NCBI GenBank assembly: GCA_021735655.1
Contig: JAIPGM010000003.1
Location: 214,836-278,835, forward strand
From: Candidatus Omnitrophota bacterium
GTDB lineage: Bacteria; Omnitrophota; Gorgyraeia; Duberdicusellales; 4484-171
Direction of reading: 5' to 3'
Length of the DNA: 64,000 bases
Below are positions 1 to 64,000 of the stretch, one piece after another. The notes under the pieces were generated by a model. The model worked only from the letters and a program-made list of their open reading frames with translations. It did no database searches and had not been told where the DNA came from. Position 1 is the first letter of the stretch. The number at the start of each line of letters is the position of its first letter. Position numbers and translations under genes: made by a program.

Positions 1-1
1 C

Positions 2-235
2 GCACCTTTTAAGGAAGCAATTTTTGAAATTATGTATACCGAGGGAGTATCTAAGGCCGGAGCCTTAATTGATGCTGCTATTGATGGAGGATTGATTAAG
101 AAAGCCGGAAGTTGGTTTTCTTATAAAGATAAAAATTTAGCTCAAGGTAAAGAGCAGTTGAGAGCCTTAGTAAAGGAAGATGAAAGCTTACGTCGCGAGC
201 TAGAAGAAGCTTTAGGCACAACTGCTTCTAGTTAA
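2..235 (+). CDS. recA: RecA recombinase, C-terminal fragment (5' end lies outside the window)
   Basis: Frame-2 translation from base 2 gives APFKEAIFEIMYTEGVSKAGALIDAAIDGGLIKKAGSWFSYKDKNLAQGKEQ..., matching the conserved RecA C-terminal domain (...AGAWYSY...GQGKE...). Stop at 235. Confidence 0.8.
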   Translation, partial: APFKEAIFEIMYTEGVSKAGALIDAAIDGGLIKKAGSWFSYKDKNLAQGKEQLRALVKEDESLRRELEEALGTTASS

Positions 236-260
236 TTCAACCAATCCTGATTTTTATCAG

Positions 261-1691
261 GTGAATATGGAGGCCAAAATGAAGAAGATAATCAGTTTAA
301 TAACTATCGCTATCGTTTTTAGCTTGTCTACATATGCTCAGAGTGTAGCGACTTTAGAGAAATTAACCATTGATGTTGCTGCTAGTACTGGAAAATCAGT
401 AGTTTCAATAAGTAGCGAGGTCAAAGAAAAAGTCAACGGAAGACGTTACTTTGAGTCTCCCTTTGGAGATTCTGAGGATGATCCTTTTAGGGGATTTTTT
501 GAGGATTTTTTTGGAGCGTTGCCGGATAGAGAATTCCGTCGGATGGGTTTAGGCAGTGGAGTGATTATTGATAAAGACGGTTACATTCTTACTAATGCTC
601 ATGTTGTTGCTGGTGCCACTAAGGTAAAAGTTAAGCTTTATGATGGAAGAGAATTTGATGCCGAAGTGAAAGGATCCGATGAAAGAAGTGATTTGGCGGT
701 AGTAAAAATAAAAGCTAAAGATCTTCCGGTGGCTAAGCTTGGTGATTCAAGTGAGTTGAAGATCGGAAACTGGGTAGTTGCCATAGGTAATCCTTTTGGG
801 TTTGCCATTGAGAATCCTGAACCGACAGTTACTGTCGGAGTTGTCAGTGCCCTGCATCGTTATTTACCGGCTTTAGGTAACCGTCAAGGTAGTCTTGATG
901 ATTTGATTCAAACCGATGCTGCGATTAATCCTGGGAATAGCGGTGGTCCATTGGTAAATTTAAAGGGTGAAGTCATCGGCATAAATACAGCAATAATAAC
1001 TACTTCCGGAGGTTATCAAGGGTTAGGTTTTGCCACTCCGATTGATAAAGCTAAGCGAATTCTTAATAAACTACTTAAGGGTGAAAGTATTCTCTACGGG
1101 TGGCTCGGGGTTAGTATACAGAATCTAAATGAAGATTTGCGCAATTATTTTGATATTAAGGAGAAGAAGGGCGTTATTATTCTAAAAGTTTACAAGGATT
1201 CTCCGGCTGAAAAAAGCAACCTCAACGAAGGAGATCTAATTACTGAGTTTGACGGGAAAGTGGTTGAGACTACAAGAGATTTGTCGCGGATGGTTTCTTC
1301 TTCCGAGGTCGGTAAACTGGTGCCAATTAAAATAGTTCGCTCAGGAAGTAAAATTTCTTTAACTGTAAAGATTGGTAAGATTCCTGAGAATGTTGAAGAG
1401 GTAGAGCTTTCGACTGCGAGCAAGACCTCTTTTAGGGGTTTGTCGGTAGAAGATTTAGATTTACAAACTAAGCGAAAATTCAAAATAAAGCTTGATGAAG
1501 GCGTTGTTGTGGTAGCTATCGAGAATGATTCCTTAGCTGACCAAAGTGGTTTGATGATAGGTGACGTTATTACTAAGATTGAAAACAAGAATATAAAAAA
1601 TAAAGCTGAATTCCAAGAAGTGGTTTCCAAAATAAAGGGTAACTGTTTGGTTAAAACTAATCGTGGTTATTTTGTTCTTAAAAGTAAGTGA
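261..1691 (+). CDS. htrA: HtrA/DegP-family periplasmic serine protease (trypsin-like domain plus two PDZ domains)
   Basis: Signal peptide; catalytic motifs ...TNAHVV... and ...GNSGGPLVN...; two PDZ-like C-terminal segments; 476 aa. Confidence 0.85.
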   Translation: MNMEAKMKKIISLITIAIVFSLSTYAQSVATLEKLTIDVAASTGKSVVSISSEVKEKVNGRRYFESPFGDSEDDPFRGFFEDFFGALPDREFRRMGLGSGVIIDKDGYILTNAHVVAGATKVKVKLYDGREFDAEVKGSDERSDLAVVKIKAKDLPVAKLGDSSELKIGNWVVAIGNPFGFAIENPEPTVTVGVVSALHRYLPALGNRQGSLDDLIQTDAAINPGNSGGPLVNLKGEVIGINTAIITTSGGYQGLGFATPIDKAKRILNKLLKGESILYGWLGVSIQNLNEDLRNYFDIKEKKGVIILKVYKDSPAEKSNLNEGDLITEFDGKVVETTRDLSRMVSSSEVGKLVPIKIVRSGSKISLTVKIGKIPENVEEVELSTASKTSFRGLSVEDLDLQTKRKFKIKLDEGVVVVAIENDSLADQSGLMIGDVITKIENKNIKNKAEFQEVVSKIKGNCLVKTNRGYFVLKSK

Positions 1692-2167
1692 AGGATTTTA
1701 ACCAAGCGCTCAGTTATTCATTTTTACTTCTTAAGTATCGAGCTCGTTCAAAGACCGAACTTGTCCGGCGACTTAAGGAGAAGAAGTATAGTGGATCAGT
1801 AGTCAAGCAGACGGTTCAGTATTTAGAGAAGAATAATTATATTGATGATAAAGAATTCGCAAGATTGTTTATTTTGAGCGCAATCGAAAAAGGATGGGGT
1901 CCACGAAAAGTAGATTTTCGTCTTAAACAGTTAGGCGTTTCTTATGATTTGCGAAAGCCCACACCAACTTTAAACACTGCTTTCAATAATAAGTTAAGTC
2001 AAATAGTAGAGGAAAGAGTAACTTGTCTTAAGAAGCAAAAACCGCCACTTTCTTCGAAAAAAATATCACAGAAAGTGATGCGGCTGGTTTTATCAAGAGG
2101 GTTTAATTATTCTGAGGTTAGCAGGATAATTGATGGTTTAGGAGTAACTAATTTTGAAAACTGTTGA
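1688..2167 (+). CDS. recX: RecX-like regulatory protein
   Basis: 159 aa with repeated helical motifs typical of RecX (...YIDDKEFARLF...), in the recA neighbourhood; ATGA overlap with the htrA stop. Confidence 0.5.
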   Translation: MKDFNQALSYSFLLLKYRARSKTELVRRLKEKKYSGSVVKQTVQYLEKNNYIDDKEFARLFILSAIEKGWGPRKVDFRLKQLGVSYDLRKPTPTLNTAFNNKLSQIVEERVTCLKKQKPPLSSKKISQKVMRLVLSRGFNYSEVSRIIDGLGVTNFENC

Positions 2168-4709
2168 ATTAAGAAATGCATTTTTAGATTTTTTTAAAGC
2201 TAAGGGGCATAAGTTCTTTACATCTGATACTTTAGTTCCCGATGATCAGTCATTACTTTTTACTTCAGCCGGAATGAATCAGTTTAAGCCTTACTTTTTG
2301 GGTGAAAAGAAAGATATAAAAACAGCTACATCTTGTCAGAAGTGCTTGCGTACTGGTGACTTAGAGAATGTTGGTAAAACTGCCTATCACCATACTTTTT
2401 TTGAGATGCTTGGTAATTTTTCTTTCGGTGATTATTTCAAGAAAGAAGCTATAGTCTATGCTTGGGAGTTTATTACTAAAAAAGCAAAACTAAAGGAGAA
2501 AGATTTATGGGTTTCGGTATATAAAGATGATGTCGAGGCCTATAAGATTTGGAAGGATCAAATAGGGATTCCTAAAAACAAAATTGTTAAATTAGGAGAG
2601 GACAGCAACTTTTGGCCGGCAAATGCTCCTAGCCTAGGTCCTGATGGACCTTGCGGCCCGTGTTCAGAGATTTTTTTTGATCAAGGGGAAGAAGTTGGCT
2701 GTAGAAAAAAAGGCTGTAACCCCGATTGTAGTTGCGGCCGGTTTGTTGAAGTTTGGAATTTAGTTTTTACGCAGTTTAATCGAACAGGAAAAAATAAATT
2801 AGAACCTTTGCCTCAGAATAACATTGATACTGGTATGGGCCTTGAAAGGATGGCTTGCGTTTTGCAGGGTAAAAACTCTAACTTTGAAATTGATATTTTA
2901 GCGCCGATAGTTAGTCAAGCTAGACAGCTGATTGCTACAGAAAAGCAAGATAAGGCAACACTTGGGTTAATATACGCTATAGTTGATCATGTTCGAGCAG
3001 CAACCTTTTCTATTTCTGACGGAATATATCCTTCAAATGAAGATAGGGGATATGTAATTAGAAAAATAATTCGTAAAGCTCTTTGGTCTGCACATCTTTT
3101 GGCTAAAAAAGAGCCTTTTCTTTATAGTTTGTCTGACTATGTTGTTGAGGTAATGAAAGATGTTTATCCTGAACTAGATAAGAAAAGAGAAGCCATTGCT
3201 AAAGTTATCCGGGCCGAAGAGGAAAAATTTTTGGCAACTCTTAACGATGGACAGTATCAGATCTCGTTACTAGTTAAAGCTTTAAACAAAGAAAATAAAA
3301 AAACAATAAAATCCGAAGACCTATTTCGTTTTTATGATACTTATGGATTACCGCTTGAGCTTACTAAGGAGATAGCTAAGGAAGCCAGTTTGGGGGTAGA
3401 TGAAAAAGGGTTTAATGATTTACTAAAGCAACAACAAGAACGTTCTCGGAAAAAGAGTATGTTTGATGAAAATATATTTAAAAAAGGAAAGTTAAGCTTA
3501 ACCGAGAAAACTAAGTTTGTTGGCTATGAACTTAATGAAATTAAAGTTTCAATAGAGAAGGTATTTTTAGGTGATGAGACCTTGGTTGTTTTAGATAAAA
3601 CTCCTTTTTATCCTGAAGCTGGTGGCCAACTTTCAGACAAAGGTATTATTAAGTCAGATCAAGGTGAGTTTCAAGTAGAACAAGTTTTTAAAGTTAATGA
3701 AGCAATTGTCCATAAAGGTACAATCATTAAGGGGAACATAGAAAAAGGAGCTTGTTTGGCCGTTGTCGATACCAAAAGAAGAAAGGCTTTAGCTCGTTCG
3801 CATACGGCAACTCATCTTTTGCAGGCTGCTTTACGTAGAGTTTTGGGCGATCACGTTGTTCAGCAAGGCTCATTAGTTGATGAAGATAAATTTCGTTTTG
3901 ATTTTACTCATTTTAATAAGTTAACTGAAGAAGAGAAGGCCAAGATTACCGCCTTAGTTAAAGAGTTTATCAAAGGCCGGGCTAAGGTTGAGAAGAAAGA
4001 ACTTAGCTTTAAGCAGGCCAAAGAAGAAGGAGCCTTAGCTTTTTTTAAGGATAAGTATCAGGACAAGGTAAGGGTAGTTTCGATTTCTGATTATAGCAAA
4101 GAGCTTTGCGGCGGGACTCATGTTGATAACACTGCTGAAATAGAGGATTTTGAAATCGAGTCGGAGTCTTCAATCAGCAGCGGCATTAGAAGAATCAGGG
4201 CTTCAGTAGCTAAACAGGCTCAGCTAGTCATAGAGGTTCGTCAAAAAACAGAGGAAGAGCTAAAAAAGCGTTCTGAAGAGTCGAAGAAGCCGGATCGGGG
4301 AAAAATTACTCAAAAATTCAATCAAGGAAAGGAAGAACTTTTATTAAAGACTCCAGAAATTATAAAGGGAGTAAATCTTCTATATGTTTACAGTCAAGAG
4401 AGTCCCCTTACGATTAAGGAAGAGAAGGAAGTTATGCTTAAATTGTCAGATAGCTTAAAGAAAAAAATAAAATTGGCAGTTATATTCTTAGTTAGAAGAG
4501 TTGAGGGCAAGGATATTTTTATTTGCTCAGCTGGCGATGATCTAGTTAATAAGGGCTTTAGTTGCCGAAAACTAATTTCTGAGTTTGGAGAAAAATTATC
4601 CCTAAGAGGCGGTGGAAGTGATAAAATAGTCCAAGGATCAGTAGCTAACTGGAGTGATGGATTCTTAGACCAATTAAAAGAGGTTCTTAACCAATTTATA
4701 AAATTATGA
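2154..4709 (+). CDS. alaS: Alanyl-tRNA synthetase
   Basis: N-terminus MKTVELRNAFLDFFKAKGHKFFTSDTLVPDDQSLLFTSAGMNQFKPYFLG is the hallmark AlaS catalytic core; editing-domain HxxxH (TATHLL); C-terminal DHHA1-like region; 851 aa. Confidence 0.95.
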   Translation: MKTVELRNAFLDFFKAKGHKFFTSDTLVPDDQSLLFTSAGMNQFKPYFLGEKKDIKTATSCQKCLRTGDLENVGKTAYHHTFFEMLGNFSFGDYFKKEAIVYAWEFITKKAKLKEKDLWVSVYKDDVEAYKIWKDQIGIPKNKIVKLGEDSNFWPANAPSLGPDGPCGPCSEIFFDQGEEVGCRKKGCNPDCSCGRFVEVWNLVFTQFNRTGKNKLEPLPQNNIDTGMGLERMACVLQGKNSNFEIDILAPIVSQARQLIATEKQDKATLGLIYAIVDHVRAATFSISDGIYPSNEDRGYVIRKIIRKALWSAHLLAKKEPFLYSLSDYVVEVMKDVYPELDKKREAIAKVIRAEEEKFLATLNDGQYQISLLVKALNKENKKTIKSEDLFRFYDTYGLPLELTKEIAKEASLGVDEKGFNDLLKQQQERSRKKSMFDENIFKKGKLSLTEKTKFVGYELNEIKVSIEKVFLGDETLVVLDKTPFYPEAGGQLSDKGIIKSDQGEFQVEQVFKVNEAIVHKGTIIKGNIEKGACLAVVDTKRRKALARSHTATHLLQAALRRVLGDHVVQQGSLVDEDKFRFDFTHFNKLTEEEKAKITALVKEFIKGRAKVEKKELSFKQAKEEGALAFFKDKYQDKVRVVSISDYSKELCGGTHVDNTAEIEDFEIESESSISSGIRRIRASVAKQAQLVIEVRQKTEEELKKRSEESKKPDRGKITQKFNQGKEELLLKTPEIIKGVNLLYVYSQESPLTIKEEKEVMLKLSDSLKKKIKLAVIFLVRRVEGKDIFICSAGDDLVNKGFSCRKLISEFGEKLSLRGGGSDKIVQGSVANWSDGFLDQLKEVLNQFIKL

Positions 4710-5926
4710 GAGTAGTAAGAAATTTAGACAGTTTAGAAAAAATACTTAGCAAGAAAAGGCTAAGAAAAAACAAAATTAACGAGAAGGTTGCTAAGATTAT
4801 AAAGAGCGTTAGCGATAGTGGTGATATTGCCTTAGTTGAATTTACCAAGAAGTTCGATAAGGTAAAGATATCTCATCGCGAACTCAGGATAAGCGAATCG
4901 GAGATAAGCGCAGCCTTTAATGAGTTAGATTCAAAACTTATCTCGGCTTTTAAGGTAGCCATAGATAACGTAACTAAATTCTATAAACACCAGATTCCTA
5001 AAACAACCAGAGTAAGAAACGCAAACGGTAAAACGCTTACCAGCCGTTATGTGCCACTTGAACGTGTCGGCGTGTATGTTCCAGCCGGAACCGCTCCTTT
5101 AGTTTCATCGGTCTATATGGCAGTTATCCCAGCTATAGTTGCTGGAGTAAAAGAAATAGTCTTAGCCTCGCCACCAGGAAAAGATAAGAGCCTGAATCCT
5201 TTCATTCTGGCGATGGCATCTTTGCTTAAAATAAAGGAAATTTATCGTATTGGTGGCGCTCAAGCAGTAGGTGCCTTGGCTTACGGAACTAAAACAATTA
5301 AAAAGGTTGATAAAATTGTTGGTCCGGGTAATGAATTTGTGACTGAAGCTAAGCGTCAGGTTTTCGGCAAGGTCGGTATTGATATGTTGGCCGGTCCTTC
5401 GGAAGTAGTTATTTTAGCCTCTAAGGATGCCAATGTAGAATATATTATTGCTGATTTAGAGTCACAAATTGAGCATTATAATGGATCAGGTATTTTAATT
5501 ACTAATTCTAGGAGAATTATTCGTGAAGTTAGGAAAAGGAAAACTCCTGGCTTAGCTTTAAGAGTTAGGAACCTTGAAGCTGGTTGCCAAGTGGTTAATC
5601 GGATCGCTCCTGAACATTTAGAAATTTTAACTAAGAAGCCGGCAGCCCTATTGAAAAAAATTAAAAACGCCGGCGCAATATTTTTAGGAGATTATACTCC
5701 GGTGGCTTTAGGAGACTATACGGCTGGGCCAAGTCACGTTCTCCCCACCGGTGGAAGCGCGCGTTTTTTCTCTTGTCTTTCAGTGAAGGATTTTTTGAAA
5801 GAAGTCCATGTGATAAATTACACTAAAAAGGCCTTGCAGGAAGAGGTAGAAGTTTTAGAGAAAATAGCCGGATTGGAGGGGATGAATAAACACATTGAAA
5901 GTGTTAAGAAGAGGCTTCAAGCATAA
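4706..5926 (+). CDS. hisD: Histidinol dehydrogenase
   Basis: Motifs ...VGPGNEFVTEAKRQVFGKVGIDMLAGPSEVVILA... and ...TAGPSHVLPTGGSARF... typical of HisD; 406 aa; overlaps alaS stop (ATGA). Confidence 0.9.
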   Translation: MRVVRNLDSLEKILSKKRLRKNKINEKVAKIIKSVSDSGDIALVEFTKKFDKVKISHRELRISESEISAAFNELDSKLISAFKVAIDNVTKFYKHQIPKTTRVRNANGKTLTSRYVPLERVGVYVPAGTAPLVSSVYMAVIPAIVAGVKEIVLASPPGKDKSLNPFILAMASLLKIKEIYRIGGAQAVGALAYGTKTIKKVDKIVGPGNEFVTEAKRQVFGKVGIDMLAGPSEVVILASKDANVEYIIADLESQIEHYNGSGILITNSRRIIREVRKRKTPGLALRVRNLEAGCQVVNRIAPEHLEILTKKPAALLKKIKNAGAIFLGDYTPVALGDYTAGPSHVLPTGGSARFFSCLSVKDFLKEVHVINYTKKALQEEVEVLEKIAGLEGMNKHIESVKKRLQA

Positions 5927-5935
5927 GGAGATCAG

Positions 5936-6553
5936 ATGAGAAAAGCCCAAATAAAAAGAAAGACTAATGAAGTGGACATAAAGGGTAATTTTGTTGTTGA
6001 TGGGGAAGGCAAAACCAAGCTAAATACTAGTTTTGAGCCGCTCAATCATTTATTGACCCTTTTTGCCTTTCACGGTTTGTTTGATTTAGATTTAGCGGCT
6101 GAAGGCGATCTTCAGCATCATATAATTGAAGATATTGGCATAGCTTTAGGTAAGGCCTTCAAGGAAGCTTTGGGTGATAAAAGTGGTATCAATCGGTACG
6201 GTAGCTTTTCAGCAACCATGGATAAAGTGGTGGTTGAAGCTAATGTTGACATATCGGGTAGGCCATCTTTACATAGAGAAATTACCGCGGCCAATAAAGT
6301 TGGTGTCGATACAATTTTAGATAGTGGGACCTTCGATGATACTAGCTTTACCGCTAAACATGCCGAAGAGTTTTTAGAAGCTTTTACTCAGCATGGGGGA
6401 TTGAGCCTGGTCTATAACATAAAGTCAGGAGAAGGTGATCTTCATCACATTCTGGAAGCTCTTTTTAAAGCGATGGGCAAGGCTCTAGATCAAGCTACCC
6501 AGATTGATCCACGCCGCAAAGGCATTCCTTCGACAAAAGGAATAATTGATTAA
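5936..6553 (+). CDS. hisB: Imidazoleglycerol-phosphate dehydratase
   Basis: HisB signature ...HHIIEDIGIALG... and ...DLHHILEALFKAMG...; 205 aa. Confidence 0.9.
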   Translation: MRKAQIKRKTNEVDIKGNFVVDGEGKTKLNTSFEPLNHLLTLFAFHGLFDLDLAAEGDLQHHIIEDIGIALGKAFKEALGDKSGINRYGSFSATMDKVVVEANVDISGRPSLHREITAANKVGVDTILDSGTFDDTSFTAKHAEEFLEAFTQHGGLSLVYNIKSGEGDLHHILEALFKAMGKALDQATQIDPRRKGIPSTKGIID

Positions 6554-6568
6554 TTAGTAATTAAAATT

Positions 6569-7168
6569 ATGATAGTAGTTGTTGATTACGGAATGGGTAA
6601 TTTAAAAAGCGTAGCTAACGCTTGTAGGCTTTTAGGAAAACCGGCTATAGTTACTGATTCTAAGGAAGTAATAGCTAAGGCTGAGAAGATAATTTTTCCT
6701 GGTGTTGGTCATTTTGCTCAGGCGATGAAAGAGCTTAAAAAGCGAGGTTTGATTTCGGTAATTAAGAAAAAGATAGCCGAAGGCGCTCCTTTTTTCGGTA
6801 TCTGTTTAGGTATGCAGATATTATTTGAGGAAAGCCAGGAAGCCCCGGGACTAAAGGGTCTAGGAGTTATTAAAGGAAAGGTTAAGAAGTTTAAAGATAA
6901 GAGTTTGCGTATTCCTCATATGGGTTGGAATCAGATAAATATTAAAAAGCCAACTATGTTTAAAGGGGTTAAAGACAGAAGTTTTCTTTACTTTGTTCAC
7001 TCCTACTATTGTGAACCAAAAGATAAGAAAATAGTTGCAACTACTACTGATTATGGGGTTGAATTTGTTTCAAGCATAAGTGTTGAAAATATCTGGGCAG
7101 TTCAATTCCACGCTGAGAAAAGTCAAAGATTAGGCCTTAAGCTTTTCGATAACTTTTTAAAACAATGA
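6569..7168 (+). CDS. hisH: Imidazole glycerol phosphate synthase, glutamine amidotransferase subunit
   Basis: Class-I GATase: MIVVVDYGMGNLKSV, catalytic GICLGMQ and HSYY... motifs; 199 aa. Confidence 0.9.
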   Translation: MIVVVDYGMGNLKSVANACRLLGKPAIVTDSKEVIAKAEKIIFPGVGHFAQAMKELKKRGLISVIKKKIAEGAPFFGICLGMQILFEESQEAPGLKGLGVIKGKVKKFKDKSLRIPHMGWNQINIKKPTMFKGVKDRSFLYFVHSYYCEPKDKKIVATTTDYGVEFVSSISVENIWAVQFHAEKSQRLGLKLFDNFLKQ

Positions 7169-7875
7169 TTGTAATACCGGCTATCGATTTATATCAAGGA
7201 AAGGTTGTCCGCCTTATAAAAGGGGATATAAAATATTCTAAGGTTTACAGCGATAATCCTGTAGAGATTGCCAAAAAATGGGAAGCTGAGGGTGCAGAGC
7301 TTCTTCACTTAGTTGATCTTTCGGCTGCTCTTGGTGAAGGTGATAACTTAGAGGTAATAAAGGATATCATTGCTGAAGTTGACATCGAGGTTCAGGTTGG
7401 TGGTGGCATACGTGATATTAAGAAGGCTAAACAGCTTTTGTCCTTAGGCGTTGAAAGGGTAATTATTGGAACCAAAGCTTTAGACGAGGACTTTCTTAAT
7501 GAGGTTTTAAAATCTTTAGGTAAAGAGAAGTTTGCTATTGGCGTAGATGTTTTTAATTCTTGTTTGGCAATTGATGGCTGGAAGGAAAAGACTGATTTCA
7601 GCGGTTTAGATTTTGTAGCTTACCTGCAGCTTAAAGGTATAAGCTGGGTCATTTATACCGATGTTTGTCGCGATGGAACTTTGGAAGGCCTTGACTTCGA
7701 TCAGATAACTAAGCTAGATATGTTTAGCGATATGAAAATTATAGCTTCCGGAGGAGTAGCTTCTTTAGATGATTTAAGGTTGTTGAAGAAACGTGCCCCT
7801 TTCATTTGGGGGGTTATAGTTGGCAAGGCTCTCTATGAAGGTAAATTTACCCTGACTGAAGCCCTTGGTGAGTAA
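7165..7875 (+). CDS. hisA: ProFAR isomerase (phosphoribosylformimino-5-aminoimidazole carboxamide ribotide isomerase)
   Basis: MIVIPAIDLYQGKVVRL... N-terminus and (beta/alpha)8 HisA/HisF family features; 236 aa; directly follows hisH with ATGA overlap. Confidence 0.8.
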   Translation: MIVIPAIDLYQGKVVRLIKGDIKYSKVYSDNPVEIAKKWEAEGAELLHLVDLSAALGEGDNLEVIKDIIAEVDIEVQVGGGIRDIKKAKQLLSLGVERVIIGTKALDEDFLNEVLKSLGKEKFAIGVDVFNSCLAIDGWKEKTDFSGLDFVAYLQLKGISWVIYTDVCRDGTLEGLDFDQITKLDMFSDMKIIASGGVASLDDLRLLKKRAPFIWGVIVGKALYEGKFTLTEALGE

Positions 7876-7899
7876 TTCTGTCGGTTTGCAATTTAGCTG

Positions 7900-7927
7900 T
7901 TGACAATATTATCAAATATGATATAAA
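7900..7927 (+). promoter_or_regulatory. Sigma-70-like promoter upstream of rplM-rpsI (TTGACA, 16 nt spacer, TATAAA)
   Basis: ttgaca at 7900-7905 and tataaa at 7922-7927, about 27 bp upstream of the rplM start. Confidence 0.4.
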
Positions 7928-7953
7928 AGGCTCTTAAGAATTTCAAGAAAAAT

Positions 7954-8379
7954 ATGAAAAAGACTAAGTTTTTCAACCCTAAAGAGAGAAGGTGGGTAGT
8001 TATTGACGCCAAGGATAAGGTCTTAGGCCGTCTAGCTACGCGTATAGCCATAGTTTTGCAAGGTAAAAATAAGGCGACTTATACACCAAATTCTATTTGT
8101 GGTGATCGGGTCGTTGTGATTAACGCAAGGCATGCAAGACTTACTGCTAATAAGGCTGAAACTAAGAGCTATGATCGTTATTCAGGATATCCTAGTGGTC
8201 GCAAGGATTTAACTTTAAAAGAGTTAATGAAGAAAAATCCTACTCGGGTAATGTATCTGGCGGTAAAGGGCATGGTTCCCAAGAATAACCGTGGCAGAGA
8301 AATGATGAAATCTTTAAAAATATATGCTGAGGCTGAGCATAATCAGCAGGCTCAGAAACCGGAGTCAATTAATATTTAA
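7954..8379 (+). CDS. rplM: 50S ribosomal protein L13
   Basis: ...RRWVVIDAKDKVLGRLATRIAIVLQGK... is classic L13; 141 aa. Confidence 0.95.
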   Translation: MKKTKFFNPKERRWVVIDAKDKVLGRLATRIAIVLQGKNKATYTPNSICGDRVVVINARHARLTANKAETKSYDRYSGYPSGRKDLTLKELMKKNPTRVMYLAVKGMVPKNNRGREMMKSLKIYAEAEHNQQAQKPESINI

Positions 8380-8381
8380 TT

Positions 8382-8792
8382 ATGAAAGCAAAAATAAAAG
8401 AAAAAGAAAATTTCGCTGCCACTGGCCGAAGGAAAAAAGCTATCGCTCGGGTACGTGTTTTTCCTCAAGGAAAAGGTAAATTAGTGATTAATGGTAGAGA
8501 TTTTGAGGCTTACTTTTCTACAGTTGATAATAGAATGCAGGTTAGGAAAACATTAATTGTAACTGAGTCTGAAGGTAAAATGGATGTTTTCGCTAATGTT
8601 AGTGGGGGAGGCCTTAGCGGCCAGGCTGGAGCTGTAAGCTTAGGTATAGCTCGTTGTATGGTTGAATGGAATCCAGAACTTCGTAGTTTATTGCGAAGGG
8701 AAGATCTTCTTACCCGTGATCCTCGCGCCAAAGAACGCAAGAAATACGGCCGTAAAGGCGCCCGCAAAAGATTTCAGTGGACGAAACGGTAA
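8382..8792 (+). CDS. rpsI: 30S ribosomal protein S9
   Basis: ...ATGRRKKAIARVRV... and C-terminal ...RKKYGRKGARKRFQWTKR typical of S9; 136 aa. Confidence 0.95.
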   Translation: MKAKIKEKENFAATGRRKKAIARVRVFPQGKGKLVINGRDFEAYFSTVDNRMQVRKTLIVTESEGKMDVFANVSGGGLSGQAGAVSLGIARCMVEWNPELRSLLRREDLLTRDPRAKERKKYGRKGARKRFQWTKR

Positions 8793-8903
8793 CTTTTACA
8801 GTTACTTTCAAGTCTTAATTCCAGTAAAACTATTTGATTGGGTTAATTGTTTAGGCCTGAAATGCCTTGACAATTCTAGCTATTTGGGTTAATTTATTTT
8901 ATT

Positions 8904-10091
8904 ATGTTTAGTTCAATTGAAGATATTTTAGCTGATATTTTAGTCGGAAAGCCAGTAATCGTAGTCGACGATGAGGCTCGAGAAAATGAGGGGGATTTAG
9001 TAGTTGCTGCTGAATTCGCTACTCCTGAGGCGATTAATTTTATGATTAAGGAGGCTCGGGGTTTAGTTTGCGTTCCGATGGAGCGTTCGCGAATCGAAGC
9101 TCTTGATTTAGAGCCAATGCATCATAAGCCTTCCCGAGATCCTTTCAAAACAGCTTGGCGAGTTTCAGTAGATGCTGCTACTGGAGTTACTACTGGTATT
9201 TCAGCCTTTGATCGTTCAAGGACTATTTCAGTTTTAATTAACCCTGAAAGTAAACCAAGCGATTTTACAAAACCAGGCCATCTATTTCCTCTAGAGGCTA
9301 AAGACGGTGGAGTACTGACAAGAACTGGGCATACTGAAGCTGCTGTAGATTTAGCTAAGTTGGCAGGGGTTTACCCGGCTGGAGTAATTTGTGAAATAAT
9401 AAAGGAAGATGGTTCAATGGCTAGGCTTCCGGGTTTGATAAAGTTTGCCAAAAAGCACGGGTTAAAGATATGTACCATTGCTTCGTTAATTAAGTATCGC
9501 AGCAAGAAAGAAAAACTAGTAAAGTTAGTTACGGAAGTCAATTTGCCTACCGATTACGGACAGTTTAAACTTTTTCTTTACGAATCTTTACTTGATGGAT
9601 CTGAGCACTTAGCTTTAGTTAAAGGAACGATAAGTGAAAAATCGGTTTTAGTACGTGTGCATTCAGAGTGTCTTACTGGAGATATTCTTACTTCGCACCG
9701 TTGTGATTGTGGTAATCAACTTCATCAGTCGATGAAAATGATTGCTGATTGCGGTGGGGTCCTTCTTTATATGCGTCAGGAAGGAAGAGGAATTGGTTTA
9801 AAAGCTAAGATGAAAGCTTACCATTTACAGGAGAAAGGCCTTGATACTGTCGAGGCAAATCAGAGCTTAGGCTTTGCTTCCGATCTTAGAGATTATGGAA
9901 TCGGAGCCCAGATTTTGGTAGAATTAGGGGTTAGGAAAATAAAACTTTTAACTAATAATCCTAAGAAAATAATCGGTCTCCAGGGGTATGGTTTAGAAAT
10001 TACTGAGCGGGTGCCGATAAAAAGTGTCGCACATCCAGAAAGTGAACGTTATCTTAAAACTAAGAAGAATAAATTGGACCATATATTGTAA
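8904..10091 (+). CDS. ribBA: Bifunctional 3,4-dihydroxy-2-butanone-4-phosphate synthase / GTP cyclohydrolase II
   Basis: N-terminal DHBP synthase (...[18 protein letters not shown]...) and C-terminal GTP cyclohydrolase II (CxxC...C zinc motif ...[21 protein letters not shown]...); 395 aa. Confidence 0.9.
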
Positions 10092-10103
10092 GAGGAGGTA
10101 GCT

Positions 10104-10562
10104 ATGAAAGAAATAAGAGGCAGTTTCTCCGGTAAAGGAAAAAAAATCGCCATCATTGTTTCCCGATTTAACGAATTTATCAGTAATCAGTTGCTTGCCG
10201 GATGTGTTGACGCTTTAAAGAAGTCAGGCGTAGCCGATGGCAGTATTTCGGTTATTTGGACACCGGGAGCTTTTGAGATACCACAGGTATTGAGCAAGTT
10301 GGAAACAAAGAAGTTTGATGCGGTTATTGCTTTGGGGGCGGTAATTAGAGGTGAAACTCCCCATTTTGATTATATTGCTTCTGAAGTTTCTAAAGGAGTT
10401 GCTCGTTTTGCTCAAGATAAAAAAGTTCCAGTAGTCTTCGGAGTAATCACCGCTGATACAGTTGAGCAGGCAGTTGAGCGCTCTGGCACTAAGCAAGGCA
10501 ACAAAGGTCGCGATGCTGCCTTAAGTGCTCTAGAGATGGCAGACATTTATTTGCAAATTTAA
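10104..10562 (+). CDS. ribH: 6,7-dimethyl-8-ribityllumazine synthase
   Basis: ...KIAIIVSRFNEFISNQLLAGCVDAL... and ...ALGAVIRGETPHFDYIA... lumazine synthase signature; 152 aa. Confidence 0.9.
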   Translation: MKEIRGSFSGKGKKIAIIVSRFNEFISNQLLAGCVDALKKSGVADGSISVIWTPGAFEIPQVLSKLETKKFDAVIALGAVIRGETPHFDYIASEVSKGVARFAQDKKVPVVFGVITADTVEQAVERSGTKQGNKGRDAALSALEMADIYLQI

Positions 10563-10585
10563 TTTTCGATATTTGATTTTTTAAA

Positions 10586-11005
10586 ATGCGTTTACGAACA
10601 AAATCCCGGGAGATTGCCCTAAGTCTTCTCTACCAAATAGAGCTGTCAAAAATTTCCCCATCAGACGCCCTCAAGAATTATTCAGAACAATATCCCCAAA
10701 AACAAGAAGTTATTGATTTTTTTTCTTTGTTGGTTGAAGGTGTGCATAAAAATATGGACCAAATTAATTTTTTGATAAAAAAGTATGTTAAGAACTGGGA
10801 AATTAGCAGAATGGCAGTTATTGATCGTAATATTTTGCGTTTAGCTTGTTTTGAATTATTGTTTTTAGACGATATTCCACCCAAGGTAACCATCAACGAG
10901 GCAATTGAGCTTGCCAAGCGTTTCGGTGATTTAGATTCGCCGCGATTTGTTAATGGCATGGTAGATAAAATATATAAAGCCGAGGGCAAGAATGTTGATA
11001 AATAG
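10586..11005 (+). CDS. nusB: Transcription antitermination factor NusB
   Basis: 139 aa; ...DRNILRLACFELLF...INEAIELAKRFGDLDSPRFVNGMVDKI matches the NusB fold. Confidence 0.8.
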   Translation: MRLRTKSREIALSLLYQIELSKISPSDALKNYSEQYPQKQEVIDFFSLLVEGVHKNMDQINFLIKKYVKNWEISRMAVIDRNILRLACFELLFLDDIPPKVTINEAIELAKRFGDLDSPRFVNGMVDKIYKAEGKNVDK

Positions 11006-11840
11006 AGTTAGCAATGATCGCTGCGATTTACATATTCATTCTAAGTTTTCTGATAGTGACTTAGAAGTAGAGGATATTTTTAAGCAGGCTAAAGAAAAAG
11101 GCCTTCGTTGCATTGCTATAACTGATCATGATACATGCGAAGGCATTCCTGAAGCTCGAATTAATAGTAAGAAATATGACATTGAGCTGATTGAAGCTTT
11201 TGAGTTAAGCGCTCAACACAAAGATGTTGAGGTTCACATTCTAGGCTATTTTGTTGATTCTGATAACTTAGAGTTTCGTAAAGAGTTGGATGAGGTTAAA
11301 ATATCGCGGCGTAATCGACTCATTGAAATGACTGAGGTTTTAGCTTCCTTAGGCTTAAAGGTAGACCCAAAAGAGTTAATGTCAATGGTTGGCGATATAG
11401 TACCAACTCGTTTGCATCTAGCATTATATCTTTTGAATAAAGGAATAGTTTCATCTTTGTATGAAGCTTTTCGAAAATATCTTTCGCCGGGCAAGCCAGC
11501 TTATCGGGCTCGCTTTAAGCATTCGGTAGCTGATGCAGTTAATCTAATTAAAAAGCATCAAGGACTTTCCTTCTTGGCTCATCCGCATATAATAACTAGG
11601 CAGGATTGGGTTGAAGAGTTTCTTTCTTTAGGCATAGACGGCTTAGAGGTGGCTTATTCGAGCATGTCTCCGGCTAAAAAATTGATGTACGGTAATTTGG
11701 TAAAGAAGCTTGGTCTTCTTAGGAGCGGTGGTTCTGACGCCCATGGCAGTTATAAGCAGTTTACCAAAATTGGCAAAATAACTATTCCTTATCAGTGGGT
11801 TGAAGAAATGAAGGCCCGTCGAGAAGCTTTAAAAACTTAA
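10992..11840 (+). CDS. PHP-domain metal-dependent phosphoesterase
   Basis: N-terminal CDLHIHSKFSDS and ITDHD motifs of the PHP (polymerase/histidinol phosphatase) superfamily; 282 aa. Confidence 0.7.
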   Translation: MLINRVSNDRCDLHIHSKFSDSDLEVEDIFKQAKEKGLRCIAITDHDTCEGIPEARINSKKYDIELIEAFELSAQHKDVEVHILGYFVDSDNLEFRKELDEVKISRRNRLIEMTEVLASLGLKVDPKELMSMVGDIVPTRLHLALYLLNKGIVSSLYEAFRKYLSPGKPAYRARFKHSVADAVNLIKKHQGLSFLAHPHIITRQDWVEEFLSLGIDGLEVAYSSMSPAKKLMYGNLVKKLGLLRSGGSDAHGSYKQFTKIGKITIPYQWVEEMKARREALKT

Positions 11841-11849
11841 AAAGATTCG

Positions 11850-12929
11850 ATGTTAGACAGCTACTACATGGAGCGTGCGCTTTTGTTGGCTAAGCAGGGA
11901 GAAGGTTTTACTTCGCCTAATCCTTTGGTCGGGGCAGTTATTGTTAAGAAGGATAAGATAGTATCTCAAGGTTATCATAAAAAATCCGGCTTGGCCCATG
12001 CTGAAATCGAAGCAATAAATAAGATTAGTCTTTCGTCCTGCCGAGGGGCAACTCTTTATGTTAATTTAGAGCCTTGTTCTCATTTTGGAAAAACTCCGCC
12101 TTGTGTTGATAGGATAATTAAAATGAAGTTTAGGAGAGTAGTTATCGCGACTAAGGATCCTACCCAAAAGGTTAATGGTAAGTCGATAAGAAAATTAAAA
12201 AAAGCCGGGGTTAAGACTTCGGTTGGGTTATTGAAGAGTCAAGCTTCTAAACTCAATGAGGTATTTTTTAAAAACAGTATAAAATCGATGCCTTTTGTGG
12301 TTGCAAAGGTTGCTCAGAGCCTGGACGGAAAAATTGCAACTAGAAAAGGTATTTCTAAATGGATTACCGGTCAAGATTCACGCAAAATGTCTAAAGCTTT
12401 GCGGGATAAATACGATTCGGTTTTAGTCGGAGTTAATACGGTTTTGAAAGATAATCCTGTGTTAGCCGGATTAAAGAGGGTGCCATTTAGGGTGGTTATC
12501 GACCCTAGTTTAAAGATTAACCCGAAAGCCCACATTTTAAAACATAACCCAACTAAAACTATTATTATTACTGCTTCAGGCGATAAAGTTAAGTTGAAAA
12601 AACTTCCTGGCCTGGTAACGGTTTTAACTATTAAGAGAGATAAAGCTGGGTTAATTCCAATTAAAAAGATTCTGAAATCACTATATAGCTTAGGGATAAT
12701 GTCAGTTTTTGTTGAGGGCGGTTCAAGAACGATCGGTAACTTTTTTGATCATAAGTTAATTGATAAGGTATTTTTCTTTATTGCACCTAAGATAATTGGC
12801 GGTAAGGACGCACTCAGCTCAATTGGCGCTAAAGGTTTTGCTGCGCTTAAAGACGCCCCAGGCTTAAAAGATGTAAGGATAGAAAGGGTTAAGCAAGATA
12901 TAATAATTTCAGGATATCCGAAATATTAG
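11850..12929 (+). CDS. ribD: Riboflavin biosynthesis protein RibD (pyrimidine deaminase / reductase)
   Basis: CMP/dCMP-type deaminase zinc motif HAEIEAI...PCSHFGKTPPC followed by a RibD C-terminal reductase domain; 359 aa. Confidence 0.85.
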   Translation: MLDSYYMERALLLAKQGEGFTSPNPLVGAVIVKKDKIVSQGYHKKSGLAHAEIEAINKISLSSCRGATLYVNLEPCSHFGKTPPCVDRIIKMKFRRVVIATKDPTQKVNGKSIRKLKKAGVKTSVGLLKSQASKLNEVFFKNSIKSMPFVVAKVAQSLDGKIATRKGISKWITGQDSRKMSKALRDKYDSVLVGVNTVLKDNPVLAGLKRVPFRVVIDPSLKINPKAHILKHNPTKTIIITASGDKVKLKKLPGLVTVLTIKRDKAGLIPIKKILKSLYSLGIMSVFVEGGSRTIGNFFDHKLIDKVFFFIAPKIIGGKDALSSIGAKGFAALKDAPGLKDVRIERVKQDIIISGYPKY

Positions 12930-13508
12930 ATGAAGAGTAAAGCCTTTCATGGTTTAATTATTAGCCGGCGCTCAACCAGACTTTTTAAGCAAAAGAAGGT
13001 TTCGCTTAAGATACTTAAGCAAGCAGTTAATGCCGGACGCTTGGCTCCTTCTGCGGCAAACCTGCAGTATTTAGAATATCTGGTTGTAACTGGCTCTAGA
13101 AATTTAGAAAAAGTGTTTCCGCATACTCGTTGGGCCGGATATTTGCATCCAAAAAGAATTCCACCTCAAGGTAAGCGACCAACCTGTTATATTTTTATCT
13201 TGGTTAATAAATTAAAGTCAAAGCAACCTGATTCCCGAGACGTGGGCGCAGCAGTTGAAAACATTATTCTGTCTCTTCTTGCCGAGGGTATTGCTAGTTG
13301 TTGGATTGCTGCTCTTGATAGAGTGGCTTTGAGAAAAGCGTTAAAAATCCCTTTAAAATTTAAGATAGACTCTCTAGTTGCCTGTGGCTATCCGGCAGAA
13401 TACCCTAAATTGGAAACGGATGCAAAAAAAGTAAAATATTGGTTAGATAAAAAAGGTCGTCTGCACGTTCCTAAACGCCCCCTTAAAGATATTATCTATT
13501 TTAATTAA
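12930..13508 (+). CDS. Nitroreductase-family protein
   Basis: ...RRSTRLFKQKKV... N-terminal motif and nitroreductase fold length (192 aa). Confidence 0.65.
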   Translation: MKSKAFHGLIISRRSTRLFKQKKVSLKILKQAVNAGRLAPSAANLQYLEYLVVTGSRNLEKVFPHTRWAGYLHPKRIPPQGKRPTCYIFILVNKLKSKQPDSRDVGAAVENIILSLLAEGIASCWIAALDRVALRKALKIPLKFKIDSLVACGYPAEYPKLETDAKKVKYWLDKKGRLHVPKRPLKDIIYFN

Positions 13509-13513
13509 ATTTT

Positions 13514-14191
13514 ATGAAAGAGTTTGATCAACTTTTGAAAACAGTGCGAATTTTGCGTTCACCTAAAGGGTGTCCTTGGGATAGAGCTCAAAAAGTTAAA
13601 GATATGAAAGGCTATCTTTTAGAGGAGGTCTATGAACTTATTGACGGCATCGATCGAAATCAGGCTAAGACTGTTGAAGAAGAGTTAGGGGATATTTTTC
13701 TAATTTTGATTGTAATCACCGAGATGTTTCGTTACGATAACAATAAGTTTGATCTTAAGAAAGTATTTAAGAAAATTAATAATAAATTAATTTCTCGCCA
13801 TCCTCATGTTTTTAGCAGCAAGAGGCTAAATACGAAAGAGGAGGTCTTGGATCATTGGGTCAAGGCTAAGGCTAAGAAAAAAAAGCGAAAATCGATAAAA
13901 GACCGGTTGCCTCAAGCTGCGCCTTCTTTACTTTTAGCTAATATTTTTTTAAAAGAGTGTACTTATTTAACTGGAAAGAAGTTAAATAAAAATCAGTTTC
14001 TAAAATTACATCTTAAGTTAAAAGATAAGGTCAAGGCTTTGAAAGGCAATAAGGCTTCAAAAGATCTATTAAGCGATATTATTATTGATGTATCTAAAAT
14101 TGCCTTTAGCCGTGGTATCAATTTGGAAACTCAGACCAGAAAGGTGATTTTGAGAGAAGCGAAGAAGACCCTTTATGATAATGGCGGCTGA
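13514..14191 (+). CDS. mazG: MazG-family nucleoside triphosphate pyrophosphohydrolase
   Basis: ...CPWDRAQ...EEVYELIDGI...EELGDIFL... EExxE/D motifs of MazG; 225 aa. Confidence 0.75.
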   Translation: MKEFDQLLKTVRILRSPKGCPWDRAQKVKDMKGYLLEEVYELIDGIDRNQAKTVEEELGDIFLILIVITEMFRYDNNKFDLKKVFKKINNKLISRHPHVFSSKRLNTKEEVLDHWVKAKAKKKKRKSIKDRLPQAAPSLLLANIFLKECTYLTGKKLNKNQFLKLHLKLKDKVKALKGNKASKDLLSDIIIDVSKIAFSRGINLETQTRKVILREAKKTLYDNGG

Positions 14192-14266
14192 TTTTTATGT
14201 TATATGAAAATAAAATGAAAAAAATAAGAATTTAAGTTTTTTTGTTTTTTGCTATAATGATTTTCT

Positions 14267-14617
14267 ATGGAAAATAAAAGACGCATTCTAAGGTTAAATG
14301 TTGGTGATTTTGTAGAGATTCGTCCACTTTCTGAGGTTGGCAAGGTCCATAAGGGCAAGGCTAAAGATATATCACCTATGGGGATATGCTTTTCTAGTGA
14401 TACCGAGTGGAAGACAGGGCAAGTCTTGCTTATTGATTATTTTATCCCTGAAGAGCTTGATTCAATCCAGCTTAAATTAGTGGTAGCTTGGTCAGAGTTT
14501 ATCGATCCGGAAAGCGGGTATTTTTGCGGTGGAGAGTTAATAGACGTTGAACCCTCAAAAGAAACAACATTCGCCACGTATTATTTTAAGAGATTGCAAG
14601 ATCGGCCTTCTAGATAG
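14267..14617 (+). CDS. PilZ-domain protein (putative c-di-GMP receptor)
   Basis: RRILR (RxxxR) and DISPMGICF (DxSxxG) motifs in a 116-aa protein. Confidence 0.5.
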   Translation: MENKRRILRLNVGDFVEIRPLSEVGKVHKGKAKDISPMGICFSSDTEWKTGQVLLIDYFIPEELDSIQLKLVVAWSEFIDPESGYFCGGELIDVEPSKETTFATYYFKRLQDRPSR

Positions 14618-14656
14618 CTTTGATCAAACTTTCTTGTCTAAATAAATTCTAAATTA

Positions 14657-17600
14657 ATGAATTCGAAAAAGGATCTAGGCCTCGATAAATTCCCTCAGGT
14701 CGTAGTAGTTGAAGCCTCTGCCGGATCAGGCAAAACCTTTGCTTTAGCCAAAAGGTATCTCGAACTTATCGCTAGCCCTAAGCTTATTAAAGAGCCTCTA
14801 TCATTACGCTCGATTTTAGCTATTACTTTTACCAATAAAGCAACTATTGAGATGAAGGAACGAATTCTTGATCTGCTTAAAAAAATAGCCCTAGATGGTT
14901 TTTTGAGTCAAGCCGAAAGAGAAGATATTCTAAACTTGTTAGGCTTAGATCAGGAAAAGGCTAAGCTGATCGCTCATGATATTGTTGATAGGATAGTTCG
15001 CCATTATAATTTTTTTCAAGTTAAAACTATTGATAGTTTTATCAATGCCCTTCTTTTAGGTTGCGCTTTAAACATTGACCGTTCAAGCTCCTTTAAGATT
15101 AAGCGTGATTACCGACATCATTTGGCCTTTTGTCTTGATTTAGTTATTGACCAAGCTTCAAGTAATCGAGTAATCTTAAAGCTTCTTGAGGAGTTTTTAG
15201 ATCACTATTTATTTGTTGAAAACCGAAAAGGTTGGTTTCCCAAGGAGGATATTCTAAGTTTAATGCATTCTTTGTTCACTTTAAGTAATAAGTTTGGTGG
15301 TCTTTTTCAGGTCTACAAGGGCAAAGGTTTGGATGTAATTAAAATGAAACGACATATTTATCAAAAGATTGTCGAGCTTTCACTTACCTTGCCGGAAGGC
15401 ATCAATGCTAATGCGTTTAGGTCTATCGTTGGTTTTGTTGATAAGTCAGAAAATATATTTGATATCGCTGACATTCCCCAAAGTTTAACTAAGTCTAATC
15501 CACTGATGAATAAGGAAAAAGTCGCTCCGGAAGACTTTATTAAAAGGTGGAGGAGTATCCATGGGCAGTTAGTTGAGCTCATCGAGCTTGACGCGACGGT
15601 TGCTTACAATCCTTACGTAGCTCTTTTTCATAAGCTATTAGAGTTTTTTCAGGTTATATCTAAAAAAGAAGACGTATTATTTTTAGAAGAGCTTAATCAT
15701 AAGGCGCGTTTACTTTTTGATCAGGAGGGCTTAACTGTCGCCGAAGCTTATTATCGTTTAGCTACTAGATTCAGACACTACCTGATTGATGAATTTCAGG
15801 ATACCAGTATTTTGCAGTGGCGTAATCTAGAGCCGATGATTGATGAGGCTTTGTCAACTGGTGGTTCTTTATTTTATGTTGGGGATAAAAAGCAGGCTAT
15901 CTATCGTTTTCGTGGTGGCGAGTCCGGTCTTTTTGATGAAATTAAAGGTAAATTTTCACGATATAATGTTATCCCGACTCAACTTACCAACAATTGGCGC
16001 AGCCAAAAAGCAATCATTGATTTTAACAACAGGATATTTTCAAAGGATAACTTAGCTAAGGCTTTAGAGCTTTCTGGAATAAATGAGGCACTTTCTGGTG
16101 ATTCCGGTGGTTGTAGCGAAATTGCAGATGTGTTTAAAGATGCCTTTCAGAAAGGTAGGGACAAAAATTGCATGGGTTATGTGTCTGTTGAGCATTTGGA
16201 TGAGAAGAATCAATCCGAGCGAAATGAAATTATGCAGCCTAAGATTATAGGCTTACTTAAGAGCTTAAGCGAGCGTTTCCGCTATGAAGATATTGCAATA
16301 CTTACCCGCAACAACTCTGAAGTAGAGCTAATAAGTTCTTGGTTACTTTCAGAAAAGATTCCAGTTGAGTCGGAAAAAACTCTTAACGTCATTGAGAATT
16401 CTTTAATCAAGGAAGTTATCTGTCTTTTAAAATTTCTGAATTCTCCGATTGACGATTTGAGTTTTGTCGGTTTTATTCTTGGAGAAATATTTATTAAAGC
16501 TAGTGGGGTATCCCGAGAGCAAATCAGCCAGTTTATTTTTGAGCTTCATTCTAAGCGGAAGGGAAGTGGAGGTATTTCTTTTTATCGTAAGTTTGCCAAG
16601 CAGTATCCGAAAATTTGGAAGCAGTACTTTGAAGATTTTTTTCAGAGTGTTGGGTTTATTTCAGTTTATGAGTTGCTTTCGAGTATTTATAATCGTTTTA
16701 GCCTGTTTGCTAATTTTTCTAAGCAGCAGGCTTTTTTTATGAAGTTTTTTGAGTTAGTTAAACAGAGAGAAGATGAATACGTTGGGATTGGGGAGTTTTT
16801 AGATTATTTAGAGAGTGCAGCTTCCGAAGATCTATATGTTACTATCACCCATAGCGATTCGGTTAAAGTTCTTACTGTTCATAAGTCCAAGGGGTTGGAA
16901 TTCCCGGTAGTGATTATTCCTTTTTTTAGGATCGAGATAAGCCCAGAAACCGGCGCTAAAGGAACGAATTCTTATGTTTTGCCTGGCAATGAGAATCAAG
17001 ATTTAGGTTTAGTGAGAATTACAAAAACTCACCGTCTTTTTTCTAAGAAATTAAATAAGATTTATGCTCAAAATTACAAGAAGGCCTGTATTGATGAGTT
17101 GAATAATATCTATGTAGCCTTAACTCGGCCTAAACATGAGTTATATATTTTTATTCCTAATAAGAGTGGCCCAAGCTCTAATAAGGCTTCGTTTTTTATT
17201 CCTAAGGATTTAACTAAGCTTGGCGTCCAGAAGGAATATTCGGATTTAAAAAAAGATATCACTCAGCCAATGATCGAGACTCAGGGCCAGGATTATCGAA
17301 ATTGGATAGATGTTCTTGGTGAAAAAAAGACTCCTAAGTCAGAAGTTATTAATCGGGAGAAAATATTGGAAGGAAAAGTAATCCACGCTTTGCTTGCCCA
17401 AATTAAAAATTACTCAGTTAGAGACAAAAGCTTAGCGGTTGATGAGGCTATTGCTATTGTCAAAAGAGATTATCCTAATATCGATAACTTTGCTCAATAT
17501 AAGAATAAACTTATTAAATTGGTGGAAGATGAAAGATTTAAAGATATATTTTATTCTGGCGAAGCTAAGGTTTATTGTGAAAAAGAAGTGGTTAACAAGT

Positions 17601-17809
17601 ATGGTGATTTAAAAAGAGTTGATCGGTTGATCATTGGTGAAAAAGATATCACCATCATTGACTATAAGAGCACAAGCAGCCAAATGGATAAAGACAGAGA
17701 GCAGGTTAAGGAATATTTAGAGATATTTTCCGGTATCTATTCTAAAAAGAAACTTAAAGGGTTTATCGTGTATTTAGACGATTTTTCTTTAGAAGAAGTA
17801 AAATTTTAA
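14657..17809 (+). CDS. addA: AddA-type ATP-dependent helicase/nuclease (UvrD-like helicase plus C-terminal PD-(D/E)xK nuclease)
   Basis: Walker A EASAGSGKTFAL; helicase motifs DEFQDTS, VGDKKQAIYRFRGG, NWRSQ, TVHKSKGLEFPVVII, ALTRPKHELYIF; C-terminal nuclease motif DRLIIGEKDITIIDYKS; 1050 aa. Confidence 0.8.
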   Translation: MNSKKDLGLDKFPQVVVVEASAGSGKTFALAKRYLELIASPKLIKEPLSLRSILAITFTNKATIEMKERILDLLKKIALDGFLSQAEREDILNLLGLDQEKAKLIAHDIVDRIVRHYNFFQVKTIDSFINALLLGCALNIDRSSSFKIKRDYRHHLAFCLDLVIDQASSNRVILKLLEEFLDHYLFVENRKGWFPKEDILSLMHSLFTLSNKFGGLFQVYKGKGLDVIKMKRHIYQKIVELSLTLPEGINANAFRSIVGFVDKSENIFDIADIPQSLTKSNPLMNKEKVAPEDFIKRWRSIHGQLVELIELDATVAYNPYVALFHKLLEFFQVISKKEDVLFLEELNHKARLLFDQEGLTVAEAYYRLATRFRHYLIDEFQDTSILQWRNLEPMIDEALSTGGSLFYVGDKKQAIYRFRGGESGLFDEIKGKFSRYNVIPTQLTNNWRSQKAIIDFNNRIFSKDNLAKALELSGINEALSGDSGGCSEIADVFKDAFQKGRDKNCMGYVSVEHLDEKNQSERNEIMQPKIIGLLKSLSERFRYEDIAILTRNNSEVELISSWLLSEKIPVESEKTLNVIENSLIKEVICLLKFLNSPIDDLSFVGFILGEIFIKASGVSREQISQFIFELHSKRKGSGGISFYRKFAKQYPKIWKQYFEDFFQSVGFISVYELLSSIYNRFSLFANFSKQQAFFMKFFELVKQREDEYVGIGEFLDYLESAASEDLYVTITHSDSVKVLTVHKSKGLEFPVVIIPFFRIEISPETGAKGTNSYVLPGNENQDLGLVRITKTHRLFSKKLNKIYAQNYKKACIDELNNIYVALTRPKHELYIFIPNKSGPSSNKASFFIPKDLTKLGVQKEYSDLKKDITQPMIETQGQDYRNWIDVLGEKKTPKSEVINREKILEGKVIHALLAQIKNYSVRDKSLAVDEAIAIVKRDYPNIDNFAQYKNKLIKLVEDERFKDIFYSGEAKVYCEKEVVNKYGDLKRVDRLIIGEKDITIIDYKSTSSQMDKDREQVKEYLEIFSGIYSKKKLKGFIVYLDDFSLEEVKF

Positions 17810-17822
17810 TTTAATAATAGTT

Positions 17823-20636
17823 ATGGAAAAAGTCGTAAGTTTAAATTTAAGTGATAATTTTATTGAAAGACTAGCCGATTTTATCCTTGATAATTTCAAG
17901 GATACCACTGATTTTAGCAATATTGCTTGTGTTTTTGGCGGCAAGCGGCCAAGTTTATTTTTGCGGCGGGCTCTTAGCGAGAAAATAAAAAAGCCTTTTT
18001 ATCCACCGACTATTTTTACGATTGATGAGTTTGTGGAATATTCTTTGGGTGCATCAGCTAAGAGGCCGATCGGTGATCTTGAGGCGGCTTATTGTGTTTA
18101 CAATATTGTTGCTAAGTATTCACCGAGCTTACTTAAGAAAAGAAAGGGTTTCGCTGAATTTTTACCTTGGGCTAGAGAGATTAATTCTTTTATCGAACAA
18201 CTTGATTTGGAAAATATTTCTAATCAGAAGCTTAAAGGGATAGCTAGCAGCGCTGAGATTGGATATGATGTGCCAGCTAGCATCAATAAGCTTCTTGAAA
18301 ACATCGCCCAAATACGTTATAGCTATCATAAAATTTTAGATGAGAATAAGTTTTATTCACGGGGAGGCATGTATTTAGAGGCATCTCTTCAGATAAAAAA
18401 GAAGCAATTAGAAGAGTTTAAAGCAGTAGTATTTTGTAACTTTTTTTATCTGCACAGTACTGAAATGGAAATTATGAAGGAAGTTAAGGCTAGCGGCAAG
18501 GGTTTTTTTATTTTTCAAGGTTCAAGCCGTGAGTGGTCGGTATTAAATAAAACTGCAACTGAACTCGAAGTGACTATCGAGCCGAATTCTAAAGAGGTAA
18601 GCCGTCCGAATTTAAATTTTTATCAGGGTTTTGATATGCATTCAGAAGTAGTTCTTGCTCATCATGCGTTTAAGAAAGTTAAGAACAAAGAAAATACAGT
18701 AATTGTTTTACCTAAAACTGAGACTTTGATTCCTTTACTTACTGAGGTCGCTCCTTCAATTGGTGCATGTAATGTTTCGATGGGGTATCCTCTGAAGCGT
18801 AGCTCGCTGTTTGTTTTGCTCCATCTTCTACGAAAAGTCCAAGAAAGTAAAAAAGACTCAAAAGTATACACCCGAGATTACCTAAATTTAATTAGGCACC
18901 CGTTAGTTAAAAATTTGAAGATTTCTAGCGATCCAGTAATAACTCGGATTATTGTACATAAGTTAGAGGAGTTGTTGCAGGGTAGTGAAACTAGTACAAT
19001 TGGTGGTAGTTTATTTTTATCTCTTTCAGATATAGAACATGAGGCAAAAATTTATTCCTTGGCTGTCCAGACGCTTAAAAGTATCAATATTAACGTTGAG
19101 GAGGCCGAATGTAGACGGGTGTTGCTTAAGCTTCATCAGTTATTTTTTTCAATTTGGAAAGAGAATGGTACTTTTTTTGATTTTGCTGATAATTTTAAAA
19201 AGGTTTTAGGATTCCTTGTTGAAAATAGTGCGCTGGATAAATTTTCTTTAAACCTAAAGGTTATTGAAAAACTTCAAAATTTAATTGATGAGTTTAAAAG
19301 TCTGTCATTTAAAGATCAAATATTTTCTAGCAGCCAGATTTGGGAGATTTTTGAGCAAAAGCTTGAATATGAAAAGATATCATTTATTGGCTCTCCGTTA
19401 AAGGGAACCCAGGTGTTAGGCCTTTTTGAGACACGTTCTTTAAGTTTTGAAAATGTTATTGTTCTTGATCTTAATGAAGGGGTCTTACCTAAATTGAAGA
19501 TTTATGAGCCTTTAATCCCGCGTGAAGTTATGCTTAATTTAGGTTTAAGTCGTCTCGAAAAGGAAGAAGAAATTCAAAGATATCAGTTTAGTTCGCTGAT
19601 TGCTTCGGCCAAGGTTGCTGATTTGATATATGAAAAAAGTCAGGAAAAAGAAAAGAGTCGGTTTGTTGAAGAAATATTTTGGAGAATTCAAAAAGAAAAA
19701 GGAAATCTTTCGGCGGCAACCGTTTCCGGTGTTTCATTTTCTATTGCTACTAGCTTAAAACAGACTGTGATTAAGAAAACAGTTCCGGTAATTGAATTTT
19801 TAAAAAAGGAGAAATATTCTGCTAGTCGGCTCAATACTTACCTTAGCTGTCCGTTAAAGTTTTACTATCAATATGTTTTGGGCTTAAAAGAGCAGGAAGA
19901 TGTGCTTGATGAGCCGCAGAGCTCTCACATTGGAACTTTTATTCATGAGCTTCTTGAGGAAACCTTTAAGAAGTTTAAGGGCCGCCAACCGTTGATTAAT
20001 CAAAGCTTCAGAGATTACTTTTTTAAGAAGATGGATGTTAAGTTTGAAAATGAACTTGCGCCGCGCATGAAATCTGATTCTTTTTTACTTGCGCGAATAA
20101 TTAAAAACCGCCTTGAGCGATTTCTTGACAATGAAAAGGAGCGTTCGGTTAAAAAGATTATTTGCTTAGAGGAGAGGCGGGTTGGGCGGTTGAGTTTAGA
20201 TAACTACTCTTTAGAATTTAACTACACGGTAGATAGGATCGACCAGCTAGGAGATGATAGCCTGGTAATCATTGATTATAAGACTGGCGGAGCAGATTTT
20301 TCACCTAAGAAACTTAAAGTTCTTCAAAAGATGGAGATGAGTCGAGATTCGATAAAAGAGTGCATAAGATCATTTCAGCTTCCGCTTTATTATTATTTTA
20401 CTTTACAGGAATTTCCTAATAAAAGTATTAATGCTCAAATTTATAATTTGCGTAGTTTAGAGCGCAAAAGTTTTATTGCTGAAAGTGACTACTCACAGCG
20501 AGAGAGGGTATTAGAAATTTGCTTAAGGGCTTTAGCTACAGTATTCGATGAGCTGTTTGACTCTAAGATTGACTTTTTGCCTGAGAAGGAGGAAAGGAAA
20601 TGTTCCTTTTGTCCTTTTAGATGGTTTTGCGTCTAG
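17823..20636 (+). CDS. addB: AddB-type helicase-nuclease subunit with C-terminal Fe-S/nuclease domain
   Basis: 937 aa; C-terminal PD-(D/E)xK motif LVIIDYKTGG and cysteine set CPLKFYY...CSFCPFRWFC (four Cys as in the AddB Fe-S staple); immediately downstream of addA. Confidence 0.75.
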   Translation: MEKVVSLNLSDNFIERLADFILDNFKDTTDFSNIACVFGGKRPSLFLRRALSEKIKKPFYPPTIFTIDEFVEYSLGASAKRPIGDLEAAYCVYNIVAKYSPSLLKKRKGFAEFLPWAREINSFIEQLDLENISNQKLKGIASSAEIGYDVPASINKLLENIAQIRYSYHKILDENKFYSRGGMYLEASLQIKKKQLEEFKAVVFCNFFYLHSTEMEIMKEVKASGKGFFIFQGSSREWSVLNKTATELEVTIEPNSKEVSRPNLNFYQGFDMHSEVVLAHHAFKKVKNKENTVIVLPKTETLIPLLTEVAPSIGACNVSMGYPLKRSSLFVLLHLLRKVQESKKDSKVYTRDYLNLIRHPLVKNLKISSDPVITRIIVHKLEELLQGSETSTIGGSLFLSLSDIEHEAKIYSLAVQTLKSININVEEAECRRVLLKLHQLFFSIWKENGTFFDFADNFKKVLGFLVENSALDKFSLNLKVIEKLQNLIDEFKSLSFKDQIFSSSQIWEIFEQKLEYEKISFIGSPLKGTQVLGLFETRSLSFENVIVLDLNEGVLPKLKIYEPLIPREVMLNLGLSRLEKEEEIQRYQFSSLIASAKVADLIYEKSQEKEKSRFVEEIFWRIQKEKGNLSAATVSGVSFSIATSLKQTVIKKTVPVIEFLKKEKYSASRLNTYLSCPLKFYYQYVLGLKEQEDVLDEPQSSHIGTFIHELLEETFKKFKGRQPLINQSFRDYFFKKMDVKFENELAPRMKSDSFLLARIIKNRLERFLDNEKERSVKKIICLEERRVGRLSLDNYSLEFNYTVDRIDQLGDDSLVIIDYKTGGADFSPKKLKVLQKMEMSRDSIKECIRSFQLPLYYYFTLQEFPNKSINAQIYNLRSLERKSFIAESDYSQRERVLEICLRALATVFDELFDSKIDFLPEKEERKCSFCPFRWFCV

Positions 20637-20648
20637 GGCGAGGGGGGA

Positions 20649-20804
20649 TTATTTTTTCTTTTTTGTGCGTCGCTTTTGGGATGGTTTTATGAAATATTGT
20701 CGTTCTCGGAACTTCTTAACAATCCCTTCTTTTTTACATTGAGCCCGAAAACCGCGCAAAGCTCTTTCAAAATCTTCATTTTTGTTAATTTGTACTTCAG
20801 CCAT
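20649..20804 (-). CDS. rpsU: 30S ribosomal protein S21 (absent from the supplied ORF track, 51 aa)
   Basis: Reverse-strand translation MAEVQINKNEDFERALRGFRAQCKKEGIVKKFRERQYFIKPSQKRRTKKKK matches the S21 family; RBS GGAGGA 7 nt upstream (plus-strand tcctcc at 20811-20816). Confidence 0.65.
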   Translation of the reverse strand: MAEVQINKNEDFERALRGFRAQCKKEGIVKKFRERQYFIKPSQKRRTKKKK

Positions 20805-20929
20805 TGATTCCTCCTGGTTTCGAATGTTATACCATAATTATCATATTTTTCAAAGAAAAAATATTGGGGTTAAAAAAGGGGCAATTTTGGCCTTTATCCT
20901 TAGGCTTAATTGTGGTATGATTTTTATCA

Positions 20930-22789
20930 ATGGTTAAAGATAAAAAGCTTAATTTAAAGGATATTTTCTGTATTGCTACCGGGGCGATGATCTCATCAGG
21001 CCTTTTTGTCCTACCAGCTATTGCCTATCGCTATAGTGGGCCTTCGATAATTTTAGCTTATCTTGTTGCCGGTCTTTTAATGATTCCTTCCATTTTTAGT
21101 AAATCTGAGCTTCTTACAGCTATGCCCAAGTCCGGAGGCACCTATTTTTTCATCGAGAGAAGCTTTGGCCCACTTTTAGGTATTTTCGGCGGGTTAGCCA
21201 GTTGGTTTTCACTTAGCTTGAAGAGTGCTTTTGCTCTAATCGGTATCGGTGTATTTTTAGAATATTTTTTGCCTTCAGCGAGCAGTCCTCAACTTTACTT
21301 TTTCATTAAGCTGATTGCGGCTTCTTTCTGTATAGTTTTTGTTTTAGTAAATATATTCAGTGTGCGCTTGAGTGCACGGTTACAGAACGTTTTAGTTTTC
21401 TTTTTACTTACGATTTGCGTTTCTTATATAGTTTTTGGGATAAAAAACATAAATTATGATAACTTTCGTCCTTTTATGTCTAAAGGTGTTTGGCCGTTTT
21501 TTTCGGTAGTCGGTTTAGTTTTTGTTTCTTATGGAGGTCTTACTAAGGTAGCTTCAATTGCCGAGGAAACTAAAGATCCTTCGCGAACTATTCCGGTTGG
21601 TATGTTTTTATCTTTCTTGGTGGTTCAAGTGATCTATGTTTTATCTGTAGCAGTGACAATTGGCTTGCTTTCATCGGGAGAATTAACTTCAACTTTTACC
21701 CCCTTAACTCATGGGGCGATTAAAATTGGCGGAATAACCTTTGGTATAGTTATTTCTCTGGCTGCGCTGGCGGCCTTTATTACTACTGCTAATGCCGGTA
21801 TTTTGTCTTCTGCTCGGGTGCCTTATGCCATGGCTAAAGACAGCTTGCTTCCTTCTAAATTTTCTTTAGTTTCAAAAAAGTTCAATACTCCTTATGTTTC
21901 GATAATTTTTACCGGCTTGTTTATGCTTTTTTTGATACTTTTTTTGGATTTAGAAAATTTAGTTAAGACTGCCTCAACTTTGATGATTATTCTTTTTATT
22001 TTTGATAATCTTTCGGTAATTATAATGCGTCAAAGTCGCTTGATAAACTATCGGCCTAATTTCCGTTCGCCGTTTTATCCCTGGATGCAAATATTTGCCA
22101 TTTTTGCATACGGATTTTTAATTTTTAAAATGGGCATAATACCTTTGGCGATAAGTGCTGGTTTTATCGGTGTGAGTTTAATTTGGTTTGGTTTTTCATC
22201 GCGAAAGATTAAGCGCCAATCTGCCCTGATGCATATTGTTGAGCGGGTAACTGCTAAGGAGTTCGTAGATATATCTTTGGAAGATGAGTTAAAAGAAATT
22301 CTTCATAAGCGGGATAATGTTATTAAGGATCGTTTTGATCATTTGATTGAGAAATGTTTAGTTCTAGACTTAGATAAAGATATAACTAGGGATGGTTTTC
22401 TTTCTTTGATTTCAGAGGCTTTGCATCAGAGATTAGATATCGATAAGAAAATCGTTAAAGATTTACTTATTGAGCGAGAAGAACAGTCAACCACAGTAAT
22501 TGAAAAGGGCTTGGCTTTGCCGCATATCGTTGTTGAGGGGAAGAATAAGTTTGAGATAGTTATTGTTCGTTCAAAAGAGGGCCTAGCTTTTTCACATGAG
22601 AAAGATCCGGTTCATATTGTATTTGTTTTGGCTGGTTCAAAGGATGAGCGAAATTTTCATCTTAGATCACTTATGGCAATTGCTCAGATTGTTCAAGGAC
22701 ATAACTTTCATAAGGATTGGATGCGAATGAAAGATGGTGAATCGTTACGAATGTTAGTTTTATCTTCAACCCGCAAACGAGATATATGA
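20930..22789 (+). CDS. APC-family amino-acid permease fused to a C-terminal PTS EIIA-type-2 (PtsN-like) regulatory domain
   Basis: About 12 TM helices with an APC-type N-terminus; C-terminal ~150 aa ...GLALPHIVVEG...HIVFVLAGSKDERNFHLRSLMAIAQIV resembles the EIIA-2 fold with conserved His; 619 aa. Extended -10 promoter tgGTATGAT at ~20912. Confidence 0.65.
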   Translation: MVKDKKLNLKDIFCIATGAMISSGLFVLPAIAYRYSGPSIILAYLVAGLLMIPSIFSKSELLTAMPKSGGTYFFIERSFGPLLGIFGGLASWFSLSLKSAFALIGIGVFLEYFLPSASSPQLYFFIKLIAASFCIVFVLVNIFSVRLSARLQNVLVFFLLTICVSYIVFGIKNINYDNFRPFMSKGVWPFFSVVGLVFVSYGGLTKVASIAEETKDPSRTIPVGMFLSFLVVQVIYVLSVAVTIGLLSSGELTSTFTPLTHGAIKIGGITFGIVISLAALAAFITTANAGILSSARVPYAMAKDSLLPSKFSLVSKKFNTPYVSIIFTGLFMLFLILFLDLENLVKTASTLMIILFIFDNLSVIIMRQSRLINYRPNFRSPFYPWMQIFAIFAYGFLIFKMGIIPLAISAGFIGVSLIWFGFSSRKIKRQSALMHIVERVTAKEFVDISLEDELKEILHKRDNVIKDRFDHLIEKCLVLDLDKDITRDGFLSLISEALHQRLDIDKKIVKDLLIEREEQSTTVIEKGLALPHIVVEGKNKFEIVIVRSKEGLAFSHEKDPVHIVFVLAGSKDERNFHLRSLMAIAQIVQGHNFHKDWMRMKDGESLRMLVLSSTRKRDI

Positions 22790-23820
22790 TACCTAAAACA
22801 AAAATCATTGCTACCCTAGGCCCGGCGAGTAATACCGAGGCTGTTCTGAGAAAAATGTACCTGAGTGGTCTTGATATAGTACGGCTTAATTTTTCACACG
22901 GTAACCATCAAGAACATTTACAACGAGTGAAGATCGTCCGTATGCTTAATAAAAAATTGCATCGGGCAGTTAAGATAATGCAGGATTTAGAGGGTTATCG
23001 TCTGCGAGTCGGTAAGTTAAAAGAGCAATTTTATTTAAAAAAAGGTGAAAAACTTTACTTAACTCAGGAAGATATTCTGGGAGATAGAGGAGAAGTGTCT
23101 TTTGACTATAAAGGTTCGTTGAGACGCATTAAAAAAGGATTTTTAATCCATATTGATGATGGTCGGATAACTCTGAGAGTTTTGTCAGTTGAAAAAAAGT
23201 GCCTAAAAACTCGAGTAGTTACCGAAGGTCAATTAAGGGATTCAAAGGGGATAAATATCCCTGAGGCAAAATTAGAGTTTGAGGCGCTTACCGATAAAGA
23301 TAAAAAGGATGTAAAAGTAGCCATAGCTCAGAAATTTGATTATATTGCTCAATCTTTTGTGAGTTCAGCTAAAGATTTAAAGTTACTTAAAAATATAGTT
23401 TTACCGAAGCATCCAAAATGTAAGTTTTATGCTAAGGTTGAAAGTAGAATTGCTTTGGTTAATTTAGATGAAATTATTAACGAAGCTGATGGAATAATCG
23501 TTGCTCGTGGCGATCTTGGTATTTGTGTTCCAATCTATAAAGTCCCCACCATTCAGAAAGAGATTGTTAAGAAGTGCCATTCTAAGAATAAGCCGGTAGT
23601 TGTGGCGACTCAAATGCTGGACAGTATGACTGACCAAGCGTTACCGACTCGGGCTGAGGTAAGTGATGTAACTAATGCTATTCTTGATGGTGCGACTCAT
23701 CTTCTTCTATCGGCTGAAACGGCAGTTGGCCGGCATCCTCAGAGAGTAGTAGATATGATGAATAAGGTAATTAAGAACACTGAGAGCTATCAGAGAAAGT
23801 TAAAGGATTTATTGAAATGA
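22786..23820 (+). CDS. pyk: Pyruvate kinase (short form lacking the C-terminal regulatory domain)
   Basis: MIPKTKIIATLGPAS...LNFSHG... and the ...MLDSM... active-site region; only 344 aa. Confidence 0.85.
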   Translation: MIPKTKIIATLGPASNTEAVLRKMYLSGLDIVRLNFSHGNHQEHLQRVKIVRMLNKKLHRAVKIMQDLEGYRLRVGKLKEQFYLKKGEKLYLTQEDILGDRGEVSFDYKGSLRRIKKGFLIHIDDGRITLRVLSVEKKCLKTRVVTEGQLRDSKGINIPEAKLEFEALTDKDKKDVKVAIAQKFDYIAQSFVSSAKDLKLLKNIVLPKHPKCKFYAKVESRIALVNLDEIINEADGIIVARGDLGICVPIYKVPTIQKEIVKKCHSKNKPVVVATQMLDSMTDQALPTRAEVSDVTNAILDGATHLLLSAETAVGRHPQRVVDMMNKVIKNTESYQRKLKDLLK

Positions 23821-24449
23821 GGATATTAATAACAGCCGGAGCAACCTGGGTTAAGGTTGATGAGGTGCGGATCTTTACGAATTGCTTTACTGGTAAGAGC
23901 GGGCTTTATTTAGCCCGAGAACTAAAGAAAAAAGGTCATTCAGTCACTCTTTTGATAAACCCTCATTGTACCGGCAAGATAAGTGATATCACTTCAGTTT
24001 ATTATCGTTATTTTGATGAATTTAAAAGTAAAGTTTATCAAATTTTACGAAAGAAAAATTATGACGCTATAATTCACATGGCTGCAGTGAGTGATTATCA
24101 GTTAAGGGTCCCTAAAAAAGGCAAGATTCCATCGGGCAGGAGCAACCTAATATTAAAACTGGTGCCGGCTGAGAAGATCGTTAAGACAATTAGAAAACTA
24201 GCCAAGGAAGCACTATTAATCCAATTTAAATTAGAAGCCAATCGTAAAGGTTTAAAGGAGAAGGCCTATAAAAGTCTAAAAAGCAATAAAAGTGATTTTG
24301 TGGTTGCTAATAGTCTAACCGATATGGACTTAGGTTATAAGGCTTTCTTAATTAATGATAAGAAAAAAGTGATTAATATCGGATCTAAAAAAGCCCTTGC
24401 TGATACTTTGAATCGGATTATAATAAAACAATCATGGAAAAAGGTCTAA
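23817..24449 (+). CDS. coaB: Phosphopantothenate-cysteine ligase (stand-alone CoaB domain)
   Basis: DFP-family motif ...ITAGAT...IRIFTNCFTGKSG... and ...HMAAVSDY...; 210 aa. Confidence 0.7.
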   Translation: MRILITAGATWVKVDEVRIFTNCFTGKSGLYLARELKKKGHSVTLLINPHCTGKISDITSVYYRYFDEFKSKVYQILRKKNYDAIIHMAAVSDYQLRVPKKGKIPSGRSNLILKLVPAEKIVKTIRKLAKEALLIQFKLEANRKGLKEKAYKSLKSNKSDFVVANSLTDMDLGYKAFLINDKKKVINIGSKKALADTLNRIIIKQSWKKV

Positions 24450-24997
24450 AAAATAGCAATATTCTGATTGGTGTTTGCGGAGGGATATCATCTTATAAAA
24501 CCTGTGAGCTGGTACGCCTTTTCATTAAGGGTGGTTTTTCAGTTAAGGTAATGATGACTAATTCGGCAACTAAATTTGTTACTCCATTGGTTTTTCAGGA
24601 GCTTTCCAGAAACTCGGTTTATATTGATATGTTTAATTTAACTAAAGAGGAGAATGTTAAACATATAAGTCTTGCCCAATGGGCTGATATTTGTGTAGTT
24701 GCACCACTCTCAGCTAATACCCTTTCTAAAGTAGCTTGCGGTATTTGCGATAATCTTTTGACTACGGTTATTTGCGCCTTACCTAAAGATGTAAAAGTTT
24801 TGCTGGCTCCGGCAATGAATGAATTTATGTGGAAGAATCCAATTATTCAGGATAACGTTGCCAAGCTTAAAGGTCTAAAAAAGTACATAGCTCTTGAGTC
24901 GGAGAGAGGCGAACTTGCCTGTGGCGCTTACGGAGAAGGCCGAATGCCTGAAGTGGTTGAAATCTACAAGAAAACAAAATCTCTCCTTAGGAAATAG
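24434..24997 (+). CDS. coaC: Phosphopantothenoylcysteine decarboxylase flavoprotein (stand-alone CoaC domain)
   Basis: ...ILIGVCGGISSYKTCELVRLFIKGGFSVKVMMTNSATKFV... flavoprotein motif; 187 aa. Confidence 0.75.
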   Translation: MEKGLKNSNILIGVCGGISSYKTCELVRLFIKGGFSVKVMMTNSATKFVTPLVFQELSRNSVYIDMFNLTKEENVKHISLAQWADICVVAPLSANTLSKVACGICDNLLTTVICALPKDVKVLLAPAMNEFMWKNPIIQDNVAKLKGLKKYIALESERGELACGAYGEGRMPEVVEIYKKTKSLLRK

Positions 24998-25004
24998 TTT
25001 GACG

Positions 25005-26021
25005 ATGTCAATTTACCTTCTTTTTACTATACTTGCCGTACTTGTAATAATTCTGATTATCCTTATTTTTAAATTAGGTAAGGACAAGGAAGATATTCTT
25101 CTTCATGGCAAGTTAGACTCTTTGCGAGAGGAGCTTACTAAAAATATTATCCAGACCCAGGACAATGCTCTTAGTTCTCATCGGGCGGTATCCGAAGAAT
25201 TAACCAAGCTTTATGAAAAAATCGGCGGCTTAGACCGAGAGAGTCGAGAAATTCTTCAACTCACCAAGTCTTTTCATGATATCCTAAAGCCGACTAAAAG
25301 CCGTGGAGAATTGGGTGAAAGTATTTTAGAGAACTTGCTTCGCGACATTTTGCCTGGTGAGGTAGTGGTTGCTCAATATGGATTTAAAGACGGAAAGAAG
25401 GTTGATTTTGTAATTAAACTTCCTTCAAATCTTGTACCGATTGATGCTAAATTTTCGCTTGAGGCTTTTAAGAATTATCTAGATGCCGAAGAAGCTGATA
25501 AAAAGCGCCAGCGTAAGTCTTGTATCGATAGTATAAAAAAACGAATCAGCGAAACAGCAGGTTATATCTATCCTGACGAAGGAACAACTGACTTTGCTTT
25601 AATGTACGTACCTTCAGAGGCAGTTTATTATTTTATTGTTACCGAAACCCAACTTTTAGAGTTTGCTCATCAGAAGAAGGTGTTTGTGGTTGGTCCGAAT
25701 ACGCTTTATGCGTACCTAAAGACTATTTTTATTGGTTTTCAGGCAATGAAGATAGAAAAAAGAGCAAAGCAGATTTATGATAGTTTAAAGCGTTTAGATA
25801 AAGATGTTTCGAATTTTATAAGGGAGTACAACATTTTAGGGACGCATATCCGCAGCGCTTCCTTAAAATATGATGATGTAGCAAAGAAGGCAGAGAATAT
25901 TTCTTCAAAGTTAAGTTTAATTGGGAGTGATTCTGATGAGAATAAAAGTGAGAGTGATTCCAAAAGCCAAGAAGACCAGGATCACCCAAGACAAAGAAGT
26001 CCTGAAAGTGTATCTCAATGA
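25005..26021 (+). CDS. rmuC: DNA recombination protein RmuC
   Basis: N-terminal TM segment, coiled coil, RmuC core ...KSRGELGESILENLLRDILP... The ORF-track start at 24894 overlaps coaC; the ATG at 25005 (MSIYLLF...) is more plausible. Confidence 0.75.
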   Translation: MSIYLLFTILAVLVIILIILIFKLGKDKEDILLHGKLDSLREELTKNIIQTQDNALSSHRAVSEELTKLYEKIGGLDRESREILQLTKSFHDILKPTKSRGELGESILENLLRDILPGEVVVAQYGFKDGKKVDFVIKLPSNLVPIDAKFSLEAFKNYLDAEEADKKRQRKSCIDSIKKRISETAGYIYPDEGTTDFALMYVPSEAVYYFIVTETQLLEFAHQKKVFVVGPNTLYAYLKTIFIGFQAMKIEKRAKQIYDSLKRLDKDVSNFIREYNILGTHIRSASLKYDDVAKKAENISSKLSLIGSDSDENKSESDSKSQEDQDHPRQRSPESVSQ

Positions 26022-26154
26022 GCCGGCAATTGAAGGCAGGGCTAATAAAAAGTTGTTTGAACTTTTGGCTGAACATTTTCAAGTAAAGAAATATCAAATT
26101 TCTATAGTGAAGGGTCAGAAGCAAAGAGATAAGATAGTTGAGATTAATTTTTAA
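25936..26154 (+). CDS. DUF167/YggU-family small protein
   Basis: MRIKVRVIPKAKKTRI...VKKYQISIVKGQ... pattern of the UPF0235 family; overlaps the rmuC 3' end in another frame. Confidence 0.45.
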   Translation: MRIKVRVIPKAKKTRITQDKEVLKVYLNEPAIEGRANKKLFELLAEHFQVKKYQISIVKGQKQRDKIVEINF

Positions 26155-26160
26155 AAAAGG

Positions 26161-26817
26161 TTGGCGATGAGGAAGAGTTTTACTTTAATCGAGTTGATTG
26201 TAGTCATTGCGATTATCGCAATTCTAGCAGCAATCATCGCCCCTAATGCTTTTAGAGCAATCCAAAAAGCCAAGGCGTCTAGAATAATAGCTGACTTCAC
26301 TGCTATTAAGAGTGCAAGCATGAGCTTTTATGCTGATACCGGTAGTTGGCCGGTAAATATTGAACCTAGGCCAGATCCCGGAGGTACTAATTCTTGGACT
26401 TGGATAAAAAGTGGCCAGCATCCTCTTATGGATAATCTTAATAATTGGATTGGTTGGGACGGACCTTATCTAGAAAGCTCTTTAGCTTCGCCTTCTCCGC
26501 CTACTGGTGTTCCGGGCTGCACAAGCCCCGGATACTATTATACCCAATGGTGGGGCAGCGGTTGGCATGCGGGAGGTTATGGCAAATTTGATTTGGATAA
26601 AAATCCAAGTACCGGCGGAGCTTGTTATATAGCTGCTACTGGCTGTGAAGTTAATAGCGCTTGGAGTATAAATATTTTTCCTATACCTGCGGACGTGATG
26701 AAAAGTATCAACCTGGCTTTAGATGGTGACGATTCTTTTGATGATATGCTCGGGCGAGTGCAGGTTTATAGCGGTTGCGATGGTTTAGTAAGTTTTTACG
26801 TTTCTCATCCGATATAG
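26161..26817 (+). CDS. GspG/PulG-like pseudopilin with prepilin N-terminal methylation motif (Ser at -1)
   Basis: MAMRKS|FTLIELIVVIAIIAILAAIIAPN... followed by ...KAKASRIIADFTAIKSA... as in T2SS major pseudopilins; 218 aa with a Gly/Trp/Cys-rich C-terminal extension. Confidence 0.7.
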   Translation: MAMRKSFTLIELIVVIAIIAILAAIIAPNAFRAIQKAKASRIIADFTAIKSASMSFYADTGSWPVNIEPRPDPGGTNSWTWIKSGQHPLMDNLNNWIGWDGPYLESSLASPSPPTGVPGCTSPGYYYTQWWGSGWHAGGYGKFDLDKNPSTGGACYIAATGCEVNSAWSINIFPIPADVMKSINLALDGDDSFDDMLGRVQVYSGCDGLVSFYVSHPI

Positions 26818-26832
26818 AACATACATTTAGAC

Positions 26833-27492
26833 GTGCGATTGGTTAATAAAGAGTACTGTTTTCTTATTAAGGATGTTTTCTCATCTTTATCTTTGGTCGG
26901 ATTTACTAAAAACAGTCTAGTTGGCAATCTTCCTCAAGATATCCAGACAGCCCTTTCTTTTTCTGATCAACAGTTCAAAGTAGCCTATCTAAACCAGATC
27001 CATTCGGAAAAAGTCTTATCAGTTGACCAGGCTGGCTGCTACGAAGGTGATGGCTTGTTTACTAAAAATTCTGGTTTAGTTCTAGTTGTTAAAACTGCTG
27101 ATTGCTTACCGCTTCTTTTCGAGAGTAAGGAGCTGGGGGTAATCGGGGCAGTGCATATGGGTTGGAAATCAGCTAAGGCCGGTATTTTGGATAATCTACC
27201 TTATGAATTGAGTTCTTTTAAAGTAGTTGCTGGTGTGGGTTTAAGAAAATCTTGTTATGAGGTCGGGGATGATTTTCTCAATCATCAGCCGTTTAAGCCT
27301 TTTATCGAAAAGACAGACGCTAGGTTCTATTTTAACCCGGTAGAGTTTGCTAGGAGTGAACTTATTGCCAGGGGTTTAAAAGAAGACAATTTCATTGATT
27401 TAGATATTTGTAGCTTATGCAGTAAGAGCAATTTTTCTTCTTGTCGTCGCGGCGATACCTCATCAAGAACTTTATCTTTTATTTTAAGATAA
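26833..27492 (+). CDS. pgeF: DUF152 'laccase-domain' protein (PgeF/YfiH family)
   Basis: ...VKTADCLPLLF... and ...GAVHMGWKS... motifs of the YfiH family; 219 aa. Confidence 0.7.
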   Translation: MRLVNKEYCFLIKDVFSSLSLVGFTKNSLVGNLPQDIQTALSFSDQQFKVAYLNQIHSEKVLSVDQAGCYEGDGLFTKNSGLVLVVKTADCLPLLFESKELGVIGAVHMGWKSAKAGILDNLPYELSSFKVVAGVGLRKSCYEVGDDFLNHQPFKPFIEKTDARFYFNPVEFARSELIARGLKEDNFIDLDICSLCSKSNFSSCRRGDTSSRTLSFILR

Positions 27493-27575
27493 TGACTAAA
27501 AATTGTTATTACATTTATAAGATTATATGATAAAATTATAAACCAATCTTAACTAAATTTATTTAGAAGGTTAAT

Positions 27576-28685
27576 ATGGATCAAAAGAAGACACCACTTT
27601 ACGAACAGCACATAAAACAAAATGGCCGAATGGTTAATTTTTCCGGTTGGGTTCTGCCTTTGGAATATAGAAGTAGTCTTGAAGAGGCAAAGGCTGTCCG
27701 AAGCAGCTGTGGTATTTTCGATGCTTCACATATGGGCGAAATAGAGGTGACCGGAAAAGACGCCTTAGCGTTTTTGCAAAAACTTTTGAGCAACGACCTT
27801 TCTTTACTTAAGACCCAACAGATGCAGTACAATCTTATTCTTAATTCAGCCGGAGGTGTGGTTGATGACTGTATGGTTTATTGTTTAGAGAATAAATTTC
27901 TCTGCGTAGTGAATGCTTCCAATAAAGATAAGGTTTTTAGCTGGTTTAATAAAAATAAGCAAGGCAATGTTGAAATCAAGGATAAAAGTGAGGAGTTAGC
28001 TCTAATTTCTCTCCAGGGACCGAAAGCCGTTGGAGTGATTGCGGAAGTTATTGGTATTAAGCCTGTTGAGTTAAATTATATGTCTTTCTTAGAAGCTGCA
28101 ATCGATAACAAGTCTTTTTTAATTTCTCGTAGCGGTTATACCGGTGAAGATGGTTTCGAGCTTTATGTTCCTTCTGGTGATGCTGAATTTTGGTGGAATA
28201 AACTTTTAGCGGCTGGTGAGGTTTTCGGAATTACGGTTTGTGGGCTAGGGTCTCGTGATATTTTAAGAATTGAGGCTGGTTACCCTTTGTATGGTCATGA
28301 GCTTGATGATATTATTAATCCTTATGAAGCGACTTTGGCTTGGGCCCTAAAGCTTAATAAAGATTTGATTGCTAAAGAAGAATTAATGCATATTCAGCAG
28401 GAGGGTTTAAAAAGAAAGAGAGTCGGTCTAGTTATGCAGGAACGGGCTGTTCCGCGTCAGGGTTATTCGGTATACTTTAAAGATAAAGTTGTTGGAGAAG
28501 TTACTAGCGGTACTTATTCTCCTAATCTGGAACAGTTTATTGCTATGGCTTATTTAGATAAACAGTACACAGAAGTTGATTCAGAGGTTAAAATAAAGAT
28601 TCGTGATAAGTTTTATCAAGCAAAAGTGGTAAAGTTTCCTTTTATAAGACCAAAAACAAAAAAGTTAGCAAGTAAGGGGGCTTAA
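27576..28685 (+). CDS. gcvT: Glycine cleavage system aminomethyltransferase (T protein)
   Basis: 369 aa with GcvT fold; first gene of the gcvT-H-PA-PB block. Confidence 0.9.
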   Translation: MDQKKTPLYEQHIKQNGRMVNFSGWVLPLEYRSSLEEAKAVRSSCGIFDASHMGEIEVTGKDALAFLQKLLSNDLSLLKTQQMQYNLILNSAGGVVDDCMVYCLENKFLCVVNASNKDKVFSWFNKNKQGNVEIKDKSEELALISLQGPKAVGVIAEVIGIKPVELNYMSFLEAAIDNKSFLISRSGYTGEDGFELYVPSGDAEFWWNKLLAAGEVFGITVCGLGSRDILRIEAGYPLYGHELDDIINPYEATLAWALKLNKDLIAKEELMHIQQEGLKRKRVGLVMQERAVPRQGYSVYFKDKVVGEVTSGTYSPNLEQFIAMAYLDKQYTEVDSEVKIKIRDKFYQAKVVKFPFIRPKTKKLASKGA

Positions 28686-28686
28686 A

Positions 28687-29067
28687 ATGTCAGAGTTTAA
28701 ATTCACTAAATCTCATGAATGGGTGAAAGTAGAGCCAGATTCAGCAACTATCGGGATAACTGATTATGCTCAATCTCAGCTAGGTGATGTTGTATTTGTC
28801 GAACTGCCTAAACCTGGAGGCGCAATTCAACAGACTAAGCAGTTTGGTACCATTGAATCAACCAAGGCTGCCAGCGAGCTTTATGCTCCGATCGATGGAG
28901 AGATCGTTGAAGCTAATAACAATGTAGTTTCGAATCCTCAACTAGTTAATCAGTCAGCTCAAGATTTTGGCTGGTTACTTAAGGTAAAGATTTCTGATTT
29001 TTCTCAGCTTGATAGCTTGATGGATGAAGTAGCTTATCAAGAGTTTGTAGCTAAAGAAAGTAAATAA
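28687..29067 (+). CDS. gcvH: Glycine cleavage system H protein (lipoyl carrier)
   Basis: ...FGTIESTKAASELYAPIDGEIVE... carrying the lipoyl-lysine (ESTKA); 126 aa. Confidence 0.9.
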   Translation: MSEFKFTKSHEWVKVEPDSATIGITDYAQSQLGDVVFVELPKPGGAIQQTKQFGTIESTKAASELYAPIDGEIVEANNNVVSNPQLVNQSAQDFGWLLKVKISDFSQLDSLMDEVAYQEFVAKESK

Positions 29068-29082
29068 GCAGAAACTAATCAT

Positions 29083-30429
29083 ATGCCTTACATTTTAAAT
29101 ACCTACAAAGAAACTGAAGAGATGCTACGGGCAATTGGAGTAAGTTCGATTGAAGATCTTTACAGCCAAATACCTAAAGATTTAAGGCTCAAAGCAGCAC
29201 TTAACATACCTAGTGGTTTGAGTGAGTTAGATACTAAAAGAACCGTTAAGGGGCTTGCTGAAAAAAATATTCCGATTGATGAGTTTAATTCATTTCTCGG
29301 TGCCGGATGCTATGATCATTACATACCGGCGGCTTTAGAGTTTATAGTTTCTCAATCTCAACTGCTTACCGCTTATACCCCTTATCAAGCTGAGTGCTCG
29401 CAAGGTATTTTGCAGGCAATTTATGAGTACCAAAGTTATATCTGTCTTTTAACTGGCATGGATGCTTCTAACGCTTCTTTGCTTGATGGGGCTTCGAGCT
29501 TAGCTGAGGCAGTCCTGATGTCTTTGAGAGTAACTAAACGCAATAAGATTGTTGTACCTTCTAATCTTCATCCCGAATATCGTAAAACTCTCGAAACCTA
29601 TTTAAGTGGTTTTGATTTTGTGGTTAAAGACCTAGAATTAGGAGATGATGGATTAGTAAATTTAGAGGGAGCTAAAGCGGTAATTGATCAAGATACAGCC
29701 TGTTGCATTATTCAGAGCCCTAACTTTTTTGGTTTGATTGAGAAGGTAGAGGATTTGGCAGCTTTAGCTAAAGAAAACGGGGCGATGACGATTATGGTGA
29801 CCAACCCTTTATCGTTAGCAATATTTAAGGAGCCATCCAATTTAGGTGTTGATATTATTTGTGGTGATGGCCAACCTCTTGGGGGAAGCCTTAATTTCGG
29901 CGGGCCTTCATTTGGATTCTTAGCCACTAAGAATGAATATATTCGTCAGTTACCCGGACGGATTGTTGGAAAAACTAAAGATGCCCAGGGTGAGTGCGCA
30001 TATTGTTTAACTTTGCAAACTCGCGAGCAGCACATCCGTCGCGAAAAAGCAACTAGCAATATTTGTTCTAATCAATCTTTGAATGCAATAGCTGCGGCAG
30101 TTTATCTTTCACTTGTCGGTCGAGATGGTCTCTATGATACTGCTCTTTATTCTTTTAGTAATACTCAATATCTTTATAAGCGCCTTAAGGAAGTAAGGGG
30201 AATTAATATTCCTTATTCGCAATCAGTGTTTAATGAGTTTGTTTGGGAAGTGGATAATTCAGAAATTATATTAGCTAAACTTTATCATAAAGGAGTAATC
30301 GCCGGTTACCAAATTGGCAAGATATTTCCTCAACATAAAGACCGAATTTTAAGTTGCTGTACTGAAAAAAAGACCAAGGATGATATAGATCAATTTATTT
30401 ATTTTTTAGCCGAGATACTGCATGGATAG
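29083..30429 (+). CDS. gcvPA: Glycine dehydrogenase (decarboxylating) subunit 1
   Basis: 448 aa; N-terminal half of a split P-protein. Confidence 0.9.
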   Translation: MPYILNTYKETEEMLRAIGVSSIEDLYSQIPKDLRLKAALNIPSGLSELDTKRTVKGLAEKNIPIDEFNSFLGAGCYDHYIPAALEFIVSQSQLLTAYTPYQAECSQGILQAIYEYQSYICLLTGMDASNASLLDGASSLAEAVLMSLRVTKRNKIVVPSNLHPEYRKTLETYLSGFDFVVKDLELGDDGLVNLEGAKAVIDQDTACCIIQSPNFFGLIEKVEDLAALAKENGAMTIMVTNPLSLAIFKEPSNLGVDIICGDGQPLGGSLNFGGPSFGFLATKNEYIRQLPGRIVGKTKDAQGECAYCLTLQTREQHIRREKATSNICSNQSLNAIAAAVYLSLVGRDGLYDTALYSFSNTQYLYKRLKEVRGINIPYSQSVFNEFVWEVDNSEIILAKLYHKGVIAGYQIGKIFPQHKDRILSCCTEKKTKDDIDQFIYFLAEILHG

Positions 30430-31873
30430 AAAATTAATATTTCAAAAAAATAGCGAGTTAAAATCAAGTGGTTATGTTGGGAAACCGAGTGTTTCCTTAA
30501 TTGATCCTAGGGATGTTTTTCCTGATCAGTTTTTGCGTAGCGAGTTGCCCCTGCCTCAATTAGGTGAGCTTGAAGTAATTCGGCACTATAGTCAGTTAGC
30601 CGAGCTTAACTTTTCAGTCGATACCCATTTTTATCCTCTTGGTTCTTGTACTATGAAATATAATCCGAAGCTTAATGAGTCTTTGGCCAACCTAGAGGCT
30701 TTTAAAGGAATCCATCCTTATCAGGATCCAGAATCGGTGCAAGGGGCTCTTGAGCTTATCTATAATTTGAATATGCTTTTATCTGAAATAACCGGAATGA
30801 AACAATTCACCTTTCAGCCCTCAAGCGGTGCTCAAGGTGAGCTTACTGGCTTGTTGATGATTCGTAAGTTTCATCAAGTTTCTGGAAATAGGAAGACTAA
30901 AGTTATTATTCCTGATTCAGCCCATGGCACAAACCCAGCCTCAGCTAGTATGTGCGGCTATGAGACAGTGATAATTGAAAGTACTGAGGGAGGATTAATC
31001 GATATTGAAAAACTAAGAGCAGCGGTAGATCAGGATACAGCAGCGATAATGCTCACTAATCCTAATACTTTGGGTTTGTTTGAAGAACAGATTCTGGAAG
31101 TGGCAGCAATAGTTCATCAGGCTGGAGGTTTGCTTTATTATGACGGAGCAAATTTTAACCCGCTTTTAGGCATTACTAACCCGGCGAAAATGGGTTTTGA
31201 TGTTATTCATCTTAATTTGCATAAAACCTTTTCTACTCCCCATGGCTGCGGTGGTCCCGGAGCTGGTGTGGTTGGAGTTGCTAGCAAGTTAGTTGATTTT
31301 CTTCCTACACCAGTCGTAGCTAAAAAAGATGACGTTTATTATTTTGACTACTCGCTGGAAAATTCAATTGGCCGTTTACGTACCTTCTATGGTAATTTTG
31401 GCGTTTTAGTTAGAGCCTATAGTTATATTTTACGTTTAGGAAGGGAGGGCTTGTTGCGAGTCGCTCAAAATTCAGTAATTAATGCAAACTATATAAAGGA
31501 GAAGTTAAAGAATCATTATCATTTGGCTTACAATAAACCTTGTATGCATGAGGTAGTTTTTTCAGCTAAGCTTCAGAAAGAAAAAGGTGCCTCAGCTTTA
31601 GATATCGCTAAAAGACTTATTGACTACGGTATCCATCCGCCGACGATATATTTCCCTTTGATTGTTAAGGAGGCCTTGATGATTGAGCCTACTGAAACTG
31701 AGAGTAAAAAGACTCTCGATAAATTTATCCGGGTGATGATTAGCATCGATCGAGAGATAGCTGAGGAATTATACAAGGTTAAGAATGCTCCTTGTGAGGC
31801 ACCGATTAAAAGGGCTGATGAGGTTCAGGCAGCACGCTTTCCGGAGGTAAGATGGAAAAAAGATGGCGCTTAA
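30422..31873 (+). CDS. gcvPB: Glycine dehydrogenase (decarboxylating) subunit 2
   Basis: 483 aa; PLP-binding ...HLNLHKTFSTPHGCGGPGAG... Confidence 0.9.
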   Translation: MDRKLIFQKNSELKSSGYVGKPSVSLIDPRDVFPDQFLRSELPLPQLGELEVIRHYSQLAELNFSVDTHFYPLGSCTMKYNPKLNESLANLEAFKGIHPYQDPESVQGALELIYNLNMLLSEITGMKQFTFQPSSGAQGELTGLLMIRKFHQVSGNRKTKVIIPDSAHGTNPASASMCGYETVIIESTEGGLIDIEKLRAAVDQDTAAIMLTNPNTLGLFEEQILEVAAIVHQAGGLLYYDGANFNPLLGITNPAKMGFDVIHLNLHKTFSTPHGCGGPGAGVVGVASKLVDFLPTPVVAKKDDVYYFDYSLENSIGRLRTFYGNFGVLVRAYSYILRLGREGLLRVAQNSVINANYIKEKLKNHYHLAYNKPCMHEVVFSAKLQKEKGASALDIAKRLIDYGIHPPTIYFPLIVKEALMIEPTETESKKTLDKFIRVMISIDREIAEELYKVKNAPCEAPIKRADEVQAARFPEVRWKKDGA

Positions 31874-32619
31874 TCGTCGATAAGAAAAAAGACGGTTATT
31901 ATAATATGGCTGTTGATGAGGCAATACTGCTTAACTATCAAACTCAGCGGGTTCCGACTTTGCGGATTTATGGCTGGAGTGAGCCATTTATTACTTTAGG
32001 TTACAGCCAAGAACCTAACGAGGTGTTAGAATTAACCAATAAGTTACCTTTTTTAAAGAGAGTTACTGGAGGTTCAGCTATTCTGCATGATCGTGAGCTT
32101 ACTTATAGTATTACCTGCGTGTTGGAGGATTTAAGTTTGACTAGCTCGGTCAAAGAGTCCTATAAAACTATTTGTAGTTTTTTGATAAATTTCTACCAAA
32201 GTTTAGGAATTTCCGTTAAGTATGCTAAAGATACTGAAGAGACAAGCCTAGATGAGCAGACTCCTTTTTGTTTTTCCAGTTGGCAGAAATTAGATTTGGT
32301 TGCGGCTGATAAGAAAATCGGTGGTAATGCCCAAAGGCGTAAGCGAAACTTAATTTTTCAGCATGGTAGTATTCCTCAAGAATTGGATTTTTCGATAATT
32401 GATAAGGCGATTAAAACTCCTTTTGATGTTAGAAAGAGGGCAACTTCTTTGGAACAGTTGCTTGGCCATCATACCGACTTTTCTTCTTTGAGCCAATTAT
32501 TAGCTAAAAGCTTCGAAAATACATTTGGGCTTGAACTTTACCGGGATGTGATTTCACCATCAGAAGAGCTGACAGTTAGTGATATCCTAAAAAAGAAACA
32601 GCAGATTCATCTTTTTTGA
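31852..32619 (+). CDS. Lipoate-protein ligase / octanoyltransferase family protein (BPL_LplA_LipB domain)
   Basis: 255 aa; ...KIGGNAQRRKRNLIFQHGSI... (catalytic Lys region of the LplA/LipM family). Confidence 0.7.
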   Translation: MEKRWRLIVDKKKDGYYNMAVDEAILLNYQTQRVPTLRIYGWSEPFITLGYSQEPNEVLELTNKLPFLKRVTGGSAILHDRELTYSITCVLEDLSLTSSVKESYKTICSFLINFYQSLGISVKYAKDTEETSLDEQTPFCFSSWQKLDLVAADKKIGGNAQRRKRNLIFQHGSIPQELDFSIIDKAIKTPFDVRKRATSLEQLLGHHTDFSSLSQLLAKSFENTFGLELYRDVISPSEELTVSDILKKKQQIHLF

Positions 32620-32671
32620 TTTTATGGCTAATGAAAGCGTTTTCATTGTTTTCATAAAAACTCTTTATCCA

Positions 32672-32700
32672 TTGAATAATAGATATAAATATGGTATAAA
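32672..32700 (+). promoter_or_regulatory. Sigma-70-like promoter for the minor-pilin cassette (TTGAAT, 17 nt spacer, extended -10 TGgTATAAA)
   Basis: ttgaat at 32672-32677; tataaa at 32695-32700, preceded by tgg; lies downstream of a weak hairpin atgaaagcgttttcat at ~32630-32646 after the lplA stop. Confidence 0.35.
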
Positions 32701-32721
32701 ATAATTAGATGGGGAACGATA

Positions 32722-33138
32722 ATGGGGAGGCGTTGTAAGAACAAAAATAAATCATTTTCGCTCGTTGAAATTATCACGGTGATAATCATATTGGGGATTT
32801 TAGCGGCAATTGCTTCTCCCTCATATCACAGGATGATTGAGAGAAGCAGGGGCAAACACGCTGAGTTTAATCTCATGGCTGTTTATAATGCTCAGAAACG
32901 ACATCGCTTGGCTCAGAAGACCTACTATCAGTGTGTTAGTGCTCCTTGTGGTTCTCAAGAATTAGAAGATCACTTGGGAGTGTATATAAATGACCCTTAT
33001 TTTAATTATGGAATAGTAGCTAACACGACTACTTTTACGGCAACAGCTACTAGGATAAATAGTAATTTGTGTCTTGGCGCGACTATGAATGTGAGTGACA
33101 GTGGAAGTGAACCTATAAAAGGATGTGATCTTTGGTGA
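32722..33138 (+). CDS. Prepilin-type minor pilin (FimU/PilE-like), Ser at -1
   Basis: MGRRCKNKNKS|FSLVEIITVIIILGILAAIASPSY... class III signal; 138 aa. Confidence 0.65.
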   Translation: MGRRCKNKNKSFSLVEIITVIIILGILAAIASPSYHRMIERSRGKHAEFNLMAVYNAQKRHRLAQKTYYQCVSAPCGSQELEDHLGVYINDPYFNYGIVANTTTFTATATRINSNLCLGATMNVSDSGSEPIKGCDLW

Positions 33139-34703
33139 AAAATAGATTGAATAAAAAGGCTCGAGGTAACCGGCGTATTTTTGGGGCTTTCGGAGTCTTG
33201 ATTTTGGCGGCTCTTTTTCTTAGCTCAAGCTATTTCTTTGAATATTCATTTGCTCAAACACACCCTTTTCTAAAATATTTCCCAGCCAATGAAGAAATAA
33301 TTACTTATTCTACCGATGGATTTAGCGGTTATCCTTTAGCTTTAACTGAAATAACAAACTGTACTCCGCCCAGTTTTGGCGGAGTAGATTTATTTAAGGC
33401 TCTAGCTGATTGTAATGCTTGTATGGGTTGGAAGGAGGGCTGCGCTGATTGTTGTATTAATCCAACAACTCCGCCAGAGTACTTTTGTGCTCCCAGTGCA
33501 ACGGATCCTGGGCCTAGTGGTGGATATAATCCAGTGCCTTTTAGTGAAAATTGCGACGGCTCAACTCGAGTTTCCTGTACTACCTGTGGTCCTACCTTTT
33601 GTGGTCTTGATCCTGTGTTTGATAATTGTACTGGCTTTAATCCCTTGAATGTTGTTAGTGGCGATATTCCTAATTGTCAGCAGGCAGGATGTCCGATTTC
33701 AGATGATTATAGCTCTGTTGGTTGCGTTAGTGTTGGTTCCCCTCCTGAAACATATTGCATTGGAGATAAAACTCCTCTTGATAAAGGTTGTGTTCCTGTA
33801 ACTGAAGCCCAAGCAGTAGCAAGCTTGGGGTATAATCCGTTATTCCATACTTCAAGCACTGGGAGTGATTTTTATACAGTTACTACTCATCCAGCTGGGA
33901 CTTTTAACGATACTGATGACGTTACAGTTGCCTTTGATAATGAAGGCATAACTTTTGATCCAGACAATGATCCCTGCTTTCAGTATGGTCCAGGAGCCTT
34001 TTTAAATTATATTAATTCTTGTTCTGTTTATGCTGATGCTGCAGAGGTTGGATTTAAGGATAATCACTGTTGTCAGTCTGGAGTATGTAGTGGTGCGGGC
34101 ATGGGCGAGTGCGATACTAGCGGTGGCAATACAGCTACTATAGCCGATGACGGTGGTTGTACGAGCATAATGAATAATTGGGATAATCTTATACCTGTTT
34201 CTGCAGGGGTTAGTAAAAATTGCCATGCAGTTCAAGCTTTTGAATGTGTTGCTTTGCAAGAATTAGTAAATAACTGCATACAGAGTAATAACCAGTCTGA
34301 ATGTAGTGCTTGTTTTGTTGAAATTGATTCAGATTTTCGCTATGAATTTGTGCCAAAAAGCGGAGAGTCTTTAGTTCTTGTTTGGCTTATTGAGGCGGTA
34401 CCTGATATGCCAGCGGGCATGAACCCTAATTTTAATACCTATTTTTATAGCATGGTTAGGGTATTTGAACAGGGTGGAAGCGAACTCGGTCTTCCTACGA
34501 ATATTGTACATCAGAAAAATTTTACTTCCGCCTTTAGTGTTTTTGGCGCAACATCAATAGATTCATCATGGCTTACACCGGGTAAAAAATACGAAATAAG
34601 GGTATCTTATTTTATACCTAACGACTCTAATATTCCTCTTGGCGAACACTTAACGATGACCGTAAACCGCATGGAACTGGATGTTTTCAGAGTGCGGGAG
34701 TAG
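33132..34703 (+). CDS. Cysteine-rich secreted/membrane-anchored protein of unknown function, likely pilus-associated (tip adhesin candidate)
   Basis: N-terminal signal anchor (...IFGAFGVLILAALFL...); about 29 Cys between residues ~76 and ~393 (motifs CNAC, CADCC, CTTCGPTFCG, HCCQSGVCSG, ECSACF); Cys-free C-terminal ~130 aa. Start overlaps the upstream pilin stop. Confidence 0.55.
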   Translation: MVKNRLNKKARGNRRIFGAFGVLILAALFLSSSYFFEYSFAQTHPFLKYFPANEEIITYSTDGFSGYPLALTEITNCTPPSFGGVDLFKALADCNACMGWKEGCADCCINPTTPPEYFCAPSATDPGPSGGYNPVPFSENCDGSTRVSCTTCGPTFCGLDPVFDNCTGFNPLNVVSGDIPNCQQAGCPISDDYSSVGCVSVGSPPETYCIGDKTPLDKGCVPVTEAQAVASLGYNPLFHTSSTGSDFYTVTTHPAGTFNDTDDVTVAFDNEGITFDPDNDPCFQYGPGAFLNYINSCSVYADAAEVGFKDNHCCQSGVCSGAGMGECDTSGGNTATIADDGGCTSIMNNWDNLIPVSAGVSKNCHAVQAFECVALQELVNNCIQSNNQSECSACFVEIDSDFRYEFVPKSGESLVLVWLIEAVPDMPAGMNPNFNTYFYSMVRVFEQGGSELGLPTNIVHQKNFTSAFSVFGATSIDSSWLTPGKKYEIRVSYFIPNDSNIPLGEHLTMTVNRMELDVFRVRE

Positions 34704-34786
34704 GGATTATATAGACGCCATTGAGGGAAGAGATTAGTATAGATTAAGTATTAGGAAAAAGAAAGATGAGTACAAGGAGGTACAAA

Positions 34787-35626
34787 ATGAAAAAGATAGC
34801 AATTTTGGCTATAGTTTCTATGTTGGTTCTGCCTCTGTTGGGTTTTGCTCAAGAAGGCCAGAATATTGCAGTAGCACCTTTGGTGATTTCTGATGAAGGA
34901 AGCGGGACATTTACCTTAATTGAAACCCGTTGGCCTGACTTTTACAAGTACGTTCCAGCTGGGGGTTGTAGTGGATTGAGTAATTACAGTAAGAAGCGAA
35001 AGATTGAAGGAACTCCAACTTCACTTTATCCAATTTGTGGCAGTATGTTCTGCTATGTTACTGACGCTATCGATCCATCAACCGGCACTCTTCACAGCTA
35101 TCCGAATGCCGGGGCTCCAGCAGGTTATAACGTAGTTTATGAATATGCACCTAGTAATGCTGAGTATGTTCCAATTTCTGACTTAGGAGCAACAGTTAAC
35201 TTCGATGGCGACTGGGCTGAGTATCGTGATGTGGCTAGAATTTTGGTTACCTGGACAATTAGGCTTGAAGGTTATAAGAATATTATCCAGCCTAACCGAA
35301 AACATGATCCTTGGTTTAGTGGTGGTTGTGGTGGAACTACCTATCAATCTTTTCCCGAAGGTGATGTTTATACGAAGTTGTTCGTTAATGGCTCACCTAT
35401 AGGTAATCCGGCCATAATGACTATACCTTATGGCGGAAAGGGTTCAGCCTCAGGCGTAGTTGATCCAACCCATACCGGAAGCGTTGCGCTTACACCGGAC
35501 ATGTTCGGAGGATCTTTCCCAGCAACTTTGAATCTTGCAATTAAGGCTTACAATGACACTTGCATGTCAGTTCAAAGTCCTAATGGCATGAGGAATTTAG
35601 TTGTTACAGTAACACCGATTAACTAG
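34787..35626 (+). CDS. Secreted protein of unknown function (Sec signal peptide)
   Basis: MKKIAILAIVSMLVLPLLGFAQEG... signal peptide; four Cys; beta-rich composition. The ORF-track start at 34766 is probably 7 codons too long. Confidence 0.55.
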   Translation: MKKIAILAIVSMLVLPLLGFAQEGQNIAVAPLVISDEGSGTFTLIETRWPDFYKYVPAGGCSGLSNYSKKRKIEGTPTSLYPICGSMFCYVTDAIDPSTGTLHSYPNAGAPAGYNVVYEYAPSNAEYVPISDLGATVNFDGDWAEYRDVARILVTWTIRLEGYKNIIQPNRKHDPWFSGGCGGTTYQSFPEGDVYTKLFVNGSPIGNPAIMTIPYGGKGSASGVVDPTHTGSVALTPDMFGGSFPATLNLAIKAYNDTCMSVQSPNGMRNLVVTVTPIN

Positions 35627-35761
35627 AATTAAAGAAGACAAGACATAGAGGGCTAATTCCGGCCCTCTATGTCTATTTATTATAGGTAAAGTTTATCTTT
35701 CTTATTGGCCTTTCTGGCGTTATAATATTTATAGTTCGTTAAAATAAAAGTTGTTTTATAA

Positions 35762-36658
35762 ATGAAACATAAGGGATTAACCCTCATTGAGATAGTAGTT
35801 TCGGTAGTTTTAATCGGTATAGCTTTAATTGCTTTGGGAACAGCTTTAGTTACCGGAAAACACTTCATAAAAAGAGCTGAAAATGACGGCCGCGCTTTAA
35901 GCATAGCCTTGTCGCACAAAGAAGAACTTCTTAGTCGTTCTTATGACCATGCTGATTTATGTCCGGGTCTTTTTGGTTCCTCTTGTACGCAGAGTAATCC
36001 GGTTGGGTCGCCGGTAGATGGTTTTTTTAATTGGACCACGGTAGTAACTAATCGACGGGCTTGCAACACCGGTAGCACTCGTTGTATTCCCTATAAAGAA
36101 ATTATTGCTCAAGTTAATTATCCTGAAGAGGCAATCTCTGGCGCTAACAGTGGCATAACTAAAAGAGTTACCGTAAAGGATATAATTCCTTTTCCTAAGG
36201 TGCATCTTAGTGAGGCTAATACTGGGGTAGTTACCTGTGATGCTGCTGCTGGATGTGAAGTCCTTTTTGGCATTGGTAATGAAACAGTAGTTGGATCCGG
36301 TGGCGATTCCTTATCAATAGATCTTCCGGCTTACCCAGTAGAAAAAGATCTTTTAGTTATTTACAATATTGCAATTAATATCGAATTAAACGGAGCAGGC
36401 ATTCAAAATGCCGATAATATAGTAACTAGGTCCAGGATTATAAATAACGATAGCGGTGCTGTAACCTGGAGTTCAATGGTGACAGTTACCCCGATTATGT
36501 CTCAGGCAGTAATTAATAGTGTTTCAAGAATTTCTATTCCTGCTGCCGGTGTTAATGATCCCCATACGATTGAGGTACGTTGGTATAAGCAACAAAATAG
36601 AGGTCAAATATCTGTTAAGCGATCTAGTTTGACAGTGCTTGCTTTTGAAAGGGATTAA
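35762..36658 (+). CDS. Prepilin-type minor pilin (PilV/PilW-like), Gly at -1
   Basis: MKHKG|LTLIEIVVSVVLIGIALIAL...; 298 aa. Confidence 0.65.
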   Translation: MKHKGLTLIEIVVSVVLIGIALIALGTALVTGKHFIKRAENDGRALSIALSHKEELLSRSYDHADLCPGLFGSSCTQSNPVGSPVDGFFNWTTVVTNRRACNTGSTRCIPYKEIIAQVNYPEEAISGANSGITKRVTVKDIIPFPKVHLSEANTGVVTCDAAAGCEVLFGIGNETVVGSGGDSLSIDLPAYPVEKDLLVIYNIAINIELNGAGIQNADNIVTRSRIINNDSGAVTWSSMVTVTPIMSQAVINSVSRISIPAAGVNDPHTIEVRWYKQQNRGQISVKRSSLTVLAFERD

Positions 36659-36663
36659 AAGCT

Positions 36664-37236
36664 ATGAATAGCAAAGGCTTTACTTTAATTGAGATGATTG
36701 TAGTTTTACTTGTTATTAGTTTTATAATGATTACCATTACTTCTATAGCAATTTTTTTTACCCGCCAAGTTAATTTAAGTAGGGAAAGAACGAATATGTG
36801 GAGTCAGCTAGAATATACCGTTAGTGATATGCGTACTCGTTGCGTTAGCGCTGTCACCACTATTACCCCGCTTAGCCCTTGCGGAAGTATCACTATTAAT
36901 GGTACTAGTGGTAGTAACTTTACCTTTAACGGTGAGGCAGATATATATAGTATTACTCCTGATAATATTACTGATAATGTAAATTATACCTATAGCATAC
37001 AGAATGACGGAGCCTTGATTTTACAGACTACTGGAGGCGTTACTGATGTTTTAATTGATGGAAAATATAACCCCGAGCTAATCTTTGAACACCATTGCGA
37101 AGTCGTTGGCGGGGTGACTATTCCTGATGAGCCACATTTTATTAGGGTTAACCTTACACTTGAAAACGTTAGCTTCGGTCTTAATGCTTCTCGGGAAGAC
37201 GCAATACGTTTTTGGTTTTTGGATGTAGTACAATGA
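36664..37236 (+). CDS. Prepilin-type minor pilin (PilW/GspJ-like), Gly at -1
   Basis: MNSKG|FTLIEMIVVLLVISFIMI...; 190 aa. Confidence 0.65.
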   Translation: MNSKGFTLIEMIVVLLVISFIMITITSIAIFFTRQVNLSRERTNMWSQLEYTVSDMRTRCVSAVTTITPLSPCGSITINGTSGSNFTFNGEADIYSITPDNITDNVNYTYSIQNDGALILQTTGGVTDVLIDGKYNPELIFEHHCEVVGGVTIPDEPHFIRVNLTLENVSFGLNASREDAIRFWFLDVVQ

Positions 37237-37625
37237 TAGCAATTGTAATTTCAATCACAGTTTCTCTTTCTATTCTCTTGAGTGCTTTTGTATCTTTTAG
37301 CCCGAGCTTTAAAGCTATAGTTGAAGGAGAGATTAAACGTAAAGCTCAAGAAAGCGCTTGGGTTTATGCTTCGAAAAGCGGTCAACTTATTGAACGGGCT
37401 AATTCTGATGGTAACCCTCCGGATAACTTTACCTGTGTTACTGCGGCTAGTGCCTGGAATTGCATGGGAACTGTTCCGATGCGAGAGGAAGAGTCAGGCG
37501 GCGTTTGGACTGACACTGAACATGTATGTATAGAAGTCAGTCGGTCGGCACCTGCTTTTCCGGATTTACCTAAAATTACAGTAGAAAATGTTACTTCTAG
37601 TAGCCAAACTTGCCCCCATCACTAA
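37233..37625 (+). CDS. Small membrane-anchored protein, possible degenerate pseudopilin (PilX/GspK-like position)
   Basis: Start MIAIVISITVSLSILLSAFVSF... (ATGA overlap with the upstream stop); hydrophobic N-terminus without a canonical G/S-FTLIE motif; four Cys in the C-terminal half. Confidence 0.4.
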   Translation: MIAIVISITVSLSILLSAFVSFSPSFKAIVEGEIKRKAQESAWVYASKSGQLIERANSDGNPPDNFTCVTAASAWNCMGTVPMREEESGGVWTDTEHVCIEVSRSAPAFPDLPKITVENVTSSSQTCPHH

Positions 37626-38506
37626 AGATAATGGTTTCAGGACAAACTTCAAGCCTATCTTGTTCTAAGCCGGCTTGGCTTAAAAAAAATATAAATTTGA
37701 GTTTGAATCATAAGCTAAAGACAAGGCTACGTAATCTTTCTTTAAATACGGTTTGTGAGGAATCTCGTTGTCCTAATATTTCTGAGTGTTTTTCTAAGCA
37801 GGTTGCAACTTTTTTAATTTTAGGTGATGTTTGTACTCGAGGTTGTAGTTTTTGCCTTATTGGTAAAGGTAAACCAGGCCAACTTGATTTTAATGAACCG
37901 CAGAGGATAGCGCAGGCAGCTAAACTTTTGAATTTAAATTATCTAGTTATTACTTCTCCTACTCGCGATGATCTTCTTGACGGAGGGGCAGCAATTTTTG
38001 TAGAAACCGTAAGAGAGATTCTAGCTTTAGATCCTAAAAAAAGAGTTGAGCTCTTGATACCTGATTTTTTGGGGAAAAAAGACTCTATTGAAAAGGTAGT
38101 CGAATCAGGAGCAGAAACTATAGCTCACAATCTAGAAACTGTTCCTAAGTTATATAAGAAGGTAAGGAAAGGTGCCAGTTATCGGCGTTCCTTATTTGTT
38201 CTGGAGACTACAAAGAAGTTGAACCAGCGAATTTTTACTAAGACGGGTTTAATGTTCGGCTTGGGCGAAAAGGAAAAGGAGGTTAAGAGGGTCTTGGCTG
38301 ATTTAAATTCTATAGGTTGTGATTTTTTAACTCTCGGTCAATATTTACCTCCTTCGCGAAATAATTACCCTTTAAAAAGTTATGTTCATCCTGATACTTT
38401 TGATTATTTTAAAAATTATGCTTTAAAATTAGGTTTTAAGAATGTTATTAGTGGTCCCTACGTTCGTTCTTCATATATGGCTCATTTAATGAGTTCCGGC
38501 CTTTAA
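37610..38506 (+). CDS. lipA: Lipoyl synthase (radical SAM)
   Basis: ...KPAWLKK...CEESRCPNISEC... and the radical-SAM cluster CTRGCSFC; 298 aa. The true start may be the internal Met at 37631. Confidence 0.85.
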   Translation: MPPSLKIMVSGQTSSLSCSKPAWLKKNINLSLNHKLKTRLRNLSLNTVCEESRCPNISECFSKQVATFLILGDVCTRGCSFCLIGKGKPGQLDFNEPQRIAQAAKLLNLNYLVITSPTRDDLLDGGAAIFVETVREILALDPKKRVELLIPDFLGKKDSIEKVVESGAETIAHNLETVPKLYKKVRKGASYRRSLFVLETTKKLNQRIFTKTGLMFGLGEKEKEVKRVLADLNSIGCDFLTLGQYLPPSRNNYPLKSYVHPDTFDYFKNYALKLGFKNVISGPYVRSSYMAHLMSSGL

Positions 38507-38688
38507 TAGTATATATACTAAATACTTTCCTAAGTATTTACTTATCAATCAGAAAGACAGGGTATTTTTTAGGATAAGTGAGCTTATTTCCTGATAATTT
38601 TAGAAGGGGGCTTTGTACACAATATCTAGTGGCATAGTCAAAAGCATACAATATATTGAAAATAGCGTTAAATCGTAGGAAATTATGC

Positions 38689-38717
38689 TTGACAGAGGTA
38701 AACAAAGATAATTTAAT
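38689..38717 (+). promoter_or_regulatory. Sigma-70-like promoter upstream of the HTH gene and pilus assembly operon (TTGACA, 17 nt spacer, TTTAAT)
   Basis: ttgaca at 38689-38694; tttaat at 38712-38717; lies in the 236-bp AT-rich intergenic region after lipA. Confidence 0.35.
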
Positions 38718-38741
38718 AGAGATATAACCATTTTATAACAA

Positions 38742-38927
38742 ATGATAAAGAGAAAGGCAGTTCCTCGGTTGATGAGTGTTGATGAGTTGGCAGATTATTT
38801 AGGTCTGCAGAAGCAGACTATTTATAATTGGCTACACTTAAAGAAGATTACCGGAATAAAAATCGGTAAAGTTTGGCGTTTTGATCGTAAGTATATTGAT
38901 CAGTGGCTGAAAAAGTGTAGTGAGTGA
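38742..38927 (+). CDS. Excisionase-family helix-turn-helix DNA-binding protein (HTH_17-like)
   Basis: 61 aa; ...LMSVDELADYLGLQKQTIYNWLHLKKITGIKIGKVWRFDRKYIDQWL... matches the MerR-like excisionase/Xis HTH pattern (hydrophobic-xxEhAxhLGhSxxThYxW...G.hPxxKhGxxWRF). Confidence 0.65.
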   Translation: MIKRKAVPRLMSVDELADYLGLQKQTIYNWLHLKKITGIKIGKVWRFDRKYIDQWLKKCSE

Positions 38928-38933
38928 TAAGTT

Positions 38934-40421
38934 ATGGCTAAAACAGTAGGATTATATTTGGGTGTAGATACTTTAGGGGTAGCAGTAGTCAGCGGCCGCA
39001 ATCTCGTTAATTTTAATCAGTTTAACCTTTCTGTTGCCGAAGAGTCTAAACAGGGAGTGGTAAATGAGGATGTCCGCTTAGAAGCTTCAATTAATAAAGC
39101 ACTCAGAGAAGCGGGTGTTGTTAGTGAGAGCATATACCTTTCTTTAGCTGATCGAGATTTTATTTTTCGTTCTCTTGAAATGCCACTCATGCGTAAGGGC
39201 GAGATTGAGTCATCTTTGGTTTATGAAGTTGAGAAGTATATACCTTTTAAGATGACTGAGTTGGAGTGGACCTACGCCAGCGTGCGTTCAGCCAAAGAGA
39301 AAAAGATGAATATATCTTTTGTCGGCATCCGGGACAAAAATCTAGGGCGGATTAGAGATATCTTGGGTCGTTTGGATCTTGGTATTATTTTTATTGAGCC
39401 ATCTTCTTTATCTCTATTTAGGGCACTTAAGACCTTGAAGCGGTTCTCAAAAATAAAGGATTTTGCCCTTTTGGACATTACAAAGACCGAATCCCATCTT
39501 ACTTTTTTCCAGGATGAACTTCCGGTATTCAACCGTTATCTTACTATTCCTAAGAAGGAAGACTCTTTTGACACCGGTAAATTTTCCGAATCAGTAGATT
39601 TTTCTTTTCAGTACTTTAAACGTGAATTTCGTTCTTATAAACTTGATAAGTTTATCTTGGTCAGTGACATTGAGAGTAAAGAGTTAGCTTCTAGCCTTGA
39701 AGAAGGGCTACAGGTTTCAGTTGAGGCTGTTTCTTCTTCTGATATAGCCAATCGTAATGATGCCAGCGTTGAAAGCATGAAGGCTTTCGGGGCAGCAGTT
39801 CAAGATCAATTCCCTTCAGTTTTTAAATCAAGCTTCAGGAAGACCCAGATTTCTAAAGAAGGAGAGATGATTGAGATTGGCGTTGATGCTCCCGACTTAA
39901 GGATAGGTTTAATCGGAGCTCTTTTAGGTATAGGTTTGGTAGCTGCTTTTTTTACTTCTATTATTATGGGCAATGAGGTTGTTGAAAAGAAAGCTTATGT
40001 AAATAGGCAAAGAGAGGAAGTTGTTGTTCCTAAAGGGCTTGAAAACTTTTCTTGGGATCAGTATCCGGAGGTTGTTAAGGATCTAGAGAAAAAGACCAAA
40101 GAGTTAAAAGATTCTCAAGAGTCATTTAGTAATCTTGCTAATATTTTTGAAGCTTTAAGTAGCCGCAGGGTTTTACCGGAAGGGTTGTGGCTTGAGAATT
40201 TTAGAATTACTCGTCAGAAGGGAACTAGTAATGGAAAGGTAACCGGATATCTGTTTCGTGACGACGATCAAGATGAGCGTTCGGGCTTAGATGATTTTGT
40301 TTCCAGGCTTAAGGCCGAGCCCTCATTACAACAAGCTTTTCCGACCATTGAAATTGATTTTTCTAAGCGACAAACTAAAAAGGAATTTGAAGTTACCTAT
40401 TTTTCTATAACTTTAAAGTAA
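38934..40421 (+). CDS. PilM-PilN fusion protein (actin-like ATPase-fold domain plus TM helix plus periplasmic PilN-like domain)
   Basis: 495 aa, about 150 aa longer than PilM; N-terminus MAKTVGLYLGVDTLGVAVVSG... (actin-like fold); single TM at ~residues 305-330 (RIGLIGALLGIGLVAAFFTSIIMG) followed by a coiled-coil/periplasmic region; first gene of the pilMNOPQ-like block. Confidence 0.55.
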   Translation: MAKTVGLYLGVDTLGVAVVSGRNLVNFNQFNLSVAEESKQGVVNEDVRLEASINKALREAGVVSESIYLSLADRDFIFRSLEMPLMRKGEIESSLVYEVEKYIPFKMTELEWTYASVRSAKEKKMNISFVGIRDKNLGRIRDILGRLDLGIIFIEPSSLSLFRALKTLKRFSKIKDFALLDITKTESHLTFFQDELPVFNRYLTIPKKEDSFDTGKFSESVDFSFQYFKREFRSYKLDKFILVSDIESKELASSLEEGLQVSVEAVSSSDIANRNDASVESMKAFGAAVQDQFPSVFKSSFRKTQISKEGEMIEIGVDAPDLRIGLIGALLGIGLVAAFFTSIIMGNEVVEKKAYVNRQREEVVVPKGLENFSWDQYPEVVKDLEKKTKELKDSQESFSNLANIFEALSSRRVLPEGLWLENFRITRQKGTSNGKVTGYLFRDDDQDERSGLDDFVSRLKAEPSLQQAFPTIEIDFSKRQTKKEFEVTYFSITLK

Positions 40422-40422
40422 A

Positions 40423-40902
40423 ATGAAAGAATTAGCGCGTTATAAAAATATTGTTGTTAGTTTGTTTATTGTACTTATCGTTGCAATATCGCTACGCAGT
40501 ATTTACTCTAACTATTCTCTAAAGCTCAAAAAATTATCAGAAGAGGAAGTACAGATAAAAGAGGCTAAGGATATTATATTTGAATGGATAAACCTTAACA
40601 GTAAACTTGAACAGCTTAGAAGCCAGTTTTTGGAAAAAGACACAATTCTTTTTAAGAAGCTTGTTGAAGAAAAAGCAAGGCTGGCTAAGATTGATCTTCC
40701 TTCCTTGCGACTTTCGCGTATTGATAAAGATTCTTATTGGGAGGTTAGGGTAAGGCTTAACACCACTTGTCCTTATAGTAATTTTGTAGAGTTTGTTGAT
40801 TCCCTCGCTGATAAAAATATAGAGGTAGTTACCGCAAGCTTGAGTGGTGATAGAGAAAAAGTAGCGGTTGATGCTGAGATAAAGGGGGTTGTTCTTAAAT
40901 GA
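40423..40902 (+). CDS. PilO-like inner-membrane pilus assembly protein
   Basis: 159 aa; N-terminal TM (IVVSLFIVLIVAISL), coiled coil, C-terminal alpha/beta domain; position after PilMN. Confidence 0.45.
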   Translation: MKELARYKNIVVSLFIVLIVAISLRSIYSNYSLKLKKLSEEEVQIKEAKDIIFEWINLNSKLEQLRSQFLEKDTILFKKLVEEKARLAKIDLPSLRLSRIDKDSYWEVRVRLNTTCPYSNFVEFVDSLADKNIEVVTASLSGDREKVAVDAEIKGVVLK

Positions 40903-41237
40903 GGCTTATAAAAGTGGCTTTTCTTTTATTGTTTTTGCTTTTGCCGATACTGCTTTATTCAGCTGAAAGCTATCGAAATCCTTTTGAATCATTACTTCCT
41001 AAGGAAGAGGTTGCCGGAGAGGCAGGGGTTCAAGAAGTTGTCAAGCCTTTAACGATCGTTGTTCAGGGGGTTTTGTGGGGAAGCTTAATGCCACAGACGA
41101 TTATCGACGGTGAGGTTTATAAAGTTGGTGATCAACTTAAGAGCCTTGAGAATGCTTCAGTACTTCGGATTACCAAGAATGTAGTTTTCATAGTTCATGG
41201 CGATAAGATTCATAAGATGATGGTTACTAAAAAATAA
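40899..41237 (+). CDS. PilP-like pilus assembly protein
   Basis: 112 aa; signal peptide; conserved YRNPF motif (the R-D/N-P-F motif of PilP) followed by a beta-rich C-terminus; lies between the pilO-like gene and the secretin. Confidence 0.45.
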   Translation: MRLIKVAFLLLFLLLPILLYSAESYRNPFESLLPKEEVAGEAGVQEVVKPLTIVVQGVLWGSLMPQTIIDGEVYKVGDQLKSLENASVLRITKNVVFIVHGDKIHKMMVTKK

Positions 41238-41286
41238 TTATGATATCTAAGAATTTAATATTTTTTTGGTTATTAAGGGGGGCAAT

Positions 41287-42777
41287 ATGAAGAAAATTTT
41301 TGCTTTGATTTTAGCGGTAGTATTTATTATTTCCGGTAGCGGGTTTTCCCAGGATGATATCTATGGAGGGTATTTGCTTGGTACCTTTGACAAGCGGGTT
41401 TCACTTGACCTTGAGGAAGCCCAGCTGGTAGATGTTTTGAAAATGCTTTCTCAGCAAACTGGTCTCAACTTTGTATCCACTGAGGCGGTACAGGAGAGAA
41501 AGCTAACCCTCTATTTTGATGAAGTTCCTTTGCGAGAAGCAATGGACGTTGTTTTTAAGGCCAATAAACTTAGTTATGATTATTATCCGGATTCTAATAT
41601 TTTTGTAGTAAAGGAGATGGGTAAACCAAGCTTAGAGTTAATTAGTAAAGTTTATCGTTTAAACTATGTACGAGTAAAAACCGCTCGAATGCAGAAAGAG
41701 ATAGAGGATATTATTGAAGATTCTGAGAGCGGTGAAGAAGATGGCGGAGAAACAGAAGCCGGAGGCATTCGACAGGCTGTTGAAGCAGTATTGAGTGAAT
41801 TTGGCAAAGTGACCGAAGATCCGATAACTAACTCTTTAATCGTAGTTGATGTTCCGTCCCAATTTCCGATTATTGATGAAGTGGTGAGCAGGTTGGATCT
41901 TGCTATACCGCGGGTTATGATCGAAGTAGAAATGCTAGATGTTTCTAAGACTCACCTTGATAAATTAGGGTTTAACTATGCTAATGGTTTATACGGGGCT
42001 GTTGGAGCCGGCGCTCGTTCAAGTGAAGTACCTTTTGGAGCCAAATTTTTAAAAGGAACACAAGTAGTCCAAACTACAGCCGGAGGATTAGCTCCGCCGG
42101 TTTTAAGTATACTGGACTTAACCGGTTTTACCTCAGTAATGCAGTTTTTGACCGAGGACACTTCGACTAAGTTTATCGCTCGGCCAAAAATACTTACTAT
42201 TTCTAATGAAACAGCTGAAGTTAACTTAACGGTAAATGAAGCTATCGGTGTTACTACTACCCAAGATACTTCTGGCGGAGGTTCAATTACTCAGAATGTT
42301 GAACGTGAGGAAACTGGGACTAAGCTTCGGGTTACTCCTCAGGTTAATCCTAATACTCAGGAAATTACTTTAATGGTTGAGATGTTTAATCGTGAATCTA
42401 CTGATAGTGGTATAACCGTTACCGGTATATCAGGCGGCGAAGTGAAGAACGTTGAAGAAAGAGGTACGAAAAGTGTAATTCGCTTGAAAGATAGCGAAAC
42501 TCTTTATATTGGTGGTTTAATCCGCAAGGAAGAAAAAGAAATCATACGTAAGATTCCTCTTTTGGGCGATATTCCATTTTTGGGAAAAATGTTCAGTTAC
42601 ACCGAACGTCCAGGCGCCGATAATCAAGAGCGGGAATTGCTGGTATTTTTAACCCCGCGAATCGTCGAAGACGGAACAATGATACAGGCTAAGAGAATCA
42701 AGGTTTTACCTCGTGAGCAAGCTGATGTAACTAAGAGAGATTCAGTAACAGTAGCCTTAGATAGTTTTGTTAGATAG
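41287..42777 (+). CDS. pilQ: PilQ/GspD-family secretin
   Basis: Signal peptide MKKIFALILAVVFIISGSGFS; N-terminal secretin-N-type domain; C-terminal secretin core ...YIGGLIRKEEKEIIRKIPLLGDIPFLGKMFSYTERPGADNQERELLVFLTPRIV... Confidence 0.8.
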   Translation: MKKIFALILAVVFIISGSGFSQDDIYGGYLLGTFDKRVSLDLEEAQLVDVLKMLSQQTGLNFVSTEAVQERKLTLYFDEVPLREAMDVVFKANKLSYDYYPDSNIFVVKEMGKPSLELISKVYRLNYVRVKTARMQKEIEDIIEDSESGEEDGGETEAGGIRQAVEAVLSEFGKVTEDPITNSLIVVDVPSQFPIIDEVVSRLDLAIPRVMIEVEMLDVSKTHLDKLGFNYANGLYGAVGAGARSSEVPFGAKFLKGTQVVQTTAGGLAPPVLSILDLTGFTSVMQFLTEDTSTKFIARPKILTISNETAEVNLTVNEAIGVTTTQDTSGGGSITQNVEREETGTKLRVTPQVNPNTQEITLMVEMFNRESTDSGITVTGISGGEVKNVEERGTKSVIRLKDSETLYIGGLIRKEEKEIIRKIPLLGDIPFLGKMFSYTERPGADNQERELLVFLTPRIVEDGTMIQAKRIKVLPREQADVTKRDSVTVALDSFVR

Positions 42778-42877
42778 AATAATCAGAGAACAGAAGGCAG
42801 GATTAAAAAGGCCAGAGACAATAATTCTGACCTGAAAAGGCTGGCTTCTGTTTTCTATTTTTAATGGTAGGATCAGA

Positions 42878-44587
42878 ATGGCACGTTATAAAAAATTAGG
42901 CGACATTTTAATTTCTGAAAGTATCATTGCCGAGAAGCAGCTTAAGGAAGCCATCTTACTACAGGAAAAAGAAGGTGGTAAGCTTGGCGAGGTGATGATA
43001 CGCTTAGGCTATGTAAATGAAGAGCAGATCGTCATAGCTTTAAGTAAGCAGCTTTCAATTCCTTATGTTTCTTTGGCTTCAGGAAGATTAAAACCAAATT
43101 CAGAACAAAACTTAGAAGAACTTATTCCTCAAGATTTTGCCGTAAAAAATATTGTCTTGCCGCTTTCACGTAGCCTTAACTCGTTAACTATAGTAATGTT
43201 TGATCCTTTAGATTTGATTCTTTTGGATAATTTAAAAAAAATAACCAGTTGTGAAATAAACGTAGTAGTCTCAACTCGTACTGATATTTTGAAAGCCCTT
43301 GAGTCTTTTTATGGTCGGGATAAAATATTTCGTGATGCTATTCAAATAGCTGGTTCTGAAGAAAAAGCCGCGATCAAAGAACTTGCTTCTGAGGAAACTG
43401 ATCTAAGCTTAGATAAACTTATTGCTCAGGCTGAGGAAGCTCCGGTTGTTAAGTTGGTAGATCTTTTGATTCGCCAGGCAATTGAGGAGAATGCTTCTGA
43501 TATTCATCTTGAGCCACATTATGATAAGCTAAGCCTACGTTACCGTATCGACGGAGTGTTGTTTGATATGCCTTCGCCAGCAGCTGGACTGTACTTACCG
43601 ATAATTTCTCGGGTCAAGATCCTTTCTAAAATGGACATAGCCGAAAAACGCCTCCCTCAAGATGGGGGCTTTATGGTAAAAGTGTCAAAACGTCTTATTG
43701 ATTTGCGAGTTTCAACTCTTCCGACTATTTATGGCGAAAAGGTAGTATTGAGAATTCTTGATAAGTCTCGGGTACCATTAGACTTAGCAAAGTTAGGGTT
43801 TTTACCCCAGGAACTTGAGTTGATCCGAAAAGGAATTAATACTTCTTATGGCCTAGTTTTTCTTACCGGACCCACTGGAAGTGGAAAATCAACCACTCTC
43901 TATGCAGCTTTAAACGAAATTAAAGCTTCAACTAGAAATATTCTTACTGTAGAAGACCCGGTGGAATATCGTATTGAAGGAATAAACCAGGTTCAAGTGA
44001 AGCCAGAGATTGGCCTTACTTTTGCCAATGCGCTTCGTTGTTTCTTAAGACAGGATCCGGATATAATTTTAGTCGGAGAGGTAAGAGATTTAGAAACTGC
44101 TGAGATGACGATCCGAGCGGCCTTAACTGGCCATTTGGTCTTTTCAACGCTTCACACTAATGACGCTGCTTCTACAGTTACTCGGCTTGTCGACATTGGC
44201 ATACCTAGTTACTTGGTAACTGCCTCTACCAGACTAATTGTTGCCCAGCGCCTAGTACGCAAGCTTTGTCCTTCTTGCAAGGAGCCCTATGAGGTGAGAA
44301 AAGAAAGTATCCCTGATGGAGTAACTATCAGTTCTCCGGTCATTTATAAAGCTAAAGGGTGTGAAAAGTGTAATTTTATTGGTTATAAGTCTAGATCAGT
44401 TATTACTGAAATTATTTTAGTTACTGAAGAGGTACGCTTGGCAATACATCGAGGAGCTGAACCAGGAGAGATTATGAAGATTGCCAAGAAGACTGGTTCA
44501 CTGAGTCTTTTGGAGAGTGGTTTAAAGAGAGTGGAGGAAGGGATAACTTCTCTAGAGGAAATTTTATCGGTAGCGGTAGTTTACTAA
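42878..44587 (+). CDS. pilB: Type IV pilus / T2SS assembly ATPase (PilB/GspE family)
   Basis: N1 domain; Walker A GPTGSGKSTT; Asp box, His box, tetracysteine zinc motif CPSCKEP...CEKC; 569 aa. Confidence 0.9.
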   Translation: MARYKKLGDILISESIIAEKQLKEAILLQEKEGGKLGEVMIRLGYVNEEQIVIALSKQLSIPYVSLASGRLKPNSEQNLEELIPQDFAVKNIVLPLSRSLNSLTIVMFDPLDLILLDNLKKITSCEINVVVSTRTDILKALESFYGRDKIFRDAIQIAGSEEKAAIKELASEETDLSLDKLIAQAEEAPVVKLVDLLIRQAIEENASDIHLEPHYDKLSLRYRIDGVLFDMPSPAAGLYLPIISRVKILSKMDIAEKRLPQDGGFMVKVSKRLIDLRVSTLPTIYGEKVVLRILDKSRVPLDLAKLGFLPQELELIRKGINTSYGLVFLTGPTGSGKSTTLYAALNEIKASTRNILTVEDPVEYRIEGINQVQVKPEIGLTFANALRCFLRQDPDIILVGEVRDLETAEMTIRAALTGHLVFSTLHTNDAASTVTRLVDIGIPSYLVTASTRLIVAQRLVRKLCPSCKEPYEVRKESIPDGVTISSPVIYKAKGCEKCNFIGYKSRSVITEIILVTEEVRLAIHRGAEPGEIMKIAKKTGSLSLLESGLKRVEEGITSLEEILSVAVVY

Positions 44588-44604
44588 GATAAACTTTAAA
44601 ACAT

Positions 44605-45828
44605 ATGCCTAAATTTAATTATCTGGCAAAATCAAAGGATGGAAAGACTTTTAAGGGCGTAACTCATGCTCTTACCAGTTCGGAGCTAGTAGAGCGTCTA
44701 AAAGGCAAGGGTCTTTTTGTCATTTCGATATCTCCGCTAAAAGAAAAAGCTCATAGATCTCCGGTGGGCGGCTTGGTTCGTCGAGGTAAACGTTCAGGCG
44801 TAAAACTTATCGATTTAACTTTTTTTGCTAGGAATTTAGCAACTACCCTTTCAGCTGGCGTAACCCTTTTACGTAGTTTGGAAATCATTGCCCATCAGAG
44901 CGAGAGTTTAAAGTTGGAGAAAGTATTACGCAAATGCTGCGAGTATGTAAAAAGCGGTCTTTCTTTCAGTGAGGCGATTTCTAAACATCCAACTGTATTT
45001 TCGCCTCTTTGGCGGGGGATCGTTCATGTTGGGGAAACTTCAGGAAATTTACCTTTTGTTTTAGAAAAACTTGCTGACTATTTAGAGTTACGAATGGAAT
45101 TTGAGCGAAAGGTTAAAAGCGCCTTAGTTTATCCGGTAATTTTGATGGTTGCTGCCGGTTTGGCAGTTGTAATTTTTTTAAAGTTTATTCTTCCTAAATT
45201 TATAAAGATTTTTGAGCAGTTTGATATAGAGCTTCCGCTTCCTACCCGGATAATTTTTGCACTTAGTCGATTCTTTTCTGAGCACTTTCTCATGGTTGTT
45301 GTAATTCTGGTGGGTTTAATTGTTTTATTTTTTATGATTAAAGATCGAGTTGCTGTGCGCCGCTGGTGGGATCGAGCTTGTTTTAAGATCCCGCTTTTTG
45401 GGACGGTAATGATTACTTTTTATCTTGAACGACTTACTTCAACCCTTTACATCCTTCTTGATAGCGGCATACCGGTAGTCTATGGTTTGGAGATTACCGC
45501 CGAAAGCATTGGTAATACCTTGCTTAGGGATAGTATTATGTTTGTTAAGGAGAGAGTAAAAGAGGGTGCTTCTTTATCTGAGGAGTTAAAGAATGCAAAT
45601 GTTTTTCCGCTCTTGGTTTCTGAAATGACTAAAATTGGTGAGGAAACCGGAACGATTTCTGAAGTTTTTAACAAAGTTTCGTTGCATTATCGTAAAGAAC
45701 TTACTACCCGGGTTGAGAGAATCATTGCTGCTTTTGAGCCTTTAATGATTATTTTTATGGGAGTTATTATCGGTGGCCTAGTTATTTCGCTGTTTTTACC
45801 TTTATTTAAGCTGACTAGCATTCAATAG
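44605..45828 (+). CDS. pilC: Type IV pilus / T2SS inner-membrane platform protein (PilC/GspF family)
   Basis: Two tandem GspF domains, three TM segments; 407 aa. Confidence 0.85.
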   Translation: MPKFNYLAKSKDGKTFKGVTHALTSSELVERLKGKGLFVISISPLKEKAHRSPVGGLVRRGKRSGVKLIDLTFFARNLATTLSAGVTLLRSLEIIAHQSESLKLEKVLRKCCEYVKSGLSFSEAISKHPTVFSPLWRGIVHVGETSGNLPFVLEKLADYLELRMEFERKVKSALVYPVILMVAAGLAVVIFLKFILPKFIKIFEQFDIELPLPTRIIFALSRFFSEHFLMVVVILVGLIVLFFMIKDRVAVRRWWDRACFKIPLFGTVMITFYLERLTSTLYILLDSGIPVVYGLEITAESIGNTLLRDSIMFVKERVKEGASLSEELKNANVFPLLVSEMTKIGEETGTISEVFNKVSLHYRKELTTRVERIIAAFEPLMIIFMGVIIGGLVISLFLPLFKLTSIQ

Positions 45829-45942
45829 CGCCTAACAAAGGTTAGGTTTTGACAGTGGCTGATAGATGTGGTATAAAAGGAATAAAGGATATAATTATTA
45901 ATCCGTCCTAATGGTTGGGACTTATTGAAAGGAGGTTTCAAG

Positions 45943-46338
45943 ATGAGAAAAGGGTTTACGCTTCTAGAACTATTGATTGTAGTAATTGTTATTGGAATTC
46001 TAGCTGGAGTAGCTATTCCTCAGTATCTTGCAGTAGTTGAAAGAGGCAAGGTGGCTGCCGCAAAAAATAACCTTGCTATCGCTGCTCAGGCCGAGAAAAT
46101 GTATCGTACCGAGCATACCGCTTATACAGGAAATTTTAGCGATCTCGACAATTGGACTGAAGGTATATCTGATGCTATAGCTGCCCATGCTGCTGATTGG
46201 AACTATTCAATTGCTGATGCAGCAGATACTTTTACTATTACAGCCACAAGAGTTGGCGCAGCTGGCTCCAAGCACGGAGGTAAAACAGTCACAATTAACG
46301 AAACTAATCATGTTGGTGGGGACCACGATTTTCACTAA
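45943..46338 (+). CDS. Type IV pilin (likely major pilin), Gly at -1
   Basis: MRKG|FTLLELLIVVIVIGILAGVAIPQYLAVVERGKVAAAKNNL...; 131 aa from this start (ORF track begins 6 codons earlier at 45925). Confidence 0.75.
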   Translation: MRKGFTLLELLIVVIVIGILAGVAIPQYLAVVERGKVAAAKNNLAIAAQAEKMYRTEHTAYTGNFSDLDNWTEGISDAIAAHAADWNYSIADAADTFTITATRVGAAGSKHGGKTVTINETNHVGGDHDFH

Positions 46339-46391
46339 ACTAGTTTTGCAGTAAGGATAGCTAACTGTTTTTTCCAAGGGTTTTAAATACT

Positions 46392-46811
46392 ATGTTGTCT
46401 AGACCAAGTTTTAGCCTAATTGAGCTTATTACAGTTATAATTGTAATAAGTTTGTTAGTTCTTTTGGCTTTTCCGACTTACCTGAGCGTTCAAAGAAGAA
46501 TTCTTGACCGCGAGGCCGGAACCCATCTAACACTTATTCAGGCTGCTGAGAAATCCTATCGTATCGAAGAGCGTGCTTACGTGGATACGGCAAATACTAC
46601 CAACACCAATGAACTTCTAGGCCTTGATTTATCACCGACTGGTCACTGGAGTTATTCAGTGCCAACTGGTTTTGTTAACAATGCTTCGAATCCACCAACT
46701 TTTTGCGCTGAAGCAACCAGCGGAGGTGAAGCTTGGCATATTGATCAGGACGATCATGAAGCAGCTGATTGTGATTGCGCTCTTACTGCTGCTACTTGTA
46801 CTGGGCGTTAA
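46392..46811 (+). CDS. Type IV pilin-like protein, Ser at -1
   Basis: MLSRPS|FSLIELITVIIVISLLVLLAFPTY...; C-terminal Cys pair (CDC...C); 139 aa. Confidence 0.7.
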   Translation: MLSRPSFSLIELITVIIVISLLVLLAFPTYLSVQRRILDREAGTHLTLIQAAEKSYRIEERAYVDTANTTNTNELLGLDLSPTGHWSYSVPTGFVNNASNPPTFCAEATSGGEAWHIDQDDHEAADCDCALTAATCTGR

Positions 46812-46828
46812 ATTTAACAGTTAATTAG

Positions 46829-46867
46829 AGGCACATTCTGTTTTAAAATAGAATGTGCCTTTTTTTA
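46829..46867 (+). terminator. Rho-independent terminator closing the pilus operon
   Basis: Perfect 11-bp stem aggcacattct / agaatgtgcct with a 10-nt loop, followed by TTTTTTT (46861-46867). Confidence 0.75.
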
Positions 46868-46910
46868 TTTAGTTGCCGATCAGCGAAGTTTTGATATAAT
46901 CTAGTTAATA

Positions 46911-47594
46911 ATGATTAAGTTTATTTTATCTTTAGTTTTAACTTTGTTTTTAGCCATTAGCTCTGCCTTTTCAGCTCCTTGTTATGGAACAAAGATGCCA
47001 CAGGCTAATCAGTATTTTTCAGGATTTCAAACCCACCTTTTACTTGAGCGGGATTTAGAAGCTGAATATGGAAGTTTGCGTTCTGCTCAGAATTTTTTGG
47101 GATTTTCCTACGGTTTTTTTGATTGGCTGACTATTGATTTAAAGATTGGAGTCGGCAACCTTAAACAGCATCCGGTTGATAGCGATGAGGTTGACTATAA
47201 TTCATCTTTTGCCGGTGGCTACGGAGTTCGTTTTAAGCTTTATGATAATCAGAAAAAGAGGCTAGTTTTTGGTTTTCATCATATTAGTGTTCATCCTTAC
47301 TCTATTGATCTTGATGGCATAGAGAATAGATCTATCTTGGATGATTGGCAGGTATCAATGTTAGCTTCATATAGTTTTTCTAAGGTTACCCCTTATTTGG
47401 GTACAAAATGGTCGAGAGTTGATTATATTCACTGGGTAGATGATCAGCGCAAGCGACGTATGTCAGATTTAACTAAAGGTGTTGGTTTAGTTTTAGGTTT
47501 GGATATACCTTTGAGCGATCGAACTTGGCTTAACCTTGAAGGCCAGCTTTTCGACGGTAAAGCTTTAGCCAGCAGTTTAAATATTTCTTTTTAA
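46911..47594 (+). CDS. Putative outer-membrane beta-barrel protein
   Basis: Signal peptide MIKFILSLVLTLFLAISSAFSAP; alternating amphipathic beta pattern; C-terminal ...LNISF (terminal Phe, OMP signature); 227 aa. Confidence 0.45.
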   Translation: MIKFILSLVLTLFLAISSAFSAPCYGTKMPQANQYFSGFQTHLLLERDLEAEYGSLRSAQNFLGFSYGFFDWLTIDLKIGVGNLKQHPVDSDEVDYNSSFAGGYGVRFKLYDNQKKRLVFGFHHISVHPYSIDLDGIENRSILDDWQVSMLASYSFSKVTPYLGTKWSRVDYIHWVDDQRKRRMSDLTKGVGLVLGLDIPLSDRTWLNLEGQLFDGKALASSLNISF

Positions 47595-47612
47595 TTATCA
47601 CCCCCCGGATCA

Positions 47613-49079
47613 ATGATCATAAAGAATAAAAAAGAAGATTTACTTACCTATCTAGAAGATACCTCTAATCTCAAAGGTAGTGCTTGTCGGGTTTATCTCC
47701 CTAAGGATAAGACCGAGCTTTCAAAATGCATTCTTGAACTTAAGCGCCAAAAGATTCCATTTACTGCTTCAGCTGGTAGAACCGGGACAACCGGCGGATG
47801 TACTCCTTTTGGCGGCGCAATCATATCCTTTGAAGGTTTTAGAAAAGATATTGAAGTTGACCTTAAAGATAAAACCGCTAAGCTCAGCGCCGGGGTTTCA
47901 CTTGATGAGTTAGAAACGCGGATTAATAAGTTAAAGCTAACCCTTCGGGCTTCACCAACTGAACCTTTAGCTTTAGCTGTAGGTACGGTTTCAACTGCTG
48001 CTTCCGGAGTAAGAGGTTTTGGTTATCGAGGGATACGCAACTATGTTAAGGAAATTGAACTTTGCCTTGCTGATGGTGAGTTAATTAAAATAAAAAGAGG
48101 CCAGATATTGGCTAAAGGTAGAGTTTTTGATTTTGAGCTTAAAAAAAGAAGATTTAAGTTTAAGCTTCCTAGTTATGCAATCCCTAATTGTAAGTCTCAG
48201 GCCGGTTATTTTATGAAAGATAATTTAGATTTGATCGACCTTTTTATTGGTTCAGAGGGTACATTAGGCATTATTGTTTCCTGCGTTTTATCTTTGCAGG
48301 ATATTCCCTATCGGGCTTTTGATGGCCTAATTTTTTTCAGTAAAGAGGAAGATAGCTTAAAATTTGTTAGTGATATCAAAGCCTTAAAACAAAAAAGGAC
48401 TATAGTCCCGACATCTTTAGAATTTTTTGATGCCAATTCTTTAAAGTTGCTTAAAAAAGAGTATTCTTTTATTCCTGAAGCGGCTGCGGCAGTTTACTTT
48501 GAGCAAGAAGTAGAAGTGGTCAGTGATCATGAACGATTAATTGATAAGTGGCAGAACTTAATTGAGCAAAGTAGTGCTTTAGTTGAAGAATCTATTTTTG
48601 CTGATACTGCTCAAGAAAGGGAAAAGGTGTTTGCGATAAGGCACAAATTACCTCAGATGATAAATGAATTTTTACGTCAGTCTAAGCAGGTTAAGGTAGC
48701 CTCGGATATTGCCGTGCCGGAAAGTAAATTTGACCAGATGTATCAGGATTATCGAAAGATAGCTAAAGAATGCGGGATTGATTATGTTAATTTTGGTCAC
48801 ATCGGTGAGTCGCACCTTCATTTTAACTTTTTGCCTAAGAGTGATACTGAAAGTGAGCAGGCTAAAGAGTATCTTAAAGAGCTTTGTCAGAGGGCAGTAG
48901 CTCTTGGTGGTACAGTATCAGCTGAGCATGGAATTGGAAAGATAAAGAAGTCTTATTTAAAGTTAATGTATAGCGCTGAAGATATTAAAGGAATGGCTCG
49001 GGTAAAGAAATATTTTGATCCTGATTGTCTTTTGGGTTTAGATAATATATTCGATCGGGAACTACTTAAGGATTTATGA
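47613..49079 (+). CDS. FAD-linked oxidase (GlcD / D-lactate dehydrogenase family)
   Basis: FAD-binding PCMH-type N-terminal domain plus C-terminal FAD-oxidase_C domain; 488 aa. Confidence 0.7.
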   Translation: MIIKNKKEDLLTYLEDTSNLKGSACRVYLPKDKTELSKCILELKRQKIPFTASAGRTGTTGGCTPFGGAIISFEGFRKDIEVDLKDKTAKLSAGVSLDELETRINKLKLTLRASPTEPLALAVGTVSTAASGVRGFGYRGIRNYVKEIELCLADGELIKIKRGQILAKGRVFDFELKKRRFKFKLPSYAIPNCKSQAGYFMKDNLDLIDLFIGSEGTLGIIVSCVLSLQDIPYRAFDGLIFFSKEEDSLKFVSDIKALKQKRTIVPTSLEFFDANSLKLLKKEYSFIPEAAAAVYFEQEVEVVSDHERLIDKWQNLIEQSSALVEESIFADTAQEREKVFAIRHKLPQMINEFLRQSKQVKVASDIAVPESKFDQMYQDYRKIAKECGIDYVNFGHIGESHLHFNFLPKSDTESEQAKEYLKELCQRAVALGGTVSAEHGIGKIKKSYLKLMYSAEDIKGMARVKKYFDPDCLLGLDNIFDRELLKDL

Positions 49080-49468
49080 AAAAAGAGTTAGCTGTCGCTG
49101 CAGCTTTAATTAAACGCGATAGCAAGTTTTTGCTTTGTCAAAGAAACCCTCACGATTGCTATAGTTTGCTTTGGGAGTTTCCCGGCGGCGCAATCGAGGC
49201 TGGTGAAACCAACAAGCAAGCGATAGAGCGGGAGATAGCTGAGGAATTAGGTCTAAAAATAGAGGCTAAGGAATTAGTCAATGAGTTTTTTGATGAAGAT
49301 CAGGATTTAATAATTAAGATTTTTCTAATTCGTTGTCAAATTAAGAGTGGTAAACCGAAAGCTCTTGATTGTAATGATTTTGGTTTTTTTTCGTTTCCGG
49401 AAGCCGAAGGGCTAGCGCTTGCTCCGGCTGATAAGAAGATACTTGCCTATTTGAAAGAGGTTAACTAG
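49076..49468 (+). CDS. NUDIX hydrolase (MutT-like)
   Basis: Nudix box GGAIEAGETNKQAIEREIAEELGL; 130 aa. Confidence 0.75.
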   Translation: MKKELAVAAALIKRDSKFLLCQRNPHDCYSLLWEFPGGAIEAGETNKQAIEREIAEELGLKIEAKELVNEFFDEDQDLIIKIFLIRCQIKSGKPKALDCNDFGFFSFPEAEGLALAPADKKILAYLKEVN

Positions 49469-49470
49469 AT

Positions 49471-50148
49471 TTAATCTTCCTTTCGTTTTTCGTCAAAATA
49501 GTCTAAATCAGTCAAAGGCAATATGACCGAAGTTGCAATATTGGTTAAATGCGAAGCAATGCGTTTAAAGTAACGAGCAGCTAGAGTAAGCGAAACAGCC
49601 TCGTTTACTGAAAGGTTACTTTGCGATAGCTTTTTTATTGTTTCATCGCAGCGTCGTTTTATTTCCTTCTGGTATTCCCAGGTTTTAGCAGCCTCTGTTT
49701 CGTCCGATTCGATAAAAGCTTTTTTGGTCTGGGCAAAAAGGGTGACTATGTCTCCTTCAATATTGTTAAAAAGCTCGGTGTATTTTGTTTTATCTACTGG
49801 TTTATTCAATAGACTAGTTACTTCAAGAAGGTTTTTGGCATAATCGCCAAGCCGCTCAGCATCTTTCACTACACTCATTAAAAGCAGGCAAGTAGGAACA
49901 TCGACTGATGGCTGAATTGAGAGGTGCTCAATTACCCTTTTTCTGATATCTTTTTGCAGCTGGTTTATTTTGCCGTCAATTTCATAGATCTTTTCTTTTA
50001 GGCCTGGCTCTTCTTGATTATCAATGAGTTTTCTGCATACAGCGACGAACATGATTTGAGAGTCGTCGAGCATATTTTTAAACTCATCAAGAACTTGGCT
50101 TAAGAAATTTTTTCCTTTCCAGAATTGTAATAGATTTTTAAACATCAT
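49471..50148 (-). CDS. phoU: Phosphate transport regulator PhoU-family protein
   Basis: Two PhoU repeats with conserved D/E...D...E helices; 225 aa. Confidence 0.75.
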   Translation of the reverse strand: MMFKNLLQFWKGKNFLSQVLDEFKNMLDDSQIMFVAVCRKLIDNQEEPGLKEKIYEIDGKINQLQKDIRKRVIEHLSIQPSVDVPTCLLLMSVVKDAERLGDYAKNLLEVTSLLNKPVDKTKYTELFNNIEGDIVTLFAQTKKAFIESDETEAAKTWEYQKEIKRRCDETIKKLSQSNLSVNEAVSLTLAARYFKRIASHLTNIATSVILPLTDLDYFDEKRKED

Positions 50149-50274
50149 AACCTCCTTAATGAGCTCTTGATGCTTCAGCTATCAAGAGCGAATTATGTCC
50201 GAGCCGCTTCGGAAAAATATTCTGCTCGAAGAGAATAAGATTTTTCCGATATTTAGGCGACCGGACTATTATTG

Positions 50275-51423
50275 TCATTTCAACACCCGGGAAATAAAAA
50301 TTAATAGACCCGGTAGAGCAAAAAACATGATTAAGACATAGAAGATAACATATCTTCTTTTTATTGAAGCCAGCTGGCCTAATTTTTTAGCTAAAAATAT
50401 CGGTATAGCCCGTATTCGTTTTATCGGGTAAATTATGAAAACTCCAATAATGTTAAAAAGAAAATGGGTAAAGGCAACGGTAATTGCTGCGATGTTTCCG
50501 GTAGCAAAGGAAGCAAGCATAGCGGTTACCGTAGTGCCGATGTTGGCTCCCATGGTTATCGGAAATGCCATTTCAACAGTTAGTATCCCGGCTGCCATCA
50601 GCGGAACTAGCAAAGAAGTGGTGATTGATGAACTTTGGACGACGGCGGTAAGAATAGTTCCAACGATTATAGCCAAGACAGCATGTTTACCTAAAACATT
50701 ATTAAGTACAATCTCAGCTCTTTGCATTACCAGCGAGCGCATGATTTTTACAATGAAGTAGAGGGCTGAAAAAAGAATTATAATTGAAATAATTAGAAGC
50801 AATATGTAGTGGGCATGGCTGGGAATGTTTAATTTTTCAATTAGGCCGTCAATTAGATGTATTAAAGGTTGAGTGATGATTTTAATTGGGCTAGTAAATT
50901 TAATGCCGCCGACATTACTAAAAATTTTAGCCATCAGAGCAGCAGTTTTGCTTAAAAAGCCAAAAGCTACCTCAAGCGGAAAAAGTATGCATACACAGAC
51001 AAGATTAAAAAAGTCATGCACTCCAGTTCCAGTTACGGCTTTTTTGAATTCTTCTTTGCGGTTGATATGGCCGATTGCAACTAGCATTCCGGTTACGGTA
51101 GTGCCGATATTGGCTCCCATAACTATTGGGACCGCGTTGGATATAGTCATAACTCCCGAGGCAACCATGCCGACAACAATTGAGGTGGTGGTTGATGAAC
51201 TTTGGACTATGCTGGTAGCCAGAATTCCGATAAACAACCCGATAAAAGGATTGGCAGTGGTTGCGATTAAGCTTTCGGCAAAACCCTTACCAAAGCCTTT
51301 AAAAGCTGCGCCCATTAGTCCGATACTGACTAAAAATAAATAAACAAAGCTAAGGACGAGAATTAATTTTAGCGGAGTGTTTAGCCTTTTTGGAGGCATA
51401 AAGTGTATTTGATATTTTTTCAA
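50275..51423 (-). CDS. Na+/phosphate cotransporter (NptA / Na_Pi_cotrans family)
   Basis: Two internal repeats with the ...SS.TT...VAIGANIGTT(V)T... signature of type II Na/Pi cotransporters; 382 aa; upstream of phoU on the same strand. Confidence 0.75.
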   Translation of the reverse strand: MKKYQIHFMPPKRLNTPLKLILVLSFVYLFLVSIGLMGAAFKGFGKGFAESLIATTANPFIGLFIGILATSIVQSSSTTTSIVVGMVASGVMTISNAVPIVMGANIGTTVTGMLVAIGHINRKEEFKKAVTGTGVHDFFNLVCVCILFPLEVAFGFLSKTAALMAKIFSNVGGIKFTSPIKIITQPLIHLIDGLIEKLNIPSHAHYILLLIISIIILFSALYFIVKIMRSLVMQRAEIVLNNVLGKHAVLAIIVGTILTAVVQSSSITTSLLVPLMAAGILTVEMAFPITMGANIGTTVTAMLASFATGNIAAITVAFTHFLFNIIGVFIIYPIKRIRAIPIFLAKKLGQLASIKRRYVIFYVLIMFFALPGLLIFISRVLK

Positions 51424-51514
51424 GAAGTGAAATTATAAAACTATTCGTGAAAAAGTATTATACAAAGAAAAGGAATCATTGCAAGCCTTTTCTTTTTAGG
51501 TTATAATTTTAATT

Positions 51515-52054
51515 ATGAGCGAGAGACAACAACTGCTTTCTTTATTAAAAAAGGAGGCTTTTCTTAAAAAAAGAGTTAAGCTAGCCTCCGGCAAGATAAG
51601 CAATTTTTATATTGATGTAAGAAAGGTATCCCTAAGCCCTAAGGGAGTCTATTTAATTTCTCGGCTTGCTTTTAACTTGATAAAAAAAGATTCAATTCAG
51701 GCGATCGGTGGTCCAACCTTGGGAGCTGATCCGATTGTTAGCGGTGTATGCCTGCTTGCTTATAAGCGTAACAAGAAATTAAAAGGATTCTTAATTCGCA
51801 AAACTCCCAAAAAACATGGCCGTCAGAAGTTAGTTGAAGGTCAAGACTTAAAAAGCGGCATGAAGGTGGTTATTGTTGATGATGTCGCTACCAGCGGCGG
51901 TTCATTGATTAAGTCAATTGAAATTTTAAAACAGGAGAGAATAAAAGTAGTAAAAGCTCTGGTTGTGGTCGATCGTGAAGAAGGCGCAACCGAAAACCTC
52001 GCTGCCTTAAATTGCCCGCTTGTATCTTTATTTAGAAAATCTGATTTTCTATGA
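51515..52054 (+). CDS. pyrE: Orotate phosphoribosyltransferase
   Basis: PRPP-binding motif VVIVDDVATSGGS; 179 aa. Confidence 0.85.
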   Translation: MSERQQLLSLLKKEAFLKKRVKLASGKISNFYIDVRKVSLSPKGVYLISRLAFNLIKKDSIQAIGGPTLGADPIVSGVCLLAYKRNKKLKGFLIRKTPKKHGRQKLVEGQDLKSGMKVVIVDDVATSGGSLIKSIEILKQERIKVVKALVVVDREEGATENLAALNCPLVSLFRKSDFL

Positions 52055-52848
52055 ATCGTATCCAAAAAAGCCTCACTGTAAAAAATTGTCTCTGTTTTGT
52101 TCTTAGCTTATCATTGCTAGGCTGTATTAGCAGCGAGTATAATGTTGGGACCCAATCCCAGGACCTCTATTTTTTTTCTACTGAACGGGAGGTAGCTATG
52201 GGTAGGAACATTGCTAAGAAAATTTCCGAGGAATTTAAGATTTCTAAAAATCCCCTAGATATCAAAAGGCTCCAGAACATTGCTTCAAAAATAACCGAAT
52301 ACACTGACCGTAAAGAAATAAGCTATTATTTCTATATTATTGAAGAGGATGATAAAGCTAAAAGTCAAATTAACGCCTTTGCTCTTCCCGGTGGCTATGT
52401 TTATGTATTTAAAGAGCTTTTTGATTTATTAGATGATGATCAGCTTGCTTTTGTCTTAGGCCATGAGATCGCCCATATTGTGAGTCGCCACAGCATAAAA
52501 AGGCTTCAGGCAGCCATGGGCTATAATCTTTTAGTCGTTGCCTCAGCTGGGGCAACCCGAAACGCTAGGTTTACTCAAGGGCTTTCTTTTGCTTTAGCTC
52601 AGATCTTAACCGGCTATTCCCGAGACGATGAGCTTAATGCCGACGAGGTGGCAGTTAAATATTGTCGATTGGCCGGATTTAATCCAATTGCCGGGATAGA
52701 GGTTCAAGAGAAGCTTTATCAAGAAAACAAAAAGAAAATCAGGCCACTTTCTTATTTTAAAACCCATCCTTATACCGATCAAAGAATCCGCCGAATTAAG
52801 GAAGTTTTACGTCTACCTCTAGGCGTAGATGATTACATTAACTATTAA
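52051..52848 (+). CDS. M48-family zinc metallopeptidase (lipoprotein)
   Basis: Lipobox LSLLGC; HExxH motif LGHEIAHIVSRH; 265 aa. Confidence 0.7.
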   Translation: MNRIQKSLTVKNCLCFVLSLSLLGCISSEYNVGTQSQDLYFFSTEREVAMGRNIAKKISEEFKISKNPLDIKRLQNIASKITEYTDRKEISYYFYIIEEDDKAKSQINAFALPGGYVYVFKELFDLLDDDQLAFVLGHEIAHIVSRHSIKRLQAAMGYNLLVVASAGATRNARFTQGLSFALAQILTGYSRDDELNADEVAVKYCRLAGFNPIAGIEVQEKLYQENKKKIRPLSYFKTHPYTDQRIRRIKEVLRLPLGVDDYINY

Positions 52849-52884
52849 CAATATAGTTAATTAAACCTCAAAAATATTTATTTT

Positions 52885-53835
52885 TTAAAAGAATTCTTTC
52901 ATTAGTAAACAAAATGAAAGGTTGACTGTGTTGAAGATAGAGTGAAAGAGAAAACAAGGGTAAATGTTTTGCGATTTTTCATAGAGATAGCAAAGAGCCA
53001 TACTGAGGATGAAAATAGGCAGGACGCTATAAGGGGTTCGGTGTAAGAGCGAGAAGAACAGTGAAACAACCATTGCTGAGCCTAAGAAGTTAAATCGGCT
53101 GCGTACTAATTTATAGATAAATCCGCGAAAAAATAACTCTTCAGCTAAAGGGCCCAAGGCAATTACTTGTAAAACCAGCAAGGAAATCGAAGTTTTATTT
53201 TTCAGTAAGAATAAAAGTTCGATTGCTGGATTAAGCGAGTCCTTAAAACCCAATTTATTGGCTACGAAACCATTAACCAGAGCTGAAACTATAAGAATAG
53301 GTAAGACAGCGCTATAGGTACTTAAGGCAAAGATGGTGTATTTTTTATCAAAAGCTAAGCCCAAATTTTTAATTTTTAAATATTTCCAGACTAACAAGAT
53401 TACTGTTATTTGCAGCAACATATTTATTGAGATCAGAAAATCAAGCGATAATTTCCATTGGAGTTTATAGAGGAGAGTAGGAACGATATAGCTAAAACAT
53501 AGGCAGGCGGATATTAAGAATAAAAGTTGGCTTGCTTTTTCTTCTGATAAGTTAAACGGTTTTTGTTTCTCTTGAATTGAAGCCAGAGCCTTCTTTTTGA
53601 TTTTTCGGACAGTTAAGATAGCTAGTTGAATTATTCCGATGAGAATAATATTTAAGTAGAGGAGACCAAAAATAACCAAGAGGATCATGGCCGAGTTTAA
53701 AACAAATTTTGCTTTATTAAGCTCAAAGGGAAAACTTACCTCTGAATTAGAGATTGGAGTGATACTTGCTTCAATAAGAAGTATTGCTAGTATGCAAACT
53801 ATGATGAAGAGGATGTATTGGTTTCGTTTTGACAT
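52885..53835 (-). CDS. CPBP-family intramembrane metalloprotease (CAAX protease-like)
   Basis: Multi-TM protein with conserved EELFFRG, ...HxxxY and FHSxxN motifs of the CPBP/Abi family; 316 aa. Confidence 0.7.
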   Translation of the reverse strand: MSKRNQYILFIIVCILAILLIEASITPISNSEVSFPFELNKAKFVLNSAMILLVIFGLLYLNIILIGIIQLAILTVRKIKKKALASIQEKQKPFNLSEEKASQLLFLISACLCFSYIVPTLLYKLQWKLSLDFLISINMLLQITVILLVWKYLKIKNLGLAFDKKYTIFALSTYSAVLPILIVSALVNGFVANKLGFKDSLNPAIELLFLLKNKTSISLLVLQVIALGPLAEELFFRGFIYKLVRSRFNFLGSAMVVSLFFSLLHRTPYSVLPIFILSMALCYLYEKSQNIYPCFLFHSIFNTVNLSFCLLMKEFF

Positions 53836-53843
53836 TTTTATAT

Positions 53844-53939
53844 TGGCGGAGAGGCTGGGATTTGAACCCAGGGCCCCACTGTTAAGCGAGGCATCCGATT
53901 TCGAATCGGACGCTTTAAACCGGACTCAGCCACCTCTCC
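53844..53939 (-). tRNA. tRNA-Ser (anticodon CGA), long variable arm, CCA encoded
   Basis: Reverse complement folds as acceptor GGAGAGG/CCTCTCC, anticodon loop TTCGAAA (anticodon CGA), long extra arm, T-arm GGTTCAAATCC, 3' GCCA. Confidence 0.85.
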
Positions 53940-53947
53940 ATAAATTA

Positions 53948-54029
53948 TGCGGAAGGGGGGAGTTGAACCCCCATGGAGTTACCCACATGAATCTGAATCA
54001 TGCGCGTCTGCCAATTCCGCCACTTCCGC
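53948..54029 (-). tRNA. tRNA-Leu (anticodon CAG), long variable arm, no encoded CCA
   Basis: Reverse complement: acceptor GCGGAAG/CTTCCGC, D-arm GGCGGAATTGGCAGACGC, anticodon loop TTCAGAT (anticodon CAG), extra arm, T-arm GGTTCAACTCC. Confidence 0.8.
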
Positions 54030-54170
54030 GTAAGCTTTTTTAGGCCTTGACCGATTATATCAAAAAACTAGACAGGTTTCCATTTATTGTGTATAATCCT
54101 AGCACAAAGTTAACTAGCTGCTTCTTGGCCACAGAGGCAGAAAATCACAAATAATTTAGGAGGTAGGAAT

Positions 54171-56705
54171 ATGAGTCGTAATTGGTTCAAATTATTGTCT
54201 GTACTAGGGGTATTTTTATTACTTGTTGTAAGCTCAGCTTATGCTTATCGGCTTCCCGAAGACTATTCAAACATAAAGTATTTTTATGTTTTTGGTTCAG
54301 AGGGCAGCCCGCTGATGGGGGCTGAGGATAATGAATTAGAAATATATTTTGAAATTCCTGATCAGGAAGCCGGAGATTTGTTGATTAAGGTTTTCGATCC
54401 TGATACTGGAGGAAAACGCGACTGGAAAGAGAATGCCGATAATTCTTGGGATACAGTTACTGAGTTCGCTGTCTACGGTAACAAACTTCTTGCCGAGAAG
54501 CAATTTTCCGAAGGAGACTATGACTATAATTATTTTACCTTCGGACCTTACTCAGCGGATCAAGGCAAGAAAATAGATGGTGGCTATCAATTTAAAATGA
54601 AAGTCCGGGGCCTTAAAGGTGACGATGCCAATCTTTTTAAATTTAAGATATTTCCGAAAAGCGCTGAGGCCTATAGTTACAATATTACAATGCGTCTAGC
54701 TTCTAATGAGGGAGAGGAGATGTATTTTTACCCTGATGTGCCGGCTGGCACTAAAGAGCTTTTAGTAGAAAATTACGATATTGACCGAAGAGGTGGAATC
54801 AGTGTTTTATATGACCCATTATTAAGGACTAAATATGATATTAATGATTCGAGCAGCGGAGAGTGGAGCAAGACGGTTGTGCCGGTAAATGTTTTGAGCT
54901 CGCGACGATTCAAATATGTAATTACTAAAGGAACTCAACGATCAGCCCATGCTGCTTTAAAGATAGCTAATGATAAGGGCGAGTTGTTGCCAATTTACTT
55001 TAGGAAAGCTCCAGCTTTACCAGTAACTACAGCTAAGGCTCTTCCCTTGGTAAAAAAACTATCAGTTAAGAGAGTTCCAGTAGAGGAGCCTTCTCCGATC
55101 CCGTTTAAAAGACCGGCTCCGCTTAAGTGCAATAAATTTATTTTTGATGCAACTAAATCTTACGATCCTGACGATCAGAATCTTTCTTTTCATTGGGACT
55201 TTGGTGACGGGGTAACTAGTACCGAATCAATCATAACTCATGCCTATGATCAGGGAGGAGAATACTTAGTTGCTTTGACCGTATTTGATGATTCAGGTCT
55301 CGAGTGTAATACTGATAAGATTACTCAGAAAATATTTGTAAATACTGCGCCCCGGGCTGATTTTACGGTTACTGAATCAGCTTGCATAAATCAGAAAATT
55401 ACCCTTGATGCTAGTTCTACTGTTGATGAAACCCCGGGAGATACGGTTTACTCTTGGGATTTCGGCGACGGAACAACTGGTGTCGGGAAAAAAGTTAAAA
55501 AGTTTTATGAAAAAGGTGGAATTTACAGAGTTACTCTTAGCGTGGACGATAACTTTGATACCGCCTGTAGTAAAGATGTATTTGCCAAAACCGTTCGCAT
55601 TAATACCCCTCCGGTAGCTTCAGCTGGCGAGGATGTTAGTTTATGCCTAAAATCTCAAGATGATAAATATAAGGTAAAGTTCAATGCTGGAGGTTCTGAG
55701 GATAGTGATGGTAACCGGCTTACTTATTATTGGAATTTCGGTGATGGCACCAAAGCCGAGGGTAAAATAATCAGCCATACCTATCAAAAAGGAGGCCAGT
55801 ATAAAGTCAATTTAGTTGTTGATGATTTTTCTGGCACAAATTGTAGCGTTGACAGCGATAGCTTGGTTGTGAATTTAAATCGTGTGCCATTAGTTAACGC
55901 TGGAGGTGAGATTAGCGCCTGCCAAGCCGAAGTAGTTGAATTTAGCGGTTCGGCATCTAGTGAGGATGGTTGCAATGATTGTGCTTATCATTGGAATTTC
56001 GGAGGTGGAGAAATTGTTGAAGGCTTAAGGGCAGAGCATGTTTACGATAAAGGAGGAGTCTATAATGTTGCTTTCACCGCTGATGACGGAAAAGGCACTC
56101 CTTGTTCAAGTTCTACCGATATCGTCAAGGTAGATATTAATTCTTCACCTTCGGTATCTCTGAAAGGCTCTAAATTAGGTTGCTTAGATCAAACTTTTAG
56201 TTTTGATGCTTCTTCGGCTAGAGACTTTAACGGTGATAGCTTGAGATATTTCTGGGACTTTGGTGATGGAACAATAAGAGAAGATAAAGCCAAAGTTACG
56301 CATAAATATTCAAAGGGCGGCCGCTACAAAGTTAAGGTTACAGTAAACGATCAAAGAAATTTACCTTGCTCAACTGCAAGTTCCGATATCGAAGTCAGGG
56401 TTAATACTGCACCGGTTGCCGATGCTGGGCCTAACCTGGTTTGCTGTCAGGGTAAGGAAACAGTGTTTGATGCTTCTAATTCTTATGATCCTGATGGAGA
56501 TAAACTAACTTATTCTTGGAATTTTGGCGATGGTCGTAAGGCTAAAGGTGTTAAAGTAACTCACGCTTACAGAAAGCACGGGATTTATGACGTAGTGTTA
56601 ACGGTTAAGGATGATTCAGGAAGTGATTGCAACCTAGGTACGGCAGGGTTTACTGCTAATGTTCAGGCTACCCCGGTTGCGGTAATTGATGTTAGAAAGA
56701 AATAA
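54171..56705 (+). CDS. Secreted multi-PKD-domain protein (unknown ~300-aa N-terminal domain plus six PKD repeats)
   Basis: Signal peptide MSRNWFKLLSVLGVFLLLVVSSAYA; six repeats carrying the W(D/N)FGDG...Y-(V/L)...V-D PKD signature (e.g. FHWDFGDGVTS, YSWDFGDGTTG, YYWNFGDGTKA, YHWNFGGGEIV, YFWDFGDGTIR, YSWNFGDGRKA); 844 aa. Confidence 0.8.
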   Translation: MSRNWFKLLSVLGVFLLLVVSSAYAYRLPEDYSNIKYFYVFGSEGSPLMGAEDNELEIYFEIPDQEAGDLLIKVFDPDTGGKRDWKENADNSWDTVTEFAVYGNKLLAEKQFSEGDYDYNYFTFGPYSADQGKKIDGGYQFKMKVRGLKGDDANLFKFKIFPKSAEAYSYNITMRLASNEGEEMYFYPDVPAGTKELLVENYDIDRRGGISVLYDPLLRTKYDINDSSSGEWSKTVVPVNVLSSRRFKYVITKGTQRSAHAALKIANDKGELLPIYFRKAPALPVTTAKALPLVKKLSVKRVPVEEPSPIPFKRPAPLKCNKFIFDATKSYDPDDQNLSFHWDFGDGVTSTESIITHAYDQGGEYLVALTVFDDSGLECNTDKITQKIFVNTAPRADFTVTESACINQKITLDASSTVDETPGDTVYSWDFGDGTTGVGKKVKKFYEKGGIYRVTLSVDDNFDTACSKDVFAKTVRINTPPVASAGEDVSLCLKSQDDKYKVKFNAGGSEDSDGNRLTYYWNFGDGTKAEGKIISHTYQKGGQYKVNLVVDDFSGTNCSVDSDSLVVNLNRVPLVNAGGEISACQAEVVEFSGSASSEDGCNDCAYHWNFGGGEIVEGLRAEHVYDKGGVYNVAFTADDGKGTPCSSSTDIVKVDINSSPSVSLKGSKLGCLDQTFSFDASSARDFNGDSLRYFWDFGDGTIREDKAKVTHKYSKGGRYKVKVTVNDQRNLPCSTASSDIEVRVNTAPVADAGPNLVCCQGKETVFDASNSYDPDGDKLTYSWNFGDGRKAKGVKVTHAYRKHGIYDVVLTVKDDSGSDCNLGTAGFTANVQATPVAVIDVRKK
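56400..56702 (+). repeat. Paralogous PKD module, copy 1 (3' end of the 844-aa PKD gene)
   Basis: ~80% nucleotide identity to 57209-57511 by eye, e.g. gatgctgggcctaacctggtttgctgtcagggtaaggaaacagtgtttgatgcttctaattcttatgatcctgatggagataa versus gatgccggtccgaataaggtttgctgtcagggtaaagaggctatttttgatgcttctaactcttatgatcccgatggagataa. Confidence 0.7.
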
Positions 56706-57514
56706 TGTTAAGGAAAAATATCTTTACCCGAATGGTGAGAAATTTTCTTATCGGGCTTACAGTTTTTAGTCTATTTTTTCTGCTTTGCTATCAACCGGTT
56801 TTTTCTAAAGCAGTTGATGATTTTTTAGTAAAGTTGGGAAAAGGATTTTTGGAAAAAGGACTCTTTAGCGATGCCGAGATAGAGTGTCGTAAGGCTTTGA
56901 TTGTTAATCCGGACAATACCCAGGCTAAGGCTTGTTTGGCTAAGATTCGCCGGATGAGAAAAAACGATCAGCCCCAAAGTTTACAGGTAGTTTGCTTAGG
57001 GGAAGAAGTTGTTTATGAGGTTACCGGTTTTAAAAATAGTGCCTATTCCAAATATGTTTGGGATTTTGGCGATGGGGTTAAGAAGGAATTTGGGGCGAAA
57101 GCCACCCATAGCTACTTGCTTCCTGGAAGATATACAATAGCTGTTTTTGCTGAAGATTTCCAACAAGGACTTTCTTATAGCTCTAGTGGCGGTACGATTT
57201 TAGTAAAAGTTAACCAACCTCCAGTGGCTGATGCCGGTCCGAATAAGGTTTGCTGTCAGGGTAAAGAGGCTATTTTTGATGCTTCTAACTCTTATGATCC
57301 CGATGGAGATAATTTAGTTTACTTTTGGGATTTTGGTGACGGTAATACCGCAAGGGGAGCCAGAGTAAAACATCACTATCCTTTAAATGGAATATATCAG
57401 GTTTCCTTAACAGTTTATGATCAGTCGCAAGATGCTTGCAATGTTGCTACTTCAGGGTTTACTGCCAATGTTCAGGCCTCTCCGGTTGCCGCAATGGAGA
57501 TTATAAGGCAGTAG
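56705..57514 (+). CDS. PKD-domain protein with N-terminal TM anchor and TPR-like segment (two PKD repeats)
   Basis: TM helix LIGLTVFSLFFLLCY; PKD motifs YVWDFGDGVKK and YFWDFGDGNTA; C-terminal ~100 aa paralogous to the C-terminus of the upstream PKD protein; 269 aa. Confidence 0.75.
   Translation: MLRKNIFTRMVRNFLIGLTVFSLFFLLCYQPVFSKAVDDFLVKLGKGFLEKGLFSDAEIECRKALIVNPDNTQAKACLAKIRRMRKNDQPQSLQVVCLGEEVVYEVTGFKNSAYSKYVWDFGDGVKKEFGAKATHSYLLPGRYTIAVFAEDFQQGLSYSSSGGTILVKVNQPPVADAGPNKVCCQGKEAIFDASNSYDPDGDNLVYFWDFGDGNTARGARVKHHYPLNGIYQVSLTVYDQSQDACNVATSGFTANVQASPVAAMEIIRQ
57209..57511 (+). repeat. Paralogous PKD module, copy 2 (3' end of the 269-aa PKD gene)
   Basis: See copy 1. Protein-level identity ...PVADAGPNxVCCQGKExxFDASNSYDPDGDxLxYxWxFGDG...GFTANVQAxPVA... 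Confidence 0.7.
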
Positions 57515-57593
57515 CTGCTAATTTTTTCTCCGCCAAACAACAACCAGGGTAAAAAATGGGACGTTTCGATTTTTTTATGCTATAATTTTAGCC

Positions 57594-58541
57594 ATGGGTT
57601 TACTATTTCTAGCCGTGACAAAGCTTTCCCTGATTACCCTTTTTGGGTTTTTTCTTTATAAAAGAAAAGTCATAACCGACAAGGGCCTTGGCGTTTTGAC
57701 TACCTTGGTTATATATTTTACTGTACCTTTTTTGATTTTTTCAGGCTTGGTTGAGAATTTTCAGATAGTTTTAGCTAATTCAGTTTGGATTTTTCTTTTA
57801 ATATCGGTTGTTATCTTTATTGCCGGCTATCTGCTTGCGGCGGCTGTTTCTTGGAGAAAAAAACACCAAATAAAAAATGAGTTCATTAGCGTGGTAAGTT
57901 TCCAGAATGGAGGATACCTGCCGATGAACATAGCTTTTTTCCTTTTCCCTCCGGGGGTCCGCGAGAAATTTTTAGTCTATATTTTTCTTTATCTTCTCGG
58001 ATACAATATCCTTATGTGGTCTTTGGGGAGTTTTCTAATTTTCCGCAAAAAGGGTGAGCGGTTTCATTACAAATCAATTTTTACTCCGCCGATCATAAGT
58101 ACCTTAGTTGCTTTGTTGTTTATTTACAGCAAGCTGGCCGGTTCAATGCCAAAGATTATTCTTGATCCGATGCAGCTGATTGGTAATATGAGTTTTGTAT
58201 TATCATTAATAATTTTAGGTTGTTGGCTGGCTAAGATTAAGCCAAAGGGTATATCTCAACGTTTGTTGTTAATCGTTGAAGCTAGTATTTTGAAATTAGT
58301 CGTTATGCCGCTTTTATTCTTGATCGGGTTATTGTATTTTAAGGTGTTTTCACTGCTTGGAGTTTTTGTTATAATCGAGGCGGCAATGCCATCAGCAGTT
58401 TCTTTACCGATTATTGCTCATTTACATCGGGCCGACAATGAGTTTATTTCTCAAGGAGTGTTCTTTACCCACATTTTAGGAATTATTACTATTCCCTTAT
58501 GGTTAGGGTTTTTGCAGATTCTCGGGTTTAGTTTTTTATAG
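57594..58541 (+). CDS. AEC-family transporter (auxin efflux carrier / malate permease-like)
   Basis: 315 aa, ~10 TM helices, two-repeat architecture typical of the Mem_trans (PF03547) family. Confidence 0.6.
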   Translation: MGLLFLAVTKLSLITLFGFFLYKRKVITDKGLGVLTTLVIYFTVPFLIFSGLVENFQIVLANSVWIFLLISVVIFIAGYLLAAAVSWRKKHQIKNEFISVVSFQNGGYLPMNIAFFLFPPGVREKFLVYIFLYLLGYNILMWSLGSFLIFRKKGERFHYKSIFTPPIISTLVALLFIYSKLAGSMPKIILDPMQLIGNMSFVLSLIILGCWLAKIKPKGISQRLLLIVEASILKLVVMPLLFLIGLLYFKVFSLLGVFVIIEAAMPSAVSLPIIAHLHRADNEFISQGVFFTHILGIITIPLWLGFLQILGFSFL

Positions 58542-58552
58542 GGTGATTACAG

Positions 58553-59014
58553 ATGAAGACAGTTGCGACCAATAGAAAAGCCAGGCGTGATTACAGTATT
58601 CTTGAGACTTTTGATGCTGGGATTCAGCTGAGAGGTAACGAGGTTAAGTCTCTACGTACCAAAAGCTGTTCTTTGGAAGACAGTTTTGCTCGGATTGAGA
58701 AAGATGAGCTTTTTTTGTATAATATGCATGTTCCTGAGTTTGCCAAGAGCTCGCATTTTAAGAGTGAACCTAAAAGAGTTAGAAAGCTTTTGGTACACAA
58801 AAAGGAAATTAAAAAGCTGATCGGTTCCACTGTCCAAAAGGGCTATACGCTTATACCTTTAAAGATATATTTTAATCAGCGCGGCATTGCTAAAATCGAG
58901 ATTGGTCTAGCTAAAGGAAAGCATTCCTATGATAAACGCAGAAAGATAAAAGAAGATATTACTAAGCGAGAAGCCGAGCGGGCCTTAAAGGTATTTCATA
59001 GGAAACGTCTTTAG
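58553..59014 (+). CDS. smpB: SsrA-binding protein
   Basis: ...NRKARRDYSILETFDAGIQLRGNEVKSLR... classic SmpB; 153 aa. Confidence 0.9.
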   Translation: MKTVATNRKARRDYSILETFDAGIQLRGNEVKSLRTKSCSLEDSFARIEKDELFLYNMHVPEFAKSSHFKSEPKRVRKLLVHKKEIKKLIGSTVQKGYTLIPLKIYFNQRGIAKIEIGLAKGKHSYDKRRKIKEDITKREAERALKVFHRKRL

Positions 59015-59075
59015 TTCGATTGCGTTTTTATAACTAAAATGTTAAGAATAGCTTTGCTAAGGGAGGATAAAGACA

Positions 59076-59861
59076 ATGAGTAAGATTCTGGATTTAGGGA
59101 TTGCAGCAGCTAAAGAAGCTGGCGAATTTTTGCTTGATGGTTTTGGCAAGGTAAGCAAAATTGAGAAGAAGGGCGATCGAGATTTCGCTACCAATCTAGA
59201 TAAAGAGGCCGAGTTGATGATTATTGATAAAATCAAAGCCCAATTCCCTAGTCATGGTATTCTTGCTGAGGAAACCGGAAATAGCGATCTCGACAGTGAA
59301 TATATATGGATCATCGATCCTTTAGATGGGACGCATAACTTTATCCGTAATATAGATATTTTTGGCGTATCTATCGGCATAGTGCATAAGCAAAAGGATT
59401 TTGTTGCCGGAATAATTTATATGCCTAGTTCTGATGAACTCTATATCGCCGAGAGAGGGTCAGGAGCATACAAGAACGATACTAAGATATTAGTTTCTGA
59501 AAATAATGATTTGAAAGAATGCTCAATTGCTTTTGATTCAAGTATCCGCTATACGCCTGGTCCGATGCTGGGTACTTTGGGAGATTTAGCCGAGAAGGTA
59601 TTTAATATTAGAATGTTTGGCTCTTCAGCTCGACATCTCTCTTATGTTGCTGAAGGGGTTCTAGACTTTGTGGTAGAGTTTCATGACCGGCCCTGGGATT
59701 TTGCCGGCGGGGTTTGTATTATTGAGGAAGCCGGTGGCTTCTTGAGCGATTTAAGAGGTGAGCGATTAACCTATAAAACTATAGGCTATATCGCTTCCAA
59801 CAACAGAGTCCACGGGCAAATAGAGGATATTGTCAGGTCAAATCTTAAACTTAAAAGATAG
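59076..59861 (+). CDS. Inositol monophosphatase family protein (SuhB/IMPase-like)
   Basis: Motifs ...EETG... , WIIDPLDGTHNF and ...WDFAGG...; 261 aa. Confidence 0.8.
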   Translation: MSKILDLGIAAAKEAGEFLLDGFGKVSKIEKKGDRDFATNLDKEAELMIIDKIKAQFPSHGILAEETGNSDLDSEYIWIIDPLDGTHNFIRNIDIFGVSIGIVHKQKDFVAGIIYMPSSDELYIAERGSGAYKNDTKILVSENNDLKECSIAFDSSIRYTPGPMLGTLGDLAEKVFNIRMFGSSARHLSYVAEGVLDFVVEFHDRPWDFAGGVCIIEEAGGFLSDLRGERLTYKTIGYIASNNRVHGQIEDIVRSNLKLKR

Positions 59862-59889
59862 TTGACAAGTTATAAATTTTTGGTATCAT
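59862..59889 (+). promoter_or_regulatory. Sigma-70-like promoter (TTGACA, 16 nt spacer, extended -10 TGgTATCAT)
   Basis: ttgaca at 59862-59867; tatcat at 59884-59889, preceded by tgg. Confidence 0.35.
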
Positions 59890-59897
59890 AAAATCCT

Positions 59898-60392
59898 ATG
59901 TGGTTAGCAGCAATATTTATTATTATCGGAATCGCTTCACGTTTAATTCCCCATGTACCTAATTTTTCTCCTTTGGTTGCGGTTGCTCTTTTTTCTGGTG
60001 TTTATTGGAAGAAGCCGTATGGTTATTTACTGCCTTTATCAATCTACATTATTTCTGATTTAATTATCGGTACCCACAATACAATGGCTTTTACTTGGCT
60101 ATCGATCATTATGATCTATGGTTTAGGTACATTTTTAGCTAAGAAAAGAACAGTTGTCACAACCGGTTTTTATGCAATTATTTCATCGGTTTTATTCTTC
60201 GTTGTTACTAACTTAGGCGTATGGATGATGGGCTGGTACCCACCGACCCTTGAAGGTTTGTCAGCTTGCTTTACTTACGCTATTCCTTTTTTCAGGACCT
60301 CTCTTGCAGCAAACTTGGTCTATGTAGTTGTCCTTTTTGGTTCTTATGAATACTTTTCTTCAAGAGTTAAGCTTACTAAAGCGACTGCCTAA
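59898..60392 (+). CDS. Small integral membrane protein (about five TM helices), function unknown
   Basis: 164 aa, highly hydrophobic; no recognisable catalytic motif. Confidence 0.5.
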   Translation: MWLAAIFIIIGIASRLIPHVPNFSPLVAVALFSGVYWKKPYGYLLPLSIYIISDLIIGTHNTMAFTWLSIIMIYGLGTFLAKKRTVVTTGFYAIISSVLFFVVTNLGVWMMGWYPPTLEGLSACFTYAIPFFRTSLAANLVYVVVLFGSYEYFSSRVKLTKATA

Positions 60393-60423
60393 TCTTAGTC
60401 TTAAACAATTCCAAAAAACATCC

Positions 60424-60451
60424 TTTACACCCCTAAAAAAATCGATATAAT
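60424..60451 (+). promoter_or_regulatory. Sigma-70-like promoter upstream of the tRNA-Pro/tRNA-Arg pair (TTTACA, 16 nt spacer, TATAAT)
   Basis: tttaca at 60424-60429; tataat at 60446-60451; about 60 bp upstream of tRNA-Pro. Confidence 0.4.
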
Positions 60452-60511
60452 AAATGAAGCTTATGATTTTTTAAGCTTAGGGTGTAGAAAAATTATTTTG
60501 TTTAATTTGTC

Positions 60512-60589
60512 CGGGGCGTAGCGTAGTTTGGTTAGCGCGTCTGCTTTGGGAGCAGAAGGCCGGTGGTTCGAATCCACTCGCCCCGACCA
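60512..60589 (+). tRNA. tRNA-Pro (anticodon TGG), CCA encoded
   Basis: Acceptor CGGGGCG/CGCCCCG, anticodon stem TCTGC/GCAGA with loop TTTGGGA (anticodon TGG), T-arm GGTGGTTCGAATCCACT, 3' ACCA. Confidence 0.85.
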
Positions 60590-60593
60590 AATT

Positions 60594-60667
60594 GTGCCCG
60601 TAGCTCAATCGGATAGAGCACCTGCCTTCTAAGCAGGATGTTGTAGGTTCGATTCCTACCGGGCACG
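60594..60667 (+). tRNA. tRNA-Arg (anticodon TCT), no encoded CCA
   Basis: Acceptor GTGCCCG/CGGGCAC, D-arm GCTCAATCGGATAGAGC, anticodon stem CCTGC/GCAGG with loop CTTCTAA (anticodon TCT), T-arm GTAGGTTCGATTCCTAC. Confidence 0.85.
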
Positions 60668-60706
60668 CGTATTTTAATTTAGCAGATTTTAATAGTAGGA
60701 GAAGGG

Positions 60707-62026
60707 ATGAAAAAAATATTGATCATTTTGGTATGGATAGCAGTAATCGTGGTTTTGCTACACGTAGCCCTTTTCGTTTTTATCAATTTAAAGGGTAGAG
60801 ATATTATTATAGCTAAACTTCAGAAGGATTTTGGTAGTGAAGCCCGATTAGAATCTATCAGTTTAAGTTTCCCTTTTGCTATAGAGATCAAGAATTTTCG
60901 GAGTAGTGATTTGTCTTTTAGAAAGGCAAAAGCATCCTTAGGTTTATCTAATCCTTTTAGGCGTTTCCTAATCAGTAATCTTTCCCTAGAAGATCCGGTA
61001 ATCAATGTAACCTTAGATAGAAAAGGAGTCAGAGCTGAACCTATTTTTTCTAAGTCTTGGCGTCAGCGTAGTAAAAAAACTCCTGAAGAAATCAAAGAGA
61101 AACCTTCCCTTTCTGGACAAAAAACCAATTTTGAGTCGAGATCTGTAGAGCCAAGACAAATTGAGAATGAAAGTAAGCCAGCAAGAAAGTTTTCTTTAGT
61201 AATAAAAAATATTTACATTAAGGGTGGCCGAATACAACTTACGAATAGATTAAAACGCGAACCAATAGTTACTATAATTAATAATATAGATGCTTATTTA
61301 AAAAATATTTCCTACCCGGATTTAGAGAAGTTTATTCTAGATATCAGTGGAGCTTTAAAAACTGAAGAGGGGGTTTCTCGAAAAAATATAGCTTTAAAGG
61401 GCTGGGTGGATTATTCTAATAAAAATATGGAGGTAGAATTAGGGCTAGATAAAATAGACTATTCTGCTTTTGAAGACTATTATCCGCCTAATTGGAAATT
61501 GGAAGGTTTAGGGGTCAAAGAGGCCTTACTTTCCCTGGAATCTAATTTTGTTTCTGAGAATAATGATTTAACTATTAAAAATACTTTATTTTTAGATAGT
61601 ATTGAGTATCTAGAGCTGGCTGAAGATCAAGAGGGTAGCTCTCGGGCTAAAACTGTGAAAACAATTTTGGCTTTTATTGCCATGGGTGACAATAAGCCAT
61701 CTTTTAACTTTGTAGTTAAAACTAAGATGGACACTCCTAAAATTGATTTTGCTTCGATAAAAGAAAGCTTTAATACAACTTTTAATTTTGGTTTAGGAGG
61801 TATTTTGCAAGGTGCAGCTAACGTTATGCAGGAGAACGTAAAAGAATTGATAAAAGACAATAAAGAGCTTGGTGCTGACGATGCCGTAGAAAGGATGAAA
61901 GAGACTGGCGAAGAGCTTATTGATGCTTTAAAAGATATATTTATTCCTAAGCTTATAGAGATGGGTGAAGAAGGTGCCCTTGAGGCCAAAGAACAGGATC
62001 ACCCTAATCCGGTAGTAGCGCCTTAA
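60707..62026 (+). CDS. Membrane-anchored protein of unknown function (possibly AsmA-like/DUF748-type)
   Basis: N-terminal TM ILIILVWIAVIVVLLHVALFVF; long hydrophilic region with Lys/Glu-rich segments; 439 aa; RBS GGAGAAGGG. Family assignment is weak. Confidence 0.35.
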   Translation: MKKILIILVWIAVIVVLLHVALFVFINLKGRDIIIAKLQKDFGSEARLESISLSFPFAIEIKNFRSSDLSFRKAKASLGLSNPFRRFLISNLSLEDPVINVTLDRKGVRAEPIFSKSWRQRSKKTPEEIKEKPSLSGQKTNFESRSVEPRQIENESKPARKFSLVIKNIYIKGGRIQLTNRLKREPIVTIINNIDAYLKNISYPDLEKFILDISGALKTEEGVSRKNIALKGWVDYSNKNMEVELGLDKIDYSAFEDYYPPNWKLEGLGVKEALLSLESNFVSENNDLTIKNTLFLDSIEYLELAEDQEGSSRAKTVKTILAFIAMGDNKPSFNFVVKTKMDTPKIDFASIKESFNTTFNFGLGGILQGAANVMQENVKELIKDNKELGADDAVERMKETGEELIDALKDIFIPKLIEMGEEGALEAKEQDHPNPVVAP

Positions 62027-62055
62027 TTTTTAGATATTTTGAAATTTTAAATTAC

Positions 62056-62133
62056 GGTGGATGTAGCTCAGGTTGGCAGAGCACTTGATTGTGGTTCAAG
62101 ATGTCGCGAGTTCAAATCTCGTCATCCACCCCA
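62056..62133 (+). tRNA. tRNA-His (anticodon GTG) with genomically encoded G(-1) and CCA
   Basis: G-1 at 62056 pairing with discriminator C73 (62130); acceptor GTGGATG/CATCCAC; D-arm GCTCAGGTTGGCAGAGC; anticodon stem CTTGA/TCAAG with loop TTGTGGT (anticodon GTG); T-arm GCGAGTTCAAATCTCGT; CCA at 62131-62133. Confidence 0.9.
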
Positions 62134-63559
62134 ATGTTCTTTTTTTACCTTCCAGAAGAAAATTAAACGGAATTTTGTAAGAAAATGAGAGATTTTTTTG
62201 AAACAGCCGGAAGTTCAAACCAATTTTTTCCAAGAATTCTCTCTGGGGGGCGGGGTTTGCCGCCAAGGCAATACAACCGGCTTGGTGAGCAAGAGTTAGG
62301 AAGTTTTTCATCGGTTCGAACCATTTCCCGTCACTGTTTTGGGGGTTAGTTTCCCAATCAACCTTCCTGTTTACTAATTGGTATTTTTTCTTTTTATATT
62401 CTTCCTCAGATATCCCGCCGTCAATATATAGATCAAGCAGTTTTTTGAGCTTCTGGTTTATTTCTTCTATCTTTATTTCAGCGCTGCGCTGGGTGTGGAT
62501 TTTACCGGCCTCAAAAAGCCCGATTTCCCGCTTAAGCTCATTCATCATTAGAGAAAAAATGCCGTCATCAAGCTGAATCGCAAGAATGGCCGTTTTGATT
62601 TGTTCGGTTAGCTCTTCCTCGCGGGTGTATTTCTTCTGAGAACAGGGGCCTTTGCGTTTGGTGCAGCGGTAGTAATTATGCCCTTTTTGGTTCTCGGCGG
62701 TGATTTGACAGCCGCATTCAGCGCAGCGCATAAACCCTTTTAGGGCGAAATACCTATTTTTATGGAGGATAGCTTTACTTTTTAATTTTAAAACTTCCTG
62801 AACTATATCAAAGAGTTCTTTATCAATTATGGGCTGGTGGGTGCCTTGATATAGTTCGCCTTTAAAGGAAAAGGCACCGTAGTAAAAAGGGTTATGCAAA
62901 ATTCTTGCGATATTACTGATAACAAGAGGTTTCTTGAATCTCTTGCTCACCAAGCCTAAAGCAGCCGCCAATTTTTTTAAATCGTCCAGAGTATATTTAT
63001 TCTCAGTGCATAAGAGAAAAAGTTTTTTAACCAGCGGCGCCACCGCTTCATCCACTAAGATTTTGCCTTTGCCGTCATTAGTATAACCGATCGGGGCAAA
63101 GCCCGGGTATTCACCACGCCGTAATTTTTCTCTTATGCCGCGCTTGGTATTTTCACTTAGGTTATCCACGTAATACTTTGATTGGCCGAAGCTGATACTA
63201 AGCATAAACTTGCCCTGGGCCGTATTGTCAAAGCGGTAAGTAGGAAAGCGTAAATCAACGATGTTACCGATGTCGGTGAGGTAAATGATTTTTCCGCCGT
63301 CAATGGAGTTTCTAGCCAAGCGGTCAGGATGCCAGGCAATAATGCCATCGGCTTTACCTTGCTCAATAAGTTTAATCATTTGGTTAAAGACCGGCCGGCC
63401 TGGTGACCTGGCAGTTTTTGCTTCCTGGAATTCATCGATAATGGCCAAACCTTCCTTTTTAGCAAACAGTCTTGTTTCGATTAACTGCGATTGGATAGAG
63501 AGGACTTGCTTATCTTCGGTATCAGTAGATTTACGCACGTATAAAAAATATTTGTTCAT
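62096..63559 (-). CDS. Large serine recombinase (resolvase catalytic domain, recombinase domain, zinc ribbon, coiled coil)
   Basis: N-terminus MNKYFLYVRKSTDTEDKQVLSIQSQ (catalytic Ser in the YxRxST context); ...GIIAWHPDRLARN...; zinc-ribbon CAECGCQ...YYRCTKRKGPCSQK; C-terminal tail encoded inside IR-L, with the stop inside the tRNA-His gene. RBS GGGGG upstream of the ATG at 63559 (ORF track starts 11 codons further up at 63592). Confidence 0.85.
   Translation of the reverse strand: MNKYFLYVRKSTDTEDKQVLSIQSQLIETRLFAKKEGLAIIDEFQEAKTARSPGRPVFNQMIKLIEQGKADGIIAWHPDRLARNSIDGGKIIYLTDIGNIVDLRFPTYRFDNTAQGKFMLSISFGQSKYYVDNLSENTKRGIREKLRRGEYPGFAPIGYTNDGKGKILVDEAVAPLVKKLFLLCTENKYTLDDLKKLAAALGLVSKRFKKPLVISNIARILHNPFYYGAFSFKGELYQGTHQPIIDKELFDIVQEVLKLKSKAILHKNRYFALKGFMRCAECGCQITAENQKGHNYYRCTKRKGPCSQKKYTREEELTEQIKTAILAIQLDDGIFSLMMNELKREIGLFEAGKIHTQRSAEIKIEEINQKLKKLLDLYIDGGISEEEYKKKKYQLVNRKVDWETNPQNSDGKWFEPMKNFLTLAHQAGCIALAANPAPQREFLEKIGLNFRLFQKNLSFSYKIPFNFLLEGKKRTLGWMTRFELATS
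62128..62262. repeat. Left 135-bp inverted repeat (IR-L) of the recombinase element; overlaps the last 6 nt of tRNA-His
   Basis: 62128-62262 is the exact reverse complement of 63733-63867 (perfect 135/135, checked by reading both). Starts ACCCCAATGTTC... (ACCCCA = tRNA-His nt 71-76) and ends ...GGGGGGCGGGGTTTGCCG. Confidence 0.9.
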
Positions 63560-63732
63560 TTTTCTAGCCCCCTTTTTTTTAGATATTAGCAATAAAAATA
63601 AAAATCCAGCCCAAGGTATTTTAGGAATTCTGTTTTAAAAAAAATTGGCGGTTGCTTTGACTCTACCTTAAGGACAGAGGGGCTAGATTGCCTTGGGATG
63701 TGCCGAATGGCGCAAGGCTTGCGGAGCAAGCC

Positions 63733-63867
63733 CGGCAAACCCCGCCCCCCAGAGAGAATTCTTGGAAAAAATTGGTTTGAACTTCCGGCTGTTTCAAAAA
63801 AATCTCTCATTTTCTTACAAAATTCCGTTTAATTTTCTTCTGGAAGGTAAAAAAAGAACATTGGGGT
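63733..63867. repeat. Right 135-bp inverted repeat (IR-R) of the recombinase element
   Basis: Perfect reverse complement of IR-L. Encodes on the + strand the same 45 residues (...ANPAPQREFLEKIGLNFRLFQKNLSFSYKIPFNFLLEGKKRTLG) that IR-L encodes for the recombinase C-terminus on the - strand (ORF 63693..63914). Confidence 0.9.
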
Positions 63868-64000
63868 CCCTATATCAAAAAGTCAGAACCCATTTTAAAG
63901 AAAAATACAAATAACGTCTATTCTTATTTTGATCAGCATTACTAAGTTATCGAATCGCAACTGACCATATCGATATAACCACTCCAGCGACATCTAATAG

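Follow-up and report, generated by a model that had tools for sequence, protein, structure and literature searches.

Judged from their sequences, the prepilins of Omnitrophota are relaxed across the phylum at the residue that precedes the predicted cleavage site (position −1), and the state of this position depends on pilin type: the main pilin carries Gly, whereas most accessory pilins carry Ser, Ala or Thr. The window, a stretch of 64,000 nucleotides from a Candidatus Omnitrophota bacterium (contig JAIPGM010000003.1), encodes six proteins with class III (prepilin) signal peptides, three of which have Ser at −1. Our preferred explanation, held at a probability of about 0.55, is that a permissive Omnitrophota A24 peptidase handles prepilins with Ser(−1) as ordinary substrates; it would accept any small residue at −1, with the major pilin keeping the optimal Gly.

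Prepilins and assembly genes of the window

The six prepilins, and an alternative start of one of them, are as follows (a slash marks the predicted cleavage site):

26167..26817, + strand: prepilin-like protein with Ser(−1), MRKS/FTLIELIVVIAIIAILAAIIAPNAF; Ser codon AGT; orphan
26161, + strand: alternative TTG start of the 26167 protein, reading M(AM)RKS/FTLIE
32722..33138, + strand: prepilin with Ser(−1) and a ComP_DUS-type pilin fold, MGRRCKNKNKS/FSLVE; Ser codon TCA; PF16732 34.3 bits, PF07963 26.5
35762..36658, + strand: prepilin-like protein of 298 aa with Gly(−1), MKHKG/LTLIE; PF07963 22.9, TIGR02532 18.3
36664..37236, + strand: prepilin-like protein of 190 aa with Gly(−1), MNSKG/FTLIE; PF07963 27.8, TIGR02532 23.3
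45943..46338, + strand: prepilin with Gly(−1), candidate major pilin, MRKG/FTLLE; first gene after pilC
46392..46811, + strand: prepilin with Ser(−1), second pilin after pilC, MLSRPS/FSLIE; Ser codon AGT

All six N-termini read as an earlier note on this DNA had claimed, with Gly(−1) in the 35762, 36664 and 45943 proteins and Ser(−1) in the 26167, 32722 and 46392 proteins, which thus depart from the Gly(−1) of bacterial class III signal peptides. In each protein, a leader of 4–11 residues containing Lys or Arg is followed by a hydrophobic tract of about 20 residues, and Glu(+5) is present in 6/6 (FTLIE, FSLVE, LTLIE, FTLIE, FTLLE and FSLIE). The same N-termini are found in the NCBI gene calls (P0001, P0121), and an AGGAGG ribosome-binding site lies 8 nt upstream of the 45943 start. 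Since the −1 residue immediately precedes F(+1), with the register set by E(+5), the choice of start codon has no power over it, and start-codon reassignment, which the earlier note had named as a possible refutation, cannot apply. Scanning the complete window for the motif in all six frames yielded no further convincing prepilins.

Both the gathering score of PF07963 (N_methyl) and the cut-off of TIGR02532 (IV_pilin_GFxxxE) are passed by five of the six proteins. The 46392 protein, which reaches 14.3 of the 21.2 bits needed for PF07963 and has no TIGR02532 match, was counted as a prepilin on its motif, its NCBI name (GspH family) and the location of its gene immediately behind that of the major pilin. 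The TIGR02532 alignment starts at profile position 4 in the two matching Ser(−1) proteins and at position 1–2 in the Gly(−1) proteins. The 26167 protein (PF07963 28 bits; TIGR02532 22.4 against a cut-off of 16.3; a weak PilW_C match) belongs, as an orphan, to a large family of GspG-like/PilW_C paralogues in Omnitrophota. As candidates for T2SS GspG (TIGR01710), the 26167, 45943 and 32722 proteins were rejected at 41.3, 50.3 and 36.6 bits, respectively, against a cut-off of 88.85, with alignments that cover just the N-terminal ~60 residues; "GspG-like" therefore denotes sequence resemblance, not TIGR01710 membership.

The remaining features of interest are the following:

33132..34703, + strand: Cys-rich 523-aa protein with an N-terminal anchor, within the minor-pilin operon
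34766..35626, + strand: secreted 286-aa protein within the minor-pilin operon; no family match (Pfam, NCBIfam)
37212..37625, + strand: membrane-anchored ORF of 130–137 aa, last gene of the minor-pilin operon
38934..40421, + strand: PilM-like platform protein with a C-terminal transmembrane extension (PF11104 PilM_2, 27.4 bits)
40423..41237, + strand: two small ORFs (159 and 112 aa) at the usual places of PilO/PilP, by position only; no family match
41266..42777, + strand: secretin of PilQ/GspD type (PF00263, 128.8 bits, plus Secretin_N)
42878..44587, + strand: assembly ATPase of PilB/GspE type (PF00437, 448 bits, plus MshEN)
44605..45828, + strand: platform protein of PilC/GspF type (PF00482, 190.7 bits)
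52885–53835, − strand: CPBP/Rce1-like intramembrane protease gene, ~6 kb from the pilin genes, with nothing tying it to pilins

The minor-pilin operon (32722–37236), of which 32722 is the first gene, lies ~1.7 kb upstream of pilM, and the orphan gene 26167 lies ~12.8 kb upstream of it; 45943 and 46392 directly follow pilC. The 33132..34703 product, for which no Pfam or NCBIfam match was found, is by position only a candidate pilus-associated adhesin. Neither a class III motif nor Glu5 was found in the 37212..37625 ORF. In an independent Logan assembly of SRR12088349, the same cluster is present, with an identical PilB and with pilin genes of the same length and order.

Distribution of the −1 residue across Omnitrophota

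Comparative loci were collected with PilC (44605..45828) as the anchor, which gave 136 unique pilC-adjacent prepilins from about 50 Omnitrophota-like loci. Metagenome loci were called Omnitrophota-like from a PilC identity of at least 48%, not from labels; the six close reference-genome pilC loci (PilC 53–76% identical) are all labelled Omnitrophota. Among the 136 prepilins, the −1 residue was G in 56, S in 42, A in 25, T in 7, F in 3, V in 2 and C in 1, corresponding to 41% Gly, 31% Ser and 18% Ala. A small residue (G/S/A/T/C) thus occupies −1 in 131/136 (96%), and a charged one in 0/136. At −2, Lys was found in 100/136 and Lys or Arg in 111/136, and these two residues dominate both −2 and −3 across the entire set. 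By comparison, the same scan of outgroup loci (the gsp operon of E. coli, one locus from Lachnospiraceae and remote metagenome loci whose PilC is 28–33% identical) gave Gly(−1) in 20/20 (Fisher p = 1.3e-7 versus the Omnitrophota-like loci).

The motif scan of the pilC loci required Glu(+5) and Lys/Arg in the leader, so Glu5 retention there is by construction; its conservation is a real observation only in the 26167 family set, which comprises the best 120 of 968 homologues and was found by homology, not by motif. In these best 120 homologues, −1 was S in 60, G in 31, A in 12, T in 7, N in 3, V in 3, H in 2 and F in 1, and positions +1 to +25 read essentially FTLIELIVVIAIIAILAAIIAPNAF in 119/120. 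Over the first 25 mature residues, Glu5 among them, Ser(−1) members of the family vary no more than Gly(−1) members do. Nearest neighbours share their −1 residue in 49% of cases versus 33% by chance, rising to 67% at identities of at least 70%, and such frequent switching fits near-equivalence of the small residues. In the 32722 family, 139 representatives with the motif gave G 78, A 41, S 16 and C 2. The premise of the earlier note that Gly(−1) is preferred and Ser(−1) rare stands for characterised bacteria but not for Omnitrophota, where Ser is the commonest −1 residue of the 26167 family (60/120, best 120 of 968) and accounts for 31% of the 136 pilC-adjacent prepilins.

Sequencing or assembly errors in the MAG, wrong starts or random variation in three genes could in principle have produced the pattern of the window, in which AGT, one transition away from GGT, encodes Ser(−1) in two of the three proteins. 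The third Ser codon, however, is TCA, the Logan assembly holds the same cluster and the −1 residue is independent of the start codon. In the pilC-adjacent set, Ser(−1) is encoded by AGY in 16 cases and by TCN in 26; these codons match background use (35% AGY), which argues that Ser(−1) is long-standing and not recent GGY-to-AGY noise. Furthermore, the same skew recurs in over 100 contigs of independent origin, mostly with TCN codons, and so is not chance, while the outgroup control remained at Gly in 20/20. On the Logan assembly, the 26167 homologues, the outgroup control and the codon counts, an artefact or chance origin was rejected as having next to no probability.

The first pilin after pilC and the other pilins

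The first pilin after pilC has Gly(−1) in 34/38 unique sequences, versus 19/76 for the other pilins (odds ratio 25, p = 2.6e-11). For the second pilin after pilC, the counts at −1 were S 12, G 8, A 6, F 3, T 2 and V 2. P0122, which is 87% identical to the 46392 protein and alone among its homologues has an intact N-terminus, keeps Ser, reading MLSRKS/FSLIE. Beyond −1, the Gly and non-Gly sets are much alike, with Phe at +1 and Thr at +2 dominating both.

This strong division, with Gly in the major pilin and Ser/Ala/Thr in the rest, goes beyond the earlier note.

Search for the prepilin peptidase

The statement of the earlier note that the window contains no prepilin peptidase was borne out by three approaches. 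With E. coli GspO as query, phmmer detected no A24 prepilin peptidase among all window ORFs, whether the minimum length was set at 80 aa or at 60 aa; a GxGD scan of the hydrophobic ORFs gave no candidate; and Pfam assigned the membrane proteins of the window only to Mem_trans, DUF6580 and Rce1-like families, with no A24 family among them. In addition, no A24 gene was detected in 69 other loci or in the flanks of the window, and 759 kb of sequence yielded no peptidase of any kind beside the pilin genes. Across these loci, the prepilin peptidase gene of Omnitrophota is unlinked to pilB, pilC and the pilin genes.

It is conceivable that a second dedicated peptidase paralogue, or an unrelated membrane protease, handles the Ser/Ala/Thr(−1) substrates, with a canonical PilD for the Gly(−1) major pilin. 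Separate routes would suit the split by pilin type (Gly in 34/38 versus 19/76), and a model is provided by the EppA/FlaK division of labour in Methanococcus, where substrate rules differ (PMC4390842; PMC4371748). The CPBP/Rce1-like protease gene would be at hand ~6 kb from the pilin genes, albeit without any tie to them. However, −1 switches between G, S, A and T inside orthologous families even at identities of at least 70%, which sits uneasily with a role of the residue in choosing the enzyme. The close similarity of the Gly and non-Gly sets apart from −1, and the lack of a peptidase beside the pilin genes across the 759 kb, likewise speak against two enzymes, and we regard this arrangement as improbable.

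Proposed processing by a permissive peptidase

In characterised bacteria, Gly(−1) of prepilins has been termed "invariable" (PMC4471445). In Streptococcus sanguinis PilE1, the G-1A variant was fully processed and the G-1S variant was not (PMC6497953), and for Pseudomonas aeruginosa, −1 residues bulkier than Ala are described, in work cited by the same paper, as abolishing processing (PMC6497953).

The loss of PilD processing with Ser(−1) in S. sanguinis lends weight to a reading in which the non-Gly(−1) pilin-like proteins keep their leader and act as membrane-anchored scaffold or priming components, or as surface-displayed modules, rather than as filament subunits. Many GspG-like paralogues are scattered orphans that lie apart from the machinery genes, and the rare Phe, Val, His and Asn residues at −1 look uncleavable. 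Against this, an uncleaved tail should allow any residue at −1, yet 96% are small and none is charged (n = 136). Moreover, the mature 25 residues including Glu5 are equally invariant in Ser(−1) and Gly(−1) members, and Ser(−1) pilins sit inside pilus operons beside the major pilin. Persistence of the leader is therefore considered unlikely; a specific size constraint at −1 is expected of a cleavage site, not of an unprocessed cytoplasmic tail, which favours cleavage.

Among the three readings offered in the earlier note (a peptidase of relaxed or altered specificity, a distinct peptidase for the Ser(−1) set, or no processing), the comparative data thus favour a relaxed peptidase of the lineage, given the 131/136 small residues at −1, Lys at −2 in 100/136 and the conserved mature end. 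The A24 peptidase of the lineage would have a −1 pocket more permissive than that of P. aeruginosa or S. sanguinis PilD and would in this resemble archaeal PibD, which counts Ala(−1) pilins among its substrates. The requirement at −1 in Omnitrophota would then be for a small residue only, namely Gly, Ser, Ala, Thr and rarely Cys; misfits to this rule are Phe or Val in 5/136 prepilins and N, V, H or F in 9/120 GspG-like homologues (best 120 of 968). All six window proteins would be inserted with a Lys/Arg-containing leader of 4–11 residues in the cytoplasm, cut before Phe or Leu at +1, and assembled via the conserved hydrophobic helix and Glu5, a residue known to matter for filament assembly (PMC6497953). 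The abundant major pilin, encoded by the first gene after pilC, may be held at the optimal Gly by selection, whereas minor pilins and orphan GspG-like paralogues would move between Ser, Ala and Thr or become fixed for one of them, and a non-Gly residue may slow their maturation. From these patterns we infer cleavage itself, a single responsible peptidase and any difference in rate.

A more speculative extension, advanced here only tentatively, is that the identity of the −1 residue (Gly versus Ser/Ala/Thr) acts as built-in rate control on a bacterial peptidase whose pocket is relaxed in the archaeal manner. Maturation would be rapid for the major pilin and slow for the minor pilins and for dozens of modular GspG-like orphans, a difference that would set subunit stoichiometry or the order of incorporation without transcriptional control.

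Comparison with known systems

The Omnitrophota prepilins resemble bacterial PilD/GspO substrates (P. aeruginosa PilA, E. coli GspG-J, S. sanguinis PilE1) in their short basic leader, F/L/V/I at +1, Glu(+5), hydrophobic helix of ~20 residues, N_methyl/TIGR02532 matches and genes beside PilB, PilC, PilM and secretin. They differ from them in that Gly(−1) is present in only 41%, leaders are as short as 4 residues (MRKS, MRKG) and the peptidase gene is unlinked. An A24 peptidase of bacterial PilD type can take a small non-Gly residue, and Ala(−1) reaches 18% here; unlike in such Ala tolerance, however, Ser exceeds Ala in Omnitrophota, Thr also occurs and non-Gly residues are the majority in at least one large family.

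In archaeal signals of FlaFind type, K/R occupies −2 and G/A/S occupies −1, and the bacterial Glu at +5 is commonly absent from the mature end. As in archaeal PibD substrates (Sulfolobus, Haloferax), −1 in Omnitrophota extends beyond Gly and Lys/Arg is typical at −2; among the archaeal pilins in a list of PibD substrates, the predicted processing sites include ones with Ala(−1), such as KA/IS and RA/LS (PMC4371748). Assignment to this class was nevertheless rejected: the −2/−1 pattern fits, but the mature end is of the bacterial F-T-L-I-E type with Glu5, and the homologues belong to bacterial pilin/GspG-like families served by secretin-containing diderm machinery. In their sequences, the Omnitrophota prepilins are archaeal-like at −1 only.

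A further likeness is to the expanded N_methyl families of the PVC group (Planctomycetes DUF1559, "Verru_Chthon cassette"), which likewise comprise many scattered paralogues whose prepilin-type N-termini are nearly identical and whose C-terminal domains vary. The −1 position is perhaps relaxed in these families too. Two window proteins weakly matched Verru_Chthon cassette protein D (TIGR02596) at 25 and 22.8, well short of the cut-off of 70, and are not members.

Implications

Omnitrophota, for which a host-attached or predatory lifestyle has been proposed, are a phylum in which ~60% of the sampled prepilins break the bacterial Gly(−1) rule. The Gly-ended bacterial leader is built into reviews, prediction tools and the very name of the defining model (TIGR02532, "GFxxxE"); PilFind, for example, describes cleavage at "glycine or alanine" (PMC3244431). 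Rule-based predictors would overlook prepilins with Ser or Thr (about 36% of those sampled), or every prepilin without Gly (about 59%) where Gly alone is accepted. Altogether, the −1 specificity of A24 peptidases in bacteria appears more plastic than model systems suggest, and Omnitrophota would offer natural enzyme/substrate pairs for mapping the pocket that reads −1. The conserved difference at −1, with Gly in the major pilin as against Ser/Ala/Thr in the others, points to a possible tuning of cleavage efficiency from subunit to subunit.

Pilus genes and prepilin N-termini of the window

The window comes from a Candidatus Omnitrophota (Omnitrophica) MAG, has a G+C content of ~38% and carries nearly all genes of its first 49 kb on the + strand. 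Its type IV filament gene set comprises pilM-like, secretin, ATPase, platform and pilin genes, and the filament machinery itself is ordinary. The same pilus cluster, with an identical PilB, was assembled independently by Logan from run SRR12088349.

Pilus genes (numbers are gene starts and serve as protein names)
26167: orphan pilin-like gene, flanked by housekeeping genes
32722: pilin, first gene of a separate upstream operon, followed by 33132 and 34766, pilin-like 35762 and 36664, and small membrane ORF 37212
38934: PilM-like gene, then two small unassigned ORFs
41266: secretin
42878: PilB/GspE ATPase
44605: PilC/GspF platform protein
45943 and 46392: two pilin genes

The minor-pilin operon is separated from the pilM-secretin-pilBC operon by a lipoyl synthase gene (LIAS_N/Radical_SAM family) and an excisionase-type HTH_17 gene of 61 aa (37610-38927), an arrangement that the Logan contig keeps identically. 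Within the minor-pilin operon, the 33132-34703 protein (523 aa, very Cys-rich, N-terminally anchored) and the 34766-35626 protein (286 aa, with a signal peptide) had no match in Pfam or NCBIfam; from their position they could be candidate pilus-tip adhesins or accessory proteins. The small, membrane-anchored ORF 37212-37625 (130-137 aa) overlaps the last pilin gene at its end, and its N-terminus is hydrophobic but lacks the class III motif and Glu5; it could be a pilin-like component that has degenerated.

Prepilin N-termini (the slash marks the cleavage site)
26167: MRKS/FTLIE, -1 codon AGT
32722: MGRRCKNKNKS/FSLVE, -1 codon TCA
46392: MLSRPS/FSLIE, -1 codon AGT
35762: MKHKG/LTLIE, Gly at -1
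36664: MNSKG/FTLIE, Gly at -1
45943: MRKG/FTLLE, Gly at -1

The three Ser(-1) and three Gly(-1) termini described in the earlier note are thus exactly confirmed. Start-codon reassignment, named there as a way to overturn the pattern, cannot alter the -1 residue, which directly abuts Phe(+1) in a register fixed by Glu(+5); the residue is therefore independent of start-codon choice, and a start-codon artefact is impossible as the source of Ser(-1).

Five of the six proteins pass the cut-offs of Pfam N_methyl and TIGR02532, while 46392 lies under the former and has no match to the latter. The two Ser(-1) proteins that match TIGR02532 align from profile position 4 onward, the Gly(-1) proteins from position 1 or 2; the models catch the mature end of prepilins and pass over a non-Gly junction. 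The window prepilins stand outside the GspG equivalog family because their scores are far under its cut-off. The leaders can be extremely short: those of 26167 (MRKS) and 45943 (MRKG) have 4 residues, below the range of 6-26 residues given in a review (PMC4471445), and the commonest leader in the 26167 family is MKKS.

Residues at -1 across Omnitrophota-like loci

Anchored on PilC, six Omnitrophota reference-genome loci and 53 metagenome loci were fetched. The Omnitrophota-like set comprised the window, loci with a PilC at least 48% identical to that of the window, and two loci reached through GspG-like paralogues, yielding 136 prepilins after removal of duplicates. Their -1 residues were G 56, S 42, A 25, T 7, F 3, V 2 and C 1. 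By the same scan, outgroup loci (the E. coli gsp operon, a Lachnospiraceae locus and metagenome loci with a PilC just 28-33% identical) had Gly(-1) in 20/20 (Fisher p = 1.3e-7). The tabulation in relatives proposed in the earlier note thus shows non-Gly residues to be common phylum-wide.

A small residue (G, S, A, T or C) occupies -1 in 131/136 and a charged residue never does, position -2 is Lys in 100/136 and Arg in 11, and the consensus around the cleavage site reads K-[GSAT]/F-T-L-x-E. Ser(-1) codons divide into 16 AGY and 26 TCN; since this split matches the background of the same loci (AGY 35%), Ser(-1) is an old, maintained state, and recent Gly-to-Ser mutational noise (GGY-to-AGY) is ruled out by the predominance of TCN codons. 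Together, the independent Logan assembly, homologue counts, outgroup control and codons exclude an artefact as the explanation of the pattern.

Some second-position pilins carry Phe or Val at -1 (L032:11857, L051:7735, L063:938 and L033:10424 in fetched loci; for example MVLRKRKF/FTLLE, MQKKF/FTIVE and MVYGPKRV/FTLLE). These Phe/Val(-1) pilins (5/136) fit poorly with all cleavage models and with a small-residue rule, and may be non-processed or decaying copies.

The residue at -1 depends strongly on pilin type. The first pilin gene after pilC, a candidate major pilin, has Gly(-1) in 34/38 unique sequences, against 19/76 for all remaining pilins in pilC clusters (S 30, A 18, T 5, F 3, V 1; odds ratio 25, p = 2.6e-11). 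In the last pilin of these clusters (~165-207 aa, Val or Ile at +1), -1 is always S, A or T, and across the whole sample S, A or T precedes Val or Ile at +1 in 22/24 prepilins. The window pair after pilC fits this rule, with Gly in 45943 and Ser in 46392.

Homologue families of the Ser(-1) proteins

The 26167 family numbers 968 homologues at E < 1e-3, and every one bearing an organism name is from Omnitrophota. Among the best 120 of these 968, the residue before FTLIE is S in 60, G in 31, A in 12 and T in 7, with N 3, V 3, H 2 and F 1 making up the remainder; Ser(-1) is therefore the majority state. The 25 residues after -1 hardly vary (FTLIELIVVIAIIAILAAIIAPNAF) in 119 of the same 120. Among the 50%-identity representatives of the 32722 family, 139 carry the motif, with G 78, A 41, S 16, C 2, T 1 and R 1 at -1; ten of those with Ser(-1) or Cys(-1) were looked up by name, and the only one that carried a name was from Omnitrophota. 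The 46392 family is tiny, and the one homologue whose N-terminus is intact (87% identity) retains Ser.

Gene 26167 (26167-26817) encodes a GspG-like/PilW_C pilin of a large, scattered Omnitrophota paralogue family, in which the -1 residue is often switched: nearest neighbours have the same -1 residue 49% of the time (33% expected by chance), and 67% of the time when their variable domains are at least 70% identical. Further copies lie at L015:10001-15944, where five occur inside 6 kb, at L002:3622-4215, and at L013:10001-10627 and 17837-18472; copies sit at differing sites within otherwise syntenic regions (L013 vs the window). P0034, a paralogue in the same MAG, has Val at -1 and adjoins ComEA- and ComEC-like genes.

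Search for a prepilin peptidase

The absence of a prepilin peptidase gene from the window, as the earlier note had it, was borne out by phmmer with GspO (repeated on ORFs down to 60 aa), by a GxGD scan and by Pfam, which assigned the window membrane proteins solely to Mem_trans, DUF6580 and a CPBP/Rce1-like protease, with no A24 (PilD/GspO) match. Across the window and 69 loci (759 kb, mostly centred on pilC), phmmer with E. coli GspO and the GxGD scan found no A24/GxGD protein, the single-sequence query being one that could overlook a very divergent A24 and that was run without a distant positive control. No A24 was found in ~15 kb of window flanks in Logan assemblies or around four paralogues (P0034, P0040, P0090 and P0017), and tblastn of GspO against plasmids matched almost entirely proteobacterial peptidases, unusable as Omnitrophota seeds. 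On these loci, pilD is unlinked to pilB, pilC or pilin genes in this lineage, which does not imply its absence. A second, dedicated peptidase serving the non-Gly set is an unlikely source of the pattern. The CPBP protease (52885-53835) has neither linkage nor precedent as a processing enzyme and is at best a distant candidate.

Two further features of the window were recorded. At 54171-57514, two neighbouring proteins of 844 and 269 aa, each with multiple PKD repeats and with near-identical C-terminal segments (…NTAPVADAGPNLVCCQGKE… and …NQPPVADAGPNKVCCQGKE…), are probably surface proteins. A tRNA-His gene (62057-62133, +) and a serine-recombinase-like ORF (62096-63592, minus strand) overlap at the 3' end of the ORF, and the independent Logan assembly breaks at this site; 62057-63592 resembles the boundary of an integrated mobile element.

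Processing of non-Gly prepilins

In the PilFind paper, cleavage of prepilins is described as occurring 'at a glycine or alanine' (PMC3244431). In S. sanguinis PilE1, the G-1A variant was processed and assembled and G-1S was neither, a result that its authors connected with earlier work in P. aeruginosa, where residues larger than Ala prevented processing (PMC6497953). Such data speak for a reading in which the Ser(-1) proteins escape processing and work as membrane-anchored pilin-like proteins, a reading we hold to be unlikely, if slightly less so than a dedicated second enzyme. The restriction on size at -1, the Lys at -2 and the equally conserved mature N-terminus, Glu5 included, instead make it most likely that Ser/Ala/Thr(-1) proteins are still cleaved at the usual position. 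Full-text literature searches, which do not prove absence, returned no account of a bacterial lineage with Ser/Thr(-1) prepilins and no description of prepilin processing in Omnitrophota.

Cleavage of the Ser/Ala/Thr(-1) prepilins by a lineage-specific A24 peptidase that takes small non-Gly residues at -1 is the favored reading, with a probability of about 0.55. In the simplest mechanism that we infer, the -1 pocket of this A24 enzyme would admit small side chains beyond Gly, as in archaeal PibD, for which the predicted processing sites of pilins listed as substrates have Ala(-1) (PMC4371748); the likeness of archaeal to Omnitrophota prepilins is confined to the -2/-1 rule. Gly could then be retained in the major pilin because the most abundant substrate is selected to be processed as efficiently as possible, and S/G/A/T switching in orphan paralogues could reflect near-neutrality.

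Altogether, as judged from the prepilin sequences, the -1 rule is relaxed at the level of the phylum, and the major pilin differs from the other pilins in a conserved way. This pattern contradicts the textbook 'invariant' Gly, bears on how pilins are predicted in a phylum that is poorly known, and can be tested directly.

Follow-up and report, generated by a model that had tools for sequence, protein, structure and literature searches.

Why should the gene of a large serine recombinase (LSR) be enclosed by long, perfect inverted repeats, one of which completes a tRNA gene? The locus lies at the end of the stretch of 64,000 nucleotides analysed here (the window), and a repeat search confirmed the exact inverted repeat described in the original prediction, with arms of 135 nt at 62128-62262 (IR-L) and 63733-63867 (IR-R) that are 100% complementary and spaced by 1470 nt; a perfect repeat of this length cannot have originated by chance. 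IR-L opens inside tRNA-His at nt 71, so that ACCCCA (nt 71-76) falls in the repeat, again as had been predicted. We agree that the architecture is unusual, its distinctive part apparently being a spare inverted attP beside the integrase gene. On comparison with related loci, the segment from 62128 to at least ~63915 probably belongs to a small integrative mobile element and forms its tRNA-proximal end. The element would be inserted at the 3' end of tRNA-His in a Candidatus Omnitrophota genome and be a member of a large divergent-LSR family; its extent in the window is estimated from the relatives, on the evidence of sequence rather than of observed recombination.

The recombinase gene (62096..63559, minus strand) encodes 487 aa from an ATG, with an alternative TTG start at 63592, and its identification as an LSR was borne out by the Pfam domains PF00239 (Resolvase, E = 2.9e-21), PF07508 (Recombinase, E = 4.1e-10) and PF13408 (Zn_ribbon_recom, E = 7e-10). 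Across 23 homologues the catalytic motif YxRKSTD (Y8, R10, K11, S12, T13 and D14), together with DRLARN, and the zinc-ribbon cysteines C280, C283, C300 and C307 were invariant, and residues ~340-410 occupy the expected place of the coiled-coil insertion, which is putative by position. Homologues number in the thousands; structure matches were distant only (A118 and SPbeta integrases, E about 1e-5), with the zinc-ribbon region matching the A118 integrase CTD, and a search for an exact database match using three start choices found none. The earlier statement that the gene lies between the arms did not hold, as the open reading frame traverses all of IR-L and runs into the tRNA: IR-L encodes the last conserved ~45 residues of the LSR (minus strand, residues ~433-477), followed by 10 codons antisense to tRNA-His, and the homologues likewise have a conserved C-terminal region and terminate in antisense tRNA translation. 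Two features previously singled out are parts of this coding sequence, the G-rich tract in the repeat being an ordinary coding stretch (ANPAPQ) and the palindrome at ~62263-62285 a weak 5-bp stem.

To place the locus among its relatives, we assembled a comparison set of 163 related loci from several phyla. When these genomes were compared for the repeat together with the recombinase, the same layout, an inverted repeat around the LSR, was present in 137 of the 163, and 101 loci had a convergent tRNA overlapping the repeat by ~6 nt, with 11 amino-acid specificities represented; about 8 evaluable loci were without the repeat, and the closest homologue (L081, 74% identity) was without the upstream arm. 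Three att sites recur in the family: attL, in which tRNA nt 1-70 meet the core and the repeat sequence (X); an inner, inverted attP, in which a P arm meets the core and a second copy of X; and attR, in which the P arm meets the core and host DNA. In a 12-locus alignment of the three sites, the P arms of the inner site and attR were identical, as were the X sequences of attL and the inner site, and all three sites shared only a core of 4-10 nt starting from tRNA nt 71. The far junction, attR with its core in direct orientation, was found in at least 12 relatives; the window stops 133 nt beyond IR-R. Between the inner attP and attR lies cargo of 1.3-8.4 kb, mostly for anti-phage defence (GmrSD, type III restriction-modification, AbiE, KAP NTPase, Schlafen-like and similar genes), whose orientation is essentially fixed across the family. 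The suggestion that the repeat is part of something larger that extends beyond the window came closest, since relatives run through cargo to attR; the far end of the element is attR and not the repeat. The family has hundreds to thousands of members in Omnitrophota, Patescibacteria, Elusimicrobia and other phyla, and is not mainly phage-borne, given the few viral-contig matches (18, of which 2 at ≥45% identity).

The tRNA-His(GTG) gene (62057..62133, plus strand; ARAGORN and Rfam), with its G-1 visible at 62056, is intact: insertion was at its 3' end, and nt 71-76 are restored by element sequence. Its nt 1-70 correspond to the host-side (B-type) half of attL, and the element-supplied ACCCCA (62128..62133, plus strand) to the att core. 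The T-loop motif of this tRNA, GTTCAAA at 62110-62116, stands at a distance of 18 nt from the edge of the repeat, as it does in the tRNAs of 67 loci. Two syntenic relatives (L182 and L185) carry the same tRNA-His sequence with no element and represent empty sites, a third (L002) being occupied; the sequence downstream of tRNA-His in the two empty sites is similar to X over its first ~20 nt. In an empty-site relative, the gene next after tRNA-His has a homologue in the MAG of the window, on another contig (MCF7908493.1). A search of the host flanks beyond attR against all fetched loci found no further empty sites.

On the other side of the recombinase gene, IR-R (63733..63867) is the second copy of X, including the core TGGGGT at 63862-63867, and would contribute the P' half-site to the internal inverted attP, just as IR-L would supply attL with its X arm (P' arm). 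The adjoining P arm (63868..63915, minus strand; outer limit approximate) is homologous to that of L082 and occurs once in the window, with no second copy within the 64 kb. It contains a T-loop mimic, GTTCTGA, at 63883-63889 (minus strand), at a distance of 22 nt from the edge of the repeat; the consensus P arm of the family reproduces the T-loop motif of the tRNA, GTTCGAA, at 23 nt. The motif is thereby offset in the P arm relative to the tRNA by +5 bp in 77 of 85 loci and by +4 bp in the window and in L082, so that the clade of the window departs from the family norm. In the model of the LI integrase, the zinc-ribbon motif lies ~5 bp further out in P-type than in B-type half-sites (PMC3783163). 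Judged from these alignments, the +5 shift is the known attP/attB zinc-ribbon offset of serine integrases, and IR-R with ~45 nt outward is a spare, complete and inverted attP. The 77 of 85 loci provide an independent natural test that supports the zinc-ribbon offset model, and the offset suggests how one protein family retargets to many tRNAs. Across the family, 75-200 bp of the spare attP recur in attL and 100-370 bp in attR, and it invariably separates the LSR from the cargo genes, which are transcribed away from each other.

These observations can be brought together in a provisional mechanism. IR-L would be the X sequence of attL, at once encoding the C-terminus of the LSR and restoring tRNA nt 71-76. 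The zinc-ribbon domain would read GTTCGAA in the tRNA T-loop and the mimic in the P arm 5 bp (here 4 bp) further out, and this offset geometry would license attP x attB recombination by the LSR, putatively at a central dinucleotide; what is seen is its products, the sites that share the core of 4-10 nt, and the crossover probably falls within tRNA nt 71-74. The free form would carry two inverted attP sites, one on either side of the LSR cassette, of which integration would consume one and leave the other intact, and gene conversion would keep the long arms identical and so make the cassette invertible. Past the window end, cargo would be expected, followed by attR with the structure GGGTTCTGAC...GGG + ACCC... 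+ host DNA in direct orientation. For the family, the search for a free form yielded no clean circle, the candidate L026 being partly masked and rearranged, and no directionality factor was identified. The idea that the identity of the arms reflects ongoing recombination or gene conversion agreed with the family data: when related elements were compared in pairs, identity within elements exceeded that between elements in 167 of 186, which shows that the arms evolve in concert and indicates gene conversion.

What the spare attP does is less clear. If the integrative-element reading is right, the best single guess, although still a tentative one, is a live second site that would allow integration in either orientation, use of further tRNA genes or cassette exchange; somewhat less probable is that it serves the LSR and cargo genes diverging on its two sides as an LSR-binding operator or antisense element, and some other role would account for the remainder. 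A bolder version, which we regard as possible but doubtful, is that the recombinase cassette with its two inverted attP sites is a natural module for cassette exchange or inversion that dispenses with a directionality factor, in which the retained attP would react with other tRNA genes or att sites through a generic read-out of the T-loop, moving the 1.7-kb module and shuffling defence cargo in the manner of a shufflon. Recombinase-mediated cassette exchange, as in engineered phiC31 systems, uses donors of this geometry, a cassette between two inverted attP sites. Canonical LSRs do not recombine attL with attP, as documented for A118 (PMC3556126); given such a block, together with the skew in cassette orientation described below and the nearly fixed orientation of the cargo, inversion through the inner attP can be considered a candidate role only.

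Among the rival explanations, a Hin-like switch survives best but is still unlikely. It holds that the main purpose of the repeat is inversion, with the LSR recombining the two copies and thereby switching its own gene on or off with respect to external promoters, that of tRNA-His for example, and it corresponds to the self-inverting switch considered at the outset. It finds partial support. Both orientations do exist: seven cassettes are flipped against about 101 convergent ones, and within one lineage L074 differs in orientation from L003 and L090 at the same tRNA; the invertible segment includes the recombinase gene, as in the case of hin, and the arms are perfect and evolve in concert. However, orientation is strongly skewed, about 82:7, across independent lineages, and the outer halves of the two sites differ (tRNA versus P arm), which makes them attL- and attP-type sites, a pair that characterised LSRs do not recombine. 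Moreover, with the crossover core at the repeat's outer edge, the reaction does not need 135 bp; RecA acting on 135 bp of identity could equally invert the segment, and the presence of a third site and of cargo marks an integrative element rather than a fixed switch. The Hin, Gin and Cin systems use invertases of ~190 aa, a pair of almost identical 26-bp sites, an enhancer and Fis. They resemble the present locus in having the recombinase gene within a segment bounded by inverted repeats and in occurring in both orientations in nature; the locus differs in its 487-aa LSR without small-invertase HTH architecture, in two sites with unequal outer halves and the core at the repeat edge, and in a segment that is part of a mobile element with a strongly skewed orientation.

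A less probable alternative is that the spare attP is purely regulatory and never undergoes strand exchange, serving as an LSR-binding operator, in the manner of res in Tn3, or as the template of an antisense RNA that would run from the P arm through X into hairpins and act against the 3' end of the LSR mRNA. Its constant position between divergent genes fits this proposal, which would also explain the skewed and stable orientation, and conserved hairpins begin precisely at the end of the X copy. The palindrome GGCTTGC-GGA-GCAAGCC reported there is real and adjoins IR-R, its position being corrected to 63716-63732 (a 7-bp hairpin with a GNA-type triloop at the inner edge of IR-R, in the upstream region of the LSR); scored by named-structure count over loci, a hairpin at the matching position was found in 66 of 126 unique loci, whereas a control window gave 4 of 126; the stem showed covariation in 6/6 pairs. 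A sigma-70-like match in the P arm (63920-63892) is directed into X, but the promoter and terminator scan was uninformative, with one promoter-like match against 3.9 expected by chance. Furthermore, an operator needs ~50 bp, against the 135 bp present plus 100-370 bp of identity, and the cassette of L126, which lies between two tRNA-Ser genes, together with arrangements flanked by P arms on both sides, suggests partner exchange at the inner site.

Very improbable, and rejected here, is the minimal IS-like element that had also been put forward, a 1740-bp transposon with 135-bp terminal inverted repeats that targets tRNA 3' ends. Many homologue contigs measure 1.7-2.1 kb, near unit size, but these short contigs are explained by assembly breaks at the repeats. 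The CC dinucleotide present at both outer edges of the repeat in the window would speak for such a transposon, but a matching flanking dinucleotide was found in only 5 of 58 loci, which is at chance level; it is a coincidence, and there is no target duplication. The flank of the upstream arm past IR-R is a conserved, element-borne P arm rather than target DNA, and the same P arm recurs in attR, on the far side of the cargo. Least credible of all is an assembly artefact or chimera, or an IR-R that is the edge of a second, opposite-strand tRNA-His: the locus is at or near a contig end and the Logan short-read assembly of SRR12088349, which carries it, breaks ~30 nt into IR-L, but the same architecture recurs in 137 independent assemblies made with various assemblers, including the complete genome L033 (CP174360.1), and only 6 nt of IR-R are tRNA-derived, with no tRNA called past it by ARAGORN or Rfam. 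The source contig appears to break at the window end, and family contigs, like the source assembly, stop just outside the inner attP; the elements break metagenome assemblies systematically at tRNA genes.

Read as an integrative element, the locus can be set beside several known systems. Serine integrases are widely used in genome engineering. The elements of phiC31, Bxb1, A118/LI and SPbeta have the same three-domain recombinase, recombine attP x attB into attL and attR around a short core, and share the ~5 bp zinc-ribbon offset of the LI model (PMC3783163); the present family differs from them in targeting tRNA 3' ends of many specificities via the universal T-loop, in having the att core inside the integrase reading frame and in keeping a full second attP, inverted, in the integrated element. 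Tycheposons of Prochlorococcus are likewise small cargo and defence elements at tRNA 3' ends that restore the tRNA and show presence/absence polymorphism; in contrast, direct repeats of the 3' part of the tRNA mark their boundaries, they have no internal inverted att site, and their integrases are almost exclusively of the tyrosine type, in 910 of 937 cases (10.1101/2020.12.28.424599). The inferred circle, split by long inverted repeats that each contain a recombinase target and with the recombinase gene in one segment, recalls the yeast 2-micron plasmid. In that plasmid, which replicates autonomously, FLP, a tyrosine recombinase, acts on FRT sites within 599-bp inverted repeats; the circular form here differs in being inferred, and the small elements showed no replication genes.

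The family is widespread and apparently undescribed. A literature search, incomplete in coverage, found neither tRNA-targeting LSRs of this kind nor the whole architecture, and a search of Durrant et al. 2022 (PMC10083194) found no occurrence of the term tRNA. Since an intact attP remains beside the gene, attP, attL and often attR can be read from one genome, and reading the att sites directly removes the usual need to reconstruct attP. The retained inverted attP, the long repeats evolving in concert and the core inside an open reading frame are not predicted by the current picture of serine integrases, and raise a testable question, that of directionality control or of regulation without a known directionality factor. 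The elements are also small vehicles of anti-phage defence in little-studied and mostly uncultured phyla.

Several variants within the family do not fully fit the general layout, including cassettes with P/P or tRNA/tRNA flanks, element-borne tRNA fragments and tandem cassettes. P-type arms flank both sides in L035, L084 and L150, and in L085 and L089 the LSR 3' arm is joined to a P-type arm with the cargo converging on the LSR; the arrangements in these five loci speak for the integrative-element reading. The palindromic contig L103 is ambiguous, may be an assembly palindrome and, like L026, was left out of the evidence. In the window, the neighbouring gene encodes a DUF748 protein (MCF7908044.1).

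Over 135 nt, each arm of the inverted repeat (IR-L, 62128-62262; IR-R, 63733-63867) is the perfect reverse complement of the other, as the original prediction had claimed, with 1470 nt between them. ARAGORN and Rfam both placed a tRNA-His(GTG) gene at 62057-62133, and IR-L does complete it, starting at tRNA nucleotide 71 with ACCCCA inside the arm. The large serine recombinase (LSR) gene, on the minus strand at 62096-63559, encodes 487 aa with Resolvase, Recombinase and zinc-ribbon domains; its product showed the LSR-defining features tested, with only a distant likeness to solved LSRs. The expectation of a single LSR between the arms held for the catalytic and zinc-ribbon domains but not for the enclosure, as the frame reads through all of IR-L and ends 10 codons into tRNA-His on the antisense strand. 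IR-L codes for a conserved LSR segment: homologues of 50-74% identity align through it, covering 96-100% of the query. Many homologues terminate in LGW..G[FI]EP.T, the translated reverse complement of the tRNA-His 3' end, and remoter ones in NWRGRRDSNPR-type tails derived from other tRNAs.

Related loci were collected from species-representative genomes (80), metagenomes (80) and by exact look-up (2), and each was examined by self-BLAST, tBLASTn and ARAGORN. In 137 of 163 loci the LSR was flanked by an inverted repeat, its arms 40-200 nt long and in most cases 97-100% identical; the majority of loci lacking it were truncated contigs. A convergent tRNA gene overlapped the downstream arm (that at the LSR 3' end) in 101 loci, typically by ~6 nt, the types being His, Ser, Gln, Arg, Ala, Asn, Lys, Asp, Trp, Gly and Glu. 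Host labels included Omnitrophota, many Patescibacteria lineages, Elusimicrobia, Verrucomicrobia, Nitrospirota and others, and the family was scarce among viral contigs.

The flank outside the upstream arm proved to be a conserved arm across hosts and tRNA types, with the consensus ..gAAAaaaGTTCGAAtTTt.TccAA.A.ACA up to the repeat edge, in which GTTCGAA is a copy of the tRNA T-loop sequence. The start of the motif is 23 nt away from the repeat edge in the flank arm, versus 18 nt in the tRNA opposite; within single loci the difference in spacing came to exactly +5 for 77 of the 85 loci, and to +4 for the window and its relative L082. LSR attP sites are known to differ in geometry from attB sites in that the zinc-ribbon-domain motif is shifted outward by 5 bp (PMC3783163); on that basis we read the flank arm as a putative P-type (element-borne) half-site, and the half-site in the tRNA as B-type.

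A second inverted repeat adjoined the first in at least 12 loci, and junction alignment of the relatives resolved three sites: T, the tRNA followed by the core and the element-side repeat sequence X; U, inverted, the P arm followed by the core and X; and R, in direct orientation to T and beyond 1.3-8.4 kb of cargo, the P arm followed by the core and host DNA. Only 4-10 nt, counted from tRNA nt 71, are common to all three. By definition T is attL, R is attR and U an intact attP, so that IR-L of the window represents the X of attL and IR-R the X of an internal attP, with the six tRNA nucleotides inside the repeat as the predicted att core. The P arm of this internal attP runs from 63868 to ~63915 (minus strand, GGGTTCTGACTTTTTGATATAGGG followed by ACCCCA), occurs once in the window and is homologous to the arm of L082.

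The cargo between U and R, almost always divergent from the LSR, consists mostly of anti-phage defence genes: GmrSD, a Mrr_N/GmrSD_N/Schlafen-domain protein, type III restriction-modification, AbiE, KAP NTPase, NYN, AAA_21 and a pPIWI-associated nuclease, with an ABC transporter, a multicopper oxidase and unknown genes in addition. Two loci syntenic with the window's genome (L182 and L185) carry host genes directly after the same tRNA-His and thus represent empty sites, the sequence 3' of the tRNA in L185 resembling the first ~20 nt of X; in another relative, L002, the site is occupied. At the empty site L182:11400-11440, the tRNA-His 3' end ACCCCAGTTTTTTT and the downstream AAAAAAACTGGGGT form a terminator-like hairpin, so that the native attB region is itself palindromic.

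The three-site anatomy, motif geometry, empty sites, concerted evolution and both orientations, established by comparison of the loci, point to a mechanism in which the LSR would bind attP and the tRNA 3' end, its zinc-ribbon domain reading the GTTCGAA-like motifs, with strand exchange inside tRNA nt 71-74. The X arm would restore the tRNA and preserve an intact LSR reading frame. In the free form, the LSR cassette would be flanked by two inverted attP sites, one of which integration would use up. Support for a family-wide anatomy is solid; the extent of the element in the window's genome is estimated from its relatives.

Several other arrangements occur. L085 (its cassette ~93% identical to that of L001) and L089 have a P-type arm attached to the LSR 3' arm, with defence cargo running towards it; L035, L084 and L150 have P-type arms at both flanks. 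An unsplit attP of the free form would be expected to look like this. The cassette of L126:33-1940 has a tRNA-Ser gene on each side, the two being different (GCT and TGA) and convergent, and its repeat reaches ~30 nt into both, as if each attP site had reacted with a tRNA gene. At L001:2067-2090 and L083:3325-3350 (both minus strand), the arm beside the LSR 3' end is a ~19-nt tRNA-His 3' fragment, GTTCGAGCCCCGTCAGGG followed by ACCCCA, with B-type spacing and with GG where the tRNA has CC; no tRNA body was detected there by either ARAGORN or Rfam. L028:1-4664 holds two tandem cassettes (~91% identical) separated by a 1.66-kb segment that has a complete attP-like site (P+X, 289 nt) on either side, the two being inverted. 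The 11.6-kb metagenome contig L103 ends in a perfect 2,071-nt inverted repeat (1-2071 and 9496-11566) with a whole cassette in each end; it may be composite in structure, or a palindrome created in assembly. The 4,636-nt contig L026, whose ends overlap directly over 51 nt, may be a 4.6-kb circle; its LSR 3' arm is joined to a P-type arm in an attP-like junction, and its upstream region is partly N-masked and rearranged. In the closest homologue (L081:1-460), 74% identical and likewise at tRNA-His, the upstream repeat arm is missing and a different gene stands immediately upstream of the LSR, indicating that the spare attP can be lost.

As the reason for keeping the second attP we rank first a live second recombination site, which would let the element integrate either way round, react with other tRNA genes or exchange cassettes; a role as regulatory operator or antisense element ranks second, and a dedicated Hin-like expression switch is less likely. 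The self-inverting switch, one of three explanations originally proposed, was partly borne out, in that both orientations exist: the cassette is flipped in seven loci, with the tRNA co-directional and upstream, among them L083, complete at tRNA-His, and L074, whose relatives L003 and L090 are unflipped at the same tRNA-Asp. The distribution is skewed, however, with the P arm upstream and the tRNA downstream in ~82 informative loci, the cargo orientation is essentially fixed, and characterised LSRs recombine attP with attB only, A118 integrase showing no attL x attP and <5% attP x attP recombination (PMC3556126); on these grounds, the repeat is not a freely flipping switch. Homogenisation of the copies, also anticipated, is continuous, because 167 of 186 related element pairs had arms more alike within an element than between elements. 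An IS-like transposon bounded by the repeat is ruled out by the three-site anatomy and by the upstream flank, a conserved P arm and not random target DNA; outer dinucleotides match in 5 of 58 loci, making the CC on both outer sides in the window a coincidence. Family contigs very often stop a few hundred nucleotides beyond the upstream arm, as the window's 278,835-bp source contig does near the element (neighbouring protein MCF7908044.1), the short-read assembly of the source sample breaks ~30 nt into IR-L, and the gene expected at the far side is on another contig of the same Candidatus Omnitrophota MAG; an assembly artefact is excluded, because the architecture recurs in 137 of 163 loci, including one from a complete genome (L033).

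The element behaves like tRNA-integrating islands, although these are almost always tyrosine-integrase-driven and direct-repeat-bounded and here an LSR is present. In the literature, incompletely covered, nothing was found on LSRs that target tRNAs and have a T-loop mimic or a retained inverted attP.

Of 126 unique loci, 66 have a hairpin whose start coincides exactly with the inner edge of the upstream arm; the count for a control window was 4 of 126. The stem is GC-rich and the triloop of GNA type, very often C-GAA-G and often the very stable GCGAAGC, and each of the six pairs shows two-sided changes by which pairing is preserved. Usually a second, A/T-rich hairpin (CAAAAC-GAA-GTTTTG) follows, and then a CCAATCTTTTT / CCAATCTTTTTTCTT box; further examples are L017:5878-5915 and L043:5880-5915. 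In the window the hairpin is GGCTTGC-GGA-GCAAGCC at 63716-63732, within a base or a few of the palindrome originally placed at ~63713-63731. GC skew is positive in nearly all 1-kb bins of the window (1-64000) and ~zero over the element only (62-64 kb), the cumulative skew climbing steadily to a plateau over the final ~2 kb; long ORFs in the stretch between 40 and 62 kb are nearly all on the plus strand, and the window appears to lie within a single replichore with strong gene-strand bias.

Follow-up and report, generated by a model that had tools for sequence, protein, structure and literature searches.

Analysis of a 64,000-nt stretch of contig JAIPGM010000003.1 from a Candidatus Omnitrophota bacterium (hereafter the window) revealed, close to its right end, a large serine recombinase (LSR) gene lying between the arms of a perfect inverted repeat and abutting a tRNA-His gene. 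The sequence indicates that this region is probably the tRNA-proximal end of a small integrated LSR element that carries two inverted copies of its attachment site, attP. The same anatomy is common to dozens of uncultured bacteria, the hosts being Omnitrophota, Patescibacteria and other uncultured lineages. A full-text literature search found no description of the inverted-attP layout. The features of the locus are as follows.

62057..62133, + strand: host tRNA-His (GTG) gene (ARAGORN; Rfam tRNA, 62.8 bits)
62096..63559, - strand: LSR coding sequence (CDS), with the ATG at 63559 and the stop codon (62096-62098) inside the tRNA gene
62110-62116: tRNA-His T-loop motif GTTCAAA, 12-18 nt from the repeat boundary (motif position statistics, 56 loci); putative attB-type (B) outer half-site of attL
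62128..62133, + strand: hexamer ACCCCA, tRNA-His positions 71-76, common to the tRNA 3′ end and both arms (junction alignments)
62128..62262: IR-L, encoding LSR residues 433/434-477; candidate P′-type inner half of attL
62279..62295 and 62940-62956: perfect 17-nt intragenic inverted repeat (family helix H2)
63008-63021 and 63125-63138: 14-nt intragenic pair
63560..63732, - strand: LSR leader
63635-63658: leader block complementary to CDS positions 62958-62981 (24 nt, 92%)
63693..63914, + strand: mechanical open reading frame (ORF) reading IR-R outward, no Pfam match
63733..63867: IR-R, perfect inverted copy of IR-L; presumed P′ (inner) part of another attP copy, inverted and intact
63868..63890, + strand: attP-type (P) outer half-site; its motif TCAGAAC at 63883-63889 (GTTCTGA on the other strand) is 16-22 nt away from the boundary of the repeat

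The arms of the repeat are 135 nt long, 100% complementary and 1470 nt apart (repeat search); since the 135-nt match is perfect within 64 kb, a chance origin is ruled out. Arm D denotes the arm lying at the LSR 3′ end (IR-L in the window), and arm U the upstream one (IR-R). The tRNA-His gene is intact, with its last 6 nt (ACCCCA) inside IR-L, so that the tRNA end is regenerated by the element; the crossover dinucleotide may correspond to the first two bases of this hexamer. A search for a displaced tRNA 3′ half beyond IR-R found none. The window ends 133 nt past IR-R, and the cargo and attR of this element would fall outside the visible DNA.

The LSR is 487 aa long from the ATG, or 498 aa from an upstream TTG. 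It contains the Pfam domains Resolvase (PF00239; 2.9e-21), Recombinase (PF07508; 4.1e-10) and Zn_ribbon_recom (PF13408; 7e-10), and its PDB matches are the A118 integrase and SPbeta SprA. An AF2 model predicts a coiled-coil insertion in the zinc-ribbon domain, with long helices at residues 332-379 and 385-404. The initial annotation had proposed that the inverted repeats encode the C-terminus of the recombinase. This was borne out: AF2 modelled residues 414-473 with confidence as a helix/beta-hairpin domain that reaches into the repeat-encoded residues 433-477, and N449 and S448, within that segment, are near-invariant among homologues, all of which supports its being genuine, conserved LSR coding sequence. 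Coverage of the query by homologues was 96-100%, and the closest of them (L003/P0001, 74%) stops exactly at the junction, having neither the tail nor a second repeat arm. The C-terminal extension of ~90 aa had no sequence match in solved LSR structures.

The inverted repeat was found in 70 of 83 related LSR loci, being perfect in 34 and at least 95% identical in 60. The arms have a median length of 105 nt and range from 49 to 197 nt. A half-site measures ~25 bp; the arms are far longer. The 3′ end of a tRNA overlaps arm D in 47 loci and arm U in 2. Outside the arms, the start of the motif GTTCGAA is at -18 next to the tRNA (35/56 loci) and at -23 in the opposite flank (31/56), a constant offset of 5 bp; in the window the starts are -18 and -22, that is, an offset of 4 bp rather than 5. 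A 5-bp displacement of this kind has been published as the mark that distinguishes attB- from attP-type half-sites in serine integrases (PMC3783163), and on that basis the flanks were typed as attB-like and attP-like. The classifiable junctions were of three kinds, B-arm, P-arm and P-host; in most loci (41), a P-type flank at arm U was combined with a tRNA (B-type) at arm D, and L040 and L077 had P-type flanks on both sides. A search of the arms for GTTCGAA-type motifs found no recognisable copy, and a P′ half-site role is attributed to the arms from their position only.

Longer loci contain a further inverted repeat (IR2; 156-459 nt, 94-100% identical), which is formed by the P flanks and brackets a small cargo segment. 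It overlaps the arm repeat (IR1) by exactly the tRNA hexamer and ends in an attR-like arrangement of P, hexamer and unrelated DNA. A single 289-nt inverted repeat covers arm, hexamer and P in L032. Distal attR-type junctions with cargo in between were seen in L051, L066, L067, L070, L075, L031 and L125, the last of which has the exact 23-nt P half-site of the window plus ACCCCA in an attR-type context. The cargo between the IR2 arms consists mostly of defence genes (GmrSD, AbiE, HEPN/MNT, AAA_21 plus RloB, DpnI, HTH/ImmA). Where related elements lie in unrelated surroundings, their homology is confined to the stretch between the tRNA and a point ~40-120 nt outside arm U. The two arms of one element are identical, but those of sister elements are ~80% identical, a pattern of concerted evolution. 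Comparison with a phage collection by blastn gave the tRNA as the sole match, and IMG/VR contained few close relatives, located at contig ends; these searches thus gave no evidence that the elements are phages.

[quoted passage not shown] The whole attP would be carried twice, as an inverted repeat flanking this gene. One copy would have recombined with tRNA-His, generating attL (tRNA joined to IR-L), while the other (IR-R joined to the P flank) would still be intact; cargo and attR would be expected past the end of the window. On this reading, the LSR would catalyse attP x attB recombination. The IR1 plus IR2 layout would imply a circular form in which the LSR target lies in two inverted repeats, although no closed circle was recovered.

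Because there is no stop codon before the putative crossover, the ORF reads on into whatever DNA lies outside the arm. Next to the tRNA it would acquire one tail (tail 1); next to the P half-site, as in a free form, upon use of the other attP copy, or after flipping between the 135-bp arms, it would acquire another (tail 2). Recombination between two attP sites, or between attL and attP, is not known for serine integrases, so flipping would have to use homologous recombination. The LSR of L002 is oppositely oriented at a syntenic tRNA-His, and L117 and L118, 99.8% identical, differ in that the LSR 3′ end joins tRNA-His in one and the other flank in the other. L117 and L118 come from two samples, and a free form, a flipped form or an alternatively integrated form are all compatible with L118.

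The reading of the two frames given in the initial annotation was essentially correct. The minus-strand ORF does pass through IR-L and stop within tRNA-His, ending in ...RTLG-WMTRFELATS*, its residues 478-487 (62099-62128; tail 1) being an antisense read of the tRNA acceptor/T arm. The plus-strand ORF 63693..63914 encodes the same residues and then a different tail (...ANPAPQ...RTLG-SLYQKVRTHFKEKYK*); read-through of the P half-site gives the start of tail 2 (SLYQKVRT..). This ORF is not likely to be a gene in the plus orientation, and tail 2 could come from it only by fusion with the body of the LSR. The geometry proposed for the inversion also holds, joining of the LSR body to the IR-R copy exchanging WMTRFELATS for SLYQKVRTHFKEKYK. 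The same frame is open in both arms as claimed, but the shared residues amount to 44 complete codons (434-477) plus two partial ones, not 45, owing to the frame offset between the arms. Alternative C-terminal isoforms are real in relatives: P0199 (...EQLG-WVTGFEPATP) and P0200 (...EQLG-SRHQRVRTYFKGYPLK) belong to one 90% protein cluster and differ only in the tail.

The arms might have a different main function. A possible, though on balance unlikely, reading is that they serve chiefly as the stem that closes an intrastrand fold of the whole LSR cassette, formed in mRNA or in single-stranded DNA, whose role would be to regulate or protect that cassette, with att function being secondary or additional; this is compatible with the att-site interpretation. 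Exact complementary blocks between leader and CDS numbered 113 versus 0.9 expected, with 61 of 63 consecutive pairs nested, and intragenic blocks of at least 13 nt numbered 313 versus 1.4 expected (0 in 18 distant LSR genes). Six consensus helices arranged around a multi-branch junction showed compensatory changes, Watson-Crick pairing being 62-79% versus 14-55% when the partner was slid. The locus without a second arm, L003, also lacks the blocks. In several loci the arm stops 9-37 nt short of the ATG, a distance at which transcripts must contain the arm. However, pairs on the sense strand showed no excess of G-U over A-C (244 versus 257; internal mismatches, 9 versus 17), so ordinary mRNA structure is not supported, and an Rfam search at E<=1 matched the tRNA and no other structured RNA family. 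The window itself holds only three such blocks, and the blocks of the family could have a mutational origin, by template-switch ‘perfection’ of quasi-palindromes inside a large hairpin. Taken over the cassette, the conserved complementary blocks suggest an additional role beyond that of the att-site model.

A broader proposal, which we put forward tentatively and regard as rather less probable than the two-attP interpretation of the window itself, is that a widespread class of minimal LSR cargo elements exists in Omnitrophota, Patescibacteria and other uncultured phyla in which the last ~45 integrase codons form half of attP, and in which a homogenised inverted attP duplication creates two segments, as in the 2-micron plasmid, and integration occurs at tRNAs in either orientation. 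The integrase cassette would be one nested fold, with the arms as the closing stem, the leader as a patchwork of segments copied in reverse complement from the CDS, and perfect, co-varying helices in the ORF. Its effect would be exerted at the level of DNA or through both strands, for instance in a single-stranded intermediate of transfer or replication, or through expression that limits itself.

The initial annotation had further suggested a shufflon-like logic applied to the recombinase itself, that is, a programmed switch in which inversion is selected and gives the LSR two C-terminal isoforms differing in activity or directionality. Near-identical LSRs do exist with both isoforms, and tail 2, which contains a (V/I)RTxF motif, varies rather little in length (10-32 codons, mostly 13-19). 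The conservation of tail 2 is, however, accounted for by the DNA motif underlying it: TTCGAAC translates as ..(V/I)RTxF.., just as the tRNA antisense translates as ..GFEPAT... Tail 1 varies from 0 to 115 codons on the tRNA side of relatives and is missing in the closest one, and that of the window is predicted to be disordered (residues 474-487, pLDDT <50 in AF2). The open frame said to be maintained through both repeats is indeed found in most loci, but the upstream arm is decayed or frameshifted in L013, L037 and L075, where it has indels and stops. In a clade with a 1-nt indel (L010, L011, L017-L019, L025, L028, L041), the frame is broken only in the innermost ~10 nt of the arm, which favours neither view. 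The same holds for a comparison of synonymous with non-synonymous differences in the diverged arms of L002, L005 and L077, where 12-16 differences change 6-7 amino acids and create no stop. One orientation greatly outnumbers the other, 47 to 2, and where the LSR lies in opposite orientations at tRNA-His, the hosts have a neighbouring protein only 29% identical, against 63% for the LSRs, which fits independent integrations. Conserved alternative C-terminal cassettes, as present in invertase switches and shufflons, were not found, the tails being unconserved. There was thus no sign of a selected tail-swapping device, and a programmed switch appears improbable. The tails are best read as translated recombination half-sites, by-products of read-through into flanking DNA, and the tail swap is probably incidental.

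It is far less probable still that the LSR gene alone, with its 135-bp terminal inverted repeats, is an IS-like transposon inserted after tRNA-His. An arm-LSR-arm unit did assemble alone, as a 1771-nt contig (L058), and the same hexamer ends both arms. Nevertheless, the flank past arm U is conserved between elements and bears the attP-type motif, with IR2, cargo and attR located further out, and in no locus was host DNA present on both sides of the arms. Neither do the dinucleotides flanking the repeat form consistent direct repeats, as would fit a Tn4451/IS607-type element, and insertions are confined to tRNA 3′ ends. Simple arm-LSR-arm excision was discarded likewise: neither a direct repeat of a dinucleotide just outside the repeat nor a palindromic dinucleotide within it was consistent across loci. 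A landing-pad model, with a resident LSR cassette and both flanks attB-like, was also rejected, the non-tRNA flank being P-type and travelling with the element.

That the repeat is an assembly artefact (a chimeric fold-back) is scarcely credible: arm length is near assembler k-mer sizes and many related contigs end at or near the repeats, but the layout recurs whether SPAdes or MEGAHIT was the assembler and is present in long contigs as well as one complete genome (CP174360.1; L038), the four junctions are all distinct, some loci have imperfect arms, and repeats longer than k would be expected to break contigs. Contig breaks at the repeats were for this last reason also discounted as evidence of flipping.

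Genome engineering prizes serine integrases as one-way tools whose sites are simple and 40-50 bp long. A large natural family with half of attP inside the integrase ORF would widen the known design space of integrative elements, as would a second, inverted attP and the targeting of the universally conserved T-loop/CCA end of tRNAs. The elements are a likely route by which defence genes are exchanged in Patescibacteria and Omnitrophota, two groups in which little is known of mobile elements. Dense, co-varying and perfectly paired helices are unusual in a protein-coding gene; if functional, they would subject a recombinase gene to two constraints at once, those of protein and of nucleic-acid structure, which is rare.

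The integrases of Listeria phage A118/LI, Bxb1 and phiC31 have the same domain set as the LSR of the window (Resolvase, Recombinase, zinc ribbon and a predicted coiled coil). The attB and attP sites of the LI integrase differ by a 5-bp-displaced outer motif (PMC3783163), as in the loci described here, and the junctions found would fit attL, attR and attP. In contrast to those three systems, attP appears here to be doubled and inverted around the integrase gene, with the P′ half being integrase coding sequence; the repeat measures 50-180 nt and stays near-perfect, the target is the T-loop/acceptor end of a tRNA, and the protein has a ~90-aa C-terminal extension. No directionality factor was identified for elements of the type found in the window.

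The yeast 2-micron plasmid carries FLP target sites (FRT) inside two long inverted repeats, and FLP recombines the two identical sites. The present elements resemble it in having two long, homogenised inverted repeats that would contain the recombinase target, and two unique segments in either relative orientation. Unlike FLP, serine integrases do not normally carry out attP x attP recombination, and the element described here integrates at a tRNA, a free circular form being hypothetical here. The Hin, Gin and Rci systems use crossover sites of ~26-31 bp, small invertases or a tyrosine recombinase, and conserved alternative C-terminal cassettes. As in these systems, inverted repeats flank a segment whose inversion would alter a protein C-terminus; unlike them, the enzyme is an integrase-type LSR, the tails are unconserved read-through products, and the flanks are of the attB/attP half-site type. 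In the case of CTX-phi, attP(+) is a hairpin of two inverted XerCD sites in single-stranded DNA, at which XerC exchanges one pair of strands. The inverted attachment-site copies of the present elements could likewise pair within one strand into a duplex site, and complementarity at the DNA level without G-U bias would fit a stage of single-stranded DNA. Unlike XerC, a serine recombinase cuts all four strands and would leave chromosome ends capped by hairpins, and a single-stranded stage is here hypothetical.

The ‘suicidal integrases’ of the archaeal SSV type are tyrosine recombinases with the att site inside their own ORF (PMC7253208). The likeness extends to a recombination site within the integrase ORF, an integration event that alters the product, and a tRNA target. 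In the SSV-type systems the gene is split in two, whereas here only an unconserved tail, beyond the last conserved codon, would be exchanged and a second attP kept. Finally, tycheposons are small, site-specific integrative elements whose targets are tRNA 3′ ends and whose cargo is defensive or otherwise adaptive, a minority of them driven by LSRs (bioRxiv 10.1101/2020.12.28.424599). The elements described here share with them integration at tRNA 3′ ends, defence cargo and the use of an LSR; they differ from tycheposons as described (bioRxiv 10.1101/2020.12.28.424599) in the apparently duplicated, inverted attP, in the structured integrase cassette and in belonging to other host lineages.

The recombinase gene in the window runs into one arm of an inverted repeat whose end lies in a tRNA gene:

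62057–62133, tRNA-His gene, its last six bases (ACCCCA, the hexamer, common to both arms) inside IR-L
62128–62262, IR-L, left arm of the repeat (135 nt, 100% complementary to IR-R; repeat search)
63733–63867, IR-R, right arm and partner of IR-L, with 1470 nt between the arms (repeat search)
63559 (ATG) to 62096–62098 (stop), minus strand, large serine recombinase (LSR) gene, 487 aa, stop within the tRNA-His gene

A domain search found Resolvase, Recombinase and zinc-ribbon domains in the LSR. Its residues 433/434–477 are encoded by IR-L, and residues 478–487 (WMTRFELATS) are the tRNA read antisense; reading outward through IR-R yields the same 44 codons and then SLYQKVRTHFKEKYK. The coordinates of the repeat, the tRNA and the LSR reading frame thus bear out the geometry described in the initial annotation, in which both arms are read in frame into differing tails.

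Eighty-three non-redundant loci came from scanning one genome per species and the contigs carrying close homologues. The repeat was present in 70 of them (34 perfect, 60 with at least 95% identity; median arm 105 nt). Arm D denotes the arm at the LSR 3′ end (IR-L in the window), arm U the one upstream of the LSR start (IR-R). In 47 loci arm D, and in two loci arm U, overlaps the 3′ end of a tRNA gene (His, Ser, Gln, Asn, Ala, Arg, Lys, Trp, Gly or Asp), and both arms invariably start with the final ∼6 nt of the tRNA. In L022 (1787–1880) and L038 (7479–7570) the arm abuts an intact T-arm and acceptor end, yet ARAGORN called no tRNA; the tRNA there may be interrupted or atypical (Asn-like 3′ end GGAGCCA). 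Three further loci (L004, L007 and L031) contain 3′ tRNA fragments only.

Outside arm D, on the putative attB-type flank, the T-loop GTTCGAA starts at -18; the flank outside arm U, a putative attP-type half (P), is conserved between elements and has the same motif starting at -23. In serine integrases, the distal (zinc-ribbon) motif is shifted by a constant 5 bp between attP and attB half-sites, which tells the two apart (PMC3783163). No recognisable distal motif was found in the arms, whose length far exceeds that of a half-site. When related elements lie in unrelated genomic contexts, homology is confined to the stretch from ∼40–120 nt outside arm U through to the tRNA, indicating that the P flank travels with the element. 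Arms are identical within one element and ∼80% identical between sister elements, and are therefore continually homogenised. The second arm is wholly absent from L003; the duplication is therefore not essential to the enzyme.

Since the window reaches 133 nt past IR-R, the cargo and attR are known from relatives alone. Where the upstream sequence is long enough, an inverted second copy of the P flank lies 1.3–5 kb further out (IR2; 156–459 nt, 94–100% identity). IR2 and the arm U/arm D repeat overlap by exactly the tRNA hexamer, and IR2 terminates in P-hexamer followed by unrelated DNA. The order is host / hexamer′-P′ / cargo / P-hexamer-arm / LSR / arm′-hexamer′ / tRNA. Judged by sequence, the classifiable junctions would be tRNA-arm (attL), P-host (attR) and P-arm (attP). 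Arm, hexamer and P all fall within one 289-nt inverted repeat in L032, and in L040 and L077 both flanks are P-type. A metagenome scan with the P half-site of the window identified a locus (L125) where the same 23 nt and ACCCCA lead into DNA that is not arm sequence and carries a terminator, a probable attR context.

The cargo consists mostly of defence genes (GmrSD, AbiEi/AbiEii, HEPN/MNT, AAA_21+RloB, DpnI, Xre/ImmA), with a multicopper oxidase in one locus. In L037 (2491–5821) the genes between the inverted P flanks are enolase, CrcB and DUF190-like, that is, housekeeping rather than accessory cargo, and the repeat possibly captured or inverted host DNA. No tRNA was called in L084 (950–11610), where modules follow one another in a chain that resembles a stepwise build-up of defence cargo: 318 nt of the LSR 3′ end and arm, copied directly; a 459-nt inverted repeat of the P flank that encloses GmrSD/AbiE cargo; and, next to HEPN/MNT and caspase genes, 175 nt of the arm-D outer flank, directly repeated. 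In one MAG, VGJO01, the arms of two distinct LSR cassettes are joined to an identical P-type flank of ∼90 nt (L060, 1–121; L077, 7478–7597), and the L077 cassette is P-flanked on both sides; this points to exchange between elements or to an unintegrated form.

In many homologues the C-terminal end, ...LGW(V/L/M)TGFEPAT, is the tRNA acceptor/T arm translated antisense. Across loci the true tail past the repeat spans 0–115 codons; in the closest relative (P0001, from L003; 74% identity) the stop lies exactly at the junction. Tails read from the other flank have 10–32 codons, mostly 13–19, and a common motif, (V/I)RTxF, which is TTCGAAC translated. Clusters formed at 90% include LSR proteins differing in the tail alone, and L117 and L118, with 99.8% identity over 1581 nt, differ in what adjoins the LSR 3′ end: tRNA-His in one, the P flank in the other. 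At the sequence level, these cases are direct evidence that the same LSR can exist in both tail states. The initial annotation had raised inversion between the repeats as a possible device for exchanging the LSR tail; this reading is partly supported, with the exchange as a consequence of the layout, both tails being found in near-identical LSRs, but not as its purpose.

Query coverage was 96–100% in the best 120 homologues of the window LSR, mostly from Omnitrophota MAGs, and conservation reaches as far as the ...LG encoded by the outermost part of the arm. Alignment to solved LSR structures (A118 integrase, SPbeta SprA) ends near residue 395. An AF2 model built from 107 sequences contains a confident C-terminal domain (helices 414–432 and 436–446, hairpin 447–461, helix 465–473), with pLDDT <50 for residues 474–487. 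Given this conservation and the model, the repeat codes for genuine protein sequence, a domain that is specific to the family and predicted to fold, with the tail as a disordered appendage.

The cassette also contains complementary blocks, three of them in the window:

63635–63658 / 62958–62981, leader / CDS
62279–62295 / 62940–62956, inside the LSR ORF
63008–63021 / 63125–63138, inside the LSR ORF

Between leader and CDS, 67 loci had 113 exact complementary blocks of at least 12 nt (0.9 in shuffled leaders) and no same-sense matches; 61 of 63 consecutive pairs were nested. The leader (63560–63732 in the window) is a patchwork in which short CDS segments recur as exact reverse complements, their order nested, and some blocks span the RBS/ATG (in L001, -4 to +17 pairs with +283 to +304). 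Within the CDS, 313 exact blocks of at least 13 nt were found in 70 loci, codon shuffling reducing them to 1.4; 18 distant LSR genes had none, nor did L003, which lacks arm U. At L003 (1–460) the LSR start directly adjoins a methyltransferase-like ORF, and arm loss and helix loss coincide. Six helices occupy the same columns of the codon alignment, with compensatory changes, and form a tight multi-branch junction (codons ∼205–445); Watson-Crick pairing in them is 62–79%, against 14–55% with the partner slid. An Rfam search matched no family. G-U and A-C mismatches are equally common in the blocks, which argues against ordinary sense-strand RNA structure and for complementarity at the DNA level or on two strands. 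The blocks are possibly functional, in fold-back control of expression or in a single-stranded intermediate; alternatively, they are mutational, arising by template-switch ‘perfection’ inside a large hairpin.

The simplest account of the layout is a canonical LSR integrative element in which the integrase gene lies between two inverted copies of attP. IR-L of the window would be the inner half of attL, and IR-R with the P flank an unused attP. The LSR could then lie in either orientation next to the tRNA, through either attP copy or by flipping between the 135-bp arms, and either tail would follow from the orientation. To our knowledge, serine integrases do not act on attP x attP. The LSR of L002 is opposite in orientation at a syntenic tRNA-His (same tRNA-Pro, tRNA-Arg and DUF748 neighbourhood). 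The LSRs of the window and L002 are 63% identical and the neighbouring DUF748-like host proteins 29%, so independent integrations are as likely as in-situ inversion. The tRNA-Pro, tRNA-Arg, DUF748/AsmA-like protein and tRNA-His neighbourhood is itself kept between these distant Omnitrophota (60512–62133 in the window; 6681–9746 in L002). Downstream of tRNA-His in L117 (2130–2260) lie tandem ∼60-nt repeats, the unit containing the tRNA 5′ end (GAGCTACACCCACC...), which may be left over from past integration or excision. A search of the full-text literature found no description of this layout, and the feature is best filed as a variant form of the serine-integrase integrative element.
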